Positions 1 through 64,000 of a stretch of DNA of 64,000 nt are shown here, one piece after another. Below the pieces are notes generated by a model that saw nothing but the letters and a program-made list of their open reading frames with translations, had not been told where the DNA came from and searched no databases. The position numbers and the translations under genes were made by a program. How positions within the stretch are numbered: the stretch's first letter is position 1; each line of letters opens with the position of its first letter. Origin of the DNA: a virus; the IMG/VR virus record IMGVR_UViG_3300045988_169460. One strand, given 5' to 3'.

Positions 1-45
1 TGAACGTCCTTATTTCTAAATTTTATTAAATTAGAAGGATAATCA

Positions 46-1062
46 ATGAAAAGAAAAGGAAATTTATGGACTAAAATAATAGACAAAAGCAATTTATATT
101 TGGCTTTTGAGAAAGCTAAAAGACATAAAAGTTGGCAAAGAAAAGTTAAAATTATAGAAGCAAATTTAGATTATTATATTGAAAAGTTACAAAATGATTT
201 GATAACAGGGCAATATAAAACCGCTGAATATAAGTTAAAAACAATTTATGAGCCAAAGAAAAGAGATATTTATATTTTGCCATTTTATCCAGATAGGATA
301 GTTCATCACGCTATTATGAATGTTTTAGAGCCTATATAGGATAATAGATTTATTTATAATAGTTATGCTTGTCGAAAAAATAAAGGACAACATAAAGGTA
401 GTATAAAATGTATGGAATACACTAGAAAATTTAAATATTGTTTGAAATGTGATATAAGTAAGTTTTATCCTTCTATTAATCACAGGCTTCTAAAGAAAGT
501 GATACGTAAAAAAATAAAATGTAAAAAGACTTTAAATTTATTAGATGAGATAATTGATAGCGTTGATACGCCAACAAATGTTCCTATAGGAAATTATTTA
601 AGTCAGTGGTTTGGAAACTTATATTTAAATGAGTTAGATGTTTTTCTAAAGCAAGAGAATTGTGTAAAAAATTATTTAAGATATTGCGATGATTTTTTAT
701 TATTTTCTGATGATAAAACATATTTAAATAAAATGGCTAAAATAATAAATGAATATGTAGTTAATATTTTAGAATTAAAACTTAGCAAATGTGTTTTGTT
801 TCCAACAGCACAAGGAGTTGATTTTTTAGGATATAGACATTTCCATGCTGGTTATGTTTTGGTAAGAAAATCAACAGCTAAAAGAATGAAGCGTAGGATT
901 AAAAGACTAAAATATGAATTATTGAAAAATAAAATAAGTAAAGATAAAGCTTTATCTGTTGTGGCAAGTTTATCTGGATGGTTAAGATGGGTTAATAGTT
1001 ACAATTTAAGAATGTTTTTAGAATTAGAATCATTAAAAAAGGAATTAGGAGGAAACTCTTAG
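46..1062 (+). CDS. DGR-type reverse transcriptase (Brt-like); one in-frame TAG at 337-339 splits it into ORFs 46-339 and 412-1062, which share a frame
   Basis: RT motifs span both ORFs: YEPKKRDI, DRIVHHA, SYACRKNKG, DISKFYPSI, PIGNYLSQWFGNLYL (DGR-type [I/L]GxxxSQ), YLRYCDDFLLF (YxDD), GVDFLGY. 412-46 is divisible by 3. Confidence 0.75.
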
Positions 1063-1341
1063 GTGGACAAGTTTAGTAGTTTTGCAGAAGAAAGATTAGT
1101 TGGAGATAAGGTTAGTGTTTCTGATATTTTAAATAAAGAAATAACAGTTTTATCTTATAAAATAATGAAAAGTAAAATAGAAGATGATAATTATGCTCAA
1201 ATTCAAATTGAAATAAATGGTGAAAAGAAAGTTGTATTTACAAGTTCTAAAGTTTTAAAAGACCAATTAGAAACTTATAAAGACCATATTCCTTTTATTG
1301 CAACAATAATTAAAACAAGAAAATATTTTTCTTTTAGTTAA
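1063..1341 (+). CDS. hypothetical protein
   Basis: GTG start at the base after the RT stop, with GGAGG upstream. No motif recognised. Confidence 0.5.
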   Translation: MDKFSSFAEERLVGDKVSVSDILNKEITVLSYKIMKSKIEDDNYAQIQIEINGEKKVVFTSSKVLKDQLETYKDHIPFIATIIKTRKYFSFS

Positions 1342-1353
1342 GGAGGAAATGTA

Positions 1354-1641
1354 ATGATAGGCTATCCAAAACATTTAAATACAAAAGCAGATTATGAATA
1401 TGTAAGAAACAATTTTCCAAAGGAAATGTGGGAAAAGGATTTTCGTGTTTTATTAGAGACCACACATGATTGGTTTTTTATTAGAGAATTAGAAAAAGGA
1501 GAGGTTCCTGTATTATTAGAAAATCAAAAAATAGAAAAAACGGAAGAAAAAGATTGTTTATTTGAATATAAATATGATGAAAATTGCACATTAAATAGAT
1601 TAGGCTTTACAATAGAAGAAATTGAAGAATATTTAAAATAA
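1354..1641 (+). CDS. hypothetical protein
   Basis: ATG preceded by AAGGAGGAAA. No motif recognised. Confidence 0.5.
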   Translation: MIGYPKHLNTKADYEYVRNNFPKEMWEKDFRVLLETTHDWFFIRELEKGEVPVLLENQKIEKTEEKDCLFEYKYDENCTLNRLGFTIEEIEEYLK

Positions 1642-1644
1642 TAG

Positions 1645-1673
1645 TTGACAATTTTTACATAACATGGTATAAT
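1645..1673 (+). promoter_or_regulatory. sigma-A-type promoter (TTGACA-17-TGgTATAAT)
   Basis: Exact -35 box, 17-nt spacer and extended -10. Followed by two short hairpins and then a second promoter. Confidence 0.6.
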
Positions 1674-1737
1674 ATTTATAGTGTTCAGATAACAGCTATG
1701 ACTGTTAAGTTATTACTTAAAATTTAATAAGTAATGC

Positions 1738-1766
1738 TTGACAGTCTTTTTATTTTATGTTATAAT
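1738..1766 (+). promoter_or_regulatory. sigma-A-type promoter (TTGACA-17-TGtTATAAT)
   Basis: Consensus boxes. It occupies the apparent N-terminus of track ORF 1734-1925. Confidence 0.6.
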
Positions 1767-1787
1767 AGTATTGAGGTGGAGGAAATA

Positions 1788-1985
1788 TTGAAAGGTTTTG
1801 AGAAACGTTTAAGTAAACAAAATTTTATGTTAATTAAAGTAAATGAATATTATTTTATTAGAAAAAGCAGAGCGTTTAATAATAGTTATATGGTATTAGA
1901 TTCAAAAGGGTATTTGATAGATTAGTTACAAGAAAAAATAGTTTGGCAAGTTTTTTTAGGCATAGATTTGGAGGAATGGGAATGA
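1788..1985 (+). CDS. small WE-tail protein interrupted by in-frame TAG (1923-1925)
   Basis: TTG start after GGTGGAGG. After the TAG the same frame continues LQEKIVWQVFLGIDLEEWE then TGA. The stop overlaps the next start (ATGA). Confidence 0.3.
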
Positions 1986-2197
1986 TTAAAAAACCTAATA
2001 ATAATTGTAGATTATGTAAGTGTCTTCATAACTATAGCTATTTTAAAAAAGGTGAATATTATTGGGCTGAATTAGGAGAACGTTTTTTTGCTGGTGCAGT
2101 TATAGTATATTTTGGGGATGAAAGACATGGTATATGCTCTATGGTTTTTCCCGACTTTTTCATTAAATTTCGATGGGAGGAGACACAATGGGAATGA
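1982..2197 (+). CDS. small WE-tail protein (ends TQWE)
   Basis: ATG 7 nt after GGAGG. C-terminus is FFIKFRWEETQWE. The track ORF 1943-2197 is probably over-extended at its 5' end. Confidence 0.5.
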   Translation: MIKKPNNNCRLCKCLHNYSYFKKGEYYWAELGERFFAGAVIVYFGDERHGICSMVFPDFFIKFRWEETQWE

Positions 2198-2394
2198 GGA
2201 TAACAGTAACTCCAAAAAGACAACTTATACATTATAATTTAAATGAACAATATATAGCAGTGTCTGTACTTAGTGTGTATGGAAGCATGGAATATAATAT
2301 TTATAGCAAAAAAGGCAATCTTCTAAATTCTTGGGTATCCTAAGAGGCATTATTTAAGTTTTTTAAAAAGGTGGTGGATAAAGAATGGGAATAA
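2194..2394 (+). pseudogene. small WE-tail gene interrupted by in-frame TAA (2341-2343)
   Basis: MRITVTPK...NSWVS, then TAA, then EALFKFFKKVVDKEWE and TAA in the same frame. A 37-codon remnant ORF (2385-2498) follows. Confidence 0.3.
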
Positions 2395-2481
2395 AATTAG
2401 TAAAGGCAAAAGATAATTCGGCTCATTTTAGTCGTGGAGAATTGTATAAAGTAATAATGGGAATAAAAGGAGGAAATAAAA

Positions 2482-2859
2482 ATGGAACCAATTATTAGTC
2501 CGTGGGTATTTTATTTTATTGATAAGTTAGAGGTAATAGAAATGCTTCCACTATATGTTTTTATTTTGGCAATATTAATAAATGGGGCATTACTTATGAC
2601 TAGTAAAACCGAAGAAGAGTTTGAAAAGGGGTTTTTCCCAAAAGTGTGGATAGCACTTTTCTCATTAGTGTTTATAATTAATTTTATAGTTCCTTCAAAA
2701 GAAACGGCATATAAAATGATTATAGCAAATTATGTAACACCTAACAGTATTTCTATAGTAAAAGAAGCCACAGAAGATAATATTGCTTCTTTATTAGATA
2801 AAATAGCAGTTACTTCACAGGCATTATCAGGAAGGGAGGAAAAAGAAAAATCCAAATGA
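2482..2859 (+). CDS. membrane protein (2 predicted TM segments)
   Basis: AGGAGG before the ATG and hydrophobic segments. Paralogue of the frameshifted gene at 45750-46053. Confidence 0.55.
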   Translation: MEPIISPWVFYFIDKLEVIEMLPLYVFILAILINGALLMTSKTEEEFEKGFFPKVWIALFSLVFIINFIVPSKETAYKMIIANYVTPNSISIVKEATEDNIASLLDKIAVTSQALSGREEKEKSK

Positions 2860-3056
2860 AACAGATAGAAAAAGTAAAGAAATTATATAAACCAAAATTT
2901 GAAATAGTAAGAGCAGAGAAAGTAAAAGATAATTATATATTATTCTTAGATGATAAAAATATTATATTAGAAGAAGATGCTTTTAAATCATTATTTGAGC
3001 TTTATAGTGCTTTAGTTTCTTATTATGATGTAAGAAAGGATGAAACAAATGATTGA
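2856..3056 (+). CDS. hypothetical protein
   Basis: ATGA overlap with the upstream gene. Confidence 0.45.
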   Translation: MKQIEKVKKLYKPKFEIVRAEKVKDNYILFLDDKNIILEEDAFKSLFELYSALVSYYDVRKDETND

Positions 3057-3744
3057 ATTATTCAATGGGAATTGTTTTGAAGTAATCGGGGGGGGGGCAG
3101 TAAAAGATAATAGTATAGATTGTATTATTACAGACCCTCCCTATAATGTTAGCAGAGAAACAAATTTTCATACTTTAAAGGGAGCTTTAAGAAATGGAAT
3201 GGATTTTGGAGAATGGGATAAAGGATTTGACATAACAGGTTATATTAAGTTGTTTCCTAGAATTCTAAAAGAAAATGCAAATGTTGTTATATTTAATGCT
3301 TGGGAAAATTTAGGAGAAATAGCAAAAGTATGTAGAGAATTTAATATAGCTCCTAAAAGATGTTTAGTGTTAAGTAAATCAAATCCCGCTCCATTTAATA
3401 GAGATAGAATGTTTGTTAATGATGTAGAATTTGCAATATGGGGAGTTTACAATTCTAAAAATAAACCTTCTAAATGGACATTTAACAGAGAAAATTTATT
3501 AGAAAAATGTGTGATTCCAACAACAGTGCAGTCTTCTAAATTACATCCAACAATGAAGGATGAGAAAGTAATAAATTATTTGTTGCGAGTTTTAACAAAT
3601 GAAAATGACTCAGTTTTAGATTTATTTATGGGGAGTGGCACTACAGGAGTTGCTTGTCGTAAATTAAAAAGAAATTTTATAGGCATAGAATTAGATACTA
3701 GGTATTTTGAAGTAGCAAAACGTAGAATAGAGGAAATAAAATGA
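3040..3744 (+). CDS. DNA methyltransferase, beta-class N6-adenine/N4-cytosine type
   Basis: Motif IV DCIITDPPYN precedes motif I LDLFMGSGTTGVACRKLKRNFIGIELD. Confidence 0.85.
   Translation: MKQMIELFNGNCFEVIGGGAVKDNSIDCIITDPPYNVSRETNFHTLKGALRNGMDFGEWDKGFDITGYIKLFPRILKENANVVIFNAWENLGEIAKVCREFNIAPKRCLVLSKSNPAPFNRDRMFVNDVEFAIWGVYNSKNKPSKWTFNRENLLEKCVIPTTVQSSKLHPTMKDEKVINYLLRVLTNENDSVLDLFMGSGTTGVACRKLKRNFIGIELDTRYFEVAKRRIEEIK
3088..3097 (+). repeat. G10 homopolymer in codons 17-20 of the methyltransferase
   Basis: atc ggg ggg ggg gca. G9 gives cag taa immediately; G11 gives a stop after 4 codons. Confidence 0.9.
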
Positions 3745-4013
3745 TTATACGCAAAGGTGATTATTTTAAAGTTCATACTTTTTTCAAGTATGATGGTAAT
3801 TCCTTTTTTAAAGGAAATTTATTACGAATAGTAAGTGATTTTTCAGTTGAGGAAGATGGCTTTTGCACAGTTTCTAATAAAGCTTGGCAAGGAACATCAA
3901 TAGGGCATACAAATGCAGGAAATCAATATAGTTTTGGTAAAGGAACACATTGGAATATTCCCATTAATTTTATAGAAGAACAATGTATTCCTGTGAGTCT
4001 TGAATGGGAGTGA
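3741..4013 (+). CDS. WE-tail protein, body family A (ends SLEWE)
   Basis: Paralogous to 4018-4305 and 38245-38508 (shared SNKAW...GH...YSFG...NW). Confidence 0.6.
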   Translation: MIIRKGDYFKVHTFFKYDGNSFFKGNLLRIVSDFSVEEDGFCTVSNKAWQGTSIGHTNAGNQYSFGKGTHWNIPINFIEEQCIPVSLEWE

Positions 4014-4017
4014 AAAC

Positions 4018-4305
4018 GTGAAATATAAGACAGGAGATTTTTTAATAGTTAAATCCCCTTTCAAAAGTGATGGTAATATTTTTCATGGAGAAGATATTCT
4101 TCGTGTGATTACATGTATTGATGATTATGCTGATGCTAATGAGAATGGCTATGTAATATCTAATAAATCTTGGATTTTTAGTCGAGAGGGGCATAGTGTA
4201 TATCGCAATAGTGCATATAGTTTCGGTAGAAATACAAATTGGTTTGTAAGATTTACTGTTTTAGAGGCTCATTGCACTTTATTAAAGAATAGAGAGTGGG
4301 AGTAA
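4018..4305 (+). CDS. WE-tail protein, body family A (ends NREWE)
   Basis: GTG start 7 nt after the GGGAG embedded in the upstream EWE codons. Confidence 0.55.
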   Translation: MKYKTGDFLIVKSPFKSDGNIFHGEDILRVITCIDDYADANENGYVISNKSWIFSREGHSVYRNSAYSFGRNTNWFVRFTVLEAHCTLLKNREWE

Positions 4306-4307
4306 CA

Positions 4308-4412
4308 ATGAGAGCATTTAGAGCACAGCAGTTTTGTAAGGCTTTTAATTTATATAAACAAAGAGGATATAGTATTAGTTATCTTTGGATGTTATTTAGT
4401 AAGAACTTATAG
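4308..4412 (+). CDS. small hypothetical protein (34 aa)
   Basis: ATG 5 nt after the GGGAG-TAA of the upstream gene. Below the track's length cutoff. Confidence 0.3.
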   Translation: MRAFRAQQFCKAFNLYKQRGYSISYLWMLFSKNL

Positions 4413-4435
4413 ATTTTATTAAATGAGGTGTTATT

Positions 4436-4846
4436 TTGAGTGAGTATTTTGAGTTATTTTTAAAGAAAAACAATTTAATGTTTAATCAAAAGTTTCAGGT
4501 TTTGGATTATGATGGAAAATATGCTGTTGGTAATGGGGCAAAATTTTGGATAGCAGATAATAAACTTCATTGTGATAATCCAGAGATGAATACTCGGCTT
4601 ATTATGTTAGAACTATTTGCTGGTAATTGTAGTGTAAAACAACTTCCTTATTATCCCACAAATGGTGATGTATATTTTTATATTTATATGGACGGAAGCA
4701 ATAATCAGGGAGTTGTATCTAAGGGAGTATTTTATGGTAATTTAGTAGACCAGCTTTTGCGAAGTTTAGGAAAATGTTATAGAACTAGAAATGAAGCAGA
4801 AGAGCACTTAAAAGAGGATGTTAATTTTTTATTAAAAGGAAGATGA
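4436..4846 (+). CDS. hypothetical protein; paralogue of 48018-48431 and 57764-58177(-)
   Basis: Shared C-terminal GKCYRTRNEAEEHL motif and overall similarity. TTG start after GAGGTG. Confidence 0.55.
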   Translation: MSEYFELFLKKNNLMFNQKFQVLDYDGKYAVGNGAKFWIADNKLHCDNPEMNTRLIMLELFAGNCSVKQLPYYPTNGDVYFYIYMDGSNNQGVVSKGVFYGNLVDQLLRSLGKCYRTRNEAEEHLKEDVNFLLKGR

Positions 4847-4850
4847 AAAA

Positions 4851-5102
4851 ATGGAAGATAAGCTATTAATTATTTTAGAAAGTTTAGAAAATAAAGGAGA
4901 TATAAATTCTGAAATAGATTTATCTGAAACAGGTTATACTCCAAAAGTTATTAAAGAATTATTACAGTCTTTAGGCTATAAAATGGTTAGTGGTTCTTGG
5001 GATTGTTACGATTTTTCAGAGGAATATGGGAAAGAGGGGGCATCAAATGTGGTGCTATCTTTTAATGCAGAAACTTTTAAATTCACAATAATGGGGGTAT
5101 AA
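4851..5102 (+). CDS. hypothetical protein
   Basis: ORF track; no motif recognised. Confidence 0.45.
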   Translation: MEDKLLIILESLENKGDINSEIDLSETGYTPKVIKELLQSLGYKMVSGSWDCYDFSEEYGKEGASNVVLSFNAETFKFTIMGV

Positions 5103-5104
5103 AA

Positions 5105-5425
5105 ATGACACTAGAAGATATTGCAGTAATGAGTACAAAAGTTCCACAAGAGTTGTTAATTTCTTATATGCAAGATACCTCTTTAATTTATCTTATAGCG
5201 ATTCTTGCTAGCTTCTCTTTATTGATATCTCTTATTATTTTTCTAGGATGGCAAGTATACGATGGAGTAACAGCATTGAATGAGGTGCAGGCAATTAGTG
5301 CCATGATTTTTTTAATAGGTATTTCTCTTTTTACTATTGGAGCTTTTTTTCAGGCTTTTGAAAGTTTTATTTTTTATTTTAATTGCTATTTTAATCCATT
5401 AATTATGATATTACAGGCGGTGTAA
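5105..5425 (+). CDS. membrane protein
   Basis: Two to three long hydrophobic segments. Confidence 0.5.
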   Translation: MTLEDIAVMSTKVPQELLISYMQDTSLIYLIAILASFSLLISLIIFLGWQVYDGVTALNEVQAISAMIFLIGISLFTIGAFFQAFESFIFYFNCYFNPLIMILQAV

Positions 5426-5430
5426 AAATA

Positions 5431-5652
5431 ATGTATAAAGTTTGGGCAGTAATAGATGGGGAAAAATACTGGGTAACAAAATTTATAAATGTTGCAGGGT
5501 TTCTTAAAATTCATTTTACACAAGATGTAACAGATAATGTAGTTATATATCCCAATAAGGATATAGCAAGACGAGCATTAATAGCTACTTTAGACCATAT
5601 ACCAGAAGTTGTAGAAGTGGGAATGTTGGAAATTTCCTATAAAAATAATTAA
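5431..5652 (+). CDS. hypothetical protein
   Basis: ORF track. Confidence 0.45.
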   Translation: MYKVWAVIDGEKYWVTKFINVAGFLKIHFTQDVTDNVVIYPNKDIARRALIATLDHIPEVVEVGMLEISYKNN

Positions 5653-5660
5653 AAAAAAGG

Positions 5661-5689
5661 TTGACAAAAATCCAAAAGTATGCTATAAT
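5661..5689 (+). promoter_or_regulatory. sigma-A-type promoter (TTGACA-17-TGcTATAAT) upstream of the tail fibre
   Basis: Consensus boxes with an A-rich upstream tract. Confidence 0.65.
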
Positions 5690-5719
5690 AGGTATATAAT
5701 TAAAGAGTAAGGAAAATGG

Positions 5720-5745
5720 GGAAGCTCTAAGTGGGCTTCCTTTTT
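5720..5745 (+). terminator. intrinsic-terminator-like hairpin inside the tail-fibre leader
   Basis: GGAAGCT-ctaagtg-GGCTTCC followed by TTTTT. It lies downstream of the predicted transcription start and upstream of the ATG at 5769. Confidence 0.5.
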
Positions 5746-5768
5746 AGCATATTGAATGGAGGTTTATA

Positions 5769-8564
5769 ATGGCTCAAACAAAAATTTGGGATGGAACTAA
5801 ATGGGTTGATTATATAATGTCAAGTCAAATTAAATTGCCATTAGGTTCAATAGGATTTTCGTTAGATGGGATATTACCAGAAGGTGCAATAGCGGCTACA
5901 GGATTAGAACTTAGCAGAGAAGTTTATAAAGATTTATGGGGATTTGCACAAAAAGGTGGAGAAACTCGTTTAATAAGTGAAGAAGCTTGGCAAGCAGAGT
6001 TAGCGGCAAATGAGGGAAGATTTTGTAGATATTATAGCACTGGAAATGGTGCTACTACCTTTAGAATTCCTTATATCGCTTGTTATTTAAGTGGTACAGC
6101 AGAAGCAGAAAAAGTTGGAACTTGTGTAACAGATACACAAAGGAATATCACAGGTTCAATAGGAGAAGTATTTGCTCCTAATCCACCAAATACTACTGGT
6201 GCTTTTACCGAAGAAGTATCAAGAAGAATACATGTTCTAAACGATTCTGTTGAAAATCATATTTGGAAAATAAACTTTGATGCCTCTCGAGTTGTAGGAG
6301 CAGAACATACAGGTGAAGAAGTAAAACCAAAAACGGCATATGTGTTATATTATATACAAGCTTTTAGTACAATCATTAATTCTGGAACATTAGATATTGG
6401 AGAGTTATTAGAGCACGTTGAAACTTTAGAAAAAAGTGTTGGCTATCCATTAGGGGCTATTTATCCTACTTTATATGGAAGTATAGATGTTGGAAGTCTT
6501 CCTTGTTTGGGAGGAGAATATAATAGAGAAACTTATAAAGATTTGTGGGAATTGGTTCAGACAAAAGAAGGGTATGTAGTAACTGAATCTGAATGGCAAG
6601 CATTAAATACAGCAAATGAAGGAAACGTGCCTAAATTTTCTAGTGGTGACGGAAGCACAACTTTTAGATTGCCTAAGATTACTAAATTTTTAAGTGGTGC
6701 AGAATCAATAAGCGAAGTTGGAACTTATGTAACAGACACACAACGAAACATTACAGGTTCTATTGCGATGGGGGTTTGGTCTTCTCCCTCGGGGTGTTTT
6801 TATGCAAATTCTACAAGTAATATGAAGCATGGTCGTGTTCAAGAAACGGCAGGGTCTTGTGCCTTTGATGCTTCTCGTTCAGTAGGCACAGAACATACAG
6901 GTGAAGAAATAGCCCCAAAACATATAAAAGCTTTATATCAAATTAAAGCGTATGGAGTAGTATCAAACACTGGAAATATTGATGTTACTAATTTAGCAAA
7001 AGATGTGGAGCAGTTAAATACTACAGTTCAAACTGAAAAAATTAATCATCAAATTAAACCATTTACAGATTTAAGTCAAATAGGATTAATTAAGGGAACA
7101 GAGACATTAAAATCTATTGGTGAGGCTTTGCCAGAAAATTCTCAAATAAGTTATCAGATAGAAATTGGAAGCGGGCATAATAGTATAGAATATCCTCAAA
7201 TTAAAGGATATTTTAATATGAAAAAGGATACAACATATTGTTATTGTGTTTTTGCAACAGAATCTAATACGAAAATGTTTCAAAGAAGTTTTGATTACCG
7301 AGATGCTTTTTATATTGATGCAAATTGGTCAGTAATGGCAGACAATAATAAATTGAGTATGCCCTCTAATAACAAGATAATTATTAACTTAAAAAATCAG
7401 GGAGATTCCTGGACAGCTCCTTGTGATGGTTATATATGGGGAATGAAAGTTGGAGGTAGTAATGTTGTAAATAGTTGGTTAAATGTTTGGGACTCCACTA
7501 ATGCAGATACAACTAATTATGGCACTTTAATTTATTGTGATTATGGTCAACCATATATTAATTTATGTGGTAATTTAGCTATACGAAAAGGTCAGACTGT
7601 TTATTTTAATTGGAGTAATAATTGTAGAGTATATTTTTATCCAGCTTTAAATGCTAATATGCCTACTTATGGCGAAGATGTAAGAATTTATTTTAAAGCT
7701 GTAGATTCAAATAATAATATTATTAGTGGAGCTTCTTTTAAAATTTCTATAGCAGATAGCAGTGGGGATATTGTTATTCTTTCAGGAAAAACATCCAGTG
7801 ATGGACGTTATTTAGTTCCAGAAGATAAATGGCTATCTTTAACTGGCTTAGAAGATAATCAATTAATCACTTGTACTATGACTAAAGGAAATGCTACTGG
7901 TTCAGCAGAATATAGAATTTCTTTATTTAAAGAAAATATGATTTATGATTTGCCAATAACTCTTGTTGAAGGGGGGGGGGTAATTCATAATATAGATTTA
8001 GAACTTGCAGTAAGTGGTCAGATTAGATGCAATAAAACATCAGGAGATGGTAATACACAAGCATATGCTGGTGATGAAATTATTTTAACTGCTGTACCTG
8101 ATGTGGGTGTTGAGTTTTTAAATTGGCAAATTATTAATCTTACCACATTGGAGAAAGAAATAAAGATAGAGAATCCTCTCACTTATATTATGCCTGATAG
8201 TGATATCAGAGTAGCGGCTGATTTTAATGACGACCCTATTGACATTCCTATAGACCCCTCATCACCTAGTCCTGCGGTTGATGTTTATTTTAAAGTATTA
8301 ACTAATGGAACTACTACAATGGGTTATAATGTAACACTTTATTCCCCAAAAGGTAATGTTATTTGGCAAGGTGTAACAAATTCACAGGGCTATGTACAAT
8401 TAGACCCTACTCTTAGTTTCTATGCAGAAGATGGTATGACACTTCGGGCAATGAAAGGAAGCAAGTTTACTCAGATAACGGTTAATAAAGACAGTTTTAG
8501 CACAGATAAGGCAGATAGTAATAATGCGATTTGGTTTACTCTTACTGTTGGTGAGATGGGATAA
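5769..8564 (+). CDS. tail fibre / receptor-binding protein
   Basis: Two tandem tail-collar-like modules (GDGSTTFRLP..., VTDTQRNITGSI..., FDASR..GxEHTGEE). The C-terminal part has beta-sandwich-like repeats (SSDGRYLV, NSQGYVQL). Confidence 0.7.
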   Translation: MAQTKIWDGTKWVDYIMSSQIKLPLGSIGFSLDGILPEGAIAATGLELSREVYKDLWGFAQKGGETRLISEEAWQAELAANEGRFCRYYSTGNGATTFRIPYIACYLSGTAEAEKVGTCVTDTQRNITGSIGEVFAPNPPNTTGAFTEEVSRRIHVLNDSVENHIWKINFDASRVVGAEHTGEEVKPKTAYVLYYIQAFSTIINSGTLDIGELLEHVETLEKSVGYPLGAIYPTLYGSIDVGSLPCLGGEYNRETYKDLWELVQTKEGYVVTESEWQALNTANEGNVPKFSSGDGSTTFRLPKITKFLSGAESISEVGTYVTDTQRNITGSIAMGVWSSPSGCFYANSTSNMKHGRVQETAGSCAFDASRSVGTEHTGEEIAPKHIKALYQIKAYGVVSNTGNIDVTNLAKDVEQLNTTVQTEKINHQIKPFTDLSQIGLIKGTETLKSIGEALPENSQISYQIEIGSGHNSIEYPQIKGYFNMKKDTTYCYCVFATESNTKMFQRSFDYRDAFYIDANWSVMADNNKLSMPSNNKIIINLKNQGDSWTAPCDGYIWGMKVGGSNVVNSWLNVWDSTNADTTNYGTLIYCDYGQPYINLCGNLAIRKGQTVYFNWSNNCRVYFYPALNANMPTYGEDVRIYFKAVDSNNNIISGASFKISIADSSGDIVILSGKTSSDGRYLVPEDKWLSLTGLEDNQLITCTMTKGNATGSAEYRISLFKENMIYDLPITLVEGGGVIHNIDLELAVSGQIRCNKTSGDGNTQAYAGDEIILTAVPDVGVEFLNWQIINLTTLEKEIKIENPLTYIMPDSDIRVAADFNDDPIDIPIDPSSPSPAVDVYFKVLTNGTTTMGYNVTLYSPKGNVIWQGVTNSQGYVQLDPTLSFYAEDGMTLRAMKGSKFTQITVNKDSFSTDKADSNNAIWFTLTVGEMG
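7971..7980 (+). repeat. G10 homopolymer at tail-fibre codons 735-738
   Basis: gaa ggg ggg ggg gta. G9 gives TAA immediately; G11 gives a stop after 3 codons. Confidence 0.9.
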
Positions 8565-8616
8565 ATCTTTATTCCTGCTGGTACTGTTGGAGCAAATTAA
8601 TTAAAGGAGATAACTA

Positions 8617-9009
8617 ATGTATTATAGGTTAGACAGTAATGGAAATATTATAGATTGTAGTTTAGTTTACTATGGTTCTGGTTGTTTGAAAACTGATAGA
8701 GCTATAATAAGAGATTTAAAAGGTCAATTAGTTTTTGAAGATGAAATTGACATAAAAGCTTTAGAAAAAGAAAAAAAAGCACTAGAATTTGAAAATGATA
8801 GACAAAAATATCTTGGTATAGTTGAAAGTAGGCTACAAGAGTCTGATTATAAGTGTTTAAAATTTGTAGATGGTGCTTTAAGTGAAAGTGAGTATGCTTC
8901 TATTAGGGCAGAACGTGAAAAATTAAGATTATGTTATAATGAATTAGAGATTGTAAAAACTAAAACTAAATTAAAAGAATTGATAGCCACTTACAATTTA
9001 GATAATTAG
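8617..9009 (+). CDS. hypothetical protein, possibly a tail-fibre assembly or accessory protein
   Basis: Position directly after the tail fibre. No firm motif. Confidence 0.3.
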   Translation: MYYRLDSNGNIIDCSLVYYGSGCLKTDRAIIRDLKGQLVFEDEIDIKALEKEKKALEFENDRQKYLGIVESRLQESDYKCLKFVDGALSESEYASIRAEREKLRLCYNELEIVKTKTKLKELIATYNLDN

Positions 9010-9083
9010 TAGGGGGTGTAAAAATGGCTTGTAGTGGAGCAAAGAAAAAGAAGAAAATAAAAAAATAAGGAGGATACTTTATC

Positions 9084-9299
9084 TTGAAAATTGTAGATAA
9101 ATTTTATATTCGGTGTGTTCGTTATTTTGCACAAGAAGAGTGTGAAGAAATGTGTTTACAGTTATTTCAATTAAGCGATGAAGTTTTTGCCTTATCAAAT
9201 GAAGTAAATATAATGTTATTTGATTGTTTTGATTTAAAAAAATCCTATTTAAATCAAAGAGCGTTAAATTGTTTAAGGAAAGCGGAAATTTGTCCGTAA
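9084..9299 (+). CDS. hypothetical protein
   Basis: TTG start after AAGGAGG. Confidence 0.4.
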   Translation: MKIVDKFYIRCVRYFAQEECEEMCLQLFQLSDEVFALSNEVNIMLFDCFDLKKSYLNQRALNCLRKAEICP

Positions 9300-9313
9300 G
9301 AAATGAGGTTAAT

Positions 9314-9652
9314 ATGAAGGAATATCTATATAAGATATTTAAATTAGTTTTTAAAAATCGTTATGATAAAGATGTATTAAAACTAAAAGATGAAATTTAT
9401 GAATTACGCAAAGAAAAGGTAGAAAAAGTTAGAGAATGTGAACAAGTTAGACGTGAATTAATGGGAGTTAAGAAAAGAATGTCAGCTTTAGATAATTCTA
9501 GATTAGAGGATGAAGTAAAGGTAAATGAATTAATAGCCCATTTAAAAGAATGTGAAGAACAAATAGAAGAATTAAATGAAAAAGTAAGGAATCTTCAAAG
9601 TAAAAATAAAGGCTTAACAACACAGATAAAAAACATGAAAGAAGGAAAATAA
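9314..9652 (+). CDS. coiled-coil protein
   Basis: ATG after GAGG; heptad-rich and K/E-rich sequence. Confidence 0.45.
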   Translation: MKEYLYKIFKLVFKNRYDKDVLKLKDEIYELRKEKVEKVRECEQVRRELMGVKKRMSALDNSRLEDEVKVNELIAHLKECEEQIEELNEKVRNLQSKNKGLTTQIKNMKEGK

Positions 9653-9755
9653 TATGGGACTCTACACAAAACTAAAGAATGCGGTAAATAATTTCATAGA
9701 GGTTATGTGTAGAGGTTTGGAACGTCTACACTATCTGTAAGAACGGAGGGGTGTA

Positions 9756-10067
9756 GTGAACAGAGATTTTGAGACAGAATTAAGAGAAGATTTAGCAGTA
9801 ATAAAAACAAAGCAACAAAGTAATTCAGAAAGTCTTGGAGTTTTTTTAGAAAAAACACAAACACAAGAAGTAGAATTAAAGACAGTAGAAAATAATATAA
9901 AGACAATTTTCAAGAGATTAGATGAGATGAGAGCAGAAGCAAAAGAAAACAAAATAGAACTTAATAAAGTTATAGATGATAAATGTTCTGATATATTTAG
10001 ATTAGCAACATTTTTATCAGGAATAATAAGCATGTTTATAAGTATACTTGCGCTTATCTTAAAGTAA
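9756..10067 (+). CDS. XhlA-like lysis-associated membrane protein
   Basis: N-terminal coiled coil plus a single C-terminal TM segment. Sits just before the holin-like and endolysin genes, as in PBSX xhlA. Confidence 0.45.
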   Translation: MNRDFETELREDLAVIKTKQQSNSESLGVFLEKTQTQEVELKTVENNIKTIFKRLDEMRAEAKENKIELNKVIDDKCSDIFRLATFLSGIISMFISILALILK

Positions 10068-10079
10068 TGAGGTTTTATA

Positions 10080-10421
10080 ATGTTTGAGAAGCTAAAAAAT
10101 ATTATTAAATCAAAAATTCTTGTAAAGCCTAAAATTGCTGGCGGGAGTTTAAAGCTTCTCTATATAATGATTATTTTAATAATAACAACTGTTCTAGCTT
10201 ATATATTTGCTTGGGCATATCAAGCAATATTTAAGGGTGTAATAGCATTATCTGATTTACTAGCTTTAACAAAAGTTTTATTCTCCCCAGAAGCGATTGC
10301 CGCTATATTCTTTTATGGAGCATCTATAATAGATAAAGACGGAGATGGGGAAAGTGATAAATTAGAAAAAGAAGTACAGAAGGAAGATAAAAAAGAAGGT
10401 GATTGCAATGTACGAAAGTAA
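10080..10421 (+). CDS. holin-like membrane protein
   Basis: Two TM segments and a charged C-terminus, immediately upstream of the endolysin. Confidence 0.4.
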   Translation: MFEKLKNIIKSKILVKPKIAGGSLKLLYIMIILIITTVLAYIFAWAYQAIFKGVIALSDLLALTKVLFSPEAIAAIFFYGASIIDKDGDGESDKLEKEVQKEDKKEGDCNVRK

Positions 10422-10860
10422 ACATTGGAGCGTAACAGAATGGGATTGTTGGCGCAGAAACAGTAATGAATATGCGTGGGACAATGAAAATGGGAAGTTA
10501 TGCACAAATAATGAAAAAACAGCAAATTTATTTAAAATATTAGATATGTTGAGAGACTGGAATCCTAATTGGGTAGTCAATACAACAAAATATCACTCTG
10601 AATATGGAACAACTTTTAAATCAGGATATAGGACTGTAGATGATGGAGTTAATGCGGCATGTGGTGGAGAATTAGGTAGTTATCACACAAAAGGATGTGC
10701 CGCAGATATTCATATTTCTGGTCAGGATGATACTGATACAGCTTTAGCAGATACTGTTTTAGTGGCGGCAAAAGCGTGGGGGTTAGAAGACCAGTTAGGT
10801 ATAGGTTACTATGGAGATTGGGTTCATATAGATACCAGAGGGGTAACTTCGAGATGGTAA
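10408..10860 (+). CDS. endolysin, peptidase M15A-like (zinc D-Ala-D-Ala carboxypeptidase fold)
   Basis: SGYRT...GSYHTKGCAADIHI...GDWVHIDTR pattern (H-x-D ... H). ATG after GAAGGTGA. Confidence 0.65.
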   Translation: MYESKHWSVTEWDCWRRNSNEYAWDNENGKLCTNNEKTANLFKILDMLRDWNPNWVVNTTKYHSEYGTTFKSGYRTVDDGVNAACGGELGSYHTKGCAADIHISGQDDTDTALADTVLVAAKAWGLEDQLGIGYYGDWVHIDTRGVTSRW

Positions 10861-10898
10861 TAGGAGGAACTGCAAGAATAGTCTTGTAGGAGAGAAAT

Positions 10899-11213
10899 AT
10901 GGTTAGTACAATTACAGTAGATAATTTTAAGTGTAAATGTTGTGGGGCAACGCCTAAAGTGAGTAAACGGCTGTTGAAAATATTGAATGATATACAGACA
11001 AACGTTGGCTCTGAATTAACAATATTATCACCTACTTGTAAAGACCAAGAATTTAAAAAGTTATTAAAAGCTTGTGTCATTTTAGTTCCTAAACTTTATA
11101 CTGTTGATGATTTAGCGGACTTAGCGATACTGTATAACGCAGATGGTATAAGAAGGTTATATAAATATAAAGCAGTATATGTAGATGTTTTAGGAAATAA
11201 AATGGATTATTAA
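10899..11213 (+). CDS. M15A-like N-terminal fragment or degenerate paralogue
   Basis: FKCKCCGAT...L..L..I motif resembles the start of M15A proteins, but the metal-binding His/Asp residues are absent. Confidence 0.3.
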   Translation: MVSTITVDNFKCKCCGATPKVSKRLLKILNDIQTNVGSELTILSPTCKDQEFKKLLKACVILVPKLYTVDDLADLAILYNADGIRRLYKYKAVYVDVLGNKMDY

Positions 11214-11241
11214 TCCCTTACTTAGTAAGGGATTTTTTTTA
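11214..11241 (+). terminator. intrinsic terminator
   Basis: AATCCCTTAC-tt-AGTAAGGGATT followed by T8. Confidence 0.8.
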
Positions 11242-11270
11242 TTGACAAAATTAAAAAAGTGTGGTATAAT
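11242..11270 (+). promoter_or_regulatory. sigma-A-type promoter (TTGACA-17-TGgTATAAT)
   Basis: Consensus boxes. Confidence 0.65.
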
Positions 11271-11290
11271 AGGTTCAACGAGGTGAGAGT

Positions 11291-11527
11291 ATGGTGTTTT
11301 TAAATAATAATATAGAATATGGTAGATTTCAAAAAGCAGTTCAAGGGATTACTGTATTAAACGAAAAACAGATACGAAAATTTTGGCACAAATTTAAAAA
11401 AGGTATTTCTAAAAATGAAATTAATATAAATCTCTTTTTTCCAGAATTTATAGAAACTATATTTGAGGGACAGGAAATATGGATTCTAAAGGAGTGGGTT
11501 ATATTTGAAGAAAATGCTGAAATTTAA
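11291..11527 (+). CDS. small protein, body family D (no WE tail)
   Basis: Paralogous to the next two genes. Confidence 0.5.
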   Translation: MVFLNNNIEYGRFQKAVQGITVLNEKQIRKFWHKFKKGISKNEININLFFPEFIETIFEGQEIWILKEWVIFEENAEI

Positions 11528-11762
11528 AAGCGGCGTAGATTATCGAACGTTTAGGTTTATATTTGGAACTGACAAACTTTCTTATAAAGCTTCTCACAAT
11601 CTTTGGAAAGAGCTTTCTACTGGGGTATCAAAAAAGCGTTTAAATTTAACATCAGTCGAAGGTTCACTACTTTATGAGTTTGAATACCTTAATGAAAAGT
11701 ATTGTTATTTTCCTGAGTTTTGGTTTGAAGAAGTTAGGTATTCTGATATTGAATGGGAGTAA
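11514..11762 (+). CDS. WE-tail protein, family D (ends DIEWE)
   Basis: ORF track; the ATG at 11514 is in frame. Confidence 0.55.
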   Translation: MLKFKSGVDYRTFRFIFGTDKLSYKASHNLWKELSTGVSKKRLNLTSVEGSLLYEFEYLNEKYCYFPEFWFEEVRYSDIEWE

Positions 11763-11765
11763 AAA

Positions 11766-12008
11766 ATGGTAAAATTAAAGGAAGGATTAGGGCATGCTGA
11801 GTGGCTTTGGTTTATGCACAATTCAATACAGTTTAGAAATGCTTGTTATGTAGATGCTAATATATTATGGAATATGTTAAAAGATGGGGTTTCAGAAGAT
11901 GCCTTAAAAATCAGAGATGATAGTACAGGTTATAAAGAAATCTGTTATAAAGAAGTTAAATATGCCTTACCTATAAAGTGGTGTTTGCCAATTTTTGAAT
12001 GGGAATAA
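11766..12008 (+). CDS. WE-tail protein, family D (ends IFEWE)
   Basis: ATG 5 nt after GGGAG-TAA. Confidence 0.55.
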   Translation: MVKLKEGLGHAEWLWFMHNSIQFRNACYVDANILWNMLKDGVSEDALKIRDDSTGYKEICYKEVKYALPIKWCLPIFEWE

Positions 12009-12015
12009 AAAACAC

Positions 12016-12044
12016 TTGACAAAAAGAAAAAAATATGGTATAAT
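12016..12044 (+). promoter_or_regulatory. sigma-A-type promoter (TTGACA-17-TGgTATAAT)
   Basis: Consensus boxes. Confidence 0.65.
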
Positions 12045-12069
12045 AGTATAAAAGATAGGAGATGATTTA

Positions 12070-12387
12070 GTGAGTTTATTAGGGGATATGTATAATTTAA
12101 AAACAGAGGAATATATTAAGACGAGAAAACAAACAGCAAAAGTTATTGAGACTTTAAGAGCATTAAGGGATACAAATACAAATCCTTTATATCGTAAAGC
12201 AATGAATGAGGCTATTAGGGAAATTAAGCAAATTGGATTTGCAAGAAAAGGTAAAATTACAAACTGTTTGGGAAAAATTTTTGAAGAGGAATCCGCAGAA
12301 TATAGACGTAAACTTAGTGATATTGAAACTGAGGATTCTATACGTACATTAGAGTCTATCTCTTGCAGACATTTTCAGGGTTTTTGA
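12070..12387 (+). CDS. hypothetical protein
   Basis: GTG start after TAGGAG. Confidence 0.45.
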   Translation: MSLLGDMYNLKTEEYIKTRKQTAKVIETLRALRDTNTNPLYRKAMNEAIREIKQIGFARKGKITNCLGKIFEEESAEYRRKLSDIETEDSIRTLESISCRHFQGF

Positions 12388-12396
12388 TTAATAAAA

Positions 12397-13887
12397 ATGG
12401 CTATTAAAGTTTTTATAAGTAACTCTCAATTATTAAAAAACTTAACAAATACAGAAAGAGAGCAAATAAAAAAAGATTTAACTTTTAAAAATCCTGAATA
12501 TGAAAGTATTCTTAAATTCTCTAGATGGGGGAGCACTAAAGTTCCAGAATTTCTTTATTATTATAAAGAAATAGGGGATAGCTTAGAAGTTCCTAGAGGA
12601 TATAAGATACCTTTTACTTATGAGGTTATAGAAGATGCCTCAATTAGTTTTAATAATATAGAATATCCATCAGTACAAATCCAGCCTAGAAAAGTACAAC
12701 AGGTAGCAATAGAGCATTTTACTGATAATACTGGAACACTTGTTATAAATACAGGGTTAGGTAAGTCAATAATTGGCTTGATATTGGCAGGGAAGTTAAA
12801 AGAAAGAGCCTTAATTATAGTTAATAAAGACGATTTAATAGATGGTTGGCAAAAAGATGCTCTGTTGTGCTATGGGGAAATAGAAATAGGTTTAGTAAAA
12901 GGCAAGGTTTTCAATATAGGAAAACAAATTACTTTAACTACGATACAAACCCTTTCTAGGCTAGGTGATGAAAAGCTTGATAAATTAAAAGAAAGTATAT
13001 CAATGTTAATTTGTGATGAATGTCATAGGTGTTCTGCTAAGATATACAGTGTTCTGAATGACTTCCCTGCCAAATATCGTTTAGGCTTAACAGCAACTAA
13101 AATGAGAAATGATGGATTAGCAGATGTGTTAGATTTAATTTGTGGGCATACATTGTATGAATACAAAGGGGAATTTGAAACTTCTGATATTATAGATACA
13201 AAAGATATTTTTGTAATAAAGAGGGAAAGTCAGTTAAAGTGGAATCCAGTGATTGATTATTACTGGACGAAAAGCGGAGCAAAAGTAAAAGCATTAGCAT
13301 ATAAAGATAAAGTATTCGCACCACATACACCAGAATGGAGAGCTTTAATAACGCAGTTATTGAGTACAAAGGAAGTTGATAGTTTACCTGTTAATTTGCA
13401 GGAAGCTTATAAAATTGTATCAGAAGATTTAGCGTTTAATAGATTAGTTGTTGAAGATATTATAAAAGAATATAATTTAGGAAAATCTTGTATAGTGTTT
13501 TGTAAAGAGAAAGAGCATATAAATTTATTGTATGATATGTTGGTAGATATATGTCCAAGAATACAAAAATACTATGGAGATATGAAAGAAACAAAAGCAG
13601 AAATAAAAGAGAAAGCAGAAACAAAAGAAGCATTAATTACATTAGCTACTATTTCTATTAGTTGTGAAGGAACTAACGTAAAATCATGGGAGAGAGGATT
13701 TCTTGTATCTACAGTGGCAAACAAGAAAGATTTGATACAGATTTTAGGAAGGTTACGAAGAACTAAAGATGGTAAGACTAATGTATTTTTTTATGATTAC
13801 AGACATCCTTTTATGGCAATTTTTAATAAGCATGGTATAAAGAGGGATAAGTGGTATAGAGAAATAGGAATTACAAAAATTATTTAA
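12397..13887 (+). CDS. superfamily-2 DEAD/DEAH-box helicase
   Basis: Walker A NTGLGKS, Walker B LICDECH, motif III LTAT, motif VI QILGRLRR. Confidence 0.75.
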   Translation: MAIKVFISNSQLLKNLTNTEREQIKKDLTFKNPEYESILKFSRWGSTKVPEFLYYYKEIGDSLEVPRGYKIPFTYEVIEDASISFNNIEYPSVQIQPRKVQQVAIEHFTDNTGTLVINTGLGKSIIGLILAGKLKERALIIVNKDDLIDGWQKDALLCYGEIEIGLVKGKVFNIGKQITLTTIQTLSRLGDEKLDKLKESISMLICDECHRCSAKIYSVLNDFPAKYRLGLTATKMRNDGLADVLDLICGHTLYEYKGEFETSDIIDTKDIFVIKRESQLKWNPVIDYYWTKSGAKVKALAYKDKVFAPHTPEWRALITQLLSTKEVDSLPVNLQEAYKIVSEDLAFNRLVVEDIIKEYNLGKSCIVFCKEKEHINLLYDMLVDICPRIQKYYGDMKETKAEIKEKAETKEALITLATISISCEGTNVKSWERGFLVSTVANKKDLIQILGRLRRTKDGKTNVFFYDYRHPFMAIFNKHGIKRDKWYREIGITKII

Positions 13888-13893
13888 AAATGC

Positions 13894-13922
13894 TTGACAA
13901 AACTAAAAAAGTATGATATAAT
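13894..13922 (+). promoter_or_regulatory. sigma-A-type promoter (TTGACA-17-TGaTATAAT)
   Basis: Consensus boxes. Confidence 0.65.
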
Positions 13923-13937
13923 GTTAAGACTTAAAGA

Positions 13938-14420
13938 ATGGATGATAAAATGGTTGAATGTAAAATTATAGACTTTTCAGAAGCAGAGATAGATGATTCA
14001 CGTTTCAAAGAATTAGCTATGCAGTATGATATGTATAGAAAGACAAAGCTTGAAGCGGAAAAAAGAGTGAAAGAATTAAAAGAACAGCTAGATGCTTATG
14101 TAGAGTCTAATGGCAAAAGTGATTTAAATGGTAATAAGTATTTACCTTTTTTAGATAATAAATATCTAAAAAGAGAGGTAAGAAAAAGCTATGATGTAAT
14201 ACCTTATATGGCTGAAAGTATTTTGAGAGATTATGGTGTTTTAGATAAAGTTTTAAAGTATGAAGCTTATTATGATATGGAAGTATTGGAACATCTTATC
14301 GCAGATGGAGTAATACCATTAGAGGTAGCAGAGAAAATGTTTAAAGAAAAATTAAGTTATTCAACTAAAATAGTAGATTTAAAGGATGTGAGCGAGGATG
14401 CCGAGAAAGAGGAAAGCTAA
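13938..14420 (+). CDS. hypothetical protein (coiled-coil N-terminus)
   Basis: ORF track. Confidence 0.45.
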   Translation: MDDKMVECKIIDFSEAEIDDSRFKELAMQYDMYRKTKLEAEKRVKELKEQLDAYVESNGKSDLNGNKYLPFLDNKYLKREVRKSYDVIPYMAESILRDYGVLDKVLKYEAYYDMEVLEHLIADGVIPLEVAEKMFKEKLSYSTKIVDLKDVSEDAEKEES

Positions 14421-14781
14421 AAGAGGCAGACCCGCAGGGCAAATATTACAGGGAAAATTATTTAAAATAAATGGCAAGATACTACGATTATATACAAGAG
14501 CAAAATTAATAGAAGCTTTTAAATTGGCTGGTATTCCTAGAGGTTCATTAACTTTACGTAATTGGGAAAATACAGGTATTTTACCTCCTGCCCTAGTGAG
14601 AGTAAATAATATTTGTTATTACACACAGGAACAAATAAATGCTATTGTTAGAGTAGCTTTAGAGTGTGGAGTTAGGAGAGGTTTTCCTATTGAAAAGACT
14701 GGATTTTCTGAACGAGTAAAAATTGCTTTACAAAAAGTAAATGAAAGATTGTTTATGCCAGATAAAGAAATGGAGGAATAA
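14398..14781 (+). CDS. putative DNA-binding protein (MerR/excisionase-like HTH)
   Basis: Basic N-terminus. RGSLTLRNWENTGILPP resembles MerR-type HTH. Confidence 0.35.
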   Translation: MPRKRKAKRGRPAGQILQGKLFKINGKILRLYTRAKLIEAFKLAGIPRGSLTLRNWENTGILPPALVRVNNICYYTQEQINAIVRVALECGVRRGFPIEKTGFSERVKIALQKVNERLFMPDKEMEE

Positions 14782-14782
14782 A

Positions 14783-14986
14783 ATGGAAACAATAAAAGTA
14801 GGTTTATCAAAAGGTGTAACATTGAATTTAGGTAATTATGAAAGTGCAAAATTTGATTGTTGGATGGAAGCAGAAGTATTAGAAAAAGAAAGAGATACAA
14901 CATTAGATTTGTTTTCAGAACTTATTGATAATCGTTTAGAACAAGAAGCAAAGGAACTAGAACGTTCCATAGCAAAACGTAAATGA
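14783..14986 (+). CDS. hypothetical protein
   Basis: ATG after GGAGGAA. Confidence 0.45.
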   Translation: METIKVGLSKGVTLNLGNYESAKFDCWMEAEVLEKERDTTLDLFSELIDNRLEQEAKELERSIAKRK

Positions 14987-15426
14987 TAGTAACAAAAGCA
15001 CAGGCAAAGAAGTTATTTGGTGGAGCAATAGTAACTTCTGATAAAAGTGGTATTGTAAAGTCAACAGAAGATTACAGTAAGTTTAAATCTAATGATTGGA
15101 TAAAATATTTTTCAGATAAAGCAAAAGAACATGGCGTAAAATATCAAGTTGTAAAATATAAAGATACCTCTGTAATAAAATCATTAATGGCTACATATCC
15201 AAGTAATGAAATAAAAAAGATAATTGATTTTCTTTGGGATTCAGATTATCGCTTTAAAGTTGGTGGTAGAGAAAAAACTTTTATGGAATATGGCATTTAT
15301 TTAATGTCTAATGCTTGGTTAAGTAGTTATTATAATTTAGCAGTAGCTTATACAGGAGAGAGCTTAACTCCCAAGCGAGGCTGGAAAGAGGAGACTAAGA
15401 ATGGTGGGATAGAAATTGACATCTGA
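14983..15426 (+). CDS. hypothetical protein
   Basis: ATGA overlap with the upstream gene. Confidence 0.45.
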   Translation: MIVTKAQAKKLFGGAIVTSDKSGIVKSTEDYSKFKSNDWIKYFSDKAKEHGVKYQVVKYKDTSVIKSLMATYPSNEIKKIIDFLWDSDYRFKVGGREKTFMEYGIYLMSNAWLSSYYNLAVAYTGESLTPKRGWKEETKNGGIEIDI

Positions 15427-16045
15427 TTTACCAACAAGAGAAGGAAAAATGCGGGAATACATAAGTAAAGAATCCTTGTATTTAATGGGGATACCTAGTG
15501 GATATCAGGGAAAATTTTTATCTGATTATCATTTTGCTGAACCTAAATTAAAGAGTATTATACAAGGTTATGTAACTAATCCTAGAGATATGTTAAATGA
15601 TTGTGTTAATCTTTTATTTAGGGGGCAAAATGGAGCTGGAAAGAGCTTTTTAGCTTCTATTATTCTACAAGAGTTATATATTCGTTATTATTCAGGATAT
15701 TTAACTACTTTTAATGAGATTATAAGAAAAACTTATAGCCAACAAGATGTAAGTTCCGTATATGATTCAGAATTTCTAGTAATAGATGAATTAGGGGCAG
15801 AAGTAGATACAGCAAAGGGAGCAGAAAAAGCTTTATTAGAAAATATATTAAAGATTAGAGATACAAAGGGATTACCAACAATAATCTGTACTAATTTAAA
15901 ATCAGAAGAGTTAACTAATAGATATGGTTATACTATTGATAGTATGCTAAATCTTTTTATTCAGGTTACATTTACTACTAATGATGGTAGAAGAGAAGCC
16001 TTTAGAAATAAAGATGCTATAAAGAAATTAAGACAGGGGGGATAA
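15416..16045 (+). CDS. DnaC/IstB-like AAA+ helicase loader
   Basis: Walker A GQNGAGKSFL, Walker B FLVIDELG. The start codon is uncertain. Confidence 0.6.
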   Translation: MTSDLPTREGKMREYISKESLYLMGIPSGYQGKFLSDYHFAEPKLKSIIQGYVTNPRDMLNDCVNLLFRGQNGAGKSFLASIILQELYIRYYSGYLTTFNEIIRKTYSQQDVSSVYDSEFLVIDELGAEVDTAKGAEKALLENILKIRDTKGLPTIICTNLKSEELTNRYGYTIDSMLNLFIQVTFTTNDGRREAFRNKDAIKKLRQGG

Positions 16046-16046
16046 T

Positions 16047-16226
16047 ATGGATTTAGAAAATGTAAAAAATGATTGTTGCATTAATTGCAGTTCTGTAGAA
16101 GTATTTGCATATGTAGAGCATGACCATTTACCTTTATGTAGGAATTGTTATAAATTATATGATAAAAATGAAATTAATGCTGGACAATTAAGGGAGAAAA
16201 GACGTGAAAAGAGGGCAGTTAACTAA
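16047..16226 (+). CDS. small zinc-ribbon protein (59 aa)
   Basis: CCINC...LCRNC. ATG 2 nt after the upstream stop. Below the track cutoff. Confidence 0.4.
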   Translation: MDLENVKNDCCINCSSVEVFAYVEHDHLPLCRNCYKLYDKNEINAGQLREKRREKRAVN

Positions 16227-16614
16227 TCAATCTCTTCCAATTATCGCCTTTAATTTAGAGAGTTGTTTTTTTAATAATAAAACAACATTCGTTAACGAAT
16301 TATTTAAAGACAAATATGAAATTTTAGGAATGCAGTATAACCCTCAACATTTAGATACTATTATGAAGATTTGGAAAAGTGGGAAATACTCAATTCATTT
16401 AGTAACTTATAAAGACCCTAAAGAGTGGAAAGAACTTGAAGGATTTTTATTTGAAAAGTATTTATATTTTAATAATTTAGAATTCATTGAAGGTTTTAAA
16501 GAATTGAAGAGGTTTTGTGAATTAAAATATCTTTATTATGTAGATGATGGGGATAAATTATTTTTACCTAAGAACGCTGTGTCTATGCAAGAGTTTTTAG
16601 GGGTGATGAAATGA
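16204..16614 (+). CDS. hypothetical protein
   Basis: ORF track. Confidence 0.4.
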   Translation: MKRGQLTNQSLPIIAFNLESCFFNNKTTFVNELFKDKYEILGMQYNPQHLDTIMKIWKSGKYSIHLVTYKDPKEWKELEGFLFEKYLYFNNLEFIEGFKELKRFCELKYLYYVDDGDKLFLPKNAVSMQEFLGVMK

Positions 16615-17162
16615 GTGTAGATTCTAATTTTATTTTAAAATTATTAGAAACTAAGGATTGGAAAACAGTAGCAGAAAAAAGAATATCAGCTAAGTTTTTT
16701 AATCCAGCTTATAAAAGAGTATTTAATTATATTTCAGACTTTAAAATTAAATATGGAGATATTCCTAGCACGGAATCATTAAAATCAAGATTTCCAGAAC
16801 TTGATTTTAATGGAAGGGTAACAGAGCCATTTGAATTTTATTGCGATGAGTTAAGAAATAAAGTTAAACACAATTTGTTAAGGGATACAATACTTTCTGT
16901 GCAAACAGATATAAACTCATTAAATACAGAAGAAGCAGTTAAGAAGTTACAGAAATTAATACAAAATATTGATTCTGAAATTGTTCTTAATGATACCTGT
17001 AAAATAGGTGAAAGAACAGAAGAGCGTTTTGAGCAGTATAAAGAGCGGCAAAAAACAGGGGGCATTTCTGGCATGCCTATAGGCTTATTGCCTATTGATA
17101 AACAAATAGGTGGCGTAAAAGAATTAGACCTTATAACTTTTTTAGGATACACAGGAACTGGT
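16611..17162 (+). CDS. dnaB: DnaB-like replicative helicase, exon 1
   Basis: Ends GYTGTG inside the Walker A motif. The exon ends with U, as expected for a group I 5' splice site. Confidence 0.65.
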
Positions 17163-18177
17163 AAATTAATATGGACTTAAAAGATAAAAAAATAGTAGGA
17201 TTGGAGCTTTATAAAAGTGGGATGTCATTAACAGAAATATCTAAGAAATTAAAAATTAGCAGAAAAACTATTACAAAATATGTAAAAGAGAGTGGTATAA
17301 AGATAGAAAAAAACGTACATAAATATTTTATAAATTCAAGCTATTTTAAAGTTATTGATAGCGAAGCTAAAGCTTATTTTCTTGGGTTATTTATGGCTGA
17401 TGGATGCGTTATCAAAAGAAAATCTTATGTTTTTGAGATTACCTTAAAAAGCGAAGATGCTTATATTTTAGAAGCATTTTTGCAGGATGCTAAAGGAACT
17501 TATTTAATAAAAGATAAGGTTGTTAAATATAGAAATAATAATGTTATATATAAAAGATTAATTATTAGTGATTCAGAATTTTGTCGAAATTTAATTAAGC
17601 AAGGAGTAGTTCCTAATAAAAGCTTAATTGCTAATCCCCCACTTTTAAATGATAAATATAAAAGACATTTTATAAGAGGCTTATTAGATGGGGATGGGCA
17701 TTATTCTAAATCACGAAGAAGAATAACATTAACTACTACTTATAATTTATTAAAGTATGTTTTACAAGCATTTAATGCTGATATTTCTTTAATACATCTC
17801 AAAAATAATATTGCTTATTTTGATATTTCTAAAAACTATTATTTAATTATCATCTATTTATATTTTAATGCACATTATTATATTAATAGAAAACGAGAGT
17901 CTATTCTTGCCGTCTTACATAGATACGGTAAAGATATGTAAGATTACGAGGGGGCAAAATCGGTAAAAGCTGTAAAATGCTAATACCGAGGTAACTGGAT
18001 AATCCAGCACCGTAACGCATAGAGATTGGAATAATATCTCCACGAGTGTCCTCCACATACCGTACACTTTTGTGGAAGTGAAAATATATGCTATACTGGA
18101 ATGGAATTGACCATTCGATGAAAATGAAGGAAACTTCCAGAGCTACAGATAAAAAGCTGTAGGTTAATAACAATTAG
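17163..18177 (+). mobile_element. intron (group-I-like) carrying a homing endonuclease, inserted in the dnaB Walker A codons
   Basis: Joining 17162 to 18178 restores GYTGTG-KTWLLCIIAVAMAK... (GxxGxGKT). The last intron nucleotide is G. About 240 nt of non-coding sequence follows the endonuclease ORF. Confidence 0.6.
17171..17941 (+). CDS. LAGLIDADG homing endonuclease with N-terminal HTH
   Basis: Two LAGLIDADG motifs: FLGLFMADGCV and FIRGLLDGDGHY. It lies in a different frame from the dnaB exons. Confidence 0.8.
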   Translation: MDLKDKKIVGLELYKSGMSLTEISKKLKISRKTITKYVKESGIKIEKNVHKYFINSSYFKVIDSEAKAYFLGLFMADGCVIKRKSYVFEITLKSEDAYILEAFLQDAKGTYLIKDKVVKYRNNNVIYKRLIISDSEFCRNLIKQGVVPNKSLIANPPLLNDKYKRHFIRGLLDGDGHYSKSRRRITLTTTYNLLKYVLQAFNADISLIHLKNNIAYFDISKNYYLIIIYLYFNAHYYINRKRESILAVLHRYGKDM

Positions 18178-18873
18178 AAAACGTGGCTCCTGTGTATTAT
18201 TGCCGTAGCAATGGCGAAAATGGGATATAAAGTTTTATTCCTAACAAAAGAAATGTTGCCATCTCAATTAATAGATAGAATTGATGCTATATGGTCGGGT
18301 ATAAGTTATTCTCGTATTAAAGATGGTCAATTAGCACCACAAGAAGAAGAAAGATATCATAAGTATCTTTTAGAAGAAGCTCCAAAATATAAAGATAAAT
18401 TAATTGTTGAATTAATTGAAGGTGGTGTAATATCTTGTGGAAGTTCTATTGATTTACATAGACCTGATGTTTGTTTAATTGATGGTGGCTACTTAATGGC
18501 AGATGATTCTGAGGATGACGATTGGAGGGGCATTCTAGAAGTATGGCGAGGATTTAAAGCATTAGCCAGAAACAGAAAGGTTCCAATTCTTTGTACTTCA
18601 CAGTTAAAAGGAGAAACTGCAACATTAAGTAATATTTCTTATGTTAAGGCACTTGCCCAAGATTGTGATGCTGTTTATGGATTAGAACAAGATAAAACAG
18701 ATAAAGCGGAAAAAGAAATAAAAATAGTAACTTTAAAAGTACGTGATGGCGAATGGAAACCGCCTTTTAAAATGAGTTGGGATTTTACTGAAATGAAACA
18801 TGATTTATTATATGTAGAAGAAGAGAAGAAGAGAACACCAATAGCGGTAAAACAAATACAAAGGATTGAGTAG
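18178..18873 (+). CDS. dnaB: DnaB-like replicative helicase, exon 2
   Basis: The frame is open from 18178. RecA-like core motifs are present (LIDGGYLM, TSQLKG). Confidence 0.65.
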   Translation, partial: KTWLLCIIAVAMAKMGYKVLFLTKEMLPSQLIDRIDAIWSGISYSRIKDGQLAPQEEERYHKYLLEEAPKYKDKLIVELIEGGVISCGSSIDLHRPDVCLIDGGYLMADDSEDDDWRGILEVWRGFKALARNRKVPILCTSQLKGETATLSNISYVKALAQDCDAVYGLEQDKTDKAEKEIKIVTLKVRDGEWKPPFKMSWDFTEMKHDLLYVEEEKKRTPIAVKQIQRIE

Positions 18874-18874
18874 T

Positions 18875-19846
18875 ATGAGAGTAGAAGAACTTTTAACTGT
18901 ATGCGAAGTATTAAATATAAAGAATATTAAAATAGTAGGTAATGATATTATGGCATCTTGTTGCTTTCATCGAGATACACGTCCTTCTTTTGGTTTAAAT
19001 GCTGAAAAGGGATGTTACCATTGTTTTGGTTGTGGTGAAAGTGGGACAATAGTTGGTTTAATAGCAAAGTGTCTAAATATCTCTTATGCCGAAGCAAGAA
19101 TAAAGCTTGATGAAATAATTGGAGAACAAGCGCAAAAGGTTGAAGAAGTTCCTTTACGAGAATATGAAGAAGTTCCTGAGCAGAAAGAAAGATTTGTTTT
19201 ATCTAATTCTTCATTAGGGGCATTTCAAAGTGGGCAAATATTTCATAAATATTTTATTGACCGAGGATTCAGCCAAGAAGACCAGCAAAGATTTTTATTT
19301 GGCTGGGATGCACAAAAGAAACGAGTTACTATTCCAGTATTTTGGGAAGATAGTTCATTATGTGGTTTTATAGGAAGGGCAGTATTAAATGATAAAACGC
19401 CAGAATATGCAAATGTATATGGCAAAGCTCCTAAATACTATGTATATGACAATTTTCCACGTTCGGGAATTTTATTTCCCTTGAATTTGTTCAGACCTGT
19501 TAATGATTCTGTTATTTTAGTAGAGGGAGTATTAGATGCTTTGTGGTTACAAAAACACGGTTATGCTAATACTTTAGCTATGTTAACTTGCAGTATTTCA
19601 GAGGCTCAAATTTCACTTCTGAGGAGTTTTAATATCAAAAAGGTAATATTAGCCTTAGACGGAGATAAAGCTGGTCAGAGTGGCTGTAAACGCATATATG
19701 ACCTATGTAAAGATGAGTTTATATTCAGTATTGTAAATTACCCTGAAAATTGTAAAGATGTTCAAGATATGAATAAAGAACAATTAGATTATATGTTTAA
19801 TAATTTAGAGATGTATCCAAGATTAAAATTAAGAAAAATAGAATAG
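18875..19846 (+). CDS. dnaG: DNA primase (DnaG-type)
   Basis: CHC2 zinc finger CCFHRDTRPSF...CFGCGESG, and TOPRIM motifs EGVLDALW and DGDKAG. Confidence 0.8.
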   Translation: MRVEELLTVCEVLNIKNIKIVGNDIMASCCFHRDTRPSFGLNAEKGCYHCFGCGESGTIVGLIAKCLNISYAEARIKLDEIIGEQAQKVEEVPLREYEEVPEQKERFVLSNSSLGAFQSGQIFHKYFIDRGFSQEDQQRFLFGWDAQKKRVTIPVFWEDSSLCGFIGRAVLNDKTPEYANVYGKAPKYYVYDNFPRSGILFPLNLFRPVNDSVILVEGVLDALWLQKHGYANTLAMLTCSISEAQISLLRSFNIKKVILALDGDKAGQSGCKRIYDLCKDEFIFSIVNYPENCKDVQDMNKEQLDYMFNNLEMYPRLKLRKIE

Positions 19847-19857
19847 GAGAAAAAAGA

Positions 19858-20586
19858 ATGGTAGCTTCAATTTTTAAAAGAGGATTTCAAGCAAGAACAG
19901 AGGTAGAAAAGACCACTAAAAAAGGTGGCTATATTAAAGATTATTTTTTAACAGTGAGAGATGCCGCAGATGCGCCAGTTAGATTTTTAACTGATGAGCC
20001 AATTAGTTTTTGGAGCCATAATGTCCAAGAAGGTGGTAGATATAATAATTATGCTTGTACATGTGAACCTGATTGTCCATTATGTCAAGCTGGTGTACCT
20101 AGAAGCTTTAAATCAGCTTATTTAGTTGTAGATGGTAGACAAGGTAGCTATATTAGCAAAAAGACAGGTGAAAAAGTAGAGTTTGATAAAGCAGTTGCTG
20201 TTCTTTTAAGAGGAAATGATTGTGGTATTATTGAACGTAATAGACAGCGTTATGGGTTGTTAGATGCACCCTATTATGCAACTCGTATGGGACAGAAACC
20301 TAGTATTTCTTATTTGTTTGACAAAGCAGGAGCAGAGATTTTTACAAAATATCCATATTTAGATAAAGATATTTTTGCTATTGGGGAGTTAAATGAAGCG
20401 GCTAAAGAAAAAATCCAGGAATTAATTCCTGATAAATATAGAGGACTTGATTATTACGAAATTATTGAAAAGAAATTCCCATTTTACGGTGTTGAAGACA
20501 CCTCTTTTGATACAACAACACTTGTAGAGCCTGAGCCTATTCGTCCAGCAGGGCTTAATAGAGTTTTGGTAAGGGAAGTGGATTAA
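19858..20586 (+). CDS. ssDNA-binding protein, T4 gp32-like
   Basis: VRFLTDEP...H...YACTCEPDCPLCQ...SAYLVVD parallels gp32 IRFLPS...H...C...CPVCQ...ANILVV. Confidence 0.55.
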   Translation: MVASIFKRGFQARTEVEKTTKKGGYIKDYFLTVRDAADAPVRFLTDEPISFWSHNVQEGGRYNNYACTCEPDCPLCQAGVPRSFKSAYLVVDGRQGSYISKKTGEKVEFDKAVAVLLRGNDCGIIERNRQRYGLLDAPYYATRMGQKPSISYLFDKAGAEIFTKYPYLDKDIFAIGELNEAAKEKIQELIPDKYRGLDYYEIIEKKFPFYGVEDTSFDTTTLVEPEPIRPAGLNRVLVREVD

Positions 20587-20987
20587 TGGATAAATGGTCT
20601 CAAAAAGCATTAGATTCTTGTATGAAGTATTGGCAGAAAATTTTAGGACTTAGTCATTGGGATATAGTTATTACATATGCAAATAATAGGGATATTGAAT
20701 ATTTATTGGGCTACCCAGCATTAGCAAGTATTTCTTCTAGCCCTTCTATGGAGAGGGCAATAATTCGGATAAACAGTAATCCTGAGCTTGACGAAGATGC
20801 TATTATAAATGGCAGTGATGATGTTGAGTGGAGTATACTTCACGAATTATTGCATCTTTATTACCTAGATTTACATATAAATAAAGAAGATAAAGCACAA
20901 ACAGAATTGATAGAAAAAATTATCAATAAGACTTGTAAGGCATTATTGACTACAGGAAGGTTTAGAAATGGGCGCAATAGCAGATAG
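20586..20987 (+). CDS. putative zinc metallopeptidase-like protein
   Basis: HExxH motif (ILHELLH). Confidence 0.3.
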   Translation: MDKWSQKALDSCMKYWQKILGLSHWDIVITYANNRDIEYLLGYPALASISSSPSMERAIIRINSNPELDEDAIINGSDDVEWSILHELLHLYYLDLHINKEDKAQTELIEKIINKTCKALLTTGRFRNGRNSR

Positions 20988-21258
20988 ACAAACTTTAATT
21001 AATAAAATAGCAGAACAAAATAATATTACTTCAACAGAGGCAAATAATATTATTAAGATGTTTTGTAAAGGTGTAGAAGGAGTTTTAGAAGAATATGCTG
21101 GATTAGTTTTGCCTAGATATTTTTCTTTAGTATCTAGACAACAAGATATAAAAACTTCTTATAACATTCATACTAAGACTTTTCAAGATAGAAAACCTTT
21201 TAACAGGTTTATTTTTAAGCCAAGTAAAAAATGGAAGAAGTTAATTAATAAGGAGTGA
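20968..21258 (+). CDS. HU/IHF-like DNA-binding protein
   Basis: N-terminal ...QTLINKIAEQNNITSTEANNIIKMF... and a length typical of the HU family. Confidence 0.5.
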   Translation: MGAIADRQTLINKIAEQNNITSTEANNIIKMFCKGVEGVLEEYAGLVLPRYFSLVSRQQDIKTSYNIHTKTFQDRKPFNRFIFKPSKKWKKLINKE

Positions 21259-21262
21259 TTAT

Positions 21263-22927
21263 TTGTTTCATCAAAGATTCTTTAAATTAACTATTGTCAA
21301 TAAAGAGAATGTTGATAGATTTTTTGAGGAATATGAACGAGCGAAACAAATTTTCTTTGACTTTGAAACTTCTGGATTAGATGTAAGATATAAGGGGAAA
21401 GATTATGCAGTAGGATTAACAATAGCCTTTGAAGATAGTGTCAGTAAGGAAGTATATTATATTCCTTTCAGGCACTATTTTGAAGGTAGCTATATTGGTT
21501 GTGGGAGACTTGATTACCGTAAAAACACTGCGGTTTTTGATGATGCCAAAAATTTTCCTGATTTTTTACCAGAAAAGTTTTCAGGAGAATATTATAATAT
21601 GGATATTGTTGATTTTATGGAACGATTGAAGCCTTTAATGGAAAATGGTGGGAAAGAGTATATAGCCCATCATATTTCATTTGACTTACATTTATTTGCA
21701 AATGAAGGTGTAGATATAGTAAAAGTGTTTGAAACAAATACTTTTACTGATACACAAATAGCTGTACATACTTTAGATGAAGAACAAGAGAAGAATTTAG
21801 AAGCAGTAACTGAAACAATTTTCTCTGTAAAAAAATCTCATTTTAAAGATACTATTATGACAGTTACTAAAGAGGAAAAGAAACTTTTGGGATTAGCTTC
21901 TAATAGTAATGCTAGTTTTCAACACGTTCAGATTCCAATAGGAGCACAATATTCAGCAGAAGATGTATATTTTATGAAAGAAATGTATGAACCAATTCTT
22001 AATGCGTTAAGAGAAGATGGTGGTTACGAATATTTTAGAGAAGTACGAATGCCATATATGAAAGTTTTGTGGAAAATGGAACGTAATGGAATCAAAGTTG
22101 ACATAGAAAAACTTGAAGGTATGATAAAATTAGCAGAAGAAAAATTGGAAGAATTAACATACAAAATATATGAAGTAGTAGGAGCTAAATTTAATATTAA
22201 TAGTGGTCAACAACTGTTTGAAATATTATATGGTTTTAAAAAGAAATTAAAGGATAGGAAAACAGGGGAATATAGAGAATCTTTTAATGAGGATTTAGTA
22301 GCATTAAATTTTGGTTTTCAGCCTATAGCATGGACAGATGGTGGAAAATCAAGAGATATAGCATTAAGAACGCCAAAGACAGATAAAGATGCATTAAAAA
22401 AATTATTAAGACAAACTCCTAAAAGAGAAGATGGGCATAAATTAATTAAACTTCTACAAGATTATTTTAAATTAACAAAATTGTATACAGCATTTATGCT
22501 AGGTATAAAAGAAAAAATGTATTGTGATGGAAAAGTACATCCAAGCTTCAACCAAAATGGAACATCATCATTTAGGTTAAGTTGTTCTGAACCGAACTAC
22601 CAACAGCTTCCTAAGCCTTTAGAAGAGCCTAAAGATGGTGAAGATAGAAGTTACTATGATTTTTGGATACAATTTGAAATAAGAAGTTTAATGATAGCTG
22701 ATAATGAAGATGAAGTAATTGTTGCGGCAGATTATCATGCTCTGGAAAAGTTTTTAACAGCACATTTTTCAAAAGACCCATTGTTGATTAAAATGCTAAA
22801 AGAGAAACTTGACCCACATGGGACAGTAGCAACTATTATTTTTCCAGAATTAGCAGATGCAGACCCAAATTCAATTAAGAAATTAGCACCACATAAAAGA
22901 AATGTGGCTAAGACTGTAGGTTTCGCT
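21263..22927 (+). CDS. polA: family-A DNA polymerase, exon 1 (3'-5' exonuclease domain and N-terminal half of the polymerase domain)
   Basis: ExoI FDFETSGL and motif A-region ADYHALE. It ends KRNVAKTVGFA within motif B. TTG start after AAGGAG. Confidence 0.75.
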
Positions 22928-23135
22928 CAAATCTAGGGTGAAGTAAAATCCCTCTCAAAACGGTGAAAGCCTAACAGGTCAATACCGTGCCGAACTCTGT
23001 GAAAACAGCGGTGTAGAGACTTATAATGTATCGGCTATGTTTAAACATAAATCAATCGAATACATTTAATGGGGGATAGGAGCAAGCTCCTAAAGGTATA
23101 GTCCGACACTCTTGGCAACAGGAGAAAACAGAATG
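22928..23135 (+). mobile_element. small group-I-like intron 1 in polA
   Basis: Splicing 22927 to 23136 gives AKTVGFA-VDYGGSK (motif B K..NFG..YG). The core-like element AAGGUAUAGUCCGAC is present. U precedes the 5' splice site and the 3' terminal nucleotide is G. Confidence 0.6.
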
Positions 23136-23495
23136 GTAGATTATGGCGGTTCAAAAATAGCGGTAGCAAGAAATCTAGAAATAGATGAAAAGACCGCACA
23201 AGAATATATAGATAGGTATTTTGAAGGTTTTGCAGGATTAAAAAAATATGATAGAGATTTAATTCAATTTGCTAGAAAGAATGGTTATATAGAAACACTA
23301 TTTTCTGGGCATAAACGTCACTTGTGGGGGATAAATTCCCAAGATGGTAGAACACGCTCATACTATGAACGATTAGCAGTTAATTCAAAATCACAAGGGG
23401 CGGCGGCAGATTGCACAACATTAGCACAGATAGATGTGGATAATGATGTAGTATTAAAATCTATTGGTGCAAGACAAATACTTAATGTACACGAT
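23136..23495 (+). CDS. polA: family-A DNA polymerase, exon 2
   Basis: YGGSKIAVARNL...YIETLFSGHKRH...NSKSQGAAAD...ILNVHD. The last motif is motif C, interrupted after HD. Confidence 0.75.
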
Positions 23496-23812
23496 AAACT
23501 TTAGTCAAATAACTTGTCGTGTTTAAACTCTTCGATATGCTGGAACGCAAAAATACAGTATTACCAAAGAGTGACAATATACTGTATATCACGAAAGTGT
23601 GTAGCCAATCAGCAGGGAGGAAATGAGAGCATTTCACCCTCACAGACTAACAAAAGCATAGAATAGTAGGAACTGCACATTACTACTATTTGAGAAGTGA
23701 GTAGAGTACGGCTTTGTTGAGATACAAAGTGGGTTGACATCCTTAAATGGAAGCGGGGAGGCATAGTGCAGATGTATGATATAGTCGAGTGTGTTTTTAA
23801 GCATACGTTATG
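23496..23812 (+). mobile_element. group-I-like intron 2 in polA
   Basis: Splicing 23495 to 23813 gives NVHD-EIVMVCPK (HDE motif). GAUAUAGUCGAG element is present. U precedes the 5' splice site and the 3' terminal nucleotide is G. Confidence 0.6.
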
Positions 23813-23968
23813 GAGATAGTCATGGTATGTCCTAAAAAGTTTGCAAAATTATGCAAGCAGAGATTAACTTTTCATATGGAAAATTGTTTACCAAGTAGGG
23901 GCATAAATTTAACAATTCCATTGGAAGCAGTAGGAGATATAGGTAGAACTTATAGTGAAGCAAAATAA
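23813..23968 (+). CDS. polA: family-A DNA polymerase, exon 3
   Basis: Frame EIVMVCPKKFAKL...GRTYSEAK then stop. Confidence 0.65.
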   Translation, partial: EIVMVCPKKFAKLCKQRLTFHMENCLPSRGINLTIPLEAVGDIGRTYSEAK

Positions 23969-23971
23969 TGC

Positions 23972-24000
23972 TTGACAAAAATAAGATTATGTGGTATAAT
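23972..24000 (+). promoter_or_regulatory. sigma-A-type promoter (TTGACA-17-TGgTATAAT)
   Basis: Consensus boxes. It occupies the false N-terminus of track ORF 23968. Confidence 0.65.
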
Positions 24001-24015
24001 AAGGAGGTAAAGAAT

Positions 24016-24348
24016 ATGACAATTAAAGTGGGCGGACAGATGGTAGATGATTTAGTTTACAGAGGAGATGCTTCTGTTTCTAAAACATCTTTAGGTGAAT
24101 ATGAAGAAGTTTTAAAACTTTTAGAAGCACAAGTAGGGATGCTTGAAGACATAAATAATCGTTTACAAAAGTGTGTTGTTGGGGAGACCATTTCAGTTGA
24201 AAGTGTAGCCCCAGAAGGTTTAGTGCCAAATGTTCTTGGTATACGTTTAAGTAGATTAGAGGATAAGTTAGGTGCTGTTATTAGAGATTACTCTGATTGT
24301 GTTGATGTAATTGAAGAGAAACTAGGAAATATGACATTACAGGGGTGA
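24016..24348 (+). CDS. hypothetical protein
   Basis: ATG after AAGGAGG. Confidence 0.5.
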   Translation: MTIKVGGQMVDDLVYRGDASVSKTSLGEYEEVLKLLEAQVGMLEDINNRLQKCVVGETISVESVAPEGLVPNVLGIRLSRLEDKLGAVIRDYSDCVDVIEEKLGNMTLQG

Positions 24349-24352
24349 TACT

Positions 24353-25444
24353 TTGCCAGATTTAAAGCAATTAGTAAAGACTATAAATAAAGCGCATGGT
24401 AAGAACGCTATACGTTTAGGGGCAACTATTAAAGAGCAGATGTCCTATAAGATTTCAACAGGTAGTGTAGCTTTAGATTATGTAATTGGTGGTGGAGTAC
24501 CTTCTGGAAGATTAATAACTATTGCAGGAGCTTATTCTACTGGTAAATCGTTATTAGCTTATAAGATGATTGCTAATGCTCAAAAAATGAAAAAGAAACT
24601 TGTTACAGTTGATGGTGAAGATATAGAAATTGTAGCAGAAGATGGTGATATTCCTTTAACTTGTGCTTTGATACAAACAGAACAAGGTAGTCTTACAAAA
24701 GAATGGGCAATAGAAAATGGTATAGATTTAGAGTCACTTTTATTTTGTCAACCTGATGGAATGGAAGAAGCTTTAGATATAGCTATAGCCTTGCAGAGAG
24801 CAGGAGTAGAATTGATTGTTATTGATTCTTATGCCGCTTTACTACCTACTAAAGTATTAACTTCTGACTTTGATGAAAGCTATCAAATGGGAATCAAGCC
24901 TAAAATGTTAGGTGAGTATCATGGTAAATTTCAGTTGTTTAATAATGCATTAGAGCGAGAAGGAAAACTTCCTTCTACGGTTGTTGCAATTAATCAGTTG
25001 AGAGAGAAAATTGGCGTGATGTATGGAAGTCCAGAGTATACAACAGGTGGTAGAAGCACTGGATTTACAAATACTTTAGAGATTAGATTACGTATGGGTG
25101 ATACTATTGCAGTAGGTAGTGGAGAAACAAAAAGAATTGTAGGTAAGACAATCAAATTTAGAATCGAGAAAAATAAAGCTGGCGTTCCTTATGGAACAGG
25201 TGAGTATGATATTTATACAGACACTTGTGACTATATTCAAAGAGGGGATATTGATAACGAAAAAGCATTAATTATGATTGCAGTATTGTTAGGAATAGTT
25301 GAGCGCAGAGGTGGCTGGTATTACTATAATGGTGAGCAGTTATCACAGGGGCAAGATAATTTAATTAAATTATTGCGTTCTAACAGAGCTTTATTTGAAG
25401 AGATAAGGGAAAAGGTGTTAACATCAGATGAGCATATACAATAG
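24353..25444 (+). CDS. recA: RecA-family recombinase
   Basis: Walker A GAYSTGKS, VIDSYAALLP, NQLREKIGVMYGSPEYTTGG. Confidence 0.8.
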   Translation: MPDLKQLVKTINKAHGKNAIRLGATIKEQMSYKISTGSVALDYVIGGGVPSGRLITIAGAYSTGKSLLAYKMIANAQKMKKKLVTVDGEDIEIVAEDGDIPLTCALIQTEQGSLTKEWAIENGIDLESLLFCQPDGMEEALDIAIALQRAGVELIVIDSYAALLPTKVLTSDFDESYQMGIKPKMLGEYHGKFQLFNNALEREGKLPSTVVAINQLREKIGVMYGSPEYTTGGRSTGFTNTLEIRLRMGDTIAVGSGETKRIVGKTIKFRIEKNKAGVPYGTGEYDIYTDTCDYIQRGDIDNEKALIMIAVLLGIVERRGGWYYYNGEQLSQGQDNLIKLLRSNRALFEEIREKVLTSDEHIQ

Positions 25445-25628
25445 AGGCTATAACTCTTTTTTATATGATATTCTGGTAAGGCGAGGGTATTATACAGCTT
25501 CTTGTCATAATTGTTGGTTTTATGACAGAGGCTGTATTAATACAGATGTTACAGAGTATGATTTAATTAAGGGTGAAGAAACATATTGTATCTTTTGGAA
25601 GCCGCCACCAGTACAAGGGAATAGGTGA
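25428..25628 (+). CDS. small Cys-containing protein
   Basis: ORF track. Confidence 0.4.
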   Translation: MSIYNRGYNSFLYDILVRRGYYTASCHNCWFYDRGCINTDVTEYDLIKGEETYCIFWKPPPVQGNR

Positions 25629-26161
25629 TAAAAAGCATGGCGAGAAAAGGAACAACAAAGTACAAAAGTAATAAACAAGAAAAAGATGTAGCAAAAGTAT
25701 TAGGTGGAAAAACAGTAATGGCTAGCGGCTCTTTATGGCAAGCTAAGGGTGATGTAAGAACATCAAGATACTTAGTTGAGTGTAAGACTACTGATAAAGA
25801 TTTTTATAAGCTGGAACAAAAGATTTTAGCTAAAATTGCAAAAGAAGCTATAAAGGATGGACTAAGAAGCCCTTTATTAGTTTTTGATTGCAAGAATGAG
25901 AGATTTGTAGTCTTTAGAATAAAGGACTGTTCGTTAAAAGCCTCTTTAATCTTTAAATTATTTAAAGTAAAGATTATTGATACTTTAGTAAAAGGTAGAA
26001 GTATTTCTTTATCTTATAAAGAAGATTTAAAGAGTTTAAATAAAAATGAGAATGCTATAGGATTTAGTGTTCATAACTATAGATTAGTTCCTGAAACTTG
26101 GTTTTTAGTTTCAGAAGAAGTATTCTTAAAAAATGAAAGAGTATTATACGAGGTTATGTAA
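25625..26161 (+). CDS. PD-(D/E)xK nuclease, Holliday-junction-resolvase-like
   Basis: E...SGS...GDV...VECK pattern. Paralogous core to 28270-28800. Confidence 0.45.
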   Translation: MIKSMARKGTTKYKSNKQEKDVAKVLGGKTVMASGSLWQAKGDVRTSRYLVECKTTDKDFYKLEQKILAKIAKEAIKDGLRSPLLVFDCKNERFVVFRIKDCSLKASLIFKLFKVKIIDTLVKGRSISLSYKEDLKSLNKNENAIGFSVHNYRLVPETWFLVSEEVFLKNERVLYEVM

Positions 26162-27027
26162 TGAAGCGGTTAAAAGTAAGAGGTTCAGCTACTAGCCTGT
26201 TTTCTATTATGAAGGGGTCAAATTGCCCTTTAACAACAGCAATAGACTCTTATTTATTAACTGAAAAAGATGATGAAGGAAGAAAACATGGCTTTAATAG
26301 TCCTAGTGGGATAAAAGATTGTGTAAGGTCTCTTTATTATGTTAGAAAGTTTTATGACTGCACAAATGTAATAAAACCAAGAACAAAACGAGTATTTCAT
26401 AATGGTAAAGATGTTCATACTAGGATACAAAATTGTTTAATAAAATCTGGTTTATTATTACAAGAAGAGCCACCAGTATTTAATGCAGAACTACAAATAT
26501 TAGGGAATGCGGATGGATTGGCTTTAATCAATGGACATTTAGGTGTGTTAGAGATAAAGTCAATTAATCATTGTGAATATGTAGGATTAATAGAACCTAA
26601 GCCAGAACATATAAAACAAGCTTCAATTTATATGTATTGTTTTGAAACGATAAGGCAAGCAATGCAGAGTGAGGACTTTTGTGGTGAAGAACTTGCTAAT
26701 AAATATTACTTATCTTTAGATAAATCTTTAAAAGTAAAAGAGCGAAAAAGCAGAAAACAAGGCTTTTTAAAAATGTTAAATCTTATAGAAGACTACAAAA
26801 CCACTCCAATAGATAGCATTGATTTTTTGTATGAAAATAAAAATACACAAGAGATTAAAGAATTTATTGTTTATTGGGATGAGAGTATAATGCAAGAGAT
26901 AAAAAGTAAATATACTTTTTTGAATGAATGTATAGCAAAAAACAAAATACCTGATAGACCAGAGGGCAGTACAAAAAGTGGTAGTTGTAAAAATTGTAAA
27001 TATAAAGGAGTGTGTTATAGTGAATAA
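26161..27027 (+). CDS. Cas4/RecB-like PD-(D/E)xK exonuclease with a Cys cluster
   Basis: GNADGL...LEIKS, an N-terminal Cys, and C-terminal CKNCKYKGVC. Confidence 0.6.
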   Translation: MKRLKVRGSATSLFSIMKGSNCPLTTAIDSYLLTEKDDEGRKHGFNSPSGIKDCVRSLYYVRKFYDCTNVIKPRTKRVFHNGKDVHTRIQNCLIKSGLLLQEEPPVFNAELQILGNADGLALINGHLGVLEIKSINHCEYVGLIEPKPEHIKQASIYMYCFETIRQAMQSEDFCGEELANKYYLSLDKSLKVKERKSRKQGFLKMLNLIEDYKTTPIDSIDFLYENKNTQEIKEFIVYWDESIMQEIKSKYTFLNECIAKNKIPDRPEGSTKSGSCKNCKYKGVCYSE

Positions 27028-27259
27028 AATTCTTTCTAAGGTATTTTATGGATTAGGTATGTTATTAGGCGTAATAGTAATGTCTATTGTTTGTGTGGCT
27101 TTCAGTTTTTGTTTCTGTGTAGTGCCTTATTTAATATATACTTTTTTGCCAGTAACACTTAGTCCAGTTTTAATTTGGTTATTTGGCGCAATTTATTTAG
27201 TTACTGCTTTTTTATGCCTTTATAACTTTATGGTTCGGGGCAAAGCTTTTAACTTATGA
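27020..27259 (+). CDS. small membrane protein
   Basis: GTG after AAAGGAG; two TM segments. Confidence 0.45.
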   Translation: MNKILSKVFYGLGMLLGVIVMSIVCVAFSFCFCVVPYLIYTFLPVTLSPVLIWLFGAIYLVTAFLCLYNFMVRGKAFNL

Positions 27260-27807
27260 AAGTATGGCAAATATTTAAAGAGTATGCTTGGATATTATGC
27301 ATTTTTTTAAGTGTAGCGTGTTTTTATTTTTATAACAAACCGCCAGAGATTATTTATAAATCAGCAGTAAATATTGATAATGGCGAATTAACAGTTGAGG
27401 ATATAAAACGTCCTCAAATTACATTAGATTCAAGTATTAAGGAACAAGCGAAAGTTCAAGTAATAGAAAAAAAAGATGAAACAGAAGCGGATTTAAATAT
27501 AAAAGATAACTATAAATTTAAAGCTAATATAAATGGTAAAGAGATTGAAATTGTTCCTGATACTAAAGAAAATTTTGAGTTTAAAAAAGATGCTGTTAAT
27601 ATAGATAGAGATATAGAGATAGAATATAAAATTAAGACAACAACATTACAGCCTAATTTTGGTTTAGGATTGGGAATTGATTTTAATGGGAATCCAGCAA
27701 TGAGTGCAAACGTGAAGCTTAAAAAAGCACCAGTATACTTTTGGGGAGCATCAAACTTCAAAGATTCGCATATGATAGGAGTAGGTATTTATGGTGACTT
27801 TAATTGA
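27256..27807 (+). CDS. membrane-anchored hypothetical protein
   Basis: N-terminal TM segment. Confidence 0.45.
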   Translation: MKVWQIFKEYAWILCIFLSVACFYFYNKPPEIIYKSAVNIDNGELTVEDIKRPQITLDSSIKEQAKVQVIEKKDETEADLNIKDNYKFKANINGKEIEIVPDTKENFEFKKDAVNIDRDIEIEYKIKTTTLQPNFGLGLGIDFNGNPAMSANVKLKKAPVYFWGASNFKDSHMIGVGIYGDFN

Positions 27808-28273
27808 CAAGATTGAAAGTCAACTTTCACAAGAAGGTGTAACCCCTTTCTCCAATGAGAATATTGAAAGAGACTATTTAAAATTGCCAAGATATTTAGA
27901 TGAGTTACCTGCCGCTGAAATAGGAAGGTATCTCCATGCTACAGTACAGCAAAGGGTATATGTAAGAACGCTTATATCTCAAACAAGAGCGTATTTAAGG
28001 GAAGCACAGAGTCAGTTAAATATGGAAAAAGCTTTAATTTATAAAAGTTTTCCAGTAAAAATGAGTCTTACAGAAAAAGAATTAAAACTTGCAGAATATC
28101 CTTCCGCTAAAGAGGCAATGGAAAGGGTGATATATTTGCAAGAAAGACTTGATTATTTAAAAGATGTATTAGATAGCTTAGAAGATTTAAAATTTAATAT
28201 TAGTAGAGAGTTGTCTAGACGTGGAGTAGACTTTACAGATGCCAACAGAAGTGCTAGGGTTGGTGTAGAGTGA
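27791..28273 (+). CDS. hypothetical protein
   Basis: ORF track. Confidence 0.45.
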   Translation: MVTLIDKIESQLSQEGVTPFSNENIERDYLKLPRYLDELPAAEIGRYLHATVQQRVYVRTLISQTRAYLREAQSQLNMEKALIYKSFPVKMSLTEKELKLAEYPSAKEAMERVIYLQERLDYLKDVLDSLEDLKFNISRELSRRGVDFTDANRSARVGVE

Positions 28274-28800
28274 AGCAAGTAGATGTTCTTAAAGAACGGT
28301 TAGAACTTTTAAAAAGATATGAACCTGATTCGAAAGAAATAGTAGAGTTAGAAAATCGGATTAAATTAAGCAAAAAAGCTAAATCCAGTAGGAGAAAAGG
28401 GGCATCTTATGAATCAAAGGTAAGGAAGCTTTTGGGCGAAAGATTTCCTGATTTAGATTTTTCAAGAGTTCCTTCCAGTGGTGGATTTCAAAAATCCTCA
28501 GCTAATACTTTGTTAAGAGGAGACTTAGTTAATCTAAATGAAGATTATGATTTCAAATTACATTTAGAACTAAAAAATCAAAATAGATGGCAAGTTAATA
28601 CATGGTTTGAGCAAGCTGAAAGTGATTGTATTGAAGGTAAATTGCCTATAGTCATTATGCATAGAACGCAGAAAAATGAAAATGGCAAGCGAATAGCAGA
28701 AGCAGATGATTTTGTATTTTTACGTTTAAAAGATTTTTTAGATATTCTAGATGATGGAAAAATAATCAAAAAATGTCTTGACAAAAAGACAAAAATGTGA
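28270..28800 (+). CDS. PD-(D/E)xK nuclease-like protein
   Basis: GASYESKVRKLL...SGG...GDLV...LELKNQ pattern. Confidence 0.4.
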   Translation: MKQVDVLKERLELLKRYEPDSKEIVELENRIKLSKKAKSSRRKGASYESKVRKLLGERFPDLDFSRVPSSGGFQKSSANTLLRGDLVNLNEDYDFKLHLELKNQNRWQVNTWFEQAESDCIEGKLPIVIMHRTQKNENGKRIAEADDFVFLRLKDFLDILDDGKIIKKCLDKKTKM

Positions 28801-28806
28801 TATAAT
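28778..28806 (+). promoter_or_regulatory. sigma-A-type promoter embedded in the 3' end of the upstream gene
   Basis: TTGACA-17-TGaTATAAT. It drives the SpoVS-like gene. Confidence 0.6.
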
Positions 28807-28867
28807 AACATTTGTAATAATTTTAAAAAAGCCTATAAAGGGCTATAAAAGGAAAGAGGAAGATAGA

Positions 28868-29152
28868 ATGGAAAAAACAGCTTTATTTAAAGTTTCTTCA
28901 ACAAGTAATGCAAAAAGTGTAGCAGGCTCAATCAGCCACACATTGAAAGGTGACGGAGATACGGCACCAAAAGATGTAGTATTGCAAGCAATCGGAGCTA
29001 GTGCCATTAATCAAACATGTAAAGCTATTGCTATTTCAAGAGGGCATTTAGCTGTGGCAGGATACGATGTAGTTACTAGAATTGGATTTGACGTTGTTGA
29101 AATTGATGGTGAAGAACGTACAATTTTGAAATTCTTCGTATCATTGAGATAA
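28868..29152 (+). CDS. spoVS: SpoVS-like protein
   Basis: KVSSTSNAKSVAGSI...LQAIGASAINQTCKAIAISRG...IDGEERTILKF closely matches the stage V sporulation protein S family. Confidence 0.8.
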   Translation: MEKTALFKVSSTSNAKSVAGSISHTLKGDGDTAPKDVVLQAIGASAINQTCKAIAISRGHLAVAGYDVVTRIGFDVVEIDGEERTILKFFVSLR

Positions 29153-29176
29153 CTCTGACTAGAGTATAACAGTCAT

Positions 29177-29204
29177 AGCCCACCATTTAGGTGGGCTTTT
29201 ATTT
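29177..29204 (+). terminator. intrinsic terminator
   Basis: AGCCCACC-attta-GGTGGGCT followed by a T-run. Confidence 0.8.
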
Positions 29205-29218
29205 TAAGGGGGCATACT

Positions 29219-29602
29219 ATGAACCAAGAACTCACATTAGCAGTTAGCAGTAGTTTTGAAGCCGCTCATCATTTAGTAAATCCAACAGCATTTAATGAGA
29301 AATGCCTTAAACTACATGGACATTCTTATAAGTATACTATCTTTTTAAAAGGAGAAGTACAAGATGGTGGTATGGTAGAAGATTTTGGAGCTATAAAGAG
29401 GTATATTATAAATGAAATAACAAAGCTCTATGACCATTCAGATTTAAACAGATTTTTTTATAATCCTACCGCAGAAATGTTAGTTTTAGATATGGCATGG
29501 AGAGTAGAAGCCTTAATAGAGGATAATAGTTTAAAAGTTAAACTGACCAAAATAGAATTAGCCGAAACGGATAATAATAGGGTAATATGGGAGTCACAGT
29601 AA
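29219..29602 (+). CDS. queD: 6-carboxy-5,6,7,8-tetrahydropterin synthase
   Basis: FEAAHHL...CLKLHGHSYKY motif and about 125 aa length. Confidence 0.8.
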   Translation: MNQELTLAVSSSFEAAHHLVNPTAFNEKCLKLHGHSYKYTIFLKGEVQDGGMVEDFGAIKRYIINEITKLYDHSDLNRFFYNPTAEMLVLDMAWRVEALIEDNSLKVKLTKIELAETDNNRVIWESQ

Positions 29603-30259
29603 ATGTATATTACAGAGATTTTTAGTAGTATTCAAGGTGAGGGGAAGTATACAGGCTATCCTACTACCTTTGTTAGATTATTTGGTTGCAATTTATTTGA
29701 GATGTCTCCTAGCTATGCTTGTAAGTATTGTGATGAGAAACATTCAATGACAGGCAAACGAATAAAGATGCATTTAGGATTGGTAATGGATAAGATAGGG
29801 GCATTAGGAAATAAATATGTTTGTATCACAGGTGGAGAACCTTTAATGCAGGAAGAAACTATGCCTTTAGTTTATGAATTATTGTATAATGATTATATTG
29901 TTACAGTAGAAACAAATGGGACAATTCCTATAGAGCATTGTGAATATGTAAGAAGTTATTCATATTGTATGGATGTTAAATTACCTAGTAGCAGAACAGT
30001 ATTAGCACCAGATTTAAATTGTTATAAGAATTTAGGAGAGCTAAAAGTAAATGATGAAGTTAAGTTTGTTATTTCTAATATCCATGATTATGAAGAAGCA
30101 AAACGGATTTTAAAGAAATATAAAACTAAAGCAAGCCTTATTTTTTCTCCTGTAAATTGTGATTTAGAATTAGCAAGAGAAATAATGGGCTGGTTAATGA
30201 AAGATAAATTAAAAGCTAAATTAGGATTACAAATACACAAATTATTAGAAATTAAATAG
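29603..30259 (+). CDS. queE: 7-carboxy-7-deazaguanine synthase (radical SAM)
   Basis: EIFSSIQGEG, Cys motif GCNL-x14-CKYCD, GGEPL. Confidence 0.8.
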   Translation: MYITEIFSSIQGEGKYTGYPTTFVRLFGCNLFEMSPSYACKYCDEKHSMTGKRIKMHLGLVMDKIGALGNKYVCITGGEPLMQEETMPLVYELLYNDYIVTVETNGTIPIEHCEYVRSYSYCMDVKLPSSRTVLAPDLNCYKNLGELKVNDEVKFVISNIHDYEEAKRILKKYKTKASLIFSPVNCDLELAREIMGWLMKDKLKAKLGLQIHKLLEIK

Positions 30260-30269
30260 TAAAAATCTA

Positions 30270-30298
30270 TTGACAAATATGGATTTTTATGGTATAAT
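30270..30298 (+). promoter_or_regulatory. sigma-A-type promoter (TTGACA-17-TGgTATAAT)
   Basis: Consensus boxes. Confidence 0.65.
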
Positions 30299-30309
30299 AG
30301 GAGTATAAT

Positions 30310-30921
30310 ATGAAGATAGAAAATGTTAGAATATATGGTTTGCCAGAGAGCTTAATAGCCTCTGGCTATCCCATGTTATCTACAGAATTAAATGAAAAGG
30401 AATTTTTAAAGGAAGTAGAAGCGACAGAAAGAATAATTAAAAATAAATCTGGTAGTAATAAACATATAGAAAGAGGTATTAGATTAGGCAATTCTCCTTT
30501 AGGTAGCGGACATAATTGTGCTTTAAAGGGAATTACAGTACAATTTGATTTAACTTTTCCTCAGTATACATGGCAACAGTTACAAAGATATCACTATATT
30601 GATTTTATAAGTTCAATGAGCAAAATGCATCGTATTACAATGCTTGATTTAGATAAACATTGTCCTTTAGTGGATAATGAATTATTAAAAATTTCACAAA
30701 GATATGTAAATGCTTATAAAAAAGGTGAGATTGGCATAGATGCTTGTTTATCTAATATTCCTATGGGATTACAGATGACAGCACGAATGACTACAAATTA
30801 TTTACAATTATTATCTATTTATCATCAAAGAAATACTCATCGTTCAGATGAATGGAAAGAGTTTTGTTCTTGGGTAAAAACACTGCCTATGTTTAAAGAG
30901 TTGTGTTTAAAAGGAGAATAA
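30310..30921 (+). CDS. divergent ThyX-fold-like protein (catalytic motifs not conserved)
   Basis: By-eye alignment to ThyX: GHNCALKGITVQFDLTFPQYTWQQLQRYHYIDFISSMSKMH versus HETPFEH..F.F....P.FV.RQ..RHR..S.NE.S.RY. Also a C-terminal NYLQLLSIYHQR...W segment. Confidence 0.3.
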   Translation: MKIENVRIYGLPESLIASGYPMLSTELNEKEFLKEVEATERIIKNKSGSNKHIERGIRLGNSPLGSGHNCALKGITVQFDLTFPQYTWQQLQRYHYIDFISSMSKMHRITMLDLDKHCPLVDNELLKISQRYVNAYKKGEIGIDACLSNIPMGLQMTARMTTNYLQLLSIYHQRNTHRSDEWKEFCSWVKTLPMFKELCLKGE

Positions 30922-30925
30922 ATGT

Positions 30926-31345
30926 ATGGATTTAAACTCTGTTAATATAACAGCTACACAAGTAGCTAAAAATTATTTTTCAGCTTATGTTGAAAATGGC
31001 TTTATTTATTCTTATAGTGTATATGGTGAAAGACAACAAGTTGGTGTTACAAACGATGCTTATACTGCTTTACAGAAGACAGCGCAAGAAGCTTTAGATA
31101 AAGCTGAAAAGTATTATCAACGATTAGTGGAGTTAGGAGATATAGTACCTCCTAAAACATCAGAAGAAACTATTGCAGAATTGATGTCTGTAGTTAGTGA
31201 ATTACGTAATGAGATAAGAGAAATGAAGACAGTTCAACATAAGGGGGATTCAAATGAATCTATTAAGTATACTGAAAGCTCTGGGGATAAAAATTTCCCC
31301 ACAAATAGAGGAAGCTATAGCAAAGGCACAGCAACTGGCAAATAA
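30926..31345 (+). CDS. hypothetical protein
   Basis: ORF track. The 3' end overlaps the next ORF by 92 nt. Confidence 0.4.
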   Translation: MDLNSVNITATQVAKNYFSAYVENGFIYSYSVYGERQQVGVTNDAYTALQKTAQEALDKAEKYYQRLVELGDIVPPKTSEETIAELMSVVSELRNEIREMKTVQHKGDSNESIKYTESSGDKNFPTNRGSYSKGTATGK

Positions 31346-31604
31346 CTATGGCAATTCTAAAGAGGGCTTTATAAAAGCAGTTAATGAAAATGGTGGAACA
31401 GAATCTTTAACAAAAGCCTTAGCAACATTAGATAATCCAAATGTTGCTAGAGTTTTAACAGCGTTAGGGCACCCGCCAGAGTCTATAAAACAAGCAGTTA
31501 ATAGTCTTGGAGCAATAGCTCCTACGCCACAACAAACTCCTAATAATCAAAATATTTCTAATGAGATTAGGTCTTTTGAAGAAAGGCTTAAAAGATTAAA
31601 GTAG
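31254..31604 (+). CDS. hypothetical protein
   Basis: ATG after AAGGGGGA. Confidence 0.4.
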   Translation: MNLLSILKALGIKISPQIEEAIAKAQQLANNYGNSKEGFIKAVNENGGTESLTKALATLDNPNVARVLTALGHPPESIKQAVNSLGAIAPTPQQTPNNQNISNEIRSFEERLKRLK

Positions 31605-31641
31605 TAATACTTTAGTTATGTATTTTAAGGAGTGATTTTAA

Positions 31642-32139
31642 GTGGATGAAAAAATAAATTGGGGCTTTATCATTCTTATCTTCTTGTTCTTTATGATTTT
31701 TGGAGGATGGGGTAATGGTGGTCTGTTTGGTGGCAGAGGTGGAGAATGCGCTGGTTGTGGTGTAGTTTCTAACTGTCAAGTAGAAAAACAGCAAATCATT
31801 GATACAGCTAGAACTCAATACATGATTGAAAACACTGCAAAACAAACCCAAGAACAGGCAATGGCTTTAGCTAATGCTCTTGGAACTAAAATTGATTTCT
31901 ATGAATATCAAAATCTGCGTGACCAACTGGCACAAGAAAGAACTAAAAATGTGGTTCTGGAAAATCGTGTCTATAGTGATGCTAAATTTAATGCACTGGA
32001 AAGACAGAACGAAGCTATGTTTGGCGTATTAAAATCTGAAATTGCAGACTTGTCTTGCAATGTTCCGAAACGTCCTCCATACTATGCACAAGGTTTTGTA
32101 GCTTGTGGTTCTCCGATTCCCAATGGATGTTGCAACTAA
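31642..32139 (+). CDS. membrane-anchored Gly/Cys-rich protein
   Basis: GTG after TTAAGGAGTGATT. N-terminal TM, GGWGNGGLFGGRGGECAGCG, C-terminal GCCN. Locally atypical codon use (CTG, CGT). Confidence 0.5.
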   Translation: MDEKINWGFIILIFLFFMIFGGWGNGGLFGGRGGECAGCGVVSNCQVEKQQIIDTARTQYMIENTAKQTQEQAMALANALGTKIDFYEYQNLRDQLAQERTKNVVLENRVYSDAKFNALERQNEAMFGVLKSEIADLSCNVPKRPPYYAQGFVACGSPIPNGCCN

Positions 32140-32169
32140 TCTTTTGAAGTTCCGCTTATTTGCGTGATT

Positions 32170-32201
32170 GAGGGGTAGGCGGTATGCCTACCTCTCTTTT
32201 T
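32170..32201 (+). terminator. intrinsic terminator
   Basis: GAGGGGTAGGC-ggtat-GCCTACCTCTC followed by a T-run. Confidence 0.8.
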
Positions 32202-32221
32202 ATATTAAGGAGTGATTATTA

Positions 32222-32602
32222 ATGAATTGTAATTGTACAAATATTTTAGCCTCTACTTCTATTACATCCGAAGCTAATGATATTGATATCGTGGTTCCAA
32301 GTAGAACTATTTATAATGGTCAATGTGAGAAGTTATTAATACAACAGGCAATTCCTGTAAGTACAAATGGAAATGCAGTTCCTGTAAAATTAACTATTGG
32401 TGATGCTTCTGTCTTATTATTAGACCGTTGTGGAAACGCTGTTTTTTCTGACCAATTAAAATCAAGAAAAATCTATGATATTAGATTTCATACAACAGCT
32501 TTAACAGCTACTATTCTGTGTTCTATTCCAAACTGTACTAGTGGAGTAAATACTGTATTTAATCCTGCAACACCTCCTTCTGAGCCTGTTCCAAGTAATT
32601 AA
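32222..32602 (+). CDS. hypothetical Cys-containing protein
   Basis: ATG after TTAAGGAGTGATT, the same leader as 31642. Confidence 0.5.
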   Translation: MNCNCTNILASTSITSEANDIDIVVPSRTIYNGQCEKLLIQQAIPVSTNGNAVPVKLTIGDASVLLLDRCGNAVFSDQLKSRKIYDIRFHTTALTATILCSIPNCTSGVNTVFNPATPPSEPVPSN

Positions 32603-32620
32603 TAGACAGGAGGATTAGCT

Positions 32621-32791
32621 ATGAAACTAGATTTAGTGTCCTTAATGTTAGGTTTTGGTGTTGGTTATCTAGCATTAACAGAATCAGGTAGAAAACAGTT
32701 AATAAAAGTAAGCAATCAAGGTGGGGAATTAGTAAATAAGCTTACAGATAAGTATATAGGCGAGCCTATCAGTAAAGCATTAGGGGAATAG
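32621..32791 (+). CDS. small membrane-associated protein (56 aa)
   Basis: ATG after AGGAGGA. Below the track cutoff. Confidence 0.4.
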   Translation: MKLDLVSLMLGFGVGYLALTESGRKQLIKVSNQGGELVNKLTDKYIGEPISKALGE

Positions 32792-32794
32792 AAA

Positions 32795-33250
32795 GTGTCA
32801 CACATGAAGAAGTCGTTAATGCACCTGACGAAGAAGCAAAACTGGATTGATGATTTAGTTGAAATATTAAAATGTAGATTAAAATATCCTACAACAGATT
32901 TAAAAGAAGTTTATGAAGATATAGAAGAAGACATTTATTTATGTGTTAATGGCGAGCATTTTGATGAGGACTTAGCGAAACAAGCCGTTAGTGAGATGAT
33001 AAATGCAGGTGGTACAACTGGCGAGAAATGGAGCAAGGAACGTACTGATGAGGCTGCTCGGATTGTCGGCATCACTGAAAACCTCTGGGATTTTTACTAT
33101 GTTATTAATATGTACTACAGCGATTACAACACAGTTATCGGTGAAGATATTACAATGGCGGCGAAACTCTCTAAAGCGTTCATTGAGGATGTAGATGTTC
33201 CAGAAGGAAAGGCTTATAGATACTACAAATATGTAGTTAAAGATGAATAA
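32795..33250 (+). CDS. hypothetical protein
   Basis: ORF track; start at GTG 32795 or ATG 32804. Confidence 0.45.
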   Translation: MSHMKKSLMHLTKKQNWIDDLVEILKCRLKYPTTDLKEVYEDIEEDIYLCVNGEHFDEDLAKQAVSEMINAGGTTGEKWSKERTDEAARIVGITENLWDFYYVINMYYSDYNTVIGEDITMAAKLSKAFIEDVDVPEGKAYRYYKYVVKDE

Positions 33251-33461
33251 TAACGGAAATAATAATAGTCTTCTGGATACTTTAGGGGCTTTAGGTGATT
33301 TATTAGGCATATTAAACTACATAGAAAATTTACAACAAACTAAAAATGATGTTATAATGAAAGAATTAAGAAAGCAAGATAGTGTATATTTTAAGCAAAT
33401 ATTAGAAAATCAAGCAAGAATTGAAGAAAAGTTAGATAAGTTACTTGACAAGCAAGAGTAG
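33243..33461 (+). CDS. small coiled-coil protein
   Basis: ORF track. Confidence 0.45.
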   Translation: MNNNGNNNSLLDTLGALGDLLGILNYIENLQQTKNDVIMKELRKQDSVYFKQILENQARIEEKLDKLLDKQE

Positions 33462-33473
33462 TTATGATATAAT
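33445..33473 (+). promoter_or_regulatory. sigma-A-type promoter overlapping the end of the upstream gene
   Basis: TTGACA-17-TGaTATAAT. Confidence 0.6.
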
Positions 33474-33503
33474 AGAGGTGTAGTCAAGGCTACGCCTCTA
33501 TTT
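33474..33503 (+). terminator. terminator hairpin abutting the -10 box
   Basis: AGAGGTGTAG-tcaagg-CTACGCCTCT-ATTTT. The predicted start of the adjacent promoter falls inside the 5' arm. Confidence 0.55.
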
Positions 33504-33523
33504 TAATTATAAGGAAGGTTAAA

Positions 33524-33781
33524 ATGCAGAAATTTAAGTTGAGAAATAAAGACCTAGATACTTTAATGGGGATTTATAGAAACAGTTCAATGATTTTTAT
33601 AAAAATAAATCAGTTAACACTACATCAATTTTTCTACGCACATATATCACAAGAAGCAATGGAAAGAAATGAGCCTATTCCTGTTAGAGAAGCTAATATT
33701 ATGACTAGTCGAGTATTGTTTTGGATGCTAGCAAGGGATTTTCTATATTTTTTTAAAAATATTGATGAGGAATGGGAATGA
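33524..33781 (+). CDS. WE-tail protein (ends DEEWE)
   Basis: ORF track. Confidence 0.55.
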   Translation: MQKFKLRNKDLDTLMGIYRNSSMIFIKINQLTLHQFFYAHISQEAMERNEPIPVREANIMTSRVLFWMLARDFLYFFKNIDEEWE

Positions 33782-34029
33782 GAAAAAAATATAGTTTTAG
33801 AAGTTATGTAACAATAAATTTTTTACAAAATATATTTCCTTTAACTGCTAATGAATGTAGAAAAGTATTAAAATGTGAATATTTTGAAGCAGAAGAAATA
33901 AGGATTAATTTACATAATTGTTTATTTATATATTTAGAGATAGATAATAAGGTAAGAAGATTTGTGGTTACAGAAAAAGAATTAAAATATTTTAGCAAAG
34001 AATTTAAAGGATTTTATGGATGGGAGTAA
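33778..34029 (+). CDS. WE-tail protein (ends YGWE)
   Basis: ATGA overlap with the upstream stop. Confidence 0.55.
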   Translation: MRKKYSFRSYVTINFLQNIFPLTANECRKVLKCEYFEAEEIRINLHNCLFIYLEIDNKVRRFVVTEKELKYFSKEFKGFYGWE

Positions 34030-34034
34030 GAAAC

Positions 34035-34523
34035 ATGAAAATTATAGCAGTAGATTTTGATGGAACATTATGTGAAAATAAGTACCCAGAAATAGGTGAG
34101 CCTGTTATTGGGTATTATCGAGGGTGGAAAGGTGATAAATACTTTTCTTGTCGCTTTCATTTTATTAAGCTTTTAATAGCTTTGCAAGAAATGGGGAATA
34201 AAATAATTCTTTTTACTTGCAGAGGTGGGGAACAATTAGAAGAAGCTGTAAGTTGGTGCGATAATCTATTTGGATTAAAGTTTGATGCAGTTAATAATGA
34301 TGTAGAAGAAACTTTACAAAGGTATGCTCCAACTCTTGAATTAAGAAATCAATTATCTGCTACAAGAAAGATTTATGCAGATGTTTATATAGATGACAGA
34401 AATTTAAATGCAGATGAATATTTAGAGAAGAATTTAATTTTATTAGATGCAAAATCTTTATATGATATGGGGATAACAGAAAATGCTACAGAATTTTTAA
34501 TTGAAAGGGTGTTGAATAAATGA
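34035..34523 (+). CDS. HAD-superfamily phosphatase / nucleotidase-like
   Basis: MKIIAVDFDGTL (DxDGT motif I). ATG 8 nt after GGGAG. Confidence 0.6.
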   Translation: MKIIAVDFDGTLCENKYPEIGEPVIGYYRGWKGDKYFSCRFHFIKLLIALQEMGNKIILFTCRGGEQLEEAVSWCDNLFGLKFDAVNNDVEETLQRYAPTLELRNQLSATRKIYADVYIDDRNLNADEYLEKNLILLDAKSLYDMGITENATEFLIERVLNK

Positions 34524-34882
34524 GAAAAATAGTTGTGGCTGGTACAAGAGAATTTAATGATTATAGATTATTATGTGATGTTTTAGATTTTCATATAAAT
34601 GGTGAACAAGTAATTATAATTAGTGGTAATGCTAAAGGGGCAGATTCAATGGGAGAGGTTTATGCTTCTTCTCATAATTTGAAATGTGTAAAATTTCCCC
34701 CTGATTATGAGACTTATCCTTCTAAAGTAGCCCCATTAAAAAGAAACGAGGAAATGGCAAAGGAAGCTACAGAAGGAATTATATTTTGGGACGGTGTTTC
34801 AAGAGGTACTTGGAATATGATTCAGCAATTAAGAAAATATAAGAAAAAAGTAACTATTATTAACTATAGGAAGTTAGTGTAA
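34520..34882 (+). CDS. SLOG-family protein (DUF2493-like)
   Basis: MRKIVVAGTREFND...IIISGNAKGADSMGE...PLKRNEEM pattern. Confidence 0.65.
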   Translation: MRKIVVAGTREFNDYRLLCDVLDFHINGEQVIIISGNAKGADSMGEVYASSHNLKCVKFPPDYETYPSKVAPLKRNEEMAKEATEGIIFWDGVSRGTWNMIQQLRKYKKKVTIINYRKLV

Positions 34883-34883
34883 A

Positions 34884-35492
34884 ATGGATAATTGCGAATT
34901 TTATTTATTATATAGCGGCGGGTATGATAGCACTGTGTTGCTTTATGATTTTATTGATAAATTACCTAATAAATTGACAGTAATACATATTGTTACTCAG
35001 TATAATCAAGAAGAAACAAAAGCGGCAAGAGAGATAATTGAATTAGTAAAAGACAAAATTCTTAACTATATTGAATTAGAAATGCCTGTTTATAAAACAG
35101 AAATAGAATATATTCCATACAGAAATGCTCAATTTATATTAAGAGCACTTTCAACCTTGACAATTAAAGCAGGATGTGCTATAATATTATTAGGGTTGAT
35201 AAGAGTAGAAGAACCTTTTCCTGATTGCACACAGTATTGGTTAAAAACAATGGAGAAATTAGTTCAAGTAGAAAATCCTCATATTGGATTAGAAGCACCT
35301 TATATTAACAATACTAAAGATGAAATTTATACTGTAGGATGTAAGTTTAAGGTTCCTTTAAGAAATACTTTTAGTTGTAACTTTCCTGTAGATGGTGCAG
35401 AATGCGGGGAATGTGGAAACTGTAAATGGAAAGCAAAACATAAATATCCTAATTATTTTAGAGTTATAGAAGGAGGTAGAAACAATGTTTAA
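34884..35492 (+). CDS. queC: 7-cyano-7-deazaguanine synthase
   Basis: PP-loop LLYSGGYDST and C-terminal zinc motif CGECGNCKWK. Confidence 0.8.
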   Translation: MDNCEFYLLYSGGYDSTVLLYDFIDKLPNKLTVIHIVTQYNQEETKAAREIIELVKDKILNYIELEMPVYKTEIEYIPYRNAQFILRALSTLTIKAGCAIILLGLIRVEEPFPDCTQYWLKTMEKLVQVENPHIGLEAPYINNTKDEIYTVGCKFKVPLRNTFSCNFPVDGAECGECGNCKWKAKHKYPNYFRVIEGGRNNV

Positions 35493-35685
35493 AATTATTA
35501 ATGGTAAGGGAACAGGTTCTAACACACAAAAGAGTGCAGTGAATACCTCCCCACAAGTGAAGATTACTAGCCCAGCAACAAGAAGAAGTTTATCTTGGCT
35601 TAGAAGGGTGCAAACAAGTTTAACTCCAAGAACAAAAAAAGCTTTAGATTGGTTAGAAGCCAATAGTGTTAGATTACCTAAATAA
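35485..35685 (+). CDS. small basic protein
   Basis: ATG after GGAGG; K/R/S/T-rich. Confidence 0.4.
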   Translation: MFKIINGKGTGSNTQKSAVNTSPQVKITSPATRRSLSWLRRVQTSLTPRTKKALDWLEANSVRLPK

Positions 35686-35700
35686 TAGGAGAATTAGTTA

Positions 35701-37542
35701 ATGAAAAATGGATATACGTTATTTCTTTCTGGTGTTGAACCAGAAGAAAATTTCTATACTGCAATAGATGTTACCTCTAGTCTATTGCAGTCTTATTGGT
35801 ATATAAAGCGGCGTGGAAAAGATAAAATTGTAGAGCGTTTTGATAAAGTTAAGAAAAATTCTTTGTTAATTGATAGTGGAGCACATACTTTTCTCACCTT
35901 AGCAGAATATCAAGATAAGACAGTAGATTATTGGGAAGAGTATATAAAAGGATATATAGCTTTTGTAAGAAAACATAGAGAAAAAGTATTTGCTTGTGTT
36001 GAAATGGATATAGATACTTTAGTAGGAACAGAACAAGTAAATAAATGGAGAGAAGAATACTTTCATTCTTTAGAGGAAGAGGGCATTTCTGTTATTTATG
36101 TTTATCATGCAGAAAAGGGATTGGAAGAGTGGGAAAGAATGTGTAAAACATATTCCTATGTTGGGTTCTCTTACAATGAATTTGAAGATGCTATTTTAAT
36201 TGATAAATTATTTGAAATAGCAATGGAATATAAAACTAAAGTACATGGTTTTGCAGTATCGGGATATAGAGAATTATTAAAACATGAGTATTATACAAGT
36301 GACAGTACAAGTTGGATTACAGGAGCTCAATATGGAGAATTAAACTATTTTGAAGGTGGGAAATTAAAACGGCTCACAAAAGAAAAATGGAAAAATGAAT
36401 ATTATGCAAAAATACTTGATTTATGTACAAGTAAAAAGTTATTAGAAGCAGAAGCTCCTTATGAATTAATGCGTATTAGTGCTTTAAGTTATAAGAAATT
36501 AGAAGAGCATGTAAATGATATATTTAGAGGCAAAAGATATTGGATTGGAAGAAAGGAAGTGTCTAAAGTAGCGAGTAAGGGAAATTTACCGCCAGTAGAG
36601 TGGTTTTCAACTGATATGGAAGATTGGCAAGAATGGGCACAGAAATTAAATATAGACACGAATCTTCCTGATGAAGCAGGTAAATCATTAATTGTTGCTT
36701 GTTACAATTTTGTGACAGATAATCCTATTATAAATGAGTATCCTCTCGAAGAATTAATTGACTTATGTGGACTTTTTGGTGATAAGAAGTCGAATACTCT
36801 TACTAAGTGCCGAAAAGCCCTTAAAGAGCACTTTACAGCTCTCTTAAAGGGTAGTATGGATTTATCCACTTTGACAGAAGAAGAAGTAGAAGAGAAAAAA
36901 AATGTAGTTCCAAAAGAGCGGGAAGAGTATGTTCAAGAAAAAGAGTATGTAGAATGTACTGTTAGCAAGGAAGAGTGTCAAGGTTTATTAAAAGGGTTAT
37001 TAACTTCTGGTGTGACAGATGAAGCAGAGAAAGCTTTAATTGAACAGGGAATAGAGCCTATTTATGATGAGAATGGAAACATTAAAGCAGGTATTAAACG
37101 AATAAAGAAAAGAAAATCTTTAAGTTCAAGTGTGATGCCAGAGTTAAGTTGCAATATTTGTACTAAAGCACGGAGATGTCCTTTATATGAAGAAGGAATG
37201 CTTTGTGCTTATAATAAAATGTTTAAGCAATTTGATACAAGAAATCCCGAAGATGTAGTAGATGCTATGAGCAGTATTGCAAATTTAAGTTTAGAAAGAT
37301 TATCAAGGGCTGTGACATTTGAAAAATTAGATGGTGGCTTAAATACTAAAGAGGTAACAGAGACAATGGCAGAAGCATGGAAATATCTTGAAAAGATACA
37401 AGAAATTCAAACAAAGAGTGATAAAGTTATAGCAGAGCGTAGAGTTGTAACTTCTTCTAACGGCGATGTAGAAGTAAGAGAAAGTGTAACAGGAAATCCG
37501 CAAGGTTTATTGTCTGAGATTCTAAAAACAAAAAAAAGTTGA
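35701..37542 (+). CDS. dpdA: DpdA-like (TGT-superfamily) DNA guanine transglycosylase fused to a ~350-aa C-terminal region of unknown function
   Basis: N-terminal LLIDSGAHTF and VHGFAVSG resemble the TGT/DpdA catalytic regions. Adjacent to queC. The C-terminal part has a Cys cluster, SCNICTKARRCPLYEEGMLC. Confidence 0.45.
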   Translation: MKNGYTLFLSGVEPEENFYTAIDVTSSLLQSYWYIKRRGKDKIVERFDKVKKNSLLIDSGAHTFLTLAEYQDKTVDYWEEYIKGYIAFVRKHREKVFACVEMDIDTLVGTEQVNKWREEYFHSLEEEGISVIYVYHAEKGLEEWERMCKTYSYVGFSYNEFEDAILIDKLFEIAMEYKTKVHGFAVSGYRELLKHEYYTSDSTSWITGAQYGELNYFEGGKLKRLTKEKWKNEYYAKILDLCTSKKLLEAEAPYELMRISALSYKKLEEHVNDIFRGKRYWIGRKEVSKVASKGNLPPVEWFSTDMEDWQEWAQKLNIDTNLPDEAGKSLIVACYNFVTDNPIINEYPLEELIDLCGLFGDKKSNTLTKCRKALKEHFTALLKGSMDLSTLTEEEVEEKKNVVPKEREEYVQEKEYVECTVSKEECQGLLKGLLTSGVTDEAEKALIEQGIEPIYDENGNIKAGIKRIKKRKSLSSSVMPELSCNICTKARRCPLYEEGMLCAYNKMFKQFDTRNPEDVVDAMSSIANLSLERLSRAVTFEKLDGGLNTKEVTETMAEAWKYLEKIQEIQTKSDKVIAERRVVTSSNGDVEVRESVTGNPQGLLSEILKTKKS

Positions 37543-37567
37543 CAATAATCCCTTAATATGGTATAAT
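37539..37567 (+). promoter_or_regulatory. sigma-A-type promoter (TTGACA-17-TGgTATAAT); the -35 box overlaps the upstream stop codon
   Basis: Consensus boxes. Confidence 0.65.
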
Positions 37568-37592
37568 AAAACTATATTAAGGGATTTTTTTT
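37547..37592 (+). terminator. terminator hairpin whose loop contains the -10 box
   Basis: AATCCCTTAATAT (in the promoter spacer), loop with TATAAT, ATATTAAGGGATT, then T8. Confidence 0.65.
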
Positions 37593-37607
37593 AAGAGGTG
37601 GCAATAA

Positions 37608-37925
37608 ATGAAGAGAATTAGTTATGGAAAAAGATTTAGATTATTAGAAGAAGGGTATATTGGATACAAGTGGTTTTCTAAAGGGTCAATATTTATGGCT
37701 ACAGGATTAATTAGTTTTATGGGTAATAATATATTCCGTGTTTATAATCCTGATGGCAGTTTAAGACAAGATTTGCATACTGGTAATGGACATGTAAATT
37801 TTTTTTTAAGTTTATCTCCTATATCAAAAGATGAGCTTTTAGCATCAGAAGAATGTTATTGGTTTTTAAATGATATAGAATTAAGAACTTATTTTAAAGA
37901 AATTGTCTATGAGGAATGGGAGTAA
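37608..37925 (+). CDS. WE-tail protein, body family B (ends YEEWE)
   Basis: Paralogue of 37931-38239. Confidence 0.6.
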   Translation: MKRISYGKRFRLLEEGYIGYKWFSKGSIFMATGLISFMGNNIFRVYNPDGSLRQDLHTGNGHVNFFLSLSPISKDELLASEECYWFLNDIELRTYFKEIVYEEWE

Positions 37926-37930
37926 GAGTT

Positions 37931-38239
37931 ATGAAAAAATACAAAGAAACTTTTATAGTAAAAAGTCAGTTTTCTGATGGATTAAGGACTTTTCCTAAAG
38001 GAACAATATTTGAAAGCACAGGAGTTTTTTTTGGCATTGAAACACTTTTTTGTGTTTACTATCCCGATGGAGTTCCTTATGCTTGTTTACATGATGGCAA
38101 TAGTGCTCAAATAATGCTTTTAAATAGAACACCTTTAACATTAGCTGAAATTCGAGCACAAGGTGATTGTCATTGGTGGGTTAGAAATTCTGATATTGAT
38201 GAATATTTTATACCAAAATCATCTTTAGAATGGGAGTGA
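37931..38239 (+). CDS. WE-tail protein, body family B (ends SLEWE)
   Basis: ATG 8 nt after GGGAG. Confidence 0.6.
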   Translation: MKKYKETFIVKSQFSDGLRTFPKGTIFESTGVFFGIETLFCVYYPDGVPYACLHDGNSAQIMLLNRTPLTLAEIRAQGDCHWWVRNSDIDEYFIPKSSLEWE

Positions 38240-38244
38240 AAAAA

Positions 38245-38508
38245 TTGAACATAATACTAGGAGAATATTTTATAGTTACTAGACCTTTTAGATATGAGGG
38301 CAATGTATTTCATAAAGATGATTTATTACGTGTAGCTAAAATATATAGTTGGTCTAAAGTTTTAGTTTCCAATAGAGCTTGGATATCAACTAAAGTAGGA
38401 CACACAGACCCAAAAAATCAATATAGTTTTGGTGAAGAAACAAATTGGAATATTGATACAGAATATTTATTTAAAAATTGTGTTCCTTATAGGTCAGAAT
38501 GGGAGTAG
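38245..38508 (+). CDS. WE-tail protein, body family A (ends RSEWE)
   Basis: TTG 8 nt after GGGAG. Confidence 0.55.
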   Translation: MNIILGEYFIVTRPFRYEGNVFHKDDLLRVAKIYSWSKVLVSNRAWISTKVGHTDPKNQYSFGEETNWNIDTEYLFKNCVPYRSEWE

Positions 38509-38513
38509 TGGAG

Positions 38514-38870
38514 ATGAAATATAAAGCAGGAGATGTAGTAAAAATTGACAAAACAAGATTTGTTATAGAAAGAGTTACTAAAAAAGGCTATATTTTATTT
38601 CCTCATATAGGATTTTTCGTAAAGGATTGCCAAATAAATAAAAAAATTAAAGTGAAGAAATCTTATGAATTAGGAGATAAATTCAAATGTCTATGTGACT
38701 TTAGTTCAGGGACTTCTGTGGCGAAAAAAGACAAACATTATATTTGTACACAGAAATTTTCAGATGGCACATATATGCTTACAAGAATAAAAAATAAAGA
38801 AGAGAAATTAAGAGTGAATACAAATCAGATTCATGCTTATTTTAGACATTATTTTGGAGGTTGGGAATAG
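38514..38870 (+). CDS. WE-tail protein (ends GGWE)
   Basis: ATG after GTGGAG. Confidence 0.55.
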   Translation: MKYKAGDVVKIDKTRFVIERVTKKGYILFPHIGFFVKDCQINKKIKVKKSYELGDKFKCLCDFSSGTSVAKKDKHYICTQKFSDGTYMLTRIKNKEEKLRVNTNQIHAYFRHYFGGWE

Positions 38871-39073
38871 TGCCAATAGGAACAAGAGTAAGAATAAGAG
38901 AAGATTTAAAAACTACAGAAACTTATGGTGGCGTAAGAGTTATAGAAGATATGCTAGTTTATGCAGGTAAAGAAACAACAATAATTTGGCATGAAGCTAA
39001 TGTATATCATATACTTTTAGATGATGGTTTTTACTATTGGACAGATGAAATGTTTATTAGTGAATGGGAATAA
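38870..39073 (+). CDS. WE-tail protein, body family C (ends ISEWE)
   Basis: GTG overlaps the upstream TAG, with GGAGG 9 nt upstream. Paralogue of 42037 and 46893. Confidence 0.55.
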   Translation: MPIGTRVRIREDLKTTETYGGVRVIEDMLVYAGKETTIIWHEANVYHILLDDGFYYWTDEMFISEWE

Positions 39074-39080
39074 AAAAGTC

Positions 39081-39109
39081 TTGACAAAATAAAATAGTTG
39101 TGGTATAAT
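39081..39109 (+). promoter_or_regulatory. sigma-A-type promoter; 37-bp block identical to 39934-39970
   Basis: AAAAGTCTTGACAAAATAAAATAGTTGTGGTATAATA. Confidence 0.65.
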
Positions 39110-39142
39110 AAGTGCATAAGATATTGAAAGAGAGGTTATAAC

Positions 39143-39934
39143 ATGTGTATTATAATTTATAAACCAGCAAAAGCTACACTAAAAAAAGAAACATTAAAAA
39201 CAGCATTTGAAAACAATCCTGATGGTGCAGGATTTATGTACCAATCTGATTTACTTGAAGCTCCTAAAATGCAAAAGGGATTTTTTGATTTTGATAAATT
39301 TTATGAGGCATATGAGAAAGTGGCTGAAAGTGATAAAGGTTATAATATTGCTGTTCATTTTAGAATTGCAACGCATGGAGCTGTTAATAGTTTAAACTGT
39401 CATCCTTTTATTGTTAAAGAAAGTGTTGAAAAAACTATTAGCGAAAAAGGACAGTATAGTTCTTTATTTATGCAAAATGGTGTTATTAAAAGTATTTCTG
39501 TAAATAAGAAAGATAAATATAGCGATACTTGTAATTTCACCTATAAAATTATGTCTAAAATTAAAACATTAACAAGCATGAAGATAAAAGATATTCTGGA
39601 AACTATTGAATCTCCAAGTAGATTTTGTTTAATGCAAGAAGGGCGAAAACCTTTATTGATTGGTAGTTTCAAAAAAGATGGTGGAGTAAGCTTTAGTAAT
39701 GAATCCTATAAAGAAATAAAAATTGTTACTTCTTATCCTACTACTTTTGAAACTTATTTACTTGCATTCGAAGATTGCGATGCAAAAGATATTAGAGATA
39801 TTGAAACAGAACTTAAAGATGACCAATGTGGAATTATTGATGCTTATAATGTAGGAGATGTGACTTTCTTTGAAACGAACTATCTCCCTATTAGAGAAAA
39901 GATTGCAGGTAAAGAATTTCGATGTTATCGTTGA
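39143..39934 (+). CDS. Ntn-type (class II) glutamine amidotransferase-like protein, copy 1
   Basis: Met-Cys N-terminus (MCIIIYKP), NPDGAGFM, HFRIATHG...NCHPF. Confidence 0.65.
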   Translation: MCIIIYKPAKATLKKETLKTAFENNPDGAGFMYQSDLLEAPKMQKGFFDFDKFYEAYEKVAESDKGYNIAVHFRIATHGAVNSLNCHPFIVKESVEKTISEKGQYSSLFMQNGVIKSISVNKKDKYSDTCNFTYKIMSKIKTLTSMKIKDILETIESPSRFCLMQEGRKPLLIGSFKKDGGVSFSNESYKEIKIVTSYPTTFETYLLAFEDCDAKDIRDIETELKDDQCGIIDAYNVGDVTFFETNYLPIREKIAGKEFRCYR

Positions 39935-39940
39935 AAAGTC

Positions 39941-39969
39941 TTGACAAAATAAAATAGTTGTGGTATAAT
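39941..39969 (+). promoter_or_regulatory. sigma-A-type promoter; duplicate of the one at 39081
   Basis: Identical 37-bp block. Confidence 0.65.
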
Positions 39970-40001
39970 ATAAATACACTAAAAATAAAGGAGATAATAG
40001 T

Positions 40002-40394
40002 ATGAATTTTCGCATTAACGATGTAGTAACATTAAAACAAGGATTGACAGGTGAAAAAGAAAAGTATAGTGGCAAGACTTTAATGATTCGAGCGATTTCT
40101 GATGGTAATTACATTATGAAAGTACCAAATAAAACTGCACCAAAAGACAATCGTGAACTTATGGATGTAAGTTTTAATGACACTGATATTCAATTAAATC
40201 CTTTAGAAGTAAAGGTAGAAACTGATTCTGATGGGATAATTGATATTATGGCTAAAAATTCAAAAGATGAATGGATTGCAATTTTACGGTTACAGGATGG
40301 AGAATTATTGCGTAAAAAAGATTTAGCAAAACAAGGTTTTTCTGGCTTGAAGTTAGACTTTAAAGGAAGACTTCGGTTAGTAACCAGTTATTAA
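40002..40394 (+). CDS. hypothetical protein
   Basis: ATG after AAGGAG. Confidence 0.45.
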   Translation: MNFRINDVVTLKQGLTGEKEKYSGKTLMIRAISDGNYIMKVPNKTAPKDNRELMDVSFNDTDIQLNPLEVKVETDSDGIIDIMAKNSKDEWIAILRLQDGELLRKKDLAKQGFSGLKLDFKGRLRLVTSY

Positions 40395-40702
40395 TGTTAC
40401 CTGAATATATAAGTGCTGAAAATGGAATAAAGTATGTGCCTTTTACTGGCAATATTTTATTCCTTAAAAGTATATTATATGAACACAATAATTTTCCAAT
40501 AAGATTACTTTTAGAAGAAGAACAATTATCCGCTTTTATCATTGTTTACGTAACAGCAAAGAACTTAATTTGTGTGGATACAAGTTCAGAAGGTAAATTG
40601 TTTGAAAGTATTTTAAAAATACCTGTTAGCACTTTAAAAGAGCGTGTGTTTGAGGGAATAAATTATGAAATTTACATTAAACAAACTGCTTTAGGAGAGT
40701 AG
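40394..40702 (+). CDS. hypothetical protein
   Basis: TAATG overlap. Confidence 0.45.
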   Translation: MLPEYISAENGIKYVPFTGNILFLKSILYEHNNFPIRLLLEEEQLSAFIIVYVTAKNLICVDTSSEGKLFESILKIPVSTLKERVFEGINYEIYIKQTALGE

Positions 40703-40705
40703 CCA

Positions 40706-41041
40706 ATGAAAAGATATCACATAGCAGTAAAATTTGATAAAGAAAAGATAGCAAATATAGATTTCTGTAAATTACATTTAATATTTACTAAACATTTTAA
40801 ACAAAGAGCATGTTTAAAAAGGATTCCTAAGCCTTATAAAGCTCTGTTAAAAAGGGGCAAGATTTTTGAATATTATACAGATGATAATGAAAATTTGCTT
40901 AAATTTGTCATACGTTGTAAATACAATGAAAATTGTGATGTTTGTTATGTGTTAACTCCTACTGGCAGGGTTATTACTGGTTGGTGGCAAGATACAAATG
41001 ATAGTCATTCAACATTAAAAATAAATTTATATGAAAGGTGA
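40706..41041 (+). CDS. hypothetical protein
   Basis: ORF track. Weak resemblance (H..QR...R.I) to small RelE-fold/DUF4258-type proteins; not firm. Confidence 0.4.
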   Translation: MKRYHIAVKFDKEKIANIDFCKLHLIFTKHFKQRACLKRIPKPYKALLKRGKIFEYYTDDNENLLKFVIRCKYNENCDVCYVLTPTGRVITGWWQDTNDSHSTLKINLYER

Positions 41042-41048
41042 TAAGAAT

Positions 41049-41567
41049 ATGAATAAGAAAACTGATGAAATTAAAAAAAGTGGAGATGAAGATTTTCAAG
41101 CATTTGTAGACCTTTGTTCTGCTATTTTGCTTGGTGAGGATAAGAGAGCAGAATCAGTAAAGAAAGCAACTAAAGAACCTGATAATGCTGGTATCCCTAA
41201 AGGTTATACTATTGACACTAAATATTGGAAGCAATTTCCTCAATTAAAATCAGGAATGCTAGTTTTAGTTTCAAATGGTTGCTGGGGCAAAATTTCCGAA
41301 GATTGGGAAACTGGTCGTCTTTATTTTTATCATAAAGGAGAAGCTACTTCTTTAGATGAATTGCAAAAACAAACTGGAAAAGGTTTAGAAAAATTATTTA
41401 TAGAAGTATATGTTCCTAAGAATCAGTATGCAATTCATTCATACAATCCTGAGAATTTTAATTTGCATTATACTTGTTTGAAAAAGAAACCTGAAAAAGT
41501 GCGTATTTCTTTAGCAGAATTGCTGAAAAGAGCGGGGTTAGAAGGAAAGGAAGTTGAAATTCATTAA
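41049..41567 (+). CDS. hypothetical protein
   Basis: In-frame ATG after GAAAGGTGA. Confidence 0.45.
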   Translation: MNKKTDEIKKSGDEDFQAFVDLCSAILLGEDKRAESVKKATKEPDNAGIPKGYTIDTKYWKQFPQLKSGMLVLVSNGCWGKISEDWETGRLYFYHKGEATSLDELQKQTGKGLEKLFIEVYVPKNQYAIHSYNPENFNLHYTCLKKKPEKVRISLAELLKRAGLEGKEVEIH

Positions 41568-41791
41568 TGTTTGGATGTGCGGCTTGTTTAACGATTTTTT
41601 TATTCACTATTAACTTATTAGGCTATGTCTCTTTAAGTTATTGGATTATTTTCGCTCCAGTTATGTTTGCCTTTGGCATTACAGCTCTTTTTGGACTATT
41701 TGCAGTAGGTATTATAGCGACAATGGATTATATTGTTACATCAGAAAGGTTTAAAGAATGGAAGGACTTACACAAACAAGAAAAGAATTAA
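41567..41791 (+). CDS. small membrane protein
   Basis: Two TM segments. Confidence 0.45.
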   Translation: MFGCAACLTIFLFTINLLGYVSLSYWIIFAPVMFAFGITALFGLFAVGIIATMDYIVTSERFKEWKDLHKQEKN

Positions 41792-41970
41792 TAGAATCTG
41801 CTATTAAGCTTCTTTTAGATTGCGATGATTATGAAGGTTTAAATTTTAAAGAATACGATACGACACAAGAAATAGTAGAAATTCCAAGTAAAGAATTTGA
41901 GCTTTTACACAAACTTTCCCGAATTGGAAGTTTGTTTGTACTTTCTATTTTAGAGAGTGAGCAAAAATAG
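41758..41970 (+). CDS. hypothetical protein
   Basis: ORF track. Confidence 0.4.
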   Translation: MEGLTQTRKELIESAIKLLLDCDDYEGLNFKEYDTTQEIVEIPSKEFELLHKLSRIGSLFVLSILESEQK

Positions 41971-41971
41971 T

Positions 41972-42000
41972 TTGACAAAATCCCTTACATGTGATATAAT
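41972..42000 (+). promoter_or_regulatory. sigma-A-type promoter (TTGACA-17-TGaTATAAT)
   Basis: Consensus boxes. Confidence 0.65.
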
Positions 42001-42019
42001 GCATATGTAAGGGATTTTT
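41978..42019 (+). terminator. terminator hairpin whose loop contains the -10 box
   Basis: AAATCCCTTACAT, loop gtgaTATAATgc, ATGTAAGGGATTT, then TT. Confidence 0.6.
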
Positions 42020-42036
42020 ACTAAGGAGGCTTGCAA

Positions 42037-42255
42037 ATGATACCAATAGGAACAAGAGTAAGAATAAGAGAAGATTTAAAATTAGGTGTACTTTATAAAA
42101 ACAGAAATAATAAACGTGCTATGCATGCTTGTAGAGGCATGTTATTATTGGCTGGTAAAAAAGCGTACATAACAAATAATGTTAATAATATTTACTCTAT
42201 AGATAATGGTTTTTATTATTGGACAGATGGAATGTTTGAAACTGAATGGGAATAA
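42037..42255 (+). CDS. WE-tail protein, body family C (ends ETEWE)
   Basis: ATG after AAGGAGG. The N-terminus IPIGTRVRIREDLK is identical to that of 38870. Confidence 0.6.
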   Translation: MIPIGTRVRIREDLKLGVLYKNRNNKRAMHACRGMLLLAGKKAYITNNVNNIYSIDNGFYYWTDGMFETEWE

Positions 42256-42263
42256 AAAAAGTC

Positions 42264-42292
42264 TTGACAAAATAAAAAGAAAATGATATAAT
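42264..42292 (+). promoter_or_regulatory. sigma-A-type promoter (TTGACA-17-TGaTATAAT)
   Basis: Consensus boxes. Confidence 0.65.
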
Positions 42293-42322
42293 ACATTTAT
42301 CAAATCAAAAGGAGATGTAAAA

Positions 42323-43492
42323 ATGTTAAATTGCAAAATTTGCGGTAATGAAATTAGTGGAGCTTATACAATTTATCAAAAAGACGGAGTAGAATATCCA
42401 GCACACATTGAATGTGTCGAAGAAAACAAGCAACATTGTGATGAGTGCAATAAGTTTTTTGATAGAGAAGATTTAAAAACTACAACATTAGGAAACCATT
42501 ATTGCCCAGATTGTTTGTCTGAAAAAACTGTAGTTTGTGGAAAATGCGGTAAACACGTAGAAAATGCACCATTGAAAAGAGTAAATAGTGTATCTTATTG
42601 TCAAGAGTGCTTTGAACAGAAATGGGTATATTGTGTAAAATGTGGTAAAAGGGTTTTAAGAAGCAGAGCAAAAAATTTAAATAATACACATTATTGCGCT
42701 TCATGTGCTAGTTCTGTTGTTAAGGTAGAAAATTATAGTTACAAACCTACCCCTATATTTTGTGGTGTAGATAGTTCTCGTTATTTTGGTATTGAAGTCG
42801 AAACTGAGGGCAGAAAAAGTAATCTTTATGCAGAAGAAATTATTGGAGGTTCAAAAATTTTCTATGCAAAACATGATGGCAGTTTAAATAATGGAATTGA
42901 ATTTGTAAGTCATCCTTGCACTCTTAACTATTGGAGAGAGGAATCCAAGCTTGATGAATTTTGTAAAAGAGCGATTGGTTTAGGATTTAACTCTCATAAA
43001 ACTACTTCTTGTGGATTGCATGTTCATATTACTAAATCTACAGTAGAAAGGGAAGCTTTTGAAAAAGTGCTTCTGTTTTTAAGCAATAACTGGGATGATG
43101 TGGTGAAATTTACACGCCGTAAAAGTTCCAGCATTAATAGATGGGCGGCTAATAATTTAGGGGATGCACCAATGATTAAAACTTGTACTCTTGCACAAAA
43201 AATGAAATTAGTAAAAGAGTATTCTTCTGGCAGTCGTTATGTAGCAGTAAATGAAACATCTAAGACATATGAATTCCGTATTTTTAGAGGAACTTTAAAA
43301 CCTGAAACTATTTTAGCTTGCATTGAGTTTTGTGATGCTCTTATCAATTTATGTGCTAGTTTGCCTTTTGCAAACATTGAAACAGCTAATTTTAATACTT
43401 TAATAGAATTTGCAAAACCTAAAGGATGCTATAAAGAGCTTGTAGAATATTGGGAAACTCGAACAATGAAGAAGAATGTTGTTATTGAATAA
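42323..43492 (+). CDS. amidoligase (glutamine-synthetase-like COOH-NH2 ligase, Amidoligase_2-type) with an N-terminal array of about four zinc ribbons, copy 1
   Basis: Eight CxxC pairs in the first ~130 aa. Then FGIEVETEG, HDGSLNNGIEFVSHP, CGLHVHI, YEFRIFRGTL. Confidence 0.65.
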   Translation: MLNCKICGNEISGAYTIYQKDGVEYPAHIECVEENKQHCDECNKFFDREDLKTTTLGNHYCPDCLSEKTVVCGKCGKHVENAPLKRVNSVSYCQECFEQKWVYCVKCGKRVLRSRAKNLNNTHYCASCASSVVKVENYSYKPTPIFCGVDSSRYFGIEVETEGRKSNLYAEEIIGGSKIFYAKHDGSLNNGIEFVSHPCTLNYWREESKLDEFCKRAIGLGFNSHKTTSCGLHVHITKSTVEREAFEKVLLFLSNNWDDVVKFTRRKSSSINRWAANNLGDAPMIKTCTLAQKMKLVKEYSSGSRYVAVNETSKTYEFRIFRGTLKPETILACIEFCDALINLCASLPFANIETANFNTLIEFAKPKGCYKELVEYWETRTMKKNVVIE

Positions 43493-43528
43493 AAAACTTT
43501 TATACTTAAAGAAAGCAGAGTGATATAA

Positions 43529-44137
43529 ATGTGTATTGTAATTTACCAACCTAAAGGAAAGCAAGTGCAAAAAGCAATTTTACAGAAAGCATTTGAAAAC
43601 AATCCTGATGGTGCAGGATTTATGGTTCAAAAAGATAAAGAAGCACCATATATGATGAAGGGATTTTTTGATTTTGATAAATTTTATAAATCATATCTTC
43701 CATTTTCTAAAGGGGATTATAACGTAGCAATTCATTTTAGAATTGCTACACATGGAACAGTAAACAAAGATAACTGTCATCCATTTAAAATTTCTTCTGA
43801 TATTGCTGATACTGTTTTATTTAATGGCAGGGCAGATTCGCTGATAATGCATAATGGCATTATTAGTAGCATTATGACACCAAGAAATCTGCCATATAGT
43901 GATACAATGAATTTTATTGCAAAGATTTTATGTTGGATGAAAGACCTTAAATCTAAAGATTTGACAGAAGTATTAAAAAACCTCGAAAGTTATTCAAAGT
44001 TTTGTATAATGAGAAAAGGATTTGACCCCATTCTAGCGGGGCTTTTTATTGAAGATAGAGGTATTTTTTATAGCAATTCAACTTATAAATATAGTTATGT
44101 TAATACTTTTCAAAATTGTAAAACTTATTTAAATTAA
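43529..44137 (+). CDS. Ntn-type (class II) glutamine amidotransferase-like protein, copy 2
   Basis: MCIVIYQP, NPDGAGFM, HFRIATHG...NCHPF. Lies 37 nt after the amidoligase. Confidence 0.65.
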   Translation: MCIVIYQPKGKQVQKAILQKAFENNPDGAGFMVQKDKEAPYMMKGFFDFDKFYKSYLPFSKGDYNVAIHFRIATHGTVNKDNCHPFKISSDIADTVLFNGRADSLIMHNGIISSIMTPRNLPYSDTMNFIAKILCWMKDLKSKDLTEVLKNLESYSKFCIMRKGFDPILAGLFIEDRGIFYSNSTYKYSYVNTFQNCKTYLN

Positions 44138-44148
44138 GGAGGGTAAAA

Positions 44149-44451
44149 ATGGAAACGAGAAATTATATAAGCGAAGAGCTTTTTCAAAAAATGAAAGAAG
44201 CTTTAACTAAAAATGATGATACATTTTGTGATTTTTCCAGTGATGTAACTGTTATGTTAACTGTTCCAAAAACTTTAAGTAAATTTACAGTTTCCAAGAA
44301 AGTATTTCGTATTCGTATTAAAGATAATTGGTTTAGTGTAGATGCAAAAAGATTAAAAAGTCTCTCCTATGCGATACTAAATAAAAGATTAAATAGAACA
44401 ATATTAGCGGCAGAAGATGCTCCTGATGAAATCATTGCTTTTTGCGAATGA
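44149..44451 (+). CDS. hypothetical protein
   Basis: ATG after AAGGAGGG. Confidence 0.45.
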   Translation: METRNYISEELFQKMKEALTKNDDTFCDFSSDVTVMLTVPKTLSKFTVSKKVFRIRIKDNWFSVDAKRLKSLSYAILNKRLNRTILAAEDAPDEIIAFCE

Positions 44452-44894
44452 AAACATTTAGAGGAATAATGGAAGTATCGTCACAAGTGTGCATAGGGGA
44501 TATTTTTAATCCAAATCTTGTATTTGATACTTCCAAAGGTATTTATAAATGTTATGTAGAAGAAGAAAATGCTGAAATTATAGCAATATATCTAATAAAA
44601 GAAGGATATAAAAATCCTGAAATAACAAATAACTATTCTATCATTCTTAGTCCTTCAACTTTTATTGGATTTTTTAACAACGACTACAGTACAAAAAAAG
44701 CACAAAATATCAAAGAAGCAAGTCAATATGAATTACCTAAAGAATATGTAATAGAAAACGCATTAAAAAATTCAATTATAAATTTGCCTATTGTAACTTT
44801 AAAATATTTTGTAGCCTGTTTAAAAACAAAAAATTATGTATTATATAGAGGCAAGCATGGATTTAAAATAGCGAAATTGGAGGAGTGCTTATGA
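44448..44894 (+). CDS. hypothetical protein
   Basis: ATGA overlap. Confidence 0.45.
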   Translation: MKTFRGIMEVSSQVCIGDIFNPNLVFDTSKGIYKCYVEEENAEIIAIYLIKEGYKNPEITNNYSIILSPSTFIGFFNNDYSTKKAQNIKEASQYELPKEYVIENALKNSIINLPIVTLKYFVACLKTKNYVLYRGKHGFKIAKLEECL

Positions 44895-45298
44895 TAGAAA
44901 CTTATCAAAGCTCAAATGACATTAGTTTTGGAGATGTATTTAAATTTGTAAAAGATTGCTATTATAAAGGCATGAGAATTCCTAAAGGGACTTTAGCTAC
45001 AGTAACTTTTTCTATACCTTATAAGGGTTATTGGACAGTAAAAGTAAATGAAGTAATGGTTCAAGTCAGAGAAGATGATATAGTTTTCCATGCTTCTTTG
45101 AAGGATTGTTTAAAAGTAGGGACAGTAGTATCATTTTACAATATGGGTAAAAAAGTAAAAGGAGTAATTGAGAATTTAGAAAATACTAAAGAGGCTAAGA
45201 TTATTACAGGACATAATTGTTATGTCGTTTTACCTCTTACAAGACTTTCTTTACTTCTACCAAGAACTAAAGATTGGTCTTACGTAAAAAAAGATTAA
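44891..45298 (+). CDS. hypothetical protein
   Basis: ATG after GGAGGAG. Confidence 0.45.
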   Translation: MIETYQSSNDISFGDVFKFVKDCYYKGMRIPKGTLATVTFSIPYKGYWTVKVNEVMVQVREDDIVFHASLKDCLKVGTVVSFYNMGKKVKGVIENLENTKEAKIITGHNCYVVLPLTRLSLLLPRTKDWSYVKKD

Positions 45299-45302
45299 TT
45301 AT

Positions 45303-45400
45303 ACAGCAAATAAAGATTATTATTAAAGTATCTAATACACATTATAGACGTGTATTTTAAAACTTAATAAATTTAATCTTTATTTGCTGTTTTTATTTTT
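45303..45400 (+). terminator. long compound hairpin followed by a T-run
   Basis: 17-bp stem ACAGCAAATAAAGATTA / TAATCTTTATTTGCTGT encloses an inner hairpin (AATACAC/GTGTATT) and is followed by TTTTTATTTTT. Confidence 0.6.
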
Positions 45401-45558
45401 ATTAAAATGGAGCAGAAAATAACAAATGCACATTATTTTAAACATACCTTTCAGACGCATATATTTGACCTCTGAGGAGTTTTATAGAGTTTTAGGGAGG
45501 ATTACTCTTGCGAAGAATAAAACTCCTCAGAAGTGAAATTTGAGCATTAAATTAAAAG

Positions 45559-45587
45559 TTGACAATAGAAATTGAGTATGGTATAAT
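45559..45587 (+). promoter_or_regulatory. sigma-A-type promoter (TTGACA-17-TGgTATAAT)
   Basis: Consensus boxes. Confidence 0.65.
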
Positions 45588-45604
45588 AAAGGCGAGGTGA
45601 AGAT

Positions 45605-45763
45605 ATGGAAAAATTAACAAAAGTAATGAAAAATGGAAAGCTTTATAGAATTTTATTAAATGTTAGTGGTTATTGTATTATTCAAGATTTAGAAACAAAT
45701 GCGATTGAATTTGCAGATGAAAAAGAATTGGATTTTAAAGAAGGAGTGAATGAAAATGATTAG
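45605..45763 (+). CDS. small hypothetical protein (52 aa)
   Basis: ATG after GAGGTGA. Below the track cutoff. Confidence 0.4.
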   Translation: MEKLTKVMKNGKLYRILLNVSGYCIIQDLETNAIEFADEKELDFKEGVNEND

Positions 45764-46053
45764 TCCGTGGACAATTTATTGGTTAGGAGTTTTAGAGTCT
45801 TTACAGAGCACTATTTTTATAATTTTAAGTGTATTTACTATAGTGCTTGTTATACATGGAATAAATGAACTTACAAAAGATTCAGAAGAAAGAAAGGACA
45901 TCAACATATTAAAAAAAAGGCATTATAATTTGGTTGGTTATGATATTTGTGATAAGCTTTATTCCATCAAAAGAGACAGTAAAGAAAATGTATTTGATTG
46001 ATAACCCAACAAGTAAAATGACTCTTGAAGTATTGGAGGCTGTAAAAGAATGA
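45750..46053 (+). pseudogene. membrane protein paralogue of 2482-2859, frameshifted at an A8 run (45911-45918)
   Basis: Frame 0 gives MKMISPWTIYW...ILKK. The +1 frame after the A-run gives GIIIWLVMIFVISFIPSKETVKKMYL..., which matches the paralogue (PSKETAYKMII). Loss of one A restores a single ORF. Confidence 0.5.
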
Positions 46054-46301
46054 TTTTGACTATAATGATTCCTTTTAATATTGGAGATAAAGTAAAGGCT
46101 TCAGAAGTATATTTTCTAAAGCCTTTTTGTACTGTAAGTGACATTCAAAACGCTGATTCTTTCAGGGAAGTATTAGTTATAGATGTTAAAAATAATATCA
46201 AAGGTAATTTGCAAGTTTTAGTTGAACTTTCTGATTTAACGAGGAGATGGATTCCGATTTGGATTATTCGTTTATGGGGGCAACTATATGATGAAATTTA
46301 A
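46050..46301 (+). CDS. hypothetical protein
   Basis: ORF track. Confidence 0.45.
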   Translation: MILTIMIPFNIGDKVKASEVYFLKPFCTVSDIQNADSFREVLVIDVKNNIKGNLQVLVELSDLTRRWIPIWIIRLWGQLYDEI

Positions 46302-46548
46302 ATATGAGAAAGCAACAGATATTTTACCTATCAATGGTGTTTTAGCTTGTACTATTAATGGATTATTAGAGAAAGATTTATTTAAGAAGCTTATAGAGAA
46401 ATCGTCATTAGAATATACAGAGCAGGAAGTAGATAAAAGTTATATTTATCGCATTAGTGTCACTACTTCTAAAGATTTAGAAAAGACATATTCTTTAGTT
46501 CATTCATTTGGGCTTTATTTAGGCGAATTTAATACTTTAAGGATGTGA
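46288..46548 (+). CDS. hypothetical protein
   Basis: ORF track. Confidence 0.45.
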   Translation: MMKFKYEKATDILPINGVLACTINGLLEKDLFKKLIEKSSLEYTEQEVDKSYIYRISVTTSKDLEKTYSLVHSFGLYLGEFNTLRM

Positions 46549-46554
46549 AATAAT

Positions 46555-46722
46555 TTGATAAAAGAATTTAAAGTAACAATTAAAAAAACAGTTGAATATA
46601 CTACTTATTTAACTCTTAATCATTTACAAGATGCTTATGAAGAAGCCGAGCGGGAAATGGATAGATTAGATATTAGTGAATATGAAGAAGTAGATAGTGA
46701 AATAACAGTGGAGGAGCAATAA
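46555..46722 (+). CDS. small acidic protein, PcfM/DpnD-like (55 aa)
   Basis: TTG start. The pattern KEFKVTIKKTVEYTTYL...AYEEAERE resembles 56726-56905(-) and 57329-57526(-). Confidence 0.35.
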   Translation: MIKEFKVTIKKTVEYTTYLTLNHLQDAYEEAEREMDRLDISEYEEVDSEITVEEQ

Positions 46723-46723
46723 A

Positions 46724-46906
46724 ATGTTGTGCTATAAAGATATGTCATTTTGTTCTGCTAGCTACAAAGAAGCAGAAAAACCTTGTATTTGCACTGAATG
46801 TTTTAGGCATTTAAGCAAAGTTCCTGAAAATTTGCCTGATTATATGCCAGTAGCTGTATCTGATTTCTCTAAAGAATGTGAGGAATACAAATATGCGAGA
46901 ATTTAA
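46724..46906 (+). CDS. small Cys-rich protein
   Basis: ORF track. Confidence 0.45.
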   Translation: MLCYKDMSFCSASYKEAEKPCICTECFRHLSKVPENLPDYMPVAVSDFSKECEEYKYARI

Positions 46907-47132
46907 AATAGGAGACAGTGTTTTAATAAGAACAGATTTAGTAGTAAATCATGTATATAGGACTAATAATGGTGCTCAACGTGCTTATTTTGCAAAACAA
47001 ATGACAAAGTATAAAGGGAAGAAATTATTAATAGTAGGCAAGGATTATAAAGGTTATATATGTTCTTATAACGAAGAAGTTCTTGGTTGGACTTTTGTAA
47101 ATGAAATGTTTGAAGATATTGAATGGGAATAA
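46893..47132 (+). CDS. WE-tail protein, body family C (ends DIEWE)
   Basis: ATG after GAGGAA. Confidence 0.55.
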   Translation: MREFKIGDSVLIRTDLVVNHVYRTNNGAQRAYFAKQMTKYKGKKLLIVGKDYKGYICSYNEEVLGWTFVNEMFEDIEWE

Positions 47133-47138
47133 GAGGTA

Positions 47139-47167
47139 TTGACTTTTAAGCTTTATTGTGGTATAAT
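47139..47167 (+). promoter_or_regulatory. sigma-A-type promoter (TTGACT-17-TGgTATAAT)
   Basis: Near-consensus boxes. Confidence 0.6.
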
Positions 47168-47187
47168 AAATTCATAGGAGAAATGAA

Positions 47188-47394
47188 ATGACAAAAGTTG
47201 AATTATTTAATAAATTTTTAGAGGATAGTGATGCAACAATAACAATATCTTTCTTATTCTGTAAAGAAAATTATGGTTTATTTTTCAAACATAGAAATTT
47301 AGCTTGTATCTTATCTTTATGGCATTTTCAAATTTTAATTCATAAAGGAGATTTATTAAAATATTGTTCAGAAAAATTAAAGGAGCGTAAATAG
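47188..47394 (+). CDS. hypothetical protein
   Basis: ATG after TAGGAG. Confidence 0.45.
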   Translation: MTKVELFNKFLEDSDATITISFLFCKENYGLFFKHRNLACILSLWHFQILIHKGDLLKYCSEKLKERK

Positions 47395-47396
47395 AA

Positions 47397-47723
47397 ATGG
47401 AAACAGTACAATTAGAGCAAATAGCAAATAACTTAATAGCTAAATTAGAACCAGCATGTGTAGAAGTATTAAATCAAGGAGCAAATTTTGTAGCAACAGA
47501 AGCTTTATATTTAGTTATTATAAACATTGTATTTTTTATGGTTTGTTTTATTGGCATTTGGCTTGCTTCAAATATAAGAGATACAGATATTCAAGAAGTT
47601 ACAATAGCCGTACTTTTAGTAGGTGCTCTTTTATCAGCGGCTAATTTTCTCTTAACTTTTTCGCATAATATGGCTACAATTCAATATCCTATGGGGTATT
47701 TAATAGTAAATGTATTAAAATGA
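47397..47723 (+). CDS. membrane protein
   Basis: Two TM segments. Confidence 0.45.
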   Translation: METVQLEQIANNLIAKLEPACVEVLNQGANFVATEALYLVIINIVFFMVCFIGIWLASNIRDTDIQEVTIAVLLVGALLSAANFLLTFSHNMATIQYPMGYLIVNVLK

Positions 47724-47724
47724 G

Positions 47725-48018
47725 GTGATAAAAATGAATTTTGAAAAAGCGTTAAAAAAAGTAAAAGACATCGTATGGAAATGGCAGTTTTCTGAAAAGA
47801 GAGAGGCATTTATTCAGGTTATAGTAGCCGCTCAAAAACAAATTCCAAAATTAGCAAAAGTAAGTGTAGTACCTCAATATATTGAAGGAAGGGAAATGCC
47901 TAAATTAGTTCCTGTAGATGTACGTTGTCCTGAATGCGATTCTATAGTATCCATAAGAGATAATTATTGTTCAGATTGTGGGCAAGCTCTTAGTTTTGAT
48001 TTTAAGGAGGGGCATTAA
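47725..48018 (+). CDS. zinc-ribbon protein
   Basis: CPECDS...NYCSDCG. Confidence 0.45.
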   Translation: MIKMNFEKALKKVKDIVWKWQFSEKREAFIQVIVAAQKQIPKLAKVSVVPQYIEGREMPKLVPVDVRCPECDSIVSIRDNYCSDCGQALSFDFKEGH

Positions 48019-48431
48019 TGTATAGCAAGTATATCCAACAATTTTTAGAAGATAATGATTTACAAGCAGGTGAAAAATTTTATATTTTGGGAGAAGATGG
48101 TGAGGAATTAAATGGCAAAAGTAACTATTATTTTAAAATAAATCCAGAGAGCACACTTGATATTTTAAAATGTGATAGTGATAGAACTTGTCAGGATTTT
48201 GTTTTATTAAGATTATTGACTGAAAAGTATAAAGTGAAGAAAACACCTTTTCATCCTAAAAAACATGAAACGTTTTATTATGTAACTGTTCAAGGAGATA
48301 TTGAAGAAGAAGACTTTTATGAGGGATATACATTTCATTATTTATTATGTAAACTAGGAAAATGCTATAAGACTTATAAGGAAGCAGAAAAACATGTAGA
48401 AGAAGATGTTAAATTTTATAAAAATATGTAA
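48018..48431 (+). CDS. hypothetical protein; paralogue of 4436-4846 and 57764-58177(-)
   Basis: The N-terminal 53 nt are identical, in inverted orientation, to 58107-58159. Confidence 0.55.
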   Translation: MYSKYIQQFLEDNDLQAGEKFYILGEDGEELNGKSNYYFKINPESTLDILKCDSDRTCQDFVLLRLLTEKYKVKKTPFHPKKHETFYYVTVQGDIEEEDFYEGYTFHYLLCKLGKCYKTYKEAEKHVEEDVKFYKNM

Positions 48432-48445
48432 AAAGGGTGAAGAAT

Positions 48446-48604
48446 ATGACAAAACAAGAAATTATAGACTTTATTAGAGAAGCTATTGAGTTAAAAAATA
48501 AAACAGAAGGTGTATTAACTACCACTCAATATAGACATGTAGAAGAATTTGTTGATATGTGTGAAGATTGGGTAAATTATCTAAATAGAATTGAAAGGAA
48601 CTAA
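48446..48604 (+). CDS. small hypothetical protein (52 aa)
   Basis: ATG after AGGGTGA. Below the track cutoff. Confidence 0.4.
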   Translation: MTKQEIIDFIREAIELKNKTEGVLTTTQYRHVEEFVDMCEDWVNYLNRIERN

Positions 48605-48607
48605 GAT

Positions 48608-48961
48608 ATGTGGTTTTCATTTTTTAAAAAAGACAAAGAAATAGAAGAACATGCAGAAAAATTAAATACATTATTTAAACATACGTGTCATTATGAAAGA
48701 ATTGGAGTATATTTTAAAGAAATAGAATCTATAAGTACAGATTTAGTAGTTGTATATGTTATAGAGATTTTAAAGTGTCATTTTTGCGGTAATATGGTAG
48801 AAAATGTTTTAACAAAATCTATATATAAAGTTGATAAAGAACGTGAAGATTTAATAAATTATATAAACTCATTAACAAAACATAAAATACCTTCTGAATT
48901 AAAATACAAACTTGACAATGAGGGGAAATATCTTTATGGACAATATAACTCTATTAAATGA
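48608..48961 (+). CDS. hypothetical protein
   Basis: ORF track. Confidence 0.45.
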   Translation: MWFSFFKKDKEIEEHAEKLNTLFKHTCHYERIGVYFKEIESISTDLVVVYVIEILKCHFCGNMVENVLTKSIYKVDKEREDLINYINSLTKHKIPSELKYKLDNEGKYLYGQYNSIK

Positions 48962-49310
48962 ATTTAGAAATCTTATAAAAGAAGTAAAGCAATTAGAAAG
49001 TATATATGAAGCGGAAATAAATGAAATGGACAAAGCCTTTGGTGATATAAGGCACTTTTGTGAGCTAGATTACCCTGTAGAACGTAAGGGAAAAACGAAA
49101 GTAGTAAAACTTATCAAAGAGTGTAGTGATAAGCGTAGAAAGGCAAAAGACAATTTAGAAATATTAAAGCCACTTATAGCATATATTGATGCACACCCTA
49201 AATTTGTGCAAGATATAGGAGTGGTGGCAAATGAAATGAAAAATATAGAAAGAAAACAACATGGGAGAATATATAGACCGAGGATATTAAAAGAATTATT
49301 TAGTGAGTGA
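48936..49310 (+). CDS. hypothetical protein
   Basis: In-frame ATG after GAGGGGA. Confidence 0.45.
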   Translation: MDNITLLNEFRNLIKEVKQLESIYEAEINEMDKAFGDIRHFCELDYPVERKGKTKVVKLIKECSDKRRKAKDNLEILKPLIAYIDAHPKFVQDIGVVANEMKNIERKQHGRIYRPRILKELFSE

Positions 49311-49316
49311 TAATAA

Positions 49317-49781
49317 ATGATAATATTAAAGAAAACGGAAAGAATAATAAAAGTTCCTACAATGCTTTCTACATCACAACAAAGAAAAAATGATATATTA
49401 GTTGATTTATTACATCGTGCATACCCTTCAATAATACAAGGAGTATTATTACAGCGGTTAAAGAAATCTGAATTAGGAATAATAATGATGTCTCTAACAT
49501 GGAGAGTGGCAGGGGTAAGATATGTACAGCTATCAACAAATTATGGAGCCTCTTTAGTAAAGAGAGAGCAAGCATATAGAAGTATATGCAAAGTAGAGAT
49601 AAATAGAGAATTAATGAGAGATTTATTTTATAGTTTCGCAAATTTTTTTATTTATGATTTTTCTATAAGTGATTATAATAGAATATTTAAGGATTTTCTT
49701 TATACAGGCGATTGGTTTGAAGATTTACATACTTATTTAGGTTATTATATTCGTTATATGAATTTAAAGGAATGGGAGTAA
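49317..49781 (+). CDS. WE-tail protein (ends LKEWE)
   Basis: ORF track. Confidence 0.55.
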   Translation: MIILKKTERIIKVPTMLSTSQQRKNDILVDLLHRAYPSIIQGVLLQRLKKSELGIIMMSLTWRVAGVRYVQLSTNYGASLVKREQAYRSICKVEINRELMRDLFYSFANFFIYDFSISDYNRIFKDFLYTGDWFEDLHTYLGYYIRYMNLKEWE

Positions 49782-49786
49782 GAAAA

Positions 49787-50266
49787 ATGCAACTAACAAA
49801 ATTAGATACTGAACATTTATTGAATTATTTAGTAGGAGAAACTAGAGATGTACAGCTCGTTAACTTACAAATAGTATGTGATATTTTAGAGAGGTTTACA
49901 GGGATAGAAGAGCATATGCCAGGGTTTTTATCTAATTATTTTATGGCTAAGGTAAAACTAGCATTTAGAAGACCTTTAAAAAAGGGTGATTTAGTAATAG
50001 CTAGAAGACGATTTTTAGGAAAAAATAATATTGCTCTATGTGAAGGGGCTGTATGTGAAGTTTTAGAGATATTAGAAGGGCGTAAATTAGCTGTAAGGAA
50101 TATTCATACTAAAATGCCAATAGAAGCTCCAGAAGATTGTTTTAAGCTTTTAGGTGTAAAAGAGGAATGCTGGTCAGAAGAAGAAGAGATAATAGCAAAA
50201 TATGCTAAGGCATTTCCAGATTGGGGATTAATGGCAGAAATAGCGAGAGAAAAAAGGGGTGACTAA
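49787..50266 (+). CDS. hypothetical protein
   Basis: ATG 8 nt after GGGAG. Confidence 0.5.
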   Translation: MQLTKLDTEHLLNYLVGETRDVQLVNLQIVCDILERFTGIEEHMPGFLSNYFMAKVKLAFRRPLKKGDLVIARRRFLGKNNIALCEGAVCEVLEILEGRKLAVRNIHTKMPIEAPEDCFKLLGVKEECWSEEEEIIAKYAKAFPDWGLMAEIAREKRGD

Positions 50267-50268
50267 AA

Positions 50269-50451
50269 ATGAGATATATGGAAATAGAAGAAAAATATAT
50301 GAATAGACTGACAAAAGAGATAAATGTGGCGGCAAAATATGGGTGGGAAGTAGTAACTACAATTTTCAATGGAGAAAAGTATATAGCATTATTAAGAACA
50401 GAATCGAATGAAAGTGTATATAAACCAGAAACATTTAAGTTTAGAGTTTAG
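50269..50451 (+). CDS. small protein (DUF4177-like, tentative)
   Basis: The ...AAKYGWEVVT... motif is shared with 56431-56559(-). Confidence 0.35.
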   Translation: MRYMEIEEKYMNRLTKEINVAAKYGWEVVTTIFNGEKYIALLRTESNESVYKPETFKFRV

Positions 50452-50482
50452 AAAAAAGGGCGGGAAAGAATAAATAAAATAC

Positions 50483-50511
50483 TTGACAATGAGAATAATA
50501 AGTGATATAAT
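50483..50511 (+). promoter_or_regulatory. sigma-A-type promoter (TTGACA-17-TGaTATAAT)
   Basis: Consensus boxes. Confidence 0.65.
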
Positions 50512-50545
50512 ATAGACAAGAGGTAAGGAAAAGGAGATTGATATT

Positions 50546-50728
50546 ATGAAAAAATCATATCAAGTATTTTATTGGATTAAAGCTAATAGACAAGAAACAT
50601 TAAATCACATTTTTATCATGGCGAATAACGCAAAAGAAGCATGCAGAAAATGTAAAGAATTAGTATTAGAAAGAACAGGAAGAGATGCTTTTAGACCCAC
50701 AGTTAATAGTCCATATCCTTATAAATAA
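50546..50728 (+). CDS. small hypothetical protein
   Basis: ATG after AAGGAG. Confidence 0.45.
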   Translation: MKKSYQVFYWIKANRQETLNHIFIMANNAKEACRKCKELVLERTGRDAFRPTVNSPYPYK

Positions 50729-50968
50729 TGAGGGGAAACACAAGGGCGGGAAAATAGGTGAAAATAAGAGCGGGAAGAATATATAAGAAGTATATAGCTA
50801 AGAATAGTATTGATATAGAACATATAGTAGTAAGAGGGTAAAAGAAATAATATTTTATCTGTAACTATAGAAGAAATAAGATATGATTATAAGAACAAAG
50901 AGTTATAATTTGTATAATGCAATTCTGTGCTTACAAAAAAGAAATATTATATAATACACATTTGTATT

Positions 50969-51008
50969 TTTGTATAATACTTATTCATAAATTTGTATAA
51001 TACTTATT
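50969..51008 (+). repeat. direct repeats TTTGTATAATACTTATT x2, plus a degenerate copy at 50909-50920
   Basis: Two 17-nt copies 23 nt apart in a 430-nt non-coding region. Each contains TATAAT. Confidence 0.7.
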
Positions 51009-51162
51009 TGTATTCAAGAAACCTCCCTTTAAAGGCGAATTTGAAAAGCGATTTCAAATTTTGTTGTAAAAACAACAGAATGGTAATTAAAGGTACACAC
51101 GTATGGAGGTAAAAGGGCATAAAGCTAGGTGTAGCAAGGGTTGAAGGGTGTGAGAATAAAAA

Positions 51163-51651
51163 ATGTGGATACAGTATAATCTTGTAGATGTAAGAAATTT
51201 AGACACTATTGAAAAAGAGTATTACGATGTTGAGACTGATGTTAAAATGCACAAACTTATAATGAATCAATGGCAAGAATTAATAAAACATAATGAATAT
51301 TTAGGAGTAACTCCAAAAGAGATATCTGTACTTATAAGGTGGGCAATTTCATATTCTTTAGGTAGAAGAATATATATAAAAACAGGATTCAACTATACAA
51401 GAGAAATAGGCTATACAGGTGTTCCACAGATATATGAGTATCTTTTAAATGAAACACAGCCATCAATAAGAGGGACTACTAAATGGGTAGATTTTATTAT
51501 ATGTCTTATTAGAGTAGTAGAGAAACTGACAGGTAGAAGGAATTTAGGTAGCTTGCTTCCTTGCAGGTCAGCAACTTATAGAGAACAAATAGAGTGGTTA
51601 ATAAAATTTTATCTTAGATTTTATAATAGCAGAAGCGATGAATGGGAATAA
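51163..51651 (+). CDS. WE-tail protein (ends SDEWE); last gene of the rightward arm
   Basis: ORF track. Confidence 0.55.
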   Translation: MWIQYNLVDVRNLDTIEKEYYDVETDVKMHKLIMNQWQELIKHNEYLGVTPKEISVLIRWAISYSLGRRIYIKTGFNYTREIGYTGVPQIYEYLLNETQPSIRGTTKWVDFIICLIRVVEKLTGRRNLGSLLPCRSATYREQIEWLIKFYLRFYNSRSDEWE

Positions 51652-51678
51652 CCTTTTAAGCGAATAACTTAAAAGGTT
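51650..51678 (+). terminator. hairpin after the last rightward gene
   Basis: AACCTTTTAAG-cgaataa-CTTAAAAGGTT followed by a weak T-run. Confidence 0.45.
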
Positions 51679-51795
51679 ATTTGCATTTATGGACTTAAAT
51701 GCAGGAAGATGCTTAAAGGGAAAATAAAAATTGCAGTCATATTAAAAATTGCAAAATGCAACTTAATACTTAAAAGGAGAAAAATGTGGGGAGAA

Positions 51796-52017
51796 ATAGG
51801 TACACAGTCCCTTTAAAAGAGGTGCAAATGCTGTCTTAAATAGTAACAGTTATTAATAACAGTACAATATATAGTAAAAAATTATTATTTATTAGGACAT
51901 TGTACAAAATATAGGTACTCACTAATTAAGAAATTGTACCAATATAACAAACAAGTGTTTGTAGATAGGTACACATAGTGTAGTGAACATTAGTTTGTAT
52001 TTAGATATAGGTACGCA
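51796..52017. repeat. four direct copies of ATAGGTACNCA (iteron-like)
   Basis: Copies at about 51796, 51911, 51965 and 52007. A related GGTACACA lies near 51093. Confidence 0.6.
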
Positions 52018-52285
52018 TATATGTTTGCAGTAATTATAGTGTCTACTCCACACGCACACAAAAAGGCAAATTGATTACTTTTTCTAGAGGTGGAGATAAA
52101 GAATTTTAGCAATTTTGCCTTATTTTAGCAAAAAACAGCCTATTTTGTCTACTGGTAGGAGACACTTATATAAAAGCATAAAAAAATAGCCCAAAAGGGC
52201 TAAAATTTGGGCATAAAAATAGGGGTAAGAGTGGGTTTATCCTCTACCCCTATAGAAAGTATATTAATTTATCCGCCGCTTTGCT

Positions 52286-52417
52286 TTAGCAACCATAATG
52301 GTAAGCATATATAAGGGCTGTGGCTATGGATATAGCTACCATTTCCCCCGCCATTTTTTCCCACAGCCATTTAATGCCGAAGAGTGTTACATAGAAAGTT
52401 CCTAATAAATATCTCAT
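52286..52417 (-). CDS. small hydrophobic peptide (43 aa)
   Basis: ATG after AGGAGAAATAACA. Below the track cutoff. Confidence 0.35.
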   Translation of the reverse strand: MRYLLGTFYVTLFGIKWLWEKMAGEMVAISIATALIYAYHYGC

Positions 52418-52448
52418 TGTTATTTCTCCTTATTAGTAAAAATTATTA

Positions 52449-52643
52449 TTAAGCTCTTAGTATCTTATGTGGGTCATACGGGTTTAGGATATATTCGCTT
52501 TTTCTATCAGCATAAACCTGACTAACTACTAATTCGCCTAATCCGTCTACTGTAGTGATGTAGTCAGTCCTAATCTTTCCCCGCTTGCTTACCTTTACGA
52601 CTTTGAAATCGCCTAAAGATTGCCCCAATTTAAACCTTTGCAC
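52449..52643 (-). CDS. hypothetical protein
   Basis: Track ORF 52449-52664. The GTG at 52643 follows AAGGGAGGAG, and the predicted transcription start lies downstream of the track ATG. Confidence 0.45.
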   Translation of the reverse strand: MQRFKLGQSLGDFKVVKVSKRGKIRTDYITTVDGLGELVVSQVYADRKSEYILNPYDPHKILRA

Positions 52644-52664
52644 TTTATCTCCTCCCTTATACAT

Positions 52665-52693
52665 AGTGTATTAGAAGTAGATAGCAATGTCAA
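52665..52693 (-). promoter_or_regulatory. leftward promoter (TTGACA-17-TACACT)
   Basis: Divergent partner of the promoter at 52717. Confidence 0.45.
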
Positions 52694-52716
52694 GCTTTTT
52701 TTTTAAAAAATAATCA

Positions 52717-52745
52717 TTGACATTGATTACCATTTTTGGTAAACT
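52717..52745 (+). promoter_or_regulatory. rightward promoter (TTGACA-17-TGgTAAACT)
   Basis: Precedes GTGGAGGTGG and the ATG at 52764. Confidence 0.5.
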
Positions 52746-52763
52746 AATAGTGGAGGTGGTTTT

Positions 52764-53120
52764 ATGAATTTTAACAAATTTAAAAAAATAATGAGCTACT
52801 GTAAGCAGTATGGCGGGGCTACTCTTGACGGATTTGGCAGAGTAGTTAAATTTGATAGTGGCTATCAAGTGGCGTATACTGACCATGCAGTTAAGGGCAG
52901 AAAAGCGGTAAGAGGTGTGCTATCTAATATTGTTGATACTGCTTTAACTTCTGCCCACTATGCGGGACTGTGGGTTGAAAACGGCTATACTTATATTGAT
53001 AATAGTATACACGTTGATAGCTTAGACTTAGCTTTATCCTTAGCACGTAAATATAACCAATTATTTATTTGGGATTGGGCAAACAGTAAATGTATCTATG
53101 TGGAGGCGAAAAATGAATAA
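52764..53120 (+). CDS. hypothetical protein
   Basis: ORF track. Confidence 0.5.
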   Translation: MNFNKFKKIMSYCKQYGGATLDGFGRVVKFDSGYQVAYTDHAVKGRKAVRGVLSNIVDTALTSAHYAGLWVENGYTYIDNSIHVDSLDLALSLARKYNQLFIWDWANSKCIYVEAKNE

Positions 53121-53316
53121 AGAATTATTATTAAATAACATCCGTATCATTAAGAGAGGATACTTATATGATATATACGCTTATATGTCATATATGACTG
53201 ATTTCGAGTTGCAGTATAAAGGATTAGATTTTTTTAAGCTAATAGATGTTATTAGGAATGATTACGAATTAGAGGATACTATTATTAAAGAAGTTATAGA
53301 GTTTACTAAATACTAG
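53113..53316 (+). CDS. hypothetical protein
   Basis: In-frame ATG after GGAGG. Confidence 0.45.
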   Translation: MNKELLLNNIRIIKRGYLYDIYAYMSYMTDFELQYKGLDFFKLIDVIRNDYELEDTIIKEVIEFTKY

Positions 53317-53342
53317 CGGGAAATATTCCCGCTTTTCTTTTT
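53315..53342 (+). terminator. intrinsic terminator
   Basis: AGCGGGAA-atat-TTCCCGCT followed by a T-run. Confidence 0.8.
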
Positions 53343-53355
53343 TACCATTTTATGT

Positions 53356-53368
53356 GAACATATGTTCG
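53356..53368. promoter_or_regulatory. Cheo-box-like LexA operator (GAACATATGTTCG)
   Basis: Perfect GAAC-N4-GTTC palindrome matching the Gram-positive SOS box consensus CGAACnnnnGTTCG. Confidence 0.45.
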
Positions 53369-53767
53369 TAAAACTCAATCACAAATATTTTGATTTGTCA
53401 AGTTTCTTAATTGTAGTAAAATAAAGAATATTTAATTTGTTAGTAGTATTCTTATAGGATAAAATGCCCCTTAGACGCTCATATTTGCCTTGTGAGCGTT
53501 TTTATATCAATATAGGATTAACTATAAGCACATATAAAATAAAACTTAATAGCGGTCATTTTCGTTCTCCACAATACACATATACTATATTTATAGTATT
53601 GACAAATTTAATATACTATGCATATTTACAATATTGAAATAAAATATTTATTTTTGTATCTTGACAAAACTATTATTTTATGCTTGTCACTTTTTACCGC
53701 ACTTTTTTAACATCCCCTATATAATATAATGGAAGGAAAAAAATTGATAAATTTTTTAAAAAAAGTG

Positions 53768-53796
53768 TTGACAATGATATTAGGATTTGTTAAGAT
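53768..53796 (+). promoter_or_regulatory. promoter (TTGACA-17-TGtTAAGAT) upstream of amidoligase copy 2
   Basis: Good -35 box and extended -10. Confidence 0.5.
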
Positions 53797-53830
53797 ATAA
53801 GCATAGAGAGATACACAAGGGGGCAAGAAA

Positions 53831-55285
53831 ATGCAAGAATTTGAATTTGTCGATAATGGAGTATTTGAAAAAGACGGTGTAGAATATAGGAATAAAGGGC
53901 AGGTTGAAATTGAAGATAAACTGTTCTACCTTTTCGTCACTTCTGATGTGCCGAATTTCGCCCCTCTTTATTTAAAAGACACCAAAAGATTTGTCGTTCT
54001 TGTTGTAACTGGCGATAAAGCTAGAGAGGCTACAGAAGAAGAACGTGTAATACTACAATATAAATGCAGAAGATGCATAAATTGTGGAGAAGTAATCACT
54101 AAAGAAGATTGGATTTGGATAGACGGAAATATCTTATGCGCTGATTGTTTTGAAAATTTATTGGGTGAAGAAATTGAAATATGTGATATTTGTGGATGCG
54201 CCCATTTTTCTGATAATGATAGAATGATATACATTCAAGAAGAAGAGCAATTAATTTGTGATGAATGCGCTGAACGTCATTACTTTCAATGTAGTAATTG
54301 CGGAACATGGACTAGAAATCCGTTACAAATGACTGATGGAGATTACATATGTAACGAATGCTTCGAAACAGAGGACTATTATATATGTGACGATTGCGGA
54401 AATGTTATAGACCCTGATACTGACGGTGTAATAATACGTAGTGACAGTGTTTATTGTGAGGATTGTGCTTCTGAACACGCAGACCCTAATGAAGAATATA
54501 TACACGAATATGGCTATTCCCCACGCATACTGTTTAATGAAGGAGAGGAATTGAATAGCTATCCGAAAAAAGGGGAAAGATATTTCGGCTTGGAAATTGA
54601 AACAGAATGTACTGGAGATATTACAGAAGTGATAGAAGATGAAGATTACTATTGGGCAACGGATGATAGTAGTATTCAATGTTTAAATGAGGGCTGTGCC
54701 GCTGAAATAGTAACGCAACCGACAACATTTAAAGCATGGCAGAATTACAGTGATACATTTTTTGATGCTTTAGAAAACAACTGCGTTACTAATAGTTCTT
54801 GCGGATTACATATTCACGTCAATAGGGATAGTGTATCAGATGAAACGATTGAAAAAGCAATATTATTTATTAGTAAACATTATGAAAAAGTAAGAATATT
54901 TGCAGATAGGTTGATGTGCAATATATGCAGTTATGCAGGGAATAATTTAGAGCGTTATAAAGACTACTATCCTAATAGCAAATCTATTAAGGAAGAAATA
55001 AATATTGTAAAAAAGGGGAAAGATAATGTACGGTATAAATATTTAGCTATAAATATCTTGCATAAAAATACATATGAATTTCGCATATTTAATAGCACTG
55101 TAAATAAGGATAGAATACTGGCATATATAGAATTTGTGGATGCATTGCTTGAGTACTGTTCAGAGAGTAACTTTTTACAAATTTATAAGTCTAATTTTTG
55201 GGACTTAGCGGAATACGCAAAGGGGAAAAAGAAATATAAACATTTAATGCATAGATTTTATGATATAATAAGTGAAGTATACTAG
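53831..55285 (+). CDS. amidoligase (Amidoligase_2-type) with an N-terminal zinc-ribbon array, copy 2
   Basis: Eight CxxC pairs. Then FGLEIETE, DDSSI...AEIVTQP, CGLHIHV, YEFRIFNST. Paralogue of 42323-43492. Confidence 0.65.
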   Translation: MQEFEFVDNGVFEKDGVEYRNKGQVEIEDKLFYLFVTSDVPNFAPLYLKDTKRFVVLVVTGDKAREATEEERVILQYKCRRCINCGEVITKEDWIWIDGNILCADCFENLLGEEIEICDICGCAHFSDNDRMIYIQEEEQLICDECAERHYFQCSNCGTWTRNPLQMTDGDYICNECFETEDYYICDDCGNVIDPDTDGVIIRSDSVYCEDCASEHADPNEEYIHEYGYSPRILFNEGEELNSYPKKGERYFGLEIETECTGDITEVIEDEDYYWATDDSSIQCLNEGCAAEIVTQPTTFKAWQNYSDTFFDALENNCVTNSSCGLHIHVNRDSVSDETIEKAILFISKHYEKVRIFADRLMCNICSYAGNNLERYKDYYPNSKSIKEEINIVKKGKDNVRYKYLAINILHKNTYEFRIFNSTVNKDRILAYIEFVDALLEYCSESNFLQIYKSNFWDLAEYAKGKKKYKHLMHRFYDIISEVY

Positions 55286-55298
55286 GAGGCTAAAAAAA

Positions 55299-55469
55299 AT
55301 GGAAATTTCAGAATTAAAATTTAGAAAATTTAATGGTGAGCGCATCCGCTACACTACAGCAGAACGGCTGATGTCATATGAAAATGTGCTAGTAGTAGAG
55401 GAACACTACGGAGCGTATACGCTTATAAATATTAATAACGGCGATATTATCACAGTTTACACAAATTAA
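55299..55469 (+). CDS. small hypothetical protein
   Basis: ATG 9 nt after TAGGAGG. Confidence 0.45.
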   Translation: MEISELKFRKFNGERIRYTTAERLMSYENVLVVEEHYGAYTLININNGDIITVYTN

Positions 55470-55482
55470 AGGAGGTTATATA

Positions 55483-55950
55483 ATGAGTACATCAGCTTAC
55501 ATTATTACTAAACACAATGGCTACTATTGGGGTGCTATGTGTAATTGGGATGGATACCCCGACGGTTTGGGAAGTGATTTGCTTAATATGACTATGGCGG
55601 ATAAGAATAATGATACTATTGAGAAACAGATATTTGATACTATTAAGGATGGGGATATGTCATATTTAGGCGAGCCCTATATGGAGGAAGACAGCGAAGC
55701 ATATAAATTTAAGTCATTAAAAACTATGCTACGTAATGTAGTAGGATGTTTTGTCGATTATATCTATCTGTATAACTGTGGGCAATGGTATGTAGCACGT
55801 GCACAGTATGACGTTGATGTTATTGACTTCTATAGATTATCTTTATTCTTTAAGAATAATAATCCGCAAGAGTTTAAGGGTGAAGATTATCAAGAACATA
55901 TCTTTAGGGATAAAACGCCTGATAGCATTGTTACAATAAGGAGTAAATAA
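55483..55950 (+). CDS. hypothetical protein
   Basis: ATG after AAGGAGG. Has a CNWDGYPDGLG motif of unknown meaning. Confidence 0.5.
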   Translation: MSTSAYIITKHNGYYWGAMCNWDGYPDGLGSDLLNMTMADKNNDTIEKQIFDTIKDGDMSYLGEPYMEEDSEAYKFKSLKTMLRNVVGCFVDYIYLYNCGQWYVARAQYDVDVIDFYRLSLFFKNNNPQEFKGEDYQEHIFRDKTPDSIVTIRSK

Positions 55951-55971
55951 GAATGAATACTATTATAGTGT

Positions 55972-55980
55972 GGGGGGGGG
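55972..55980 (+). repeat. G9 homopolymer between genes
   Basis: Lies within a 13-codon mini-ORF (ATG 55953), 10 nt upstream of the GTG at 55991. Confidence 0.85.
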
Positions 55981-55990
55981 TAGCCTATGA

Positions 55991-56197
55991 GTGATAGATA
56001 AATATTATCAATTAGACAACATGGCTATTTATGTAAAATCATTAGTAGTATATAATAGTATTAAGTATTATATATTAGATATATTTATTGATAATATTTA
56101 TACAAAACAATATAATATAAAAACTAATGATATATTATTGACAGAAGAACATATTGTTATTAATGAAGTAAAGTTTATTAGAAACTATTATCAATAA
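55991..56197 (+). CDS. hypothetical protein
   Basis: ORF track; an alternative ATG lies at 56021. Confidence 0.4.
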   Translation: MIDKYYQLDNMAIYVKSLVVYNSIKYYILDIFIDNIYTKQYNIKTNDILLTEEHIVINEVKFIRNYYQ

Positions 56198-56198
56198 G

Positions 56199-56249
56199 AA
56201 ACAGTAACCACATGAAAATACATCCGTTTTCATAATGGTTACTGTTTTT
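56199..56249. terminator. hairpin between convergent transcription units (possibly bidirectional)
   Basis: AAACAGTAACCA ... TGGTTACTGTTT with an inner ATGAAAA/TTTTCAT stem, followed by a T-run. Confidence 0.65.
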
Positions 56250-56430
56250 GTAACCGTGTGCCTAGTTACAATTTTTTTTTTACAAATTTTTTATCTCACA
56301 AAAATCTGGGGTAACTTCAAGAATAATAATAAAAGCAATAATACAATAGTGAATTTTTTTCAAAAAAATAAGCCTTTTTCAAGGCTTAAAAGAATCGGTC
56401 TTTTGTATCTGGATATCTATTACCGCCTGT

Positions 56431-56559
56431 TTAGACAGCACAATATTTTTTGTCAGCATGAAAGACATTTACTATTTCCCATCCATAGGGAACGTATCTT
56501 TTTTCAATCTCTGCTATTAACATATCTAAGGATGGTTTAATTACTTGGGTATATTTCAT
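56431..56559 (-). CDS. small protein (DUF4177-like, tentative; 42 aa)
   Basis: ATG after AAAGGAGGTAAACAA. YGWEIVN motif. The track ORF 56431-56694 is probably over-extended. Confidence 0.35.
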   Translation of the reverse strand: MKYTQVIKPSLDMLIAEIEKRYVPYGWEIVNVFHADKKYCAV

Positions 56560-56575
56560 TTGTTTACCTCCTTTT

Positions 56576-56719
56576 TCAAATATCCATTGGGTTACAGTCT
56601 TCACAATTTGGCGTAACTTCACCATGTAACCAACGACAATATTTACAGCAGTATTTACTGTCCCAGTAATCACAGTCATTAAAAAAGCAATCATTACAAG
56701 GGCATTGTTCTTCTTCCAC
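56576..56719 (-). CDS. small Cys-rich protein (47 aa)
   Basis: GTG after TAGGTGA. CPCNDC...CCKYC...CEDC. Lies in a different frame from the overlapping track ORF. Confidence 0.35.
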   Translation of the reverse strand: MEEEQCPCNDCFFNDCDYWDSKYCCKYCRWLHGEVTPNCEDCNPMDI

Positions 56720-56725
56720 TTCTAT

Positions 56726-56905
56726 TCACCTACTATTTTTTATCTTTATATCATAAGTATTACTAACTATACCCATATTACAGTCATCTTCCAAGTAGGC
56801 TTCTTCTATAATATCTCGAATTTCGTCTTCTGTAGCACCATCTTCTACGTCTATTTTTACTTTATATTCATTTGTCTCAATAATTGTCGCTACTACTGTT
56901 TTCAT
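56726..56905 (-). CDS. small acidic protein, PcfM/DpnD-like (59 aa)
   Basis: MKTVVATIIETNEYKVKIDVEDGATEDEIRDIIEEAY... Below the track cutoff. Confidence 0.35.
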   Translation of the reverse strand: MKTVVATIIETNEYKVKIDVEDGATEDEIRDIIEEAYLEDDCNMGIVSNTYDIKIKNSR

Positions 56906-56912
56906 AATTTAT

Positions 56913-57332
56913 TCACTGCTCCTTTATTAGCTCAGAATTATCATAAATATTTCCGACAACTTCTACATCTTCTGGCGATTCTATGACGTTAAGAATGTTA
57001 TCAGACACGCCGTTAGAAGTGCATTTAAGGACATATTGATTACCGTTCCACTCTACGGCGAAAAGAAAAGCTTTAGAGTTGTAGATACTGACTATATCGC
57101 CCTCAAATATTTTTTTACCATTTTTATCGACAAAGCCTGTATATTGTCCTACTGTTTTAGGGTCAACTCTGTGTGCTACAGTTTGAATGATACTCTCATC
57201 TTTTTCAAAACAGAATATATCTGTATTATTAGGCACTATTCTTGCTCTGCCATCCTCGTATTTTAATAAATGACCAGTTATCCACTCTCCGTTATCAAGC
57301 CTTTTACCTATAAATAATATTTCACGCATCAT
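56913..57332 (-). CDS. YopX-family protein
   Basis: REILFIGKRLDNGEW..G...TVGQYTGFVDKNGKKIFEGDIV...VVGNIYDNSELI. Confidence 0.7.
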   Translation of the reverse strand: MMREILFIGKRLDNGEWITGHLLKYEDGRARIVPNNTDIFCFEKDESIIQTVAHRVDPKTVGQYTGFVDKNGKKIFEGDIVSIYNSKAFLFAVEWNGNQYVLKCTSNGVSDNILNVIESPEDVEVVGNIYDNSELIKEQ

Positions 57333-57526
57333 TCGTCACCGTCCGTTTTAGAAATAATTTTAAATACATCTTTTACATGAGAGTTAGCTGAACAAGCAAA
57401 GTAATCGTCATCAGTATAATTATCAACGTAATTTTTAGCTTTTTCTTCTGCTTCCGCTCTGTTTTCTGCTTCTACTTCAAAGTCAAAAGCATATGTTTCA
57501 ATTAACTGCACTTTATATTTTTTCAT
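57329..57526 (-). CDS. small acidic protein, PcfM/DpnD-like
   Basis: MKKYKVQLIETYAFDFEVEAENRAEAEEKAKNY... Confidence 0.4.
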   Translation of the reverse strand: MKKYKVQLIETYAFDFEVEAENRAEAEEKAKNYVDNYTDDDYFACSANSHVKDVFKIISKTDGDE

Positions 57527-57738
57527 TTTTTTATACGCTCTCTTATCTCAATTAATGGGCAGTCTGCATGTCTGCCACTTTTTAAAACCTTAAAATTTTC
57601 TCGTACCCCTTCGATATCTACACAAAGAATATTAGGCACTAAGACTTTGCCATCAACTTGACAATACTGCCCACTTTCATCTATAAAAGGACATAGCATA
57701 CAATTAACAGGCATTTCCATTCCTTTAATTATTATCAT
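57523..57738 (-). CDS. hypothetical Cys-containing protein
   Basis: Internal ATG after AAGGAG. The track start at 57792 overlaps the upstream gene. Confidence 0.45.
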   Translation of the reverse strand: MIIIKGMEMPVNCMLCPFIDESGQYCQVDGKVLVPNILCVDIEGVRENFKVLKSGRHADCPLIEIRERIKK

Positions 57739-57763
57739 GTTTACTCCTTTTTTATTAGTTTCC

Positions 57764-58177
57764 TTACATTTCCCGCAATTTTTTATAATCATCTATCAAA
57801 TGCTTTTCTGCTTCATTTCTAGTTCTATAACATTTTCCTGCTTTGCGTAAAAAGCAATGTAACGTATTGGCATCATCAAAAAATAATACTTTTTCAATCT
57901 CTCCTAGAGCAGTTACGTAATAATAAGTGTCACCGTTTTGAGGATAAAAAGGTATTTTCTTTACAAAAAAGTTACTAACCAACAACTTCAATAAAGTATA
58001 AGAATAACCGTTCTTTCCACCATCACATTTTAAAATATCTTCTGGTTTTTCAAAATCTTTATTGATATAAAATGTTTTATCATATAACTTCTCTTTGTTA
58101 CTGTTTAAAATATAAAATTTTTCACCTGCTTGTAAATCATTATCTTCTAAAAATTGTTGTATATATTTATTTAACAA
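57764..58177 (-). CDS. hypothetical protein; paralogue of 48018-48431 and 4436-4846
   Basis: Shared N-terminus (KYIQQFLEDNDLQAGEKFYIL) and C-terminus (GKCYRTRNEAEKHL). Confidence 0.55.
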   Translation of the reverse strand: MLNKYIQQFLEDNDLQAGEKFYILNSNKEKLYDKTFYINKDFEKPEDILKCDGGKNGYSYTLLKLLVSNFFVKKIPFYPQNGDTYYYVTALGEIEKVLFFDDANTLHCFLRKAGKCYRTRNEAEKHLIDDYKKLREM

Positions 58178-58565
58178 TTTTGTCCCTCATTTCAGCCCCG
58201 CAATTCCAGCAATATTTCTGTTCTTCCTCGGATAAATAGTCAATAGGTCCATCAGTTGCCGCAGATTCACCGCACACAGTACAACAGCCATTTTTCCAAC
58301 GTCCTTGCTTACGTTCCTCTACTATAGGGGCTTCGTCTATAAGCCGTCCACATCTATCGCAGTAGTTATTGTCGTGGTATTGTACTAAATGACAGTGTTT
58401 ACACACTTTAGGCAAACACGCTTCCGTACTCTTAATAACATGTATAGCATGATATACCCCACTCACATATCCCTGCCCAAACTCCCCCTTACTTAAATCT
58501 TTATCTTCGGCTTGTGCTATTTTTCTTAGTACGTATGTTATCCATTCAGCATCTATCAATCTCAT
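58167..58565 (-). CDS. zinc-ribbon protein
   Basis: CKHC...NYCDRCG...CCTVCG...CWNCG. Confidence 0.45.
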   Translation of the reverse strand: MRLIDAEWITYVLRKIAQAEDKDLSKGEFGQGYVSGVYHAIHVIKSTEACLPKVCKHCHLVQYHDNNYCDRCGRLIDEAPIVEERKQGRWKNGCCTVCGESAATDGPIDYLSEEEQKYCWNCGAEMRDKIVK

Positions 58566-58568
58566 AAT

Positions 58569-58754
58569 CTATTCACTCTCACTTTCAAGCCAATGTTTTA
58601 TACCAGTTTCACATGGCATTTTTTTACAGTTTTCGCCGCCTCGTCTGTAAACACATATTTTATGACACGTATTTCTGCCTGCTACCTCAACAAATGCTAC
58701 CATTTCTTCAAGGCTCATAGCTTTAATTCTTTCGTAGTTAGTCATTTCAACCAT
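58569..58754 (-). CDS. small Cys-containing phage protein
   Basis: MTNYERIKAMSLEEMVAF...C..C...C pattern. Confidence 0.45.
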   Translation of the reverse strand: MVEMTNYERIKAMSLEEMVAFVEVAGRNTCHKICVYRRGGENCKKMPCETGIKHWLESESE

Positions 58755-58942
58755 CCTGTGAGCAATGCTATTCCAAATAATACAAGTGTTATAGCCCCTA
58801 TAGTGTGAGTAATGACATATAAGCGGCTATGTCTGTCACTGCTGTCAGTCAGAAGTACCAATATAGACCAAAAAGCTGACACTGTAATCACAATAATAGA
58901 TGCTATAACAACACAATTCATTAGTAAATAAATAAAATCCAT
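58742..58942 (-). CDS. small membrane protein
   Basis: Two TM segments. Confidence 0.45.
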   Translation of the reverse strand: MDFIYLLMNCVVIASIIVITVSAFWSILVLLTDSSDRHSRLYVITHTIGAITLVLFGIALLTGWLK

Positions 58943-58997
58943 GCTATTTATTCTCCCTCACTTTTTTCAATAATTATTGCTATTACTTTTTTATAAT

Positions 58998-59375
58998 CTA
59001 GTCACCGTTCCGTCTGTTCCATGCCGCTATAGCTTCTTTCTGTTTGGAAAAATATTTCATAGTGGAAGCACCACATTCTCGGCACTTTACAAAATAATCA
59101 TCTTGGTTAATTCTAGACTCTGTGATTACTGCTTGTAGTCTTCCTTCGCCGCCGCAGAAGGGACAAGGCTTTATTTTTTGCGTTATCTTTTCACCTTCTG
59201 CTATCATTTTTATCTCCGTTTCAAAAAAATCCTCTAAATTTTTGATAGAATAAGTAATGCCATTAATAGTTCCTTTTAAAATATAGGCATACTCTTTTTC
59301 ATTATTTTCATGTTCAAGACCTTTAAAGTATTTCAATAAACATGCTAATCTGTCTAATATTTGTTCTTTCATCAT
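58998..59375 (-). CDS. protein with a Lar-like (restriction alleviation family) C-terminal zinc-ribbon domain
   Basis: KPCPFCGGEG...VKCRECGAST...KEAIAAWNRR. Confidence 0.5.
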   Translation of the reverse strand: MMKEQILDRLACLLKYFKGLEHENNEKEYAYILKGTINGITYSIKNLEDFFETEIKMIAEGEKITQKIKPCPFCGGEGRLQAVITESRINQDDYFVKCRECGASTMKYFSKQKEAIAAWNRRNGD

Positions 59376-59582
59376 TTACTCCTTTGTATATTTTTGGCAA
59401 TAAATATGACCATTCATAAAAACAAAATTACAACAATTACATTTATAATTATCTTTGTAGGCGCATTTGGCATCATTATAATGCTTACAATTAACCCACG
59501 GACAGTACAATACTCTTTGCCATGAGTATTCATCTCTAACGTGCATTTGTATTATTACATCTGCTAATTTAATTGTTCTCAT
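59376..59582 (-). CDS. small Cys-rich protein
   Basis: ORF track. Confidence 0.4.
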   Translation of the reverse strand: MRTIKLADVIIQMHVRDEYSWQRVLYCPWVNCKHYNDAKCAYKDNYKCNCCNFVFMNGHIYCQKYTKE

Positions 59583-59593
59583 ATATTAATCTC

Positions 59594-59737
59594 CTAACAT
59601 CCTTTTACAAAAATTGCATAAAACACGTCATTTGATTCAGTAAAACTATGCAAGGAATATCCTAAAATTGAGGCTTTATTTATAAATTCCATTAGTTCAT
59701 AAAAATCTTTTTTCTTCGTTCCTCGATACTGTTTCAT
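59594..59737 (-). CDS. small hypothetical protein (47 aa)
   Basis: ATG after GAGGATGA. Below the track cutoff. Confidence 0.3.
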   Translation of the reverse strand: MKQYRGTKKKDFYELMEFINKASILGYSLHSFTESNDVFYAIFVKGC

Positions 59738-59867
59738 AATAATTCATCCTCGTTGTATAATAAAATCGTTGCGGTGTATACTTGGAAGGAACCTGTGTAG
59801 TATTGAACTGTTTGCACTGTTCACAATTAGCTTTTATGCAATAGGGGCAATAGTTAAGATACTTCAT
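59697..59867 (-). CDS. small zinc-ribbon-like protein (56 aa)
   Basis: ATG after GGTGA. CPYC...CEQC. Overlaps its neighbours, so uncertain. Confidence 0.25.
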   Translation of the reverse strand: MKYLNYCPYCIKANCEQCKQFNTTQVPSKYTPQRFYYTTRMNYYETVSRNEEKRFL

Positions 59868-60102
59868 TTAATTCACCTAACTCTTTAAGTGTTAGTGATT
59901 TTTCCCCTAATGCTTCTCTAACTGCATTATAGGTGCATAAAGAATTACGTAAGTCCCAATAAAAACTTGAAATAATTTCTTCCTTAGTTCCAGAGCATAA
60001 ATATTGGTCAGAATCCCCACAAGTTTCACAATACAAATCTTCGTAAGATACTTCATTTTCTGTGATAAAATAGCCTCCTAAATGGCTTTCATATAAATAC
60101 AT
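59854..60102 (-). CDS. hypothetical protein
   Basis: ATG after TAGGAGGG. Confidence 0.45.
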   Translation of the reverse strand: MYLYESHLGGYFITENEVSYEDLYCETCGDSDQYLCSGTKEEIISSFYWDLRNSLCTYNAVREALGEKSLTLKELGELNEVS

Positions 60103-60129
60103 TATAACCCTCCTAGCATAAAAATTATT

Positions 60130-60447
60130 TTACCATGTTTTTAACTCAAAATTTGTTTTACAAGTCCCTTGTTCTAAAAGTTTTTTTACAGTCTCTCCTA
60201 AATCTTCTTCTGTACACGCTTTGAGTGTTTCTAGATTTGACAAAAATATTTTCATTACTGTTCCTAAAGATAAAGCAAAACTATACATTTGAGAAATTGA
60301 AATAGTGTGTGTGTATTTGGAACAAATTAAAGTAATAGTATTAATATATTCTGAGTTATAATTACATGTGGGGCACCCATCATAACTTTCTTCGTCTGAT
60401 TCTATATCAAGTAAATAACCATCTTTTAATTGCAATAAATATTCCAT
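60130..60447 (-). CDS. hypothetical protein
   Basis: ATG after AGGAGGAAG. Confidence 0.45.
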   Translation of the reverse strand: MEYLLQLKDGYLLDIESDEESYDGCPTCNYNSEYINTITLICSKYTHTISISQMYSFALSLGTVMKIFLSNLETLKACTEEDLGETVKKLLEQGTCKTNFELKTW

Positions 60448-60591
60448 AATCTTCCTCCTAAAATAAACTTAAAATAGCTGTTATTGCTAATAGTATAGCA
60501 CCAATAGATGCACAATACATTGTAGTAAAAAGTAGAGCGAAAGCTATAAGCTTAGTAGCTGTTTTTTGAAACAATTTAAAACCTTTTATAA

Positions 60592-60783
60592 TCAATCACC
60601 TCTATTTTTATATTGATTTCTCCACAATTTGCTATGAAATAAAGGTTTATTCGGACCTATATTAACAATAGCTCCAATAATAACCAACGGAAGCATAATT
60701 GGGAAAGCAAAAATAAATAAACATAACCAACCTAAACCTGATACAAAATCATCTGCTGAGTCTCTTTTCTGCGTTTGTTTCAT
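60592..60783 (-). CDS. small membrane protein
   Basis: One long hydrophobic segment. Confidence 0.45.
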   Translation of the reverse strand: MKQTQKRDSADDFVSGLGWLCLFIFAFPIMLPLVIIGAIVNIGPNKPLFHSKLWRNQYKNRGD

Positions 60784-60806
60784 AATACCAAATCCTTTCT
60801 AAATAA

Positions 60807-60850
60807 AAATCACCTTTCTATGCTTTTATTATAACATGAAAAGGTGATTT
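60807..60850 (-). terminator. terminator hairpin whose loop contains the -10 box (leftward)
   Basis: On the minus strand: AAATCACCTTT, loop with TGtTATAAT, AAAGGTGATTT, then TTATTT. Confidence 0.55.
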
Positions 60851-60856
60851 TGTCAA
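60828..60856 (-). promoter_or_regulatory. sigma-A-type promoter (minus strand TTGACA-17-TGtTATAAT)
   Basis: The -35 box overlaps the stop codon of 60853-61122. Confidence 0.6.
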
Positions 60857-61122
60857 GGTGTTATCCAACAAGTTTTTATATCTTTTATATCTAAGTCAAG
60901 TATAGCTTTTTTATTCATTTGATATGGGTGTAAAGGCTTCCTACTTGAAATAAATTTAGGTTTAAAATCAGTATAACTAACTCTTATTTTTGGATAATTT
61001 ATACTAATTACTTCTAAAGGCATATCAGGAGTAATTAAAACTGTGTAAGGAACTCTTACATTAAATAGGACTACTGGGCATTGTGTAGAATCTTTTAAAT
61101 ATACTGTATCTCCTATTTTCAT
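60853..61122 (-). CDS. hypothetical protein
   Basis: ATG after AGGAGGAAA. Confidence 0.45.
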   Translation of the reverse strand: MKIGDTVYLKDSTQCPVVLFNVRVPYTVLITPDMPLEVISINYPKIRVSYTDFKPKFISSRKPLHPYQMNKKAILDLDIKDIKTCWITP

Positions 61123-61134
61123 AGCTATTTCCTC

Positions 61135-61584
61135 CTACATTAGTTTCTTTAATTCTTGCAAAAATGGACAATTAAATAAAGGTTCTACAATACTTAGTTT
61201 TTTTGCGTGTTCGATTGCATCATCAGCATTTCCAAAGGTTTCTATAACCTCTTTATCCTTATTTAATACATGATATTCATAAACAGGATAATATTGACCT
61301 AGATTCTTGTTCCAGAAAATAACCTGACGTGCTATTGAATATGGAGCTAATTCAAAGTCACAATAAACAATTTGAAATTTAAAACATTCAATTATAAATT
61401 GTTCAAGCCATTTTTTAAACATATCCCCTAAAATCATTTCTGGTGGATAACTCTTTTTTGAAAAAATACGTTCTTCTGCTCTACCACATTTAGCACATAT
61501 TACCTTGATTTTATACTCTTCTAATGTTTCTGTATATTGCATTTTTAAATATTTGTAACAATCGTGGTCTAATAATTTACGCAT
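61135..61584 (-). CDS. hypothetical protein
   Basis: ATG overlaps the upstream TAA (TAATG). The track start at 61638 is probably over-extended. Confidence 0.45.
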   Translation of the reverse strand: MRKLLDHDCYKYLKMQYTETLEEYKIKVICAKCGRAEERIFSKKSYPPEMILGDMFKKWLEQFIIECFKFQIVYCDFELAPYSIARQVIFWNKNLGQYYPVYEYHVLNKDKEVIETFGNADDAIEHAKKLSIVEPLFNCPFLQELKKLM

Positions 61585-61844
61585 TAAAAAATGATTGCAA
61601 GAATAGCAATAACGCCTAGAGTGATTAAAAACCTCCATAAATTTACGCCATATTTTGCAATAAATCCTTCTCTAAATTCTTTAATGTTATCAAGAGTATC
61701 TTCAAGGTCTTCTTTTATTTCTTGCAGTTTATCTTTAAATTCTGCTAATTCCTCATCAGTCATTTTTCTAATAACATCTCTAAGCTCTTTATGAGCTTTC
61801 TTTACATTTTGAATTTTTGTATCAAGCAATTCTTTATTAGTCAT
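61584..61844 (-). CDS. coiled-coil protein with a C-terminal TM segment
   Basis: ORF track. Confidence 0.45.
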   Translation of the reverse strand: MTNKELLDTKIQNVKKAHKELRDVIRKMTDEELAEFKDKLQEIKEDLEDTLDNIKEFREGFIAKYGVNLWRFLITLGVIAILAIIF

Positions 61845-62332
61845 TTTTTAAATTCTCCCTTCCAACAAACTTCTCTTGTAATTTCATTAAGTGAAATGGG
61901 TCTATATCCCATTTCTTCTAAAGCCACATTAAAATGTTTGCAAATAGATTCTATTTTAGCCAAATTATGTAAATGTCCGTGAACGTTTATATCGTAATAA
62001 TGAAAAATTTTTGGTTCATGGCTAAAAATAAAATTTATTCCTTGATGTTTTAAAACATACTCTTTGCAAACAATATCAAAGTATTTCTGATATATTTTTT
62101 TAGAAAATATATCATGGTTTCCTAATGTTAATATTTTCTTACCTTTTAATTCTTTAAAGATTCTTAAATCTATTATTGACCAAGCAACATCACCTAAGCA
62201 AATAATAGTATCTTCTTCTGCAACTAAATCATTCCAGTTAGTAATAATTTGCAATTCATAATCATCAGGTCTATTGCATAATTTTTTAATTTCTTTATGA
62301 CCAAAATGAGTATCAGCTATTACCCAAATCAT
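61841..62332 (-). CDS. calcineurin-like metallophosphoesterase
   Basis: IADTHFGH, LGDV, GNHD, HGHLH motifs. Confidence 0.75.
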   Translation of the reverse strand: MIWVIADTHFGHKEIKKLCNRPDDYELQIITNWNDLVAEEDTIICLGDVAWSIIDLRIFKELKGKKILTLGNHDIFSKKIYQKYFDIVCKEYVLKHQGINFIFSHEPKIFHYYDINVHGHLHNLAKIESICKHFNVALEEMGYRPISLNEITREVCWKGEFKK

Positions 62333-62556
62333 TATACTCTCCTTTGGCTTTTTTTGTGATTTAATATTGCTTTATTCCAACAAATTAAACAATTCTGTTT
62401 AGAGCATAAATCTGTGCTATTTTTCATACCAAGTGTTTTAGGGCAAAAGTTTCTTGCTAAATATGAAAAATTTAAAGCAGAAGTATAAGTATAAACGTAT
62501 TTATACTCACTATTACCTTCTCTTCCAACAACTCTTTCGTGAATAATATTTGACAT
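62332..62556 (-). CDS. hypothetical protein
   Basis: ORF track. Confidence 0.4.
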   Translation of the reverse strand: MSNIIHERVVGREGNSEYKYVYTYTSALNFSYLARNFCPKTLGMKNSTDLCSKQNCLICWNKAILNHKKSQRRV

Positions 62557-62567
62557 GATTATTACCT

Positions 62568-63779
62568 CTATTCTCCAGCTTTAAAATTATATACTGGTTT
62601 AACTATTTTTACTATTTCAACTGTTTCTTGAATTTGATTTATAATTTCATCCATAGGTTTATAAACCATAGGAGATTCATCAATCGTTGATTGATTTATG
62701 CTAGATGAATAAATGTTTCTCATGCTGTATTTATATTCATCTAAATTAACAAGCTCTTTAGCCTGCCCTCTGCTCATTAATCTACCTGCTCCATGTGGAG
62801 CTGAGTAATTCCATTCAGGATTACCTTTTCCTATGCAAATTAAGCTACCATCACGCATATTCATAGGAATTATACATAATTGGTTTTTAAGGGCAGAAAT
62901 AGCTCCCTTTCTAACAAAAATTCCTGTAAATACATCAGCTTTGTCTCTATACTCAATGTAATTATGCACAGACTCAAATTGTTTTTGAGGATTATAAGAA
63001 ACAAATAAATGCCCTAGAATTTTAAGTGCAATTTCTTTTCTGTTTAATTTTGCCCAATTAACACAATAGTCCATATCATGTAAATAATCCATTACAGATT
63101 TTCTATCTTTTAAGCTTTCCAAGCCAGTTTTAATAATAGGTGTTTGCGCTTTAAAATCTCTTAATACTCTTTCTCTATCTTTTGGAGGAGTGTTTTTTAT
63201 CAGCTCTGCTATATCATCCTTTCTGTTATGTAAATCATCATAAGCTTGTTTTTGATATATGTCACATACTTGTTTTCCTAAGTTTCTAGAACCGCTATGA
63301 ATAATTAAATATTTATTATCGCTAGCATCAACATCAATCTCAATGAAGTGATTTCCTCCACCTAAAGTACCTAAACTATTCTCAATTCTTTGAGTATTTA
63401 TTAATTTTGAATAACATTTTAAAACACTTAAATCATATTTTGTAGATACTTTGTTATTAACAGACATTCCAGATGGAATATTATTGCGAATAAATTCGTC
63501 TAATTTAATATAGTCTATATCAATTTTACCTAAACGATAAACAAATACTCCGCATCCAATATCTACGCCAATAATATTAGGGATAACTTCCAGTCTAGAT
63601 AAATTAGCAGTAAATCCTACTACACATCCTTTTCCTGCATGATAATCTGGCATGATTCTAATTTTTGAATCTTTAAATGAGTTGTTATTACATAGTTCAA
63701 TAATTTGTGAATAAGCATTTTCATCAAATCTATCAGAGTATATTTTTGCTTCGTTATATTTTCCCTTAGCTAATAGCAT
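62568..63779 (-). CDS. rtcB: RNA ligase RtcB
   Basis: MPDYHAGKG, DIGCG, GGGNHFIE, HSGSRNLG, SAPHGAGR motifs. Confidence 0.9.
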   Translation of the reverse strand: MLLAKGKYNEAKIYSDRFDENAYSQIIELCNNNSFKDSKIRIMPDYHAGKGCVVGFTANLSRLEVIPNIIGVDIGCGVFVYRLGKIDIDYIKLDEFIRNNIPSGMSVNNKVSTKYDLSVLKCYSKLINTQRIENSLGTLGGGNHFIEIDVDASDNKYLIIHSGSRNLGKQVCDIYQKQAYDDLHNRKDDIAELIKNTPPKDRERVLRDFKAQTPIIKTGLESLKDRKSVMDYLHDMDYCVNWAKLNRKEIALKILGHLFVSYNPQKQFESVHNYIEYRDKADVFTGIFVRKGAISALKNQLCIIPMNMRDGSLICIGKGNPEWNYSAPHGAGRLMSRGQAKELVNLDEYKYSMRNIYSSSINQSTIDESPMVYKPMDEIINQIQETVEIVKIVKPVYNFKAGE

Positions 63780-63813
63780 TTTTTATTCCCTCGTTTCTTT
63801 TTAGTATGTGTAT

Positions 63814-63842
63814 ATTATACCACATTTTTTTCTTTATGTCAA
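63814..63842 (-). promoter_or_regulatory. sigma-A-type promoter (minus strand TTGACA-17-TGgTATAAT) for the rtcB operon
   Basis: Consensus boxes. Confidence 0.65.
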
Positions 63843-63883
63843 TACTTTTTTAAAAGTTTTAAAAAGAAAGAAGCAAAGAAAAA

Positions 63884-63910
63884 ATATTATATAACTTCGT
63901 TATATAATAT
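63884..63910. repeat. perfect 12-bp inverted repeat ATATTATATAAC-ttc-GTTATATAATAT
   Basis: Read directly from the sequence. Confidence 0.8.
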
Positions 63911-63919
63911 CTCATTATT

Positions 63920-64000
63920 AATATAATAATATAATAATATAATAATATAATAATATAATAATATAATAATATAATAATATAATAATATAATAATATAATA
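63920..64000. repeat. tandem 8-bp repeat (AATATAAT)n, at least 10 copies, running off the window end
   Basis: Period 8 verified by eye. Truncated by the window edge. Confidence 0.85.

Follow-up and report, generated by a model that had tools for sequence, protein, structure and literature searches.

Short docking peptides at a free C-terminus are known from the SSB tail (...DDDIPF-COOH), the ClpX-binding tail of SspB and the EEVD-COOH end of Hsp70 and Hsp90, which is read by TPR carboxylate clamps. Unrelated effectors may also carry a terminal targeting signal, as in the Dot/Icm C-terminal E-block and the capsid-targeting sequence of phage T4. In the Pup system the modifier is a single disordered protein of ∼ 64 residues, ending ...GGQ/GGE-COOH with no Trp at position −2, and PafA and Dop are carboxylate-amine ligases. 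In addition, bacterial proteolysis depends strongly on the residues at the C-terminus (ssrA-type LAA ends, Tsp/Prc, ClpXP), where acidic ends are usually stabilising. The locus described here, a stretch of 64,000 nucleotides (the window), comes from an uncultured gut phage of ∼ 98 kb that is distantly related to Bacillus phage BCD7. In this human-gut phage group about 20 mostly unrelated, fast-evolving small proteins all end in Trp-Glu (W-E), and this shared end looks like an undescribed common address tag; searches of Pfam, PHROGs and the literature returned no such tail.

The original prediction listed 18 open reading frames with this ending, and an in-frame TGG-GAR does precede each of the 18 stops. 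As it had stated, most end EWE (15 frames), two end GWE (at 34029 and 38870) and one ends QWE (at 2197), while the stop codon varies (TAA in 11, TGA in five and TAG in two). Only 16 of the 18 are intact genes, however. Single-base nonsense mutations break the other two in this genome, leaving 19 open codons in the frame that ends at 1985 and 16 in the one that ends at 2394. Relatives have TGG or TGT at codon 1923-1925, and the counterpart of the first frame in relative L042 is intact (83 residues, ...DLGEWE); codon 2341-2343 is CAA in relatives, where the counterpart of the second frame is an intact 73-residue gene. In relatives L037 and L042 an extra intact gene ending ...YNFGWE lies right after the ...VVDKEWE gene.

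Table. Coordinates of the W-E tail genes and of the enzyme genes discussed in the text.
Feature	Coordinates	Strand	Remarks
Small gene, ...DLEEWE, interrupted in this genome	1788..1985	+	In-frame TAG at 1923-1925
71-aa gene, ...EETQWE	1982..2197	+	Start overlaps preceding stop (ATGA)
Small gene, ...VVDKEWE, interrupted	2194..2394	+	In-frame TAA at 2341-2343
Intergenic remnant TGGGAATAA	2458..2466	+	TAA TAA directly before
Group A paralogue, 90 aa, ...VSLEWE	3741..4013	+	Beta-rich SH3-like model, last 5 residues coil
Group A paralogue, 95 aa, ...KNREWE	4018..4305	+	
Group D member, 82 aa, ...SDIEWE	11514..11762	+	
Group D member, 80 aa, ...PIFEWE	11766..12008	+	Promoter follows
85-aa gene, ...NIDEEWE	33524..33781	+	Variable slot
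83-aa gene, ...GFYGWE	33778..34029	+	Variable slot shared with 33524..33781
Group B paralogue, 105 aa, ...VYEEWE	37608..37925	+	pN/pS 1.29
Group B paralogue, 102 aa, ...SSLEWE	37931..38239	+	pN/pS 1.30
Group A paralogue, 87 aa, ...YRSEWE	38245..38508	+	
118-aa gene, ...YFGGWE	38514..38870	+	
Group C, 67 aa, SH3_15-like barrel, ...FISEWE	38870..39073	+	Promoter follows
Group C, 72 aa, ...FETEWE	42037..42255	+	Monocistronic unit flanked by two consensus promoters
Group C, 79 aa, ...EDIEWE	46893..47132	+	Promoter follows
154-aa singleton, ...NLKEWE	49317..49781	+	
162-aa singleton, ...RSDEWE	51163..51651	+	Last gene of rightward arm, hairpin follows
Two Amidoligase_2 proteins	42323-43492, 53831-55285		Pfam E = 4e-9 and 1e-11
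Two candidate GAT-II-like proteins	39143-39934, 43529-44137		Begin Met-Cys; sub-threshold GATase_4 matches

Enrichment was assessed on a greedy set of 141 genes (19,508 residues). Composition predicts 0.14 genes ending in WE and 16 intact ones were observed (Poisson P = 1.2e-27), which agrees with the earlier view that chance recurrence is unlikely; internal WE dipeptides number only 13 in the same residues. At the nucleotide level, the window holds 19 copies of TGGGARTRR, every one on the + strand, whereas shuffled sequences hold 4.1 ± 2.0. Each of the 18 genic copies reads in frame, the 19th is the intergenic remnant, and the window has no out-of-frame or opposite-strand copy. Equal frequency outside reading frames had been named in advance as counting against the tail, and the motif does not show it. 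No gene at 52-64 kb carries the ending, as originally noted.

The predicted order of an aromatic pair, an acidic stretch and then WE is borne out by 35 non-redundant tails. At positions −9 to −14 the share of aromatic residues is 26-49%, compared with an 11% background, and positions −3 to −6 are dominated by acidic or small residues. The aromatic enrichment may simply represent the last core element of small domains and not a part of the motif. Only TGG-GAR-stop is fixed across the tails, with all three stop codons in use; the −3 codon may be GAA, GAG, GGT, GGC, GGG, GGA, CAA, GAT, TCT, GCG or GTA, and the final Glu is never replaced by Asp. In the AlphaFold2 models of groups A and C the chain ends in 4-5 residues of coil, W-E among them, past the last secondary-structure element. 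The low-pLDDT residues of the confident group C model lie in the final block, and the tail of the protein encoded at 38870-39073 is modelled beyond the fold with low pLDDT. Together, these data show a carrier anatomy of a compact body, an aromatic-rich last core element, an acidic or small linker of 3-7 residues and an invariant Trp-Glu, which the models show outside the predicted fold with its carboxylate free.

The tails are kept while the bodies diverge or are replaced. Close relatives retain every tail, contrary to the absence from orthologues that would have spoken against the prediction, and W-E is present in 127 of 132 homologous ORFs. It is missing from five natural variants, in four through a premature stop late in the gene and in one through an E-to-K change, indicating either that the tail is not absolutely required or that these are assembly errors. 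All 15 full-length group A homologues end EWE, with positions −4 to −6 variable. Relative L027, with a DpdA that is 75% identical, carries 10 W-E genes within 22 kb. They occupy the slots used by tail genes in the window, yet nine of them have no detectable homologue there. Its slot corresponding to 33524-33781 holds five different tail genes, and 38514-38870 is the sole tail gene of the 27-47 kb region with a BLAST-detectable L027 orthologue, which likewise ends GGWE. Put the other way, one of nine window tail genes has a homologue in L027, whereas among the other genes 32 of 36 do (Fisher P = 1.9e-5). Median pN/pS is 0.87 for tail genes and 0.12 for 40 neighbours (P = 5e-4), the high values being inflated by mosaic recombination among paralogues; tandem paralogue arrays are common among the tail genes. 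No W-E tails were found in BCD7 (32 kb examined) or in the more distant relative L030 (15 kb).

The tail is thus very probably genuine and selected, in part at least as a peptide, and is best read as a lineage-specific C-terminal tag on a large repertoire of hypervariable small accessory proteins whose membership turns over fast. A role of the exposed tail as a shared docking handle is given a probability of about 0.45, and we infer its mechanism, reader and function as follows. A single reader, from the host (a hub) or from the phage (a conserved protein), would recognise the Trp side-chain together with the two terminal carboxylates, and the variable bodies would supply diverse specificities driven by an arms race, so that a single constant handle would serve many variable adaptors or effectors. 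The tail genes sit behind perfect TTGACA-17-TGnTATAAT promoters, and the carriers are probably expressed early.

A role in protein stability is an unlikely alternative to docking, either as a degron limiting the lifetime of early proteins or as an anti-degron in which a charged end shields the carrier from C-terminus-reading proteases. The predicted exposed and terminal position would suit such a signal, as would the strong host-type promoters ahead of the carriers, but an anti-degron needs no invariant Trp, Asp never substitutes for the final Glu, and other small genes in the same operons lack the tail.

It is improbable that, by analogy with Pup/PafA or RimK chemistry, the tail is a substrate whose terminal Glu carboxylate the two Amidoligase_2 proteins, acting with the GAT-II-like proteins, amidate or join to an amine or to the lysine of a protein. 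The Pfam Amidoligase_2 matches are co-encoded with the tails, and the Met-Cys starts of both GAT-II candidates accompany their sub-threshold GATase_4 matches. Moreover, tail gene 42037-42255 lies directly upstream of an amidoligase gene, an arrangement that recurs in L027 with another tail gene; most L027 tails read ...GGWE, recalling the GGE of Pup, and BCD7 lacks both tails and a detectable amidoligase. Against this, no ORF ends in WE in 40 kb of a Clostridioides phage that has a homologous amidoligase (weak evidence). Amidoligase homologues as such occur in mycobacteriophages and other phages too. Searches gave neither a solved structure nor a sequence link to PafA/Dop, and the carriers are folded and diverse rather than one disordered modifier. 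The enzymes also adjoin a 7-deazaguanine DNA-modification cluster, which suggests that they could equally act on nucleobases.

The codon for the last Glu, whose variation between GAA and GAG had been taken as free, proved to follow the downstream context. Where a start follows at 3-7 nt, it is GAG in 20 of 23 cases, and TGGGAG then supplies the Shine-Dalgarno of the next gene; it is GAA in 14/14 promoter and 13/14 overlap contexts. The last wobble base demonstrably has an RNA-level role; this overlay accounts for that base only and leaves the Trp unexplained. Peptide and nucleotide selection on the six invariant bases are not directly separable, because Trp has one codon and Glu two. It seems very unlikely that TGGGAR-stop is purely a nucleotide signal, be it a Shine-Dalgarno or coupling element or a microhomology boundary at which small-gene cassettes are gained, lost and exchanged, with the peptide as a by-product. 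Besides the codon choice, the insertion of the extra L042 gene exactly at a tail junction (window position 1984/1985), the mosaic paralogues and the persistence of a remnant tail in non-coding DNA would fit this idea. However, about half of the tails use GGGAA and provide no Shine-Dalgarno, and several precede a promoter or hairpin and not a coupled gene. K-E, R-E or G-E could equally encode a Shine-Dalgarno, yet only Trp is found, and the genic copies keep to the frame. Only 9 nt are common across lineages, with no attC-like inverted repeats found beside them, and passive conservation of a boundary would not predict that W-E persists between paralogues with no more than about 32% identity.

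The bodies had been described as otherwise unrelated, which is mostly so: 22 BLAST families carry genuine tails in the sampled loci, only five family pairs reach 36-91% hhalign probability once the last 8 residues are removed, and families other than the SH3-like groups (at least two) have no family match. The exceptions are groups A and C, both modelled as SH3-like barrels, and the 38514 family, which is remotely linked to group C. Among the proposed paralogue groups, A, B and C hold by BLASTP and D is weak (E = 0.018; hhalign 46%). Group C bodies (38870, 42037 and 46893) belong to a widespread domain like the Mind bomb SH3 repeat (Pfam SH3_15), PHROG 7488, with 2,743 profile hits, mostly tandem repeats. 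This likeness is of the body only, as homologues outside the lineage align only as far as ...WTDEMFE and then end or continue differently without W-E, suggesting that the tail is a lineage-specific addition to the group C body. Inheritance of W-E with the fold in a single diverged small-protein superfamily, which the SH3-like models, the 38514 link and the tandem arrays might recall, is hardly probable given these tail-less homologues, the position of W-E in coil past the last structural element of both models, singletons (49317 and 51163) without a Pfam or PHROG match and the hhalign probability below 20% for most of the 253 tail-masked family pairs.

Overall, the tail resembles several known systems in part. 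Like a Shine-Dalgarno embedded at a gene's 3' end for translational coupling, TGG-GAG-stop puts GGGAG 8 nt before the next start, but this leaves the Trp, the GAA tails and those followed by a promoter or hairpin unexplained. The invariant C-terminal Glu, often after Gly-Gly in L027, and the nearby genes of the Amidoligase_2 carboxylate-amine ligase family recall Pup, whereas the phage has many folded carriers and no PafA, Dop or proteasome. With the Dot/Icm and T4 signals it shares the principle of many non-homologous, fast-evolving proteins bearing one terminal signal for one machine; these two are either longer and degenerate or cleaved N-terminal signals, whereas the phage tail is a strict dipeptide plus carboxylate, with carriers behind strong host-type promoters, no secretion apparatus seen in the window and no packaging role evident. 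The SSB, SspB and Hsp70/Hsp90 tails are likewise very short, exposed, acidic and hydrophobic free C-termini after a flexible linker, forming a handle that is read independently of the body. There, the tail belongs to one protein family and is read by one partner or by many, whereas in this phage lineage more than 20 mostly unrelated, fast-evolving families carry the same tail, and its W-E matches none of theirs.

All 18 stops listed in the original prediction are directly preceded, in frame, by TGG-GAR, and the encoded C-terminal Trp-Glu ends (W-E tails) read EWE in 15 cases, GWE in two and QWE in one, followed by TAA (11), TGA (five) or TAG (two). A greedy set of 141 genes contains 16 intact ones with a WE end, compared with 0.14 predicted from amino-acid composition (Poisson P = 1.2e-27), and just 13 internal WE dipeptides are present in the 19,508 residues of the same set. 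A comparison with shuffled controls, which had been proposed for the protein pattern, gave at the nucleotide level 19 copies of TGGGARTRR in the window, on the + strand only, against 4.1 +/- 2.0 in dinucleotide-preserving shuffles. Eighteen copies are tails, and the nineteenth is an intergenic remnant after two TAA codons. As had been claimed, the genes at 52-64 kb all lack the tail.

Two of the 18 predicted tail ORFs, 1788-1985 and 2194-2394, are nonsense-interrupted in the window. Upstream of the stops at 1985 and 2394, the reading frame stays open for just 19 and 16 codons, respectively, because of an in-frame TAG (1923-1925) in the first gene and an in-frame TAA (2341-2343) in the second. 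The corresponding codons of relatives are TGG/TGT and CAA, and their proteins of 83 aa and 73 aa are intact and tailed. The lesions in these adjacent genes are single-base nonsense mutations (TAG for TGG/TGT; TAA for CAA) that cost only the last 16-19 codons, tail included. Similar late premature stops occur in the relatives L037 and L005, and a terminal E-to-K change in L022; such changes could mean that loss of the tail is tolerated or selected, or could be assembly errors.

Every tail is retained in the close relatives (loci L001-L014). All 15 full-length homologues of group A (the paralogues 3741, 4018 and 38245, named by gene start) end in EWE at 56-93% identity, with positions -4 to -6 variable. 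An unbiased check of homologous ORFs found 127 that end in WE and five exceptions: four ORFs stop prematurely, 8-20 codons short of the end, and in one the terminal E is changed to K. The bodies, that is the proteins minus their tails, behave differently. In close relatives their median pN/pS is 0.87 (several > 1), a value inflated by recombination between paralogues, compared with 0.12 for 40 neighbouring genes (Mann-Whitney P = 5e-4); even allowing for this inflation, the bodies contrast sharply with the invariant W-E. The expectation that orthologues would keep the tail while their bodies diverge was thus borne out. Group A proteins of relatives (P0010, P0014 and P0016, homologues of 3741, 4018 and 38245) include several mosaics in which the N-terminal half comes from one paralogue and the C-terminal half from another, which points to frequent recombination between paralogues 34 kb apart.

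L027, a less close relative in which the DpdA protein is 75% identical, contains ten W-E-stop genes in 22 kb on one strand, mostly ending in GGWE but also in QWE, EWE and DWE. This locus is syntenic with window 27-47 kb and has homologues of 32 of 36 non-tail genes, whereas only one of nine tail genes has a homologue there (Fisher P = 1.9e-5). The L027 tail genes sit in the same slots as those of the window despite their different bodies. Tails are absent from the 32 kb examined of Bacillus phage BCD7, a distant relative, and from the 15 kb examined of L030 (DpdA 39% identical).

Motif statistics were compiled from 35 non-redundant tails and are tabulated together with the neighbouring gene features. 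The aromatic segment probably corresponds to the final core element of every small domain, so that the tag proper would consist of a short acidic/small linker and W-E-COOH. Gene 11291-11527, which directly precedes the group D pair of tail genes (11514 and 11766), ends ...WILKEWVIFEENAEI; its product has an internal KEW and then 12 further residues, an end that may be a former tail since extended.

Genomic features of the window and residue composition of the C-terminal tail
Feature	Position	Description
7-deazaguanine cluster	29219-30259 and 34520-37542	PTPS/QueD, radical-SAM QueE, YAcAr, QueC, DpdA-like
Amidoligase_2	42323-43492 and 53831-55285	weak match to a LIM-like zinc finger at each N-terminus
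Two paralogous Met-Cys-starting proteins	39143-39934 and 43529-44137	sub-threshold GATase_4 matches
Tail (n=35)	-1	E, 100%
Tail (n=35)	-2	W, 100%
Tail (n=35)	-3	E 18, G 10, Q 3, others 4
Tail (n=35)	-3 to -6	acidic or small residues enriched
Tail (n=35)	-9 to -14	aromatic 26-49%, background 11%

The window derives from a ~97-99 kb phage of 30% G+C that is represented in many contigs from human-gut metagenomes. A 6-kb megablast query returned no close match among GenBank phages, tblastn of group C (38870, 42037 and 46893) against the same phages gave no match, and word-indexed homologue searches recovered close relatives only. Gene order is syntenic with that of BCD7, and the DpdA-like protein (a transglycosylase of 613 aa) is 33% identical to BCD7 gp021; the genome is probably deazaguanine-modified. 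RecA, a DnaG-type primase, RtcB, two Amidoligase_2 proteins and a family-A DNA polymerase are also encoded, and no tRNAs were found in the window. The polymerase is seemingly split (21263-23968): ORF 21263-22936 stops inside the polymerase domain, and a 52-aa ORF (23810-23968) ends ...GRTYSEAK, like the BCD7 polymerase C-terminus ...GKTYAEAK. An intron or mobile insertion may occupy the gap of ~0.9 kb. Nine perfect TTGACA-17-TGnTATAAT promoters lie on the + strand within 19.5 kb, at 33-52.5 kb (33445-50511), which places tail genes of the rightward arm behind strong host-type promoters; we infer a low-GC Bacillota host. Several of the nine lie 6-8 nt past a tail stop codon.

Together, these data show a lineage-specific, exposed C-terminal W-E that is under purifying selection on many hypervariable small proteins. 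The tail may act as a common recognition handle for one reader, meaning the partner that would recognise it, with the variable bodies supplying variable specificities. In its most novel form this reading would make W-E-COOH the handle of a phage-run targeting system, in a conjugation or an adaptor version, providing one address for more than 20 arms-race proteins; we put its probability at roughly one in eight. In the conjugation version, the co-encoded amidoligase and GAT-II enzymes would ligate or amidate the terminal Glu, giving a Pup-like conjugation system in a virus. In the adaptor version, the tail would bring a host defence protein bound by the body to one host machine, for example a protease, and the tailed proteins would be natural 'PROTAC-like' adaptors.

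That the tail is an amidoligase substrate is possible, though little speaks for it. The amidoligase gene 42323-43492 adjoins a tail gene, an arrangement kept in L027; however, WE tails are absent from 40 kb of a Clostridioides phage that encodes a homologous amidoligase, and a phmmer search of PDB sequences found no amidoligase relatives of solved structure. Both the Amidoligase_2 and the Met-Cys proteins could act on DNA bases and not on proteins. A degron or anti-degron role of the tail is a weaker explanation than a recognition handle.

Also weaker is a purely nucleotide-level role of the motif. The check for out-of-frame and non-coding copies, which had been proposed as a way to refute selection on the peptide, found every genic copy in frame and the single remnant outside genes. 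Across families only TGG-GAR-stop is fixed; the stop codon itself varies, and codon -3 may be GAA, GAG, GGT, GGC, GGG, GGA, CAA, GAT, TCT, GCG or GTA. The last Glu codon had been taken to vary freely between GAA and GAG, and this did not hold. It is GAG in 20 of the 23 contexts with a start 3-7 nt past the stop, where TGGGAG forms a Shine-Dalgarno sequence at about 8-nt spacing, and GAA in 14/14 promoter-followed and 13/14 overlapping-start contexts. An upstream-embedded Shine-Dalgarno sequence (GGAG-type core 5-10 nt before the start) is seen in the GAG subset only. This RNA-level overlay is genuine but accounts for the wobble base only, because GGGAA is no Shine-Dalgarno sequence, because several tails precede promoters or a hairpin, and because K-E, R-E or G-E could equally encode one. 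Shine-Dalgarno function was therefore rejected as the full explanation, the GAA tails preceding promoters, a hairpin or ATGA overlaps. The proposal that the tail is a by-product of a GAATGG-internal ATG in frame with the next gene was also rejected, since a constant distance of 8 nt between Shine-Dalgarno and start, or else the ATGA overlap, already puts that ATG in frame.

Integron-like cassettes with attC-like 3' sites were considered and rejected, as no inverted repeats accompany the motif; the only recurring element around tails is a 12-23-nt direct repeat of tail plus Shine-Dalgarno. The remnant at 2458-2466 (TAA TAA TGG GAA TAA with its preceding codons) lies in the spacer before gene 2482. 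In both L037 and L042 an extra intact ...YNFGWE gene directly follows the ...VVDKEWE gene, and in L042 an extra gene of ~194 nt (...VALEWE) is inserted exactly at window 1984/1985. From the remnant and these extra genes, gene gain and loss seemingly breaks at the repeated tail motif. Cassette gain and loss thus seems to use the motif as a junction, which is regarded as a by-product.

Common descent of the tail carriers is likewise a weaker explanation. The sampled loci contain 125 distinct tail ORFs in 23 BLAST families (22 after removal of one truncation artefact), and hhalign with the last eight residues cut linked few family pairs, at 36-91% probability. The description of the bodies as otherwise unrelated is hence mostly correct, if not wholly so, since the models of groups A and C are both SH3-like. 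BLASTP recovered the predicted paralogue groups A, B (37608 and 37931) and C, with group D only weak. A minus-strand 'GWE' ORF in L010 was rejected as a tail, being a truncation of a longer protein homologous to 56431-56694 (- strand); ...VPYGWE is internal in the latter, terminal in L010 by truncation, and a chance look-alike.

None of 14 tail proteins scanned matched Pfam at E < 0.05, and no model among the curated families (Pfam, PHROGs) covers the tail-bearing proteins. PHROG matches are limited to group C bodies (PHROG 7488, E = 2e-12 to 2e-7), plus one weak match for 38514. A group C profile gave 2,743 matches among 1.84 billion representative proteins, mostly with 2-6 tandem repeats and carrying Pfam SH3_15, the Mind bomb SH3 repeat; the window group C proteins themselves fall below Pfam reporting. 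By sequence profile, group C bodies are thus Mind bomb SH3 repeat (SH3_15)-like domains. The matches span positions 2-64 of 68, so the xEWE end lies outside the alignment. When group C was aligned with 22 outside homologues, the domain ended ...W-T-D-E-M-F-E, followed by a stop or unrelated residues, and only this lineage had E-W-E two to three residues further on. The AlphaFold2 model of 38870 is a confident SH3-like barrel (pLDDT 93.7) in which the final four residues form coil and residues of low pLDDT lie in the last block. Foldseek matched it to SH3/KOW barrels, including Mind bomb 1 REP (4xi6, TMq 0.69), every E-value being weak. An SH3-like beta-barrel fold is accordingly modelled for group C bodies. 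The group A model is of moderate confidence (pLDDT 71.9) and beta-rich, with the final five residues coil and weak Foldseek matches to SH3 domains.

A pattern scan for pairs of TAA-type tails separated by the length of one small gene gave 33 loci in IMG/VR, at least 120 in GTDB genomes and at least 120 in metagenomes. Among the matches listed, in-frame double tails occur in this phage group only; the remaining loci were rejected as tail lineages, being chance matches or unrelated RiPP-like precursors ending AYxDWE. The latter are tandem small ORFs (46-68 aa) in L173 (4212-5023) and in L232, L233, L283 and L287, on contigs of 50-57% G+C. A common leader MKYETPELTALT...AIQG and the C-terminus AY-x-DWE give them the look of RiPP precursor arrays; they have no relation to the phage tails. 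No relevant description of such a motif emerged from literature searches.

Host-takeover and anti-defence functions yet to be characterised reside mainly in small early phage proteins, which seldom come with a handle for studying them. In this prevalent phage of the human gut, an entire class of such proteins is labelled by a strict C-terminal signature of two residues. W-E serves as a bioinformatic label for a hypervariable accessory set, an ...EWE-COOH peptide is a simple bait for a common reader, and the tails offer a testable case, in a virus, of many variable proteins sharing one constant tag. Should the reader be a host hub or a phage ligase, this would be a new organising principle for phage early proteomes and would give reason to search other phages systematically for terminal tags specific to their genomes.

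A known system to compare with the conjugation version is Pup. A Pup-like modifier is one small, intrinsically disordered protein ending in GGQ or GGE, whereas the tail carriers comprise more than 20 families of 65-162 aa that end in [EGQDSAV]-W-E, and the two groups modelled are folded SH3-like barrels. Pup is handled by the PafA/Dop ligase/deamidase; the window has two Amidoligase_2 proteins, and phmmer against PDB sequences, a sequence-level comparison, finds no PafA/Dop. Conceptually, the W-E tail falls among extreme C-terminal docking or targeting peptides. Its novelty is that, within one phage lineage, more than 20 proteins that evolve fast and are unrelated to each other have a strict dipeptide tag in common.

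Follow-up and report, generated by a model that had tools for sequence, protein, structure and literature searches.

The tail-fibre gene at positions 5769-8564 (+ strand) of the window, that is, of the whole 64,000-nucleotide stretch of phage DNA analysed here, contains a run of ten G residues at 7971-7980 (+ strand). This tract probably acts as a slipped-strand contingency locus, switching on and off an accessory C-terminal module composed of a B-repeat and a beta-sandwich, a reading that we hold with good though not full confidence. The switching itself is inferred from polymorphism between samples and was not seen within one population or at the protein level; contigs breaking at or close to the tracts are the sole hints of heterogeneity inside a population. 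With G10 the gene is in its ON state and encodes 931 amino acids, behind a GGAGG motif at 5758-5762. Eight PHROG tail-fibre or tail families match residues 1-470 (E 6e-23 to 2e-9). By annotation only, in the absence of virion data, the putative product thus qualifies as a host-recognition tail-fibre protein.

The sequence around the tract reads ...CTCTTGTTGAA-GGGGGGGGGG-TAATTCATAA..., the G run occupying 7971-7980. Codon 734 is GAA (7968-7970); it is followed by three GGG codons (735-737) and by GTA (codon 738). The hypermutable run therefore forms the Gly735-737 linker together with the first base of Val738, and the peptide EGGGV given in the earlier note for residues 734-738 of 931 is borne out by both the sequence and the ORF translation. 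The ten nucleotides that follow (TAATTCATAA, 7981-7990, + strand) hold a TAA in each of the two alternative frames. The first (7981-7983) is used by G9 and G12, straight after the glycines, and the second (7988-7990) by G8 and G11, after Asn-Ser. A G9 allele reads GAA GGG GGG GGG TAA and gives a 737-aa product, while a G11 allele reads GGG GGG GGG GGT AAT TCA TAA and gives a 740-aa product ending in GGGGNS. Both stops had been predicted beforehand, and both products exist as database proteins. Among the latter the ends EGGG, EGGGG, EGGGNS and EGGGGNS are observed: P0005, P0123 and P0127 finish with ...LVEGGG, and P0122, P0126 and P0131 with ...LVEGGGGNS. ON products are 931 or 932 aa long and OFF products 737-741 aa; the loss, anticipated as the last ~195 residues, amounts to 194 by frame analysis. 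That stops come early in the alternative frames is in itself only slightly unusual, since stop density in those frames is 0.085-0.12 per codon. In OFF genomes the orphan C-terminal ORF (TTG start, 'MLKGGGV...') was considered unlikely to be translated separately, because it lacks a preceding Shine-Dalgarno motif.

The G10 tract is not a chance run. In a window with a GC content of 30.3%, G runs have lengths of 1-6 and then, after a gap, of 9, 10 and 10; three runs of at least 9 are observed where 0.014 (iid model) or 0.03 (first-order Markov model) are expected. GGG accounts for only 15% of Gly codons, and no C run of at least 6 nt exists in the window. The two other long runs are the G10 of a methyltransferase gene, described below, and a G9 at 55972-55980 (+ strand), which lies in a 13-codon mini-ORF starting at 55952, just past the ORF 55483-55950. 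The fibre tract is located at a domain boundary: in AlphaFold2 models the preceding beta-sandwich covers residues 640-731 and the next strand begins at residue 739.

All domains of the fibre are encoded on the + strand. The N-terminal part carries two collar-like modules, residues 17-213 (5817-6407) and 220-409 (6426-6995), which are 41% identical (E 2e-44). This agrees with the internal duplication previously placed at ~30-205 and ~225-400. Relatives P0006 and P0009 possess a single copy. The Pfam Phage Tail Collar profile (PF07484) matches residues 290-303 of the second copy only, with 17.7 bits, below the 24-bit gathering threshold; "collar-like" therefore indicates resemblance, not membership. 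Two central beta-rich domains follow (residues ~430-508 and 537-625; 7053-7646; AlphaFold2, pLDDT 63-90). This central region is mosaic between near-identical phages, with segments replaced in P0005 and P0004 relative to P0001. A transthyretin/CnaB-like beta-sandwich, S1 (residues 640-733; 7686-7967; AlphaFold2, pLDDT 75-91), is the final domain of the truncated product; its Foldseek matches are 3e8v (TMt 0.79) and transthyretins.

The ON product alone carries the remaining domains. The first is an InlB B-repeat-like domain (Flg_new_2, residues 761-822; 8049-8234) with matches of 35.4 and 37.4 bits (E 1e-8 and 3e-9), above the 23.6-bit gathering threshold. It is separated by a Pro-rich second linker (residues 823-836; 8235-8276), devoid of any tract in this genome, from a terminal bMG3/CnaB-like beta-sandwich, S2 (residues 837-927; 8277-8549). 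A B-repeat-like segment and a second beta-sandwich had been proposed downstream of the tract; the former is supported by the profile match and the latter by the AlphaFold2 model of residues 837-927 (pLDDT 64-85). For S2 the bMG3 match (residues 837-909, 26 bits) is below the 34.9 cut-off, Foldseek returns 3e8v (TMt 0.68) and CnaB2 (TMt 0.60), and a sequence search of the PDB gave alpha-2-macroglobulin matches only, all marginal. The AlphaFold2 model of residues 738-931 has a mean pLDDT of 57 and its B-repeat half is unusable (pLDDT 31-55). Foldseek therefore yields a fold class, that of generic beta-sandwiches, and not a function. The possibility that S1 and S2 are recognisable duplicates was rejected at the sequence level (BLASTP E 1.2); their models share generic fold matches only.

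Tract length is polymorphic in this phage. Alleles from G8 to G12 occur on one haplotype: G8 (L022, L023), G9 (L004, L005), G10 (the window, L012), G11 (L009, L018-L020) and G12 (L021). G13-type in-frame forms are present in relatives. L018 (G11), L021 (G12) and L022 (G8), from runs SRR23984152, SRR34061404 and ERR14033591 respectively, differ by neither a mismatch nor a gap over 2,200 + 9,000 flanking nt, and none of the nine A/T runs (7-8 nt) in these flanks varies. Likewise, P0122, P0125, P0127 and P0128 are the same over residues 1-734 and end as expected for G11, G8, G9 and G12. The earlier note had accepted that its claim would fail without length heterogeneity, or if truncated variants were non-viable and never enriched; neither is the case. 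Of the 18 independent contigs 6 carry ON and 12 OFF alleles, and among 73 distinct proteins with the tract 20 are ON and 53 OFF, each allele being an assembly consensus. Truncated forms are therefore viable and often the majority allele. The ON share is indistinguishable from the neutral value of 1/3 in both samples (p = 1.0 and 0.32, respectively), so there is no sign of directional selection on the state.

An ON share equal to the neutral value is also what would be seen if the tract were merely a hotspot of mutation in an appendage that is dispensable and decaying, its ON and OFF states having no adaptive meaning. The dominance of OFF alleles fits this explanation, as do a plain nonsense mutation (CAA>TAA) in codon 763 of L014, which causes a similar truncation, and the existence of lineages entirely without the extension. 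However, an unselected homopolymer and the ORF downstream of it should decay, yet in lineages that have diverged by about 50% the tract still occupies the same codon. It follows ...IYDLPITL[V/I]E in fibres only 51-59% identical to that of the window, and its 3' flanks differ across these diverged lineages (TAATTC, AGTAATTC, CAGTTC). Nor has the downstream ORF decayed. The ON frame past the tract is open, over 194 or 211 codons, in 11/11 readable OFF genomes (those read directly or identical over the stretch; L008 was excluded because too little sequence follows its tract). The 582 nt after the tract are 100% identical among G9, G10 and G11 genomes, and dN/dS between lineages is below 1 (0.35-0.55).

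Two further observations argue against a neutral hotspot. Tracts are missing exactly where the extension is missing: fibres without the C-terminal extension, of which P0099, P0102 and P0115-120 end at the tract boundary (...IYDLEIHIV) and others elsewhere (...ELQVLVS), also have no tract. Moreover, sister lineages acquired a second tract one linker further on, a polyC switch in the linker equivalent to residues 823-836. It is ON in L015 (C10, 940 aa) and OFF in L013 (C9, 835 aa), and protein ends in ...PPIT found in relatives match truncation at this linker. L001 and L010 have both tracts, the polyC being C9, while in the "EPPKV" lineage, that of L015 and L013, the G tract has disappeared and the polyC tract is present. 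Taken with the intact downstream ORF, these points leave the neutral explanation improbable.

Programmed recoding, whether by frameshifting of the ribosome (-1/+1) or by slippage during transcription, would have a single genotype produce both fibres in a set ratio, the DNA variation being secondary. T7 10A/10B and lambda G/GT are examples of two products made from one genotype by recoding, and long homopolymers are known slippage sites. The G9 arrangement could be suitable, the run being followed immediately by an in-frame TAA: P-site tRNA-Gly could re-pair, with no mismatch, one base back, after which the sequence reads GTA ATT..., the ON frame. A programmed site should however keep a fixed length, and lengths from G8 to G13 are found, including in-frame alleles without a stop. 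Recoding is for this reason quite unlikely as the main process, although it could act in addition to DNA switching and render OFF alleles leaky. Finally, that the length differences are sequencing or assembly errors in a phage that is always G10 is scarcely credible, since, even if homopolymers are error-prone and some contigs end at or near tracts (L014 inside its C10, P0130 two codons past the tract), the same non-G10 alleles recur across independent contigs and assemblers (P0122, G11, in 6 contigs; G9 in ENA metaSPAdes/MEGAHIT-type assemblies; G8, G11 and G12 in Logan assemblies), alleles at +/-2 (G8, G12) exist, no other indel occurs in 11.2 kb even in the A/T runs of 7-8 nt, and the tracts are shorter than assembly k-mers.

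The slipped-strand contingency locus that we favour would place a hypermutable homopolymer in the stretch of Gly that links two folded fibre domains. Slipped-strand mispairing during phage DNA replication would add or remove Gs. G7, G10 and G13 would be in frame and give the 931-aa fibre with its B-repeat and transthyretin-like beta-sandwich, while with any other length a TAA would follow within 0-3 codons and the fibre, 737-741 aa long, would end at S1. The phage population would in this way continually regenerate two virion types differing in their fibre tip. A high rate of replication slippage within populations is inferred, as is the assembly of both fibre proteins into virions, there being no protein evidence for either isoform. 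It is likewise an inference, without adsorption data, that the module acts as an accessory adhesin and changes how the phage adsorbs, for example to a variable glycan on the host surface or to material other than the host. The evidence points to an accessory add-on more than to an essential receptor-binding tip, because relatives end naturally at the tract boundary and OFF alleles predominate; host contact has not been shown. A more speculative idea, which remains doubtful, is that the module binds a non-primary target such as a phase-variable host glycan, mucus, an antibody or a decoy target, given that OFF predominates in stool and that the toggled domains are adhesin-type sandwiches.

The fibre is not the only gene concerned. 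A second switch had been proposed in the methyltransferase, and it is real. The N6/N4 DNA methyltransferase ORF (234 aa; 3040-3744, + strand) carries its own G10 at 3088-3097 (codons 17-20) and is ON in the window; G8, G9, G11 or G12 lead to a stop at aa 20-23. The locus is polymorphic at G9, G10, G11 and G12, the alleles of relatives being G9, G11 and G12 (OFF) or GGA+G10 (ON). It is OFF in L004 (G12), L026 (G11), L008 (G9), L001 and L002, and ON in L028. Judged from its sequence, the gene fits a putative phase-variable DNA methyltransferase with a 5'-proximal tract whose natural lengths would set ON or OFF. The combined fibre/methyltransferase states, available for only 7 genomes, are ON/ON in 2, OFF/OFF in 3, ON/OFF in 2 and OFF/ON in none.

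The source phage is uncultured, has a genome of ~95-99 kb, is very common in the human gut and is unrelated to the Campylobacter Fletchervirus phages. A small protein that it encodes appears in 690 blocks of the index of a public assembly collection, and the best isolate match of its DNA polymerase is Bacillus phage BCD7 (30% identity). The Firmicutes-type signals mentioned in the earlier note hold, Shine-Dalgarno-like motifs being present upstream of 40/66 ORFs in the window. No megablast match to the fibre gene was found in 50,697 phage records; with tblastn against the same records the best matches reach at most 31.5% identity, are restricted to the collar modules and include tail fibres annotated in Achromobacter and Yersinia phages. 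The fibre has no match in GTDB genomes and therefore provides no prophage or host clue. The endolysin search gave a single match (66% identity), in an uncultured Phascolarctobacterium MAG; none of the genes neighbouring this match resembles the phage, so Phascolarctobacterium, one of the Negativicutes, is only a weak host hint.

A sigma-70-type promoter-like site (5661-5689, + strand; TTGACA, 17 nt, TATAAT with TG; 12/12 match) is located 80 nt upstream of the fibre start, and repeats of the segment 5641-5690 recur at 13875-13922 and 28758-28807 in the window. In relatives, a Phage-tail_3/Mtd/RT cluster lies ~5-6 kb upstream of the fibre locus; the RT of the window contains a TGG>TAG stop. No TR/VR pair was found in 1-9100 or anywhere else in the window. 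Targeting of the fibre by a diversity-generating retroelement (DGR) was rejected, the repeats touching 5769-8564 being those of the internal collar duplication only.

A wider generalisation is possible and remains doubtful. Homopolymer switches may be repeatedly placed in C-terminal fibre linkers, the polyG after the first beta-sandwich and the polyC after the B-repeat. The result would be a "truncation ladder" with up to three tip architectures per genotype, which together with the phase-variable methyltransferase and an Mtd-targeting DGR would constitute three-layer bet-hedging.

In a 2025 review, phage-encoded phase variation is still described as "an exceptional case", known from Campylobacter Fletchervirus (PMC11959909). 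The polyG truncation switch, previously shown mainly in Campylobacter phages, is inferred here in a widespread human-gut phage, and its state can be read straight from existing metagenomes. Identical genomes differing only in tract length offer a natural experiment in which tip architecture could be related to host, individual and time. In most assemblies gene callers break the fibre up into two "genes" (32 sequences, for instance, fall into a cluster with the orphan ORF P0141), so that virome annotation of such loci is systematically wrong.

Several known systems can be compared with this locus. Site-specific inversion by a recombinase swaps tail-fibre C-termini in the G segment of Mu (Gin) and the C segment of P1 (Cin). 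As in these phages, the putative G10 switch is a reversible DNA change limited to the C-terminal part of a fibre and would give two tips per stock; it differs in operating by slippage, without a recombinase, and in determining presence or absence of a module instead of a swap. The DGR of Bordetella phage BPP-1 diversifies an Mtd-type receptor-binding protein, whose residues are rewritten by mutagenic retrohoming. The family of the source phage also has dedicated host-recognition diversification, with an RT beside an Mtd-like protein just upstream, but its fibre gene is untouched by any TR/VR pair and the RT of the window carries a stop. Phasevarions rely on phase-variable DNA methyltransferases in Haemophilus, Neisseria, Helicobacter and Campylobacter. 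The methyltransferase of the window resembles them in its 5'-proximal tract, whose length sets ON or OFF and varies among genomes. In contrast, it is phage-encoded and no cognate restriction gene was identified nearby; its role would be, by inference, protection or epigenetic marking of phage DNA and not regulation of host genes.

Contingency loci made of simple sequence repeats (SSRs) of at least 6 nt have been described in T2/T4 and other coliphages (Gomez, Barrick & Waters, bioRxiv 10.1101/2025.10.21.683753). According to the same study, these SSRs are short (~6-9 nt), mostly A/T, in AT-rich genomes, and are under-represented in tail-fibre genes (0.77x). They share with G10 a reversible homopolymer frameshift by polymerase slippage, mixed progeny and bet-hedging, at least as proposed here for the fibre. 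However, G10 in a genome of 30% GC is far beyond background run lengths and is conserved in the fibre gene.

The Campylobacter-phage precedent invoked at the outset is real: in Fletchervirus phages the genes for receptor-binding proteins carry polyG tracts that are hypermutable (Sorensen et al. 2021, as cited in PMC10579305, PMC10877375 and PMC11959909). As far as they are described in the citing articles, these phages have in common with the source phage a polyG inside a host-recognition gene whose length shifts the frame, resulting in phase-variable expression, which is inferred for the source phage, as well as several tracts per genome, an AT-rich composition and an association with the gut. 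The host of the source phage, however, is not known to be Campylobacter. At this level of description, a further difference is that its OFF state removes only a 194-aa accessory tip and not the whole protein, because the tract occupies an inter-domain linker late in the fibre. In addition, relatives of the source phage add a polyC switch at the next linker.

The G run at 7971-7980 lies within the only long ORF of its region (5769-8564, + strand, 931 aa), in the local context ...CTCTTGTTGAA GGGGGGGGGG TAATTCATAA.... Codons 734 (GAA), 735-737 (GGG) and 738 (GTA) specify the peptide EGGGV, exactly as the earlier note had read it. Its statements about neighbouring lengths also hold: with one G fewer, TAA (7981-7983) immediately follows the three glycines, and with one G more the frame reads GGT AAT TCA TAA. 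That each of the two alternative frames stops so soon is only slightly out of the ordinary (stop density there is 0.085-0.12 per codon). The GC content of the window is 30.3%. G runs have lengths of 1 to 6, then 9, 10 and 10, and C runs are all shorter than 6. Three G runs of at least 9 are observed where 0.014 (iid) to 0.03 (first-order Markov) are expected, and in the long ORFs of the window only 15% of the glycine codons are GGG. The tract is therefore real, is located where first reported and is explained neither by chance under this composition nor by codon preference.

Residues 1-470 are matched by eight PHROG families of tail or tail-fibre proteins (E down to 6e-23), and tblastn matches proteins annotated as tail fibres in Achromobacter and Yersinia phages at no more than 31.5% identity. 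An internal duplication of a tail-collar-like module had been proposed. The duplication is clear (residues 17-213 versus 220-409, 41% identity, E 2e-44), and the close relatives P0006 and P0009, both database proteins, carry a single copy of the module; however, the Pfam Collar match is under threshold in the profile search, so that "collar-like" denotes a resemblance only. AlphaFold2 predicts for residues 420-737 (mean pLDDT 71) two beta-rich domains followed by a beta-sandwich (640-731), whose best single-domain Foldseek matches are 3e8v (TMt 0.79) and transthyretin-like proteins. The B-repeat-like segment and second beta-sandwich expected C-terminal to the tract are recovered as a Flg_new_2/InlB B-repeat Pfam match above cut-off (residues 761-822), a Pro-rich linker and a modelled sandwich (residues 837-927, pLDDT 64-85), which matches bMG3 below cut-off and the same 3e8v/CnaB-type folds. 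Because folded domains are predicted on both sides of the tract, the three glycines that it encodes would form an inter-domain linker.

The fibre gene is preceded by a perfect TTGACA-17-TATAAT promoter-like site. It is contained in a motif of about 40-50 nt, repeated at 5641-5690, 12006-12045, 13875-13922, 28758-28807 and 63813-63852 (-), which precedes several genes and probably marks one temporal transcript class. Between this site and the start codon a GGAAGC...GCTTCC hairpin followed by TTTTT is visible by eye (5720-5745). With a loop of more than 8 nt, it was not called in the terminator scan; it could be a leader/attenuator or could terminate the gene upstream. Where the contigs of relatives reach upstream of the window, a Phage-tail_3 protein and an Mtd-like protein (PF21916) lie just upstream of a reverse transcriptase, about 5-6 kb upstream of the fibre gene and, for the two proteins, outside the window span. 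The fibre gene is therefore near the tail module.

A search with the fibre protein returned full-length proteins together with many ending exactly at the tract. Members of the cluster that shares at least 90% identity with the window's protein show the C-termini EGGGV... (931/932 aa, G10) and, directly before a stop, EGGG (G9), EGGGG (G12), EGGGNS (G8) and EGGGGNS (G11); in four of these proteins residues 1-734 are the same throughout, and only the type of C-terminus distinguishes them. Eighteen independent contigs were recovered at the DNA level: 6 in frame (ON), all with G10 (the window and the related contigs L012, L001, L010, L002 and L028), and 12 out of frame (OFF; two G8, four G9, four G11, one G12 and one G10 whose lineage has an additional AG 3' of the tract). 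Contigs from three different sequencing runs, SRR23984152, SRR34061404 and ERR14033591, carry G11, G12 and G8, yet their flanks (2,200 nt upstream and 9,000 nt downstream) show 0 mismatches and 0 gaps, and nine A/T runs of 7-8 nt within them are invariant. The tract therefore changes far faster than the rest of the genome.

Several signs suggest that the putative switch is being maintained and is not in decay. In the 11 readable OFF genomes, the ON-frame ORF 3' of the tract runs uninterrupted to its normal stop; its sequence is the same over 582 nt among G9, G10 and G11 genomes, and its dN/dS between lineages is 0.35-0.55. Even in lineages whose fibres share just 51-59% identity with that of the window, the tract follows a conserved ...IYDLPITL(V/I)E; the 3' contexts differ (TAATTC, AGTAATTC, CAGTTC) and each has its own ON and OFF lengths, all of them seen at the ends of proteins (EGGGE, EGGGSNS, EGGGQFII, EGGGSS and EGGGGSS). 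In a sister lineage the G tract is replaced by GAACCGCCAAAAGTA (EPPKV), and a polyC tract is present in the next, Pro-rich linker: C10 gives 940 aa (L015) and C9 gives 835 aa ending ...PPIT (L013), an ending shared by several database proteins. Both tracts occur in one gene in L001 and L010. Related fibres without the C-terminal extension stop at the same boundary (...IYDLEIHIV) or end otherwise (...ELQVLVS), and they have no tract. A fibre that stops after the first sandwich is thus a natural, working architecture, and the tract is confined to genes with an extension to switch. A relative that lacks the G tract (L014, an SRR13773809 contig, gene end at 4789) has an ordinary CAA>TAA nonsense mutation 25 codons beyond the tract position, giving a 762-aa fibre by an independent route to a similar truncation; this contig also ends inside a C10 tract.

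In the mechanism that we propose, replication slippage at the G run would alter its length; the long fibre would result from G7, G10 and G13, and the short one from any other length. Both types would always be present among the progeny, and either could be enriched by selection when the host surface or environment changes. The earlier note had claimed such a switch, to be refuted by an absence of length heterogeneity; between genomes, alleles from G8 to G12 are found, and these, the identical flanks of G8, G11 and G12 and the maintained downstream ORF support it. We consider a genuine hypermutable switch toggling the extension the probable explanation, although within-population heterogeneity and switching rate are inferred without reads, and protein evidence is lacking. 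A neutral hotspot on a dispensable appendage is improbable but accommodates the ON fractions (6/18 contigs and 20/73 distinct proteins), which are indistinguishable from the 1/3 expected under a neutral frame. Slightly less probable still is programmed ribosomal or transcriptional slippage, by which one genotype would produce both isoforms; in G9, -1 re-pairing on the GGG before TAA would restore the frame, and the process could coexist with DNA switching, especially in G9. A sequencing artefact is scarcely credible and assembly error an unlikely cause of the alleles, because the same alleles recur in several contigs and from different assemblers, +/-2 alleles exist and the runs are shorter than assembly k-mers.

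Under DNA switching the C-terminal part is indeed what the tract toggles, but there is no firm basis for describing it as probably the distal, host-contacting region. Given how prevalent OFF alleles are, and that some relatives are naturally short, it may rather be an accessory tip. In its predicted folds it resembles adhesin stalks and carbohydrate-binding modules, with generic Foldseek matches. Primary receptor binding could equally well, or better, be ascribed to the hypervariable loops of the collar modules and to the mosaic central domains.

The second switch proposed, in an N6/N4 methyltransferase (3040-3744), is borne out: a 5'-proximal G10 (3088-3097, codons 17-20) is ON in the window and in L028, and most relatives are OFF, with G9 (L008), G11 (L026) and G12 (L004), as are L001 and L002. 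Just upstream, a short ORF (2856-3056) includes a paralogous stretch of 42 nt, with ...AGAGCAGAGAAA... at the position of the tract. A third tract, G9 (55972-55980), lies in a 13-codon mini-ORF (55952-55993) with its own AAGGAG, directly 3' of an ORF of unknown function (55483-55950, PHROG 1987). Every length and frame there gives only a short peptide, and it could be a leader or regulatory element. The DGR-type reverse transcriptase (46-1062) is broken by TGG>TAG (~337-339) relative to the intact 338-aa enzyme of L004, leaving ORFs 46-339 and 412-1062, and is also split in L028. QueC (PF06508, 34884-35492) adjoins a 613-aa protein (within 34884-37542) matching the DpdA-like PHROG "queuine tRNA-ribosyltransferase" family (E 7e-54), from which the phage is predicted probably to replace some DNA G with a 7-deazaguanine derivative. 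For the DNA of Campylobacter phage CP220, 100% ADG modification has been reported (PMC10516641). A possible influence of G modification on polyG slippage is a question raised here.

Elsewhere, the window encodes two paralogous Amidoligase_2 proteins (42323-43492 and 53831-55285) and contains several diverged internal duplications of 70-73% identity (38856-39410 versus 42025-43787; 48004-48413 versus 57782-58191 (-)), one of them an inverted pair across the strand switch near 56.5 kb. The ORF at 17171-17941, in the replication module, is probably a homing endonuclease, judging from a weak LAGLIDADG_3 match in the precomputed annotation of the identical relatives L018 and L021 (the G11 and G12 contigs).

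No nucleotide-level relatives were found among 50,697 deposited phage genomes, and the DNA polymerase shares 30% identity with its counterpart in Bacillus phage BCD7. The relatives come from human-gut metagenomes, as contigs of about 95-100 kb. That the family is very common follows from one small neighbouring protein, for which the index of the assembly collection has 690 blocks. Of the 66 ORFs, 40 have a Shine-Dalgarno-like motif in front of them, and the sole host lead comes from the endolysin, which shares 66% identity with that of an uncultured Phascolarctobacterium MAG.

When the fibre is OFF, gene callers treat the untranslated C-terminal part as a "gene" of its own, beginning with TTG or ATG (for example MLKGGGVIHN...; cases are P0141, which represents 32 sequences, P0142, P0146, P0151 and others, and L018 3193-3795). 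Virome catalogues thus systematically mis-annotate it.

Contingency loci are described in T2/T4, and simple repeats are under-represented in coliphage tail fibres (2025 preprint, bioRxiv 10.1101/2025.10.21.683753). The closest precedent comes from Campylobacter Fletchervirus phages, whose receptor-binding proteins are phase-variable through polyG tracts (Sorensen et al. 2021, as related in PMC10579305 and PMC11959909). Because the locus meets every sequence-level criterion of this phase-variable kind, we assign it there, a putative extension of Fletchervirus-type switching to another phage family, which is uncultured and highly prevalent in the human gut. Compared with what those two articles relate of Fletchervirus, the tract here lies at a late domain linker and would toggle only an accessory tip, sister lineages add a second, polyC switch at the next linker, and the genome family also carries a phase-variable methyltransferase and DGR genes (the reverse transcriptase and, in relatives, the Mtd-like protein).

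Follow-up and report, generated by a model that had tools for sequence, protein, structure and literature searches.

The window, a 64,000-nucleotide stretch of viral DNA (IMG/VR record IMGVR_UViG_3300045988_169460), carries genes for QueD, QueE and QueC and for a 613-residue DpdA-like protein, all on the plus strand; the four reading frames, proposed in an initial annotation of this DNA, were confirmed at the coordinates given here. The first, queD (29219-29602), encodes a 6-carboxytetrahydropterin synthase of 127 aa (PF01242, 7e-21; TIGR03367, 4e-18; phrog_2389, 2e-20) with the CxxxHGH motif in the form CLKLHGH and 33% identity to QueD of the Bacillus phage BCD7, the closest isolate. It is followed by queE (29603-30259, 218 aa), a radical-SAM 7-carboxy-7-deazaguanine synthase (PF04055 Radical_SAM, 1e-10; TIGR04349, 4e-48; TIGR03963, 3e-40) that has the Cx10CxxC cluster motif, whose top NCBIfam matches are all QueE models, and which is 48% identical to BCD7 QueE (E=2e-62). 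The third gene, queC (34884-35492, 202 aa), encodes a divergent 7-cyano-7-deazaguanine synthase (PF06508, 1e-22; PADLOC QueC, 6e-24; BCD7 QueC, E=9e-15) that retains the SGGYDS, IPYRN, FPDC and C(x)8CxxCxxC motifs. Measured against published QueC motif definitions, which include a canonical YxQxHxxE (PMC13329287), it lacks the histidine of that motif and, in one alignment, also the tyrosine essential in E. coli QueC, which leaves the base made uncertain. The queD, queE and queC matches far exceed chance in profile searches, as do those of the HAD, SLOG and amidoligase genes discussed below, and the scores of the three que products fall below the curated NCBIfam equivalog cut-offs. The modification genes are distributed among three or more transcription units, queE and queC being set 4.6 kb apart by genes unrelated to them, and the long dpdA sits among replication and nucleotide-metabolism genes and not beside TerL. 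As the initial annotation had reported, there is no folE in the window: tblastn with BCD7 FolE returned no match, and a profile HMM made from four phage FolE proteins gave no value better than E = 0.21 against all six-frame ORFs.

The long DpdA (35701-37542) begins with a DpdA1-like transglycosylase domain, continues with a helical middle domain and ends in a Cys4 module. It matches phrog_887 (7e-54) over residues 28-580 and shares 33% identity with BCD7 YP_007005872 across 98% of its length, the N- and C-terminal parts both being conserved; its AF2 model has a mean pLDDT of 79. The (beta/alpha) barrel domain occupies residues 1-285 (35701-36555), is modelled with confidence (pLDDT about 90) and finds TIM barrels in Foldseek. 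Judged by sequence comparison, it is a homologue of DpdA1, the phage DNA transglycosylase validated by experiment for 9g and Iggy, with E=1e-12 against 9g DpdA and E=5e-31 against a stand-alone 312-aa DpdA from phage L008. In an alignment of long forms, split forms, 9g, Iggy, Bipper and phiFN37 (alignment A3), D58-S59-G60-A61, D103, H136, H182-G183 and D201 are invariant; the stretches LLIDSGAHTF and VHGFAVSG correspond to residues 54-63 and 181-188, and H182 aligns with H196 of 9g, the hallmark histidine specific to DpdA1. The catalytic set of bacterial DpdA and TGT is three invariant aspartates and a histidine (PMC10164549), and 9g DpdA is known to insert preQ0 or G+ into DNA in E. coli (PMC6884629).

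The proposal that the N-terminal ~260 residues resemble the TGT/DpdA core is therefore upheld as far as DpdA is concerned, by the alignment with validated 9g DpdA and the invariant residues common to 9g and Iggy, but a direct TGT match was not obtained. The long DpdA matched neither Pfam TGT nor any PDB profile, and the NCBIfam and PADLOC models for TGT and DpdA were likewise negative. In hhalign against TGT or bacterial DpdA the DSG motif alone was aligned, at a non-significant probability of 1.6-2.6%, and Foldseek returned only generic TIM barrels, with no TGT or DpdA among the top 50. Because validated DpdA1 proteins fail in the same way, we take the missing TGT-fold match as a limit of sensitivity and not as a refutation. 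Downstream of the barrel lies the helical middle domain (residues 299-383; 36595-36849; AF2 pLDDT about 89), which is conserved only within the long-DpdA family and, searched as a separate fragment, had no Pfam or PHROG match.

The modification system itself is already known, since BCD7 shares the gene set and YP_007005872, its long protein, is listed as DpdA, together with FolE, QueD, QueE and QueC (Hutinet et al. 2019, Supplementary Data 1); what is new is the C-terminus of the long DpdA, at about residues 480-610. This module (residues 480-610; 37138-37530; alignment A2; phrog_6902, 4e-7) contains the cysteine cluster that had been noticed near residue 490, here placed at residues 484, 487, 493 and 502. 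Its signature reads C484-x2-C487-x5-C493(P)-x8-C502, R533, E541 and G545-G546, with a basic stretch before the cysteines and a predicted helical hairpin (516-572) followed by a beta-hairpin (577-597). Across 183 modules the four cysteines are conserved at 99-100%, the arginine at 98%, the glutamate at 100% and the glycine pair at 95-97%. Modelled alone, the module reaches a pLDDT of 80, and it has no fold match in Pfam, the PDB or Foldseek.

This C-terminal part is an independent, recurrent module that occurs in three settings. At least 110 protein clusters have it joined to DpdA, with both parts present in 110 of 143 new representative matches. In a widespread clade of ~85-kb phages that includes Bacteroides phage BS162P1 (genes 00087 and 00088) and the related phages L008-L010, it is instead a separate gene, overlapping and directly 3' of a short dpdA (312 aa). 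These split forms have counterparts of both the DpdA domain (E=5e-31) and the four-cysteine module (E=3e-11 against the 240-aa protein of L008; E=2e-9 against BS162P1_00088) and likewise follow directly on queC, with queE nearby; they differ in that the module protein (226-251 aa) has its own ~90-aa cysteine-containing N-terminus and that nothing corresponds to the fused protein's helical middle domain. Lastly, the module forms the C-terminus of proteins encoded immediately 5' of TerL in the actinophages TIN2 (gp001 'TerS', E=2e-10) and Demosthenes, and the same module-bearing protein occurs in related Gordonia and Tsukamurella phage loci, the adjacency to TerL being known for TIN2 and Demosthenes. 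The fused-versus-split pattern argues that DpdA and the C-terminal module work together. The description of an unusually long fusion protein thus needs qualification: the protein is long compared with characterised DpdA1 enzymes (about 310-320 aa, with no C-terminal module), but the long form is a large metagenome family; and the fusion is real, but its partner is a defined recurrent module in a common architecture, not an idiosyncratic one.

In BCD7 the corresponding region (gp021-gp028) preserves the order Cas4-like nuclease, gp036, PDDEXK protein, SpoVS, QueD, QueE, QueC and DpdA, and dpdA is linked to QueD, QueE and QueC in all five relatives examined, BCD7 included. BCD7 differs in having FolE directly upstream of dpdA and a linker ~100 aa longer (757 aa in total). 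In the literature we found no measurement of BCD7 DNA modification and no discussion of the C-terminal extension of its DpdA. Among characterised DpdA1 systems, 9g carries dG+, Escherichia phage CAjan and Mycobacterium phage Rosebush carry dPreQ0, and Pseudomonas phage Iggy carries dPreQ0 at GA. The locus described here resembles these in its transglycosylase domain, which has all invariant residues including the DpdA1-specific histidine, in the linkage to QueD, QueE and QueC, and in the expected outcome, a post-replicative replacement of G by 7-deazaguanine and resistance to restriction. Unlike them, it has no folE and its genes fall into separate transcription units, and where 9g has Gat-QueC this phage has a plain, divergent QueC. 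The bacterial Dpd system of Salmonella Montevideo, with DpdA and the ParB-like ATPase DpdB, also relies on a TGT-superfamily enzyme that exchanges guanine in DNA and has three invariant aspartates; there it serves host restriction-modification, whereas here it would be a phage counter-defence system. The bacterial DpdA model gave no detectable match to the long DpdA, and only 9g DpdA touched that model (E=0.02).

The core of the earlier reading, a QueD/QueE/QueC and DpdA set lacking folE whose DpdA carries a Cys-rich C-terminal extension, is borne out by the profile matches and by the homology to 9g DpdA, and we consider a DpdA1-type phage system for 7-deazaguanine modification of DNA, with a C-terminal accessory module, the best explanation of the whole, at a probability of roughly 0.7. 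Since the window contains no phage folE, dihydroneopterin triphosphate would be supplied by the host GTP cyclohydrolase I, and phage QueD, QueE and QueC would convert it via CPH4 and CDG to preQ0, or, QueC being divergent, synthesis might stop at ADG. The N-terminal TIM barrel would then exchange guanines in the phage duplex DNA for the deazaguanine base by the double displacement of TGT and DpdA, with D58 (DSGA) as general acid/base, D201 (DSTSW) as nucleophile, and D103 and a histidine reading the base. We expect the result to be dPreQ0 or a near derivative of it, and DNA so modified would resist restriction, so that the phage probably escapes host restriction enzymes.

The four invariant cysteines of the module may bind Zn or a [4Fe-4S] cluster, and the module may let DpdA engage duplex DNA; we infer a metal-binding accessory for DNA handling or oligomerisation. 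Bacterial DpdA depends on a second, DNA-handling component, DpdB (PMC10164549), and ParB-like genes adjoin dpdA in Bipper and phiFN37. By analogy, the module could play a role like that of ParB-like DpdB and these neighbours, although it would do so as an ATPase-less Cys4/helical unit and not as a ParB-like ATPase. The actinophage module proteins, which from their position as putative TerS would be expected to bind DNA and oligomerise, were counted in favour of an accessory role. 9g DpdA functions in E. coli with no such module, so the accessory is no general requirement.

A possible variant, which we hold to be distinctly less probable, is that the end product is not preQ0: synthesis might halt at ADG, CDG itself might go into the DNA, or genes nearby might tailor the base into dADG, dG+ or a novel form. 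Insertion of CDG, preQ0 or preQ1 by phage DpdAs is documented, and dADG or dCDG occurs in some phages (PMC10516641); the deviation of QueC from the canonical YxQxHxxE points the same way, and the related phage L018 has two QueC paralogues. In relatives, moreover, the slot between queE and queC holds DNA-modification genes, namely a C5-methylase and ThyX in L002 and Mom in L016, which marks it as a hot spot for such genes. Against this, no homologues of QueF, ArcS, Gat-QueC, DpdC, DpdL, DpdM or DpdN were recognised among the proteins scanned.

The candidate tailoring genes named initially do exist for the most part, but we found no support for their acting on the base. The HAD phosphatase (NF046079, 1e-22) was confirmed with 34035 as its likely true start, and the SLOG/DUF2493 protein (34520) gave a SLOG/YAcAr match (PF10686, 5e-15); neither gene is found in the dpdA neighbourhoods of BCD7, L002 or L016-L018. 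The ThyX-fold-like assignment at 30310 is weak, with Pfam Thy1 at E=0.0076, under the curated cut-off, and E=3.8 against the true ThyX of a relative. Amidoligase_2 genes (42323 and 53831) and GATase-like genes (39143 and 43529) are present as claimed; neither kind goes along with dpdA in the relatives we looked at, the GATase-like proteins do not resemble the 9g Gat-QueC protein in its Gat domain (E=12), and the GATase-like gene at 43529 is immediately preceded by an amidoligase gene. The small basic reading frame between queC and dpdA (35485-35685, plus strand, 66 aa) was also confirmed; it is weakly similar (E=2e-4) to a 70-aa gene at the same place in L002, and a gene of 60-72 aa keeps this slot in L002, L015, L016 and L018.

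A second and rather unlikely alternative couples modification to packaging: the module would be a small-terminase-type oligomerisation or TerL-docking domain, guanines would be exchanged during packaging, and the long DpdA would form a ring on DNA at or with the packaging motor or would itself be the small terminase. Homology links the module to the last ~130-170 residues of the proteins whose genes lie directly upstream of, and overlap, TerL in TIN2 and Demosthenes, TIN2 gp002 being TerL (phrog_2, 4e-23), and identical cysteine spacing and the R/E/GG signature recur in the putative small terminases of Tsukamurella phages TIN2-4 and of Gordonia phages GTE7, GMA7 and Demosthenes (phrog_6902, phrog_16015). 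Small-terminase oligomerisation cores consist of a long helical hairpin and a beta-hairpin, the layout predicted for the module. No TerS can be recognised in BCD7, since the three genes that precede its TerL match no TerS family, and its genome contains the module only once, in DpdA; in Bipper, the terminase gene comes straight after dpdA and the que genes. However, dpdA is not beside TerL in the window and lies about 60 kb from it in BCD7, and phages with the split form have the module gene behind dpdA and not behind the terminase. The actinophage 'TerS' label is itself positional only, with no Pfam or PDB support, and Foldseek with the module matched no solved structure of a TerS, E=0.08 being the best value for a viral 'TerS'. 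The N-terminal ~270 residues of the actinophage proteins are unrelated to DpdA, their genes in TIN2 and Demosthenes lie directly upstream of TerL and portal and not near que genes, and no dpdA was seen in the module-bearing actinophage loci examined.

That the substrate is tRNA, or that the que genes raise the host queuosine pool and phage DNA is no target, is very improbable: the family is annotated 'queuine tRNA-ribosyltransferase' (phrog_887; RefSeq for BCD7), but this label is inherited, the homologous 9g DpdA modifies DNA and fails to complement an E. coli tgt mutant (PMC6884629), the long DpdA matches no TGT model and is fused to a module common to proteins at a DNA-packaging position, and the window has no tRNA genes, queF or queA.

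Upstream of the que genes lies a SpoVS-like gene (28868-29152, plus strand; phrog_35646, 2e-21); PF04232 genes occupy this position in L002, L008-L010 and L016-L018, and BCD7 gp031 is annotated 'sporulation protein'. Between this gene and queD there is a terminator-like hairpin (29177-29197), with no perfect promoter between hairpin and queD and no riboswitch or other Rfam family in the interval. Perfect promoter sites number 20 in the window, against 0.04 expected by chance. One of them, a consensus promoter at 33445-33473, heads the unit running from HAD through SLOG to queC, and another, an extended -10 promoter (TTGACA-17-TGcTATAAT) at 35157-35185, lies within the queC coding sequence upstream of the small reading frame and dpdA. 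Just past the dpdA stop, a hairpin with a 16-bp stem and a T-run (37547-37586, like the preceding signals on the plus strand) overlaps the next perfect promoter at 37539-37567.

By its sequence, the 613-aa DpdA-like protein encoded at 35701-37542 on the + strand (hereafter the long DpdA) belongs to a large two-component variant of DpdA, in which a transglycosylase is fused to, or encoded beside, a module with four conserved cysteines (Cys4 module). The genes in which it sits do form a 7-deazaguanine DNA-modification set, one of a known kind, whose closest homologue in an isolate has already been catalogued. Bacillus phage BCD7 carries one block with QueD, QueE, QueC, FolE and a 757-aa protein annotated as 'queuine tRNA-ribosyltransferase', and its synteny with the window runs from the Cas4-like nuclease gene through dpdA; in the window the que/dpdA genes are split. 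In Supplementary Data 1 of Hutinet et al. 2019 the BCD7 protein (YP_007005872) stands in the DpdA column with FolE, QueD, QueE and QueC, and BCD7 is grouped with CAjan and Rosebush, both carriers of dPreQ0; neither BCD7 nor the C-terminal extension is discussed in the main text of that paper or in Cui et al. 2023. Modification of DNA with 7-deazaguanines by DpdA is an established anti-restriction strategy of phages and the system as such is not new; as far as we could find, the partner module has not been described in the literature.

The ORFs named in the initial annotation were all recovered at their coordinates. The product of queD (29219-29602, +; PF01242, 7e-21; QueD equivalog TIGR03367, 4e-18) qualifies as QueD, having a T-fold PTPS domain and the signature CxxxHGH in the form CLKLHGH, as opposed to the LxxxHRHxF of the DpdL decarboxylase (motif definitions from PMC10516641). 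A radical-SAM domain best matched by QueE models identifies QueE in the product of queE (29603-30259, +), which is 48% identical to BCD7 QueE and whose five best NCBIfam matches are all QueE models (best 4e-48), with scores under the curated equivalog cut-offs. We found no folE in the window, as had been noted at the outset: tblastn with BCD7 FolE gave no match and an HMM built from four FolE sequences of phages reached, over all six-frame ORFs, a best E of 0.21, which is noise, so that a hidden folE is ruled out within a search whose scope is FolE as distinct from FolE2 (type IB). The third pathway gene, queC (34884-35492, +; PF06508, 1e-22), is divergent. Canonical QueC motifs are VPxRN, YPDC and YxQxHxxE, together with the SGGxDS loop and the C(x)8CxxCxxC zinc motif (PMC13329287). 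The window QueC keeps SGGYDS, IPYRN, FPDC and C164(x)8C173xxC176xxC179, its YxQxHxxE motif is degenerate ('VTQYNQEE', without the His and with the Tyr at a shifted position), and it scores 64 bits with NCBIfam, where the cut-off stands at 150.

This divergence bears on which base is made. QueD, QueE, QueC and DpdA, in a set that lacks QueF, ArcS, Gat-QueC and DpdC, predict dPreQ0 on the analogy of CAjan and Rosebush. The pathway may nevertheless end at ADG, or give another product, since the QueC motif lacks its His and, in a BCD7-guided alignment, Val replaces the essential Tyr of the E. coli enzyme. Production of dG+ through a split Gat and QueC was rejected, as a Gat-QueC-type amidotransferase domain is neither fused to nor beside the stand-alone window QueC, and the GATase-like ORFs of the window are unlike the Gat domain of 9g Gat-QueC. 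These ORFs (39143-39934 and 43529-44137, both phrog_25883 with an N-terminal Cys, the second directly downstream of the amidoligase gene at 42323) and two Amidoligase_2 genes with N-terminal Zn-ribbon/LIM-like Cys repeats (42323-43492 and 53831-55285) had been proposed to tailor the base, a suggestion we do not retain: the protein at 39143 matches 9g Gat-QueC at E=12 only, and neither gene type is linked to dpdA in relatives. The HAD phosphatase and SLOG genes fare no better as tailoring candidates, both being missing from the dpdA neighbourhoods of BCD7 and of four relatives (L002, L016-L018). Nor does the ThyX-fold-like ORF at 30310 appear to be a true ThyX or a tailoring gene, its Pfam match being under threshold and its sequence dissimilar to the genuine ThyX of a relative. 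The slot between queE and queC is occupied by varying DNA- or nucleotide-modification genes among relatives: this weak ThyX-like protein (30310-30921, phrog_6721) in the window, a C5-methylase together with a ThyX that contains an intein in L002 (7349-8461), and a Mom-like protein in L016 (7550-8164).

The N-terminal domain of the long DpdA is homologous to DpdAs of validated function. A Pfam search of the protein returned no domain, and phrog_887 ('queuine tRNA-ribosyltransferase') matched residues 28-580 at 7e-54. In BLASTP, residues 22-223 align with the DpdA of phage 9g (E=1e-12), pairing DSGA with DSGA (within LLIDSGAHTF, residues 54-63), VHGF with VHGF (within VHGFAVSG, residues 181-188, so that H182 corresponds to H196 of 9g) and DSTSW with DSSSW. 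Among 50,697 phage records, tblastn found BCD7 as the sole full-length relative (33% identity over 98% of the query), with the DpdAs of 9g, BRET, JenK1, Iggy, Bipper, BRock and others matching residues ~22-270 only; in a 2.3-Gb database the tblastn matches to 9g, BRET and Iggy stood at about 1e-6. An alignment of long forms, split forms and the DpdAs of 9g, Iggy, Bipper and phiFN37 has invariant columns at L29, S31, Y34, D58, S59, G60, A61, D103, H136, Y153, H182, G183, D201 and G212. The 9g DpdA has been shown experimentally to insert preQ0/G+ in DNA, and H196 is lacking in DpdA2 (PMC6884629). In the crystal structure of Salmonella DpdA, general acid/base catalysis falls to one Asp, a second Asp acts as nucleophile, and a third reads the base together with a His, the three aspartates being invariant across DpdA and TGT (PMC10164549). 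Three aspartates are likewise invariant in the 613-aa protein, ordered as in Salmonella DpdA, which argues for assigning its N-terminal 285 residues to DpdA1, and from this order we infer that D58, D103, D201 and H182 would map to Salmonella D95, D130, D256 and H181. The assignment to DpdA1 draws on homology to 9g, on the invariant residues and on an AlphaFold model in which this part is a confident beta/alpha barrel (pLDDT about 90). Homology to 9g and Iggy, a DSG Asp, a second Asp, a nucleophile-type Asp, a His equivalent to H196 of 9g and linkage to preQ0 genes are indeed all present, with queC lying 0.2 kb and queD/queE 5.4 kb 5' of dpdA; the linkage recurs in BCD7, L002 and L016-L018. The long DpdA is thus predicted to exchange guanine for a 7-deazaguanine on DNA.

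The more distant link to TGT, a superfamily of TIM barrels with a catalytic Asp pair, was not recovered directly. The 613-aa protein matched neither Pfam TGT (PF01702) nor NCBIfam nor PADLOC DpdA models, and phmmer and hmmsearch against the PDB, with the single sequence and two different profiles, gave no match. When hhalign was run against E. coli Tgt, by itself or joined by 11 close homologues, only TDSGGFQ and IDSGAHTF were paired, at 1.6-2.6% probability and with a TGT alignment that is shallow (homologues all at least 83% identical), and Foldseek with the full-length model retrieved generic TIM barrels at E>=3e-3. However, the validated DpdAs of 9g and Iggy fail the identical HMMER tests, 9g reaching PADLOC DpdA at E=0.02 only, in the His196-Asp region. 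The missing TGT link is therefore a sensitivity limit of the tools used, and the TGT relationship of the window protein rests on published HHpred results for DpdA1.

Judged by its distribution, the C-terminal part of the protein is an independent, recurrent module, because it occurs as a separate gene, as the C-terminus of proteins at the small-terminase (TerS) position and, commonly, in fusion with DpdA. C484, C487, C493, C502, R533, E541 and G545 are invariant in the long family, and in the model this region is preceded by a basic stretch, while behind it come a long hairpin of helices (516-572) and then a beta-hairpin (577-597). Across 183 complete modules, conservation reaches 99-100% for the four cysteines, which are never replaced by His, 98% for R, 100% for E and 95-97% for GG. 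The split form is that of Bacteroides phage BS162P1 and of phage contigs of ~82-85 kb that make up a widespread clade. Here the gene after queC encodes a DpdA of 312 aa, matching residues 29-292 of the long DpdA (E=5e-31), and next comes an overlapping gene for 226-251 aa whose product aligns to residues 483-611 (E=3e-11). P0082, one such stand-alone module protein, has index entries in 451 blocks of the sequence collection, and 45 stand-alone module clusters were found. An exhaustive HMMER search returned 7,741 representatives at E<=1e-3, a count that covers the whole protein rather than the module alone, since the 590-position profile includes N-domain columns. Local HMMs were then applied to 150 listed matches, so that the survey of architectures covers the DpdA and TerS forms of the module; DpdA domain and module stand together in 110 of the 143 new representatives among the matches listed (408-1180 aa), and the fused form thus accounts for at least 110 clusters at 50% identity. 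The module has the look, on these sequence comparisons, of an obligate partner of this large group of DpdAs. The longest fused representatives (878-1180 aa, e.g. P0095, P0102, P0106 and P0158) carry inteins. Inteins (PF14890/PF14528) also interrupt the long-DpdA homologues P0027, P0029 and P0041, and occur in ThyX and PolA of related phages.

Outside DpdA, proteins of 447-497 aa in phrog_6902 and phrog_16015 terminate in the module signature, with the Cys spacing unchanged. In TIN2 (Tsukamurella) and Demosthenes (Gordonia), the gene for the module protein lies directly upstream of, and overlaps, that for the large terminase (TerL), with the portal after TerL; TIN2 gp002 is TerL by phrog_2 (4e-23). 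A scan of viral contigs with Demosthenes gp09 retrieved actinophage TerS-position homologues only. The module itself had no match in Pfam, in a PDB profile search or in the PDB with Foldseek (best PDB E=0.017, to a PadR-like protein at 18 A rmsd), and in BFVD Foldseek matched uncharacterised phage proteins only. Recognition of the module would also supply an annotation for a domain of two PHROG 'TerS' families that is unknown otherwise. Mycobacteriophages of the Bipper type were considered as possible carriers of both DpdA and a module-bearing TerS and were set aside, as Bipper has DpdA without the module.

What might such a module do? The occurrence of fused and split forms argues that DpdA and module act together, and we infer that the module may assist the transglycosylase as a metal-dependent accessory for DNA handling or oligomerisation. 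This accessory role is suggested because the other carriers occupy the small-terminase position, and proteins of that kind bind the phage DNA and form oligomers. It is further suggested because bacterial DpdA needs a partner on duplex DNA, being inactive without the ParB-like ATPase DpdB (PMC10164549), and because ParB-like genes adjoin dpdA in two phages. In Bipper (202-6342) the order is ParB-like gp1, DpdA, QueD, QueE and FolE, immediately 5' of the terminase and with no TerS annotated, and in Fusobacterium phage phiFN37 (3528-4813) dpdA begins within a ParB-like gene. The various DpdA lineages seem to recruit different DNA-binding partners. With regard to the metal, the C-x2-C-x5-C spacing followed by CP is also that of [4Fe-4S] sites in Cas4/AddB nucleases and EndoIII/MutY glycosylases, and the Cas4-like protein of the window (26161-27027), a homologue of BCD7 gp037, ends in exactly C-x2-C-x5-C; for the module, a [4Fe-4S] cluster and Zn(Cys)4 are equally possible. 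A separable accessory domain would offer a direct experimental handle, through truncation and trans-complementation using the natural split pair, on how phage DpdAs reach their sites, and the homology to C-termini at the small-terminase position makes a link between hypermodification and packaging testable.

A stronger form of that link seems to us improbable. The module, undescribed so far, would then bind a metal, possibly as [4Fe-4S], and be a DNA-ring or terminase-docking domain of TerS and DNA base-exchange enzymes alike. In long-DpdA phages it would couple guanine-to-deazaguanine exchange with the packaging motor, or else the long DpdA would itself also serve as TerS; if so, the genome would be hypermodified while being threaded into the capsid. 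BCD7, which has no recognisable TerS and a single copy of the module in its genome, is consistent with such an arrangement, but dpdA never adjoins TerL in DpdA phages (the two are ~60 kb apart in BCD7), and no TerS fold was detected, no solved TerS being retrieved by sequence or fold search. The long DpdA, whose gene is not near a terminase, has just its C-terminal module in common with the TerS-position proteins, and an accessory role of the module remains our preferred reading.

The window has ~30% GC, and its genes lie almost exclusively on the + strand as far as about 56 kb, where gene orientation and GC skew flip (minus-strand block ~56000-64000). It contains 20 perfect TTGACA-N17-TATAAT promoters, against 0.04 expected by chance, all with TG at -15/-14 (extended -10) and all co-oriented with the genes, the sites lying within 1645-63842. 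On the + strand they start at 1645, 1738, 5661, 11242, 12016, 13894, 23972, 28778, 30270, 33445, 35157, 37539, 39081, 39941, 41972, 42264, 45559 and 50483, those at 39081 and 39941 being identical 29-mers, and on the - strand at 60828 and 63814. The phage evidently relies on the primary-sigma RNA polymerase of its host with idealised promoters. Within the que/dpdA region, promoter 28778 precedes the SpoVS-like gene, 30270 the ThyX-like gene, 33445 heads the unit ending in queC, and 35157 lies inside queC, ahead of a small basic ORF and dpdA. A terminator-like hairpin (29177-29197) follows the SpoVS-like gene, with no perfect promoter between it and queD. A preQ1 riboswitch or other RNA element at this hairpin was looked for and rejected, Rfam giving nothing at gathering thresholds and noise only at E<=1; no tRNA gene or riboswitch was found in the window. 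The promoter starting at 37539 overlaps the dpdA stop codon. Its -10 box lies within a 16-bp stem (37547-37586) that has a T-run behind it, and this hairpin could serve as terminator of the upstream gene and promoter of the next. In the stretches 37539-37586, 33445-33502 and 41972-42000 the promoters are embedded in or abut long hairpins, an arrangement like the promoter-stem-loop cassettes of T4-type phages.

Several further features were seen around these genes. The SpoVS-like gene (28868-29152; phrog_35646, 2e-21) lies just 5' of the que/dpdA genes, a position kept in all relatives examined, fused and split (L002, L008-L010, L016-L018 and BCD7 gp031). A PDDEXK_15 nuclease gene (28270-28800; PF24608, 7e-20) flanks the que genes and, like the Cas4-like nuclease gene, is conserved in BCD7. 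Directly 3' of dpdA, 37608-39073 holds five tandem small ORFs (70-123 aa), of which the first two, if not more, look like paralogues with a common pattern of the type F..G..F..TG...Y.PDG. The motif GARTGGGARTRA occurs 14 times in the window (1974, 2383, 4002, 4294, 11751, 11997, 33770, 37914, 38228, 39062, 42244, 47121, 49770 and 51640). Many small ORFs end in ...EWE-stop, where TGG-GAG-TAA carries a GGGAG Shine-Dalgarno sequence for the next gene, whose true start probably lies 7-9 nt further on; the HAD phosphatase gene probably starts at 34035 (MKIIAVDFDGT) rather than at 34020. The family-A DNA polymerase looks split or interrupted, because its ORF (21263-22936, 557 aa) covers just the 3'-5' exonuclease and positions 58-217 of a 381-position polymerase profile; PolA of L016 carries an intein/LAGLIDADG element. 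In the minus-strand block, 62568-63779 encodes an RtcB RNA ligase (PF01139, 3e-59), and RtcB or RNA-ligase genes also lie near dpdA in L002, L016 and L018.
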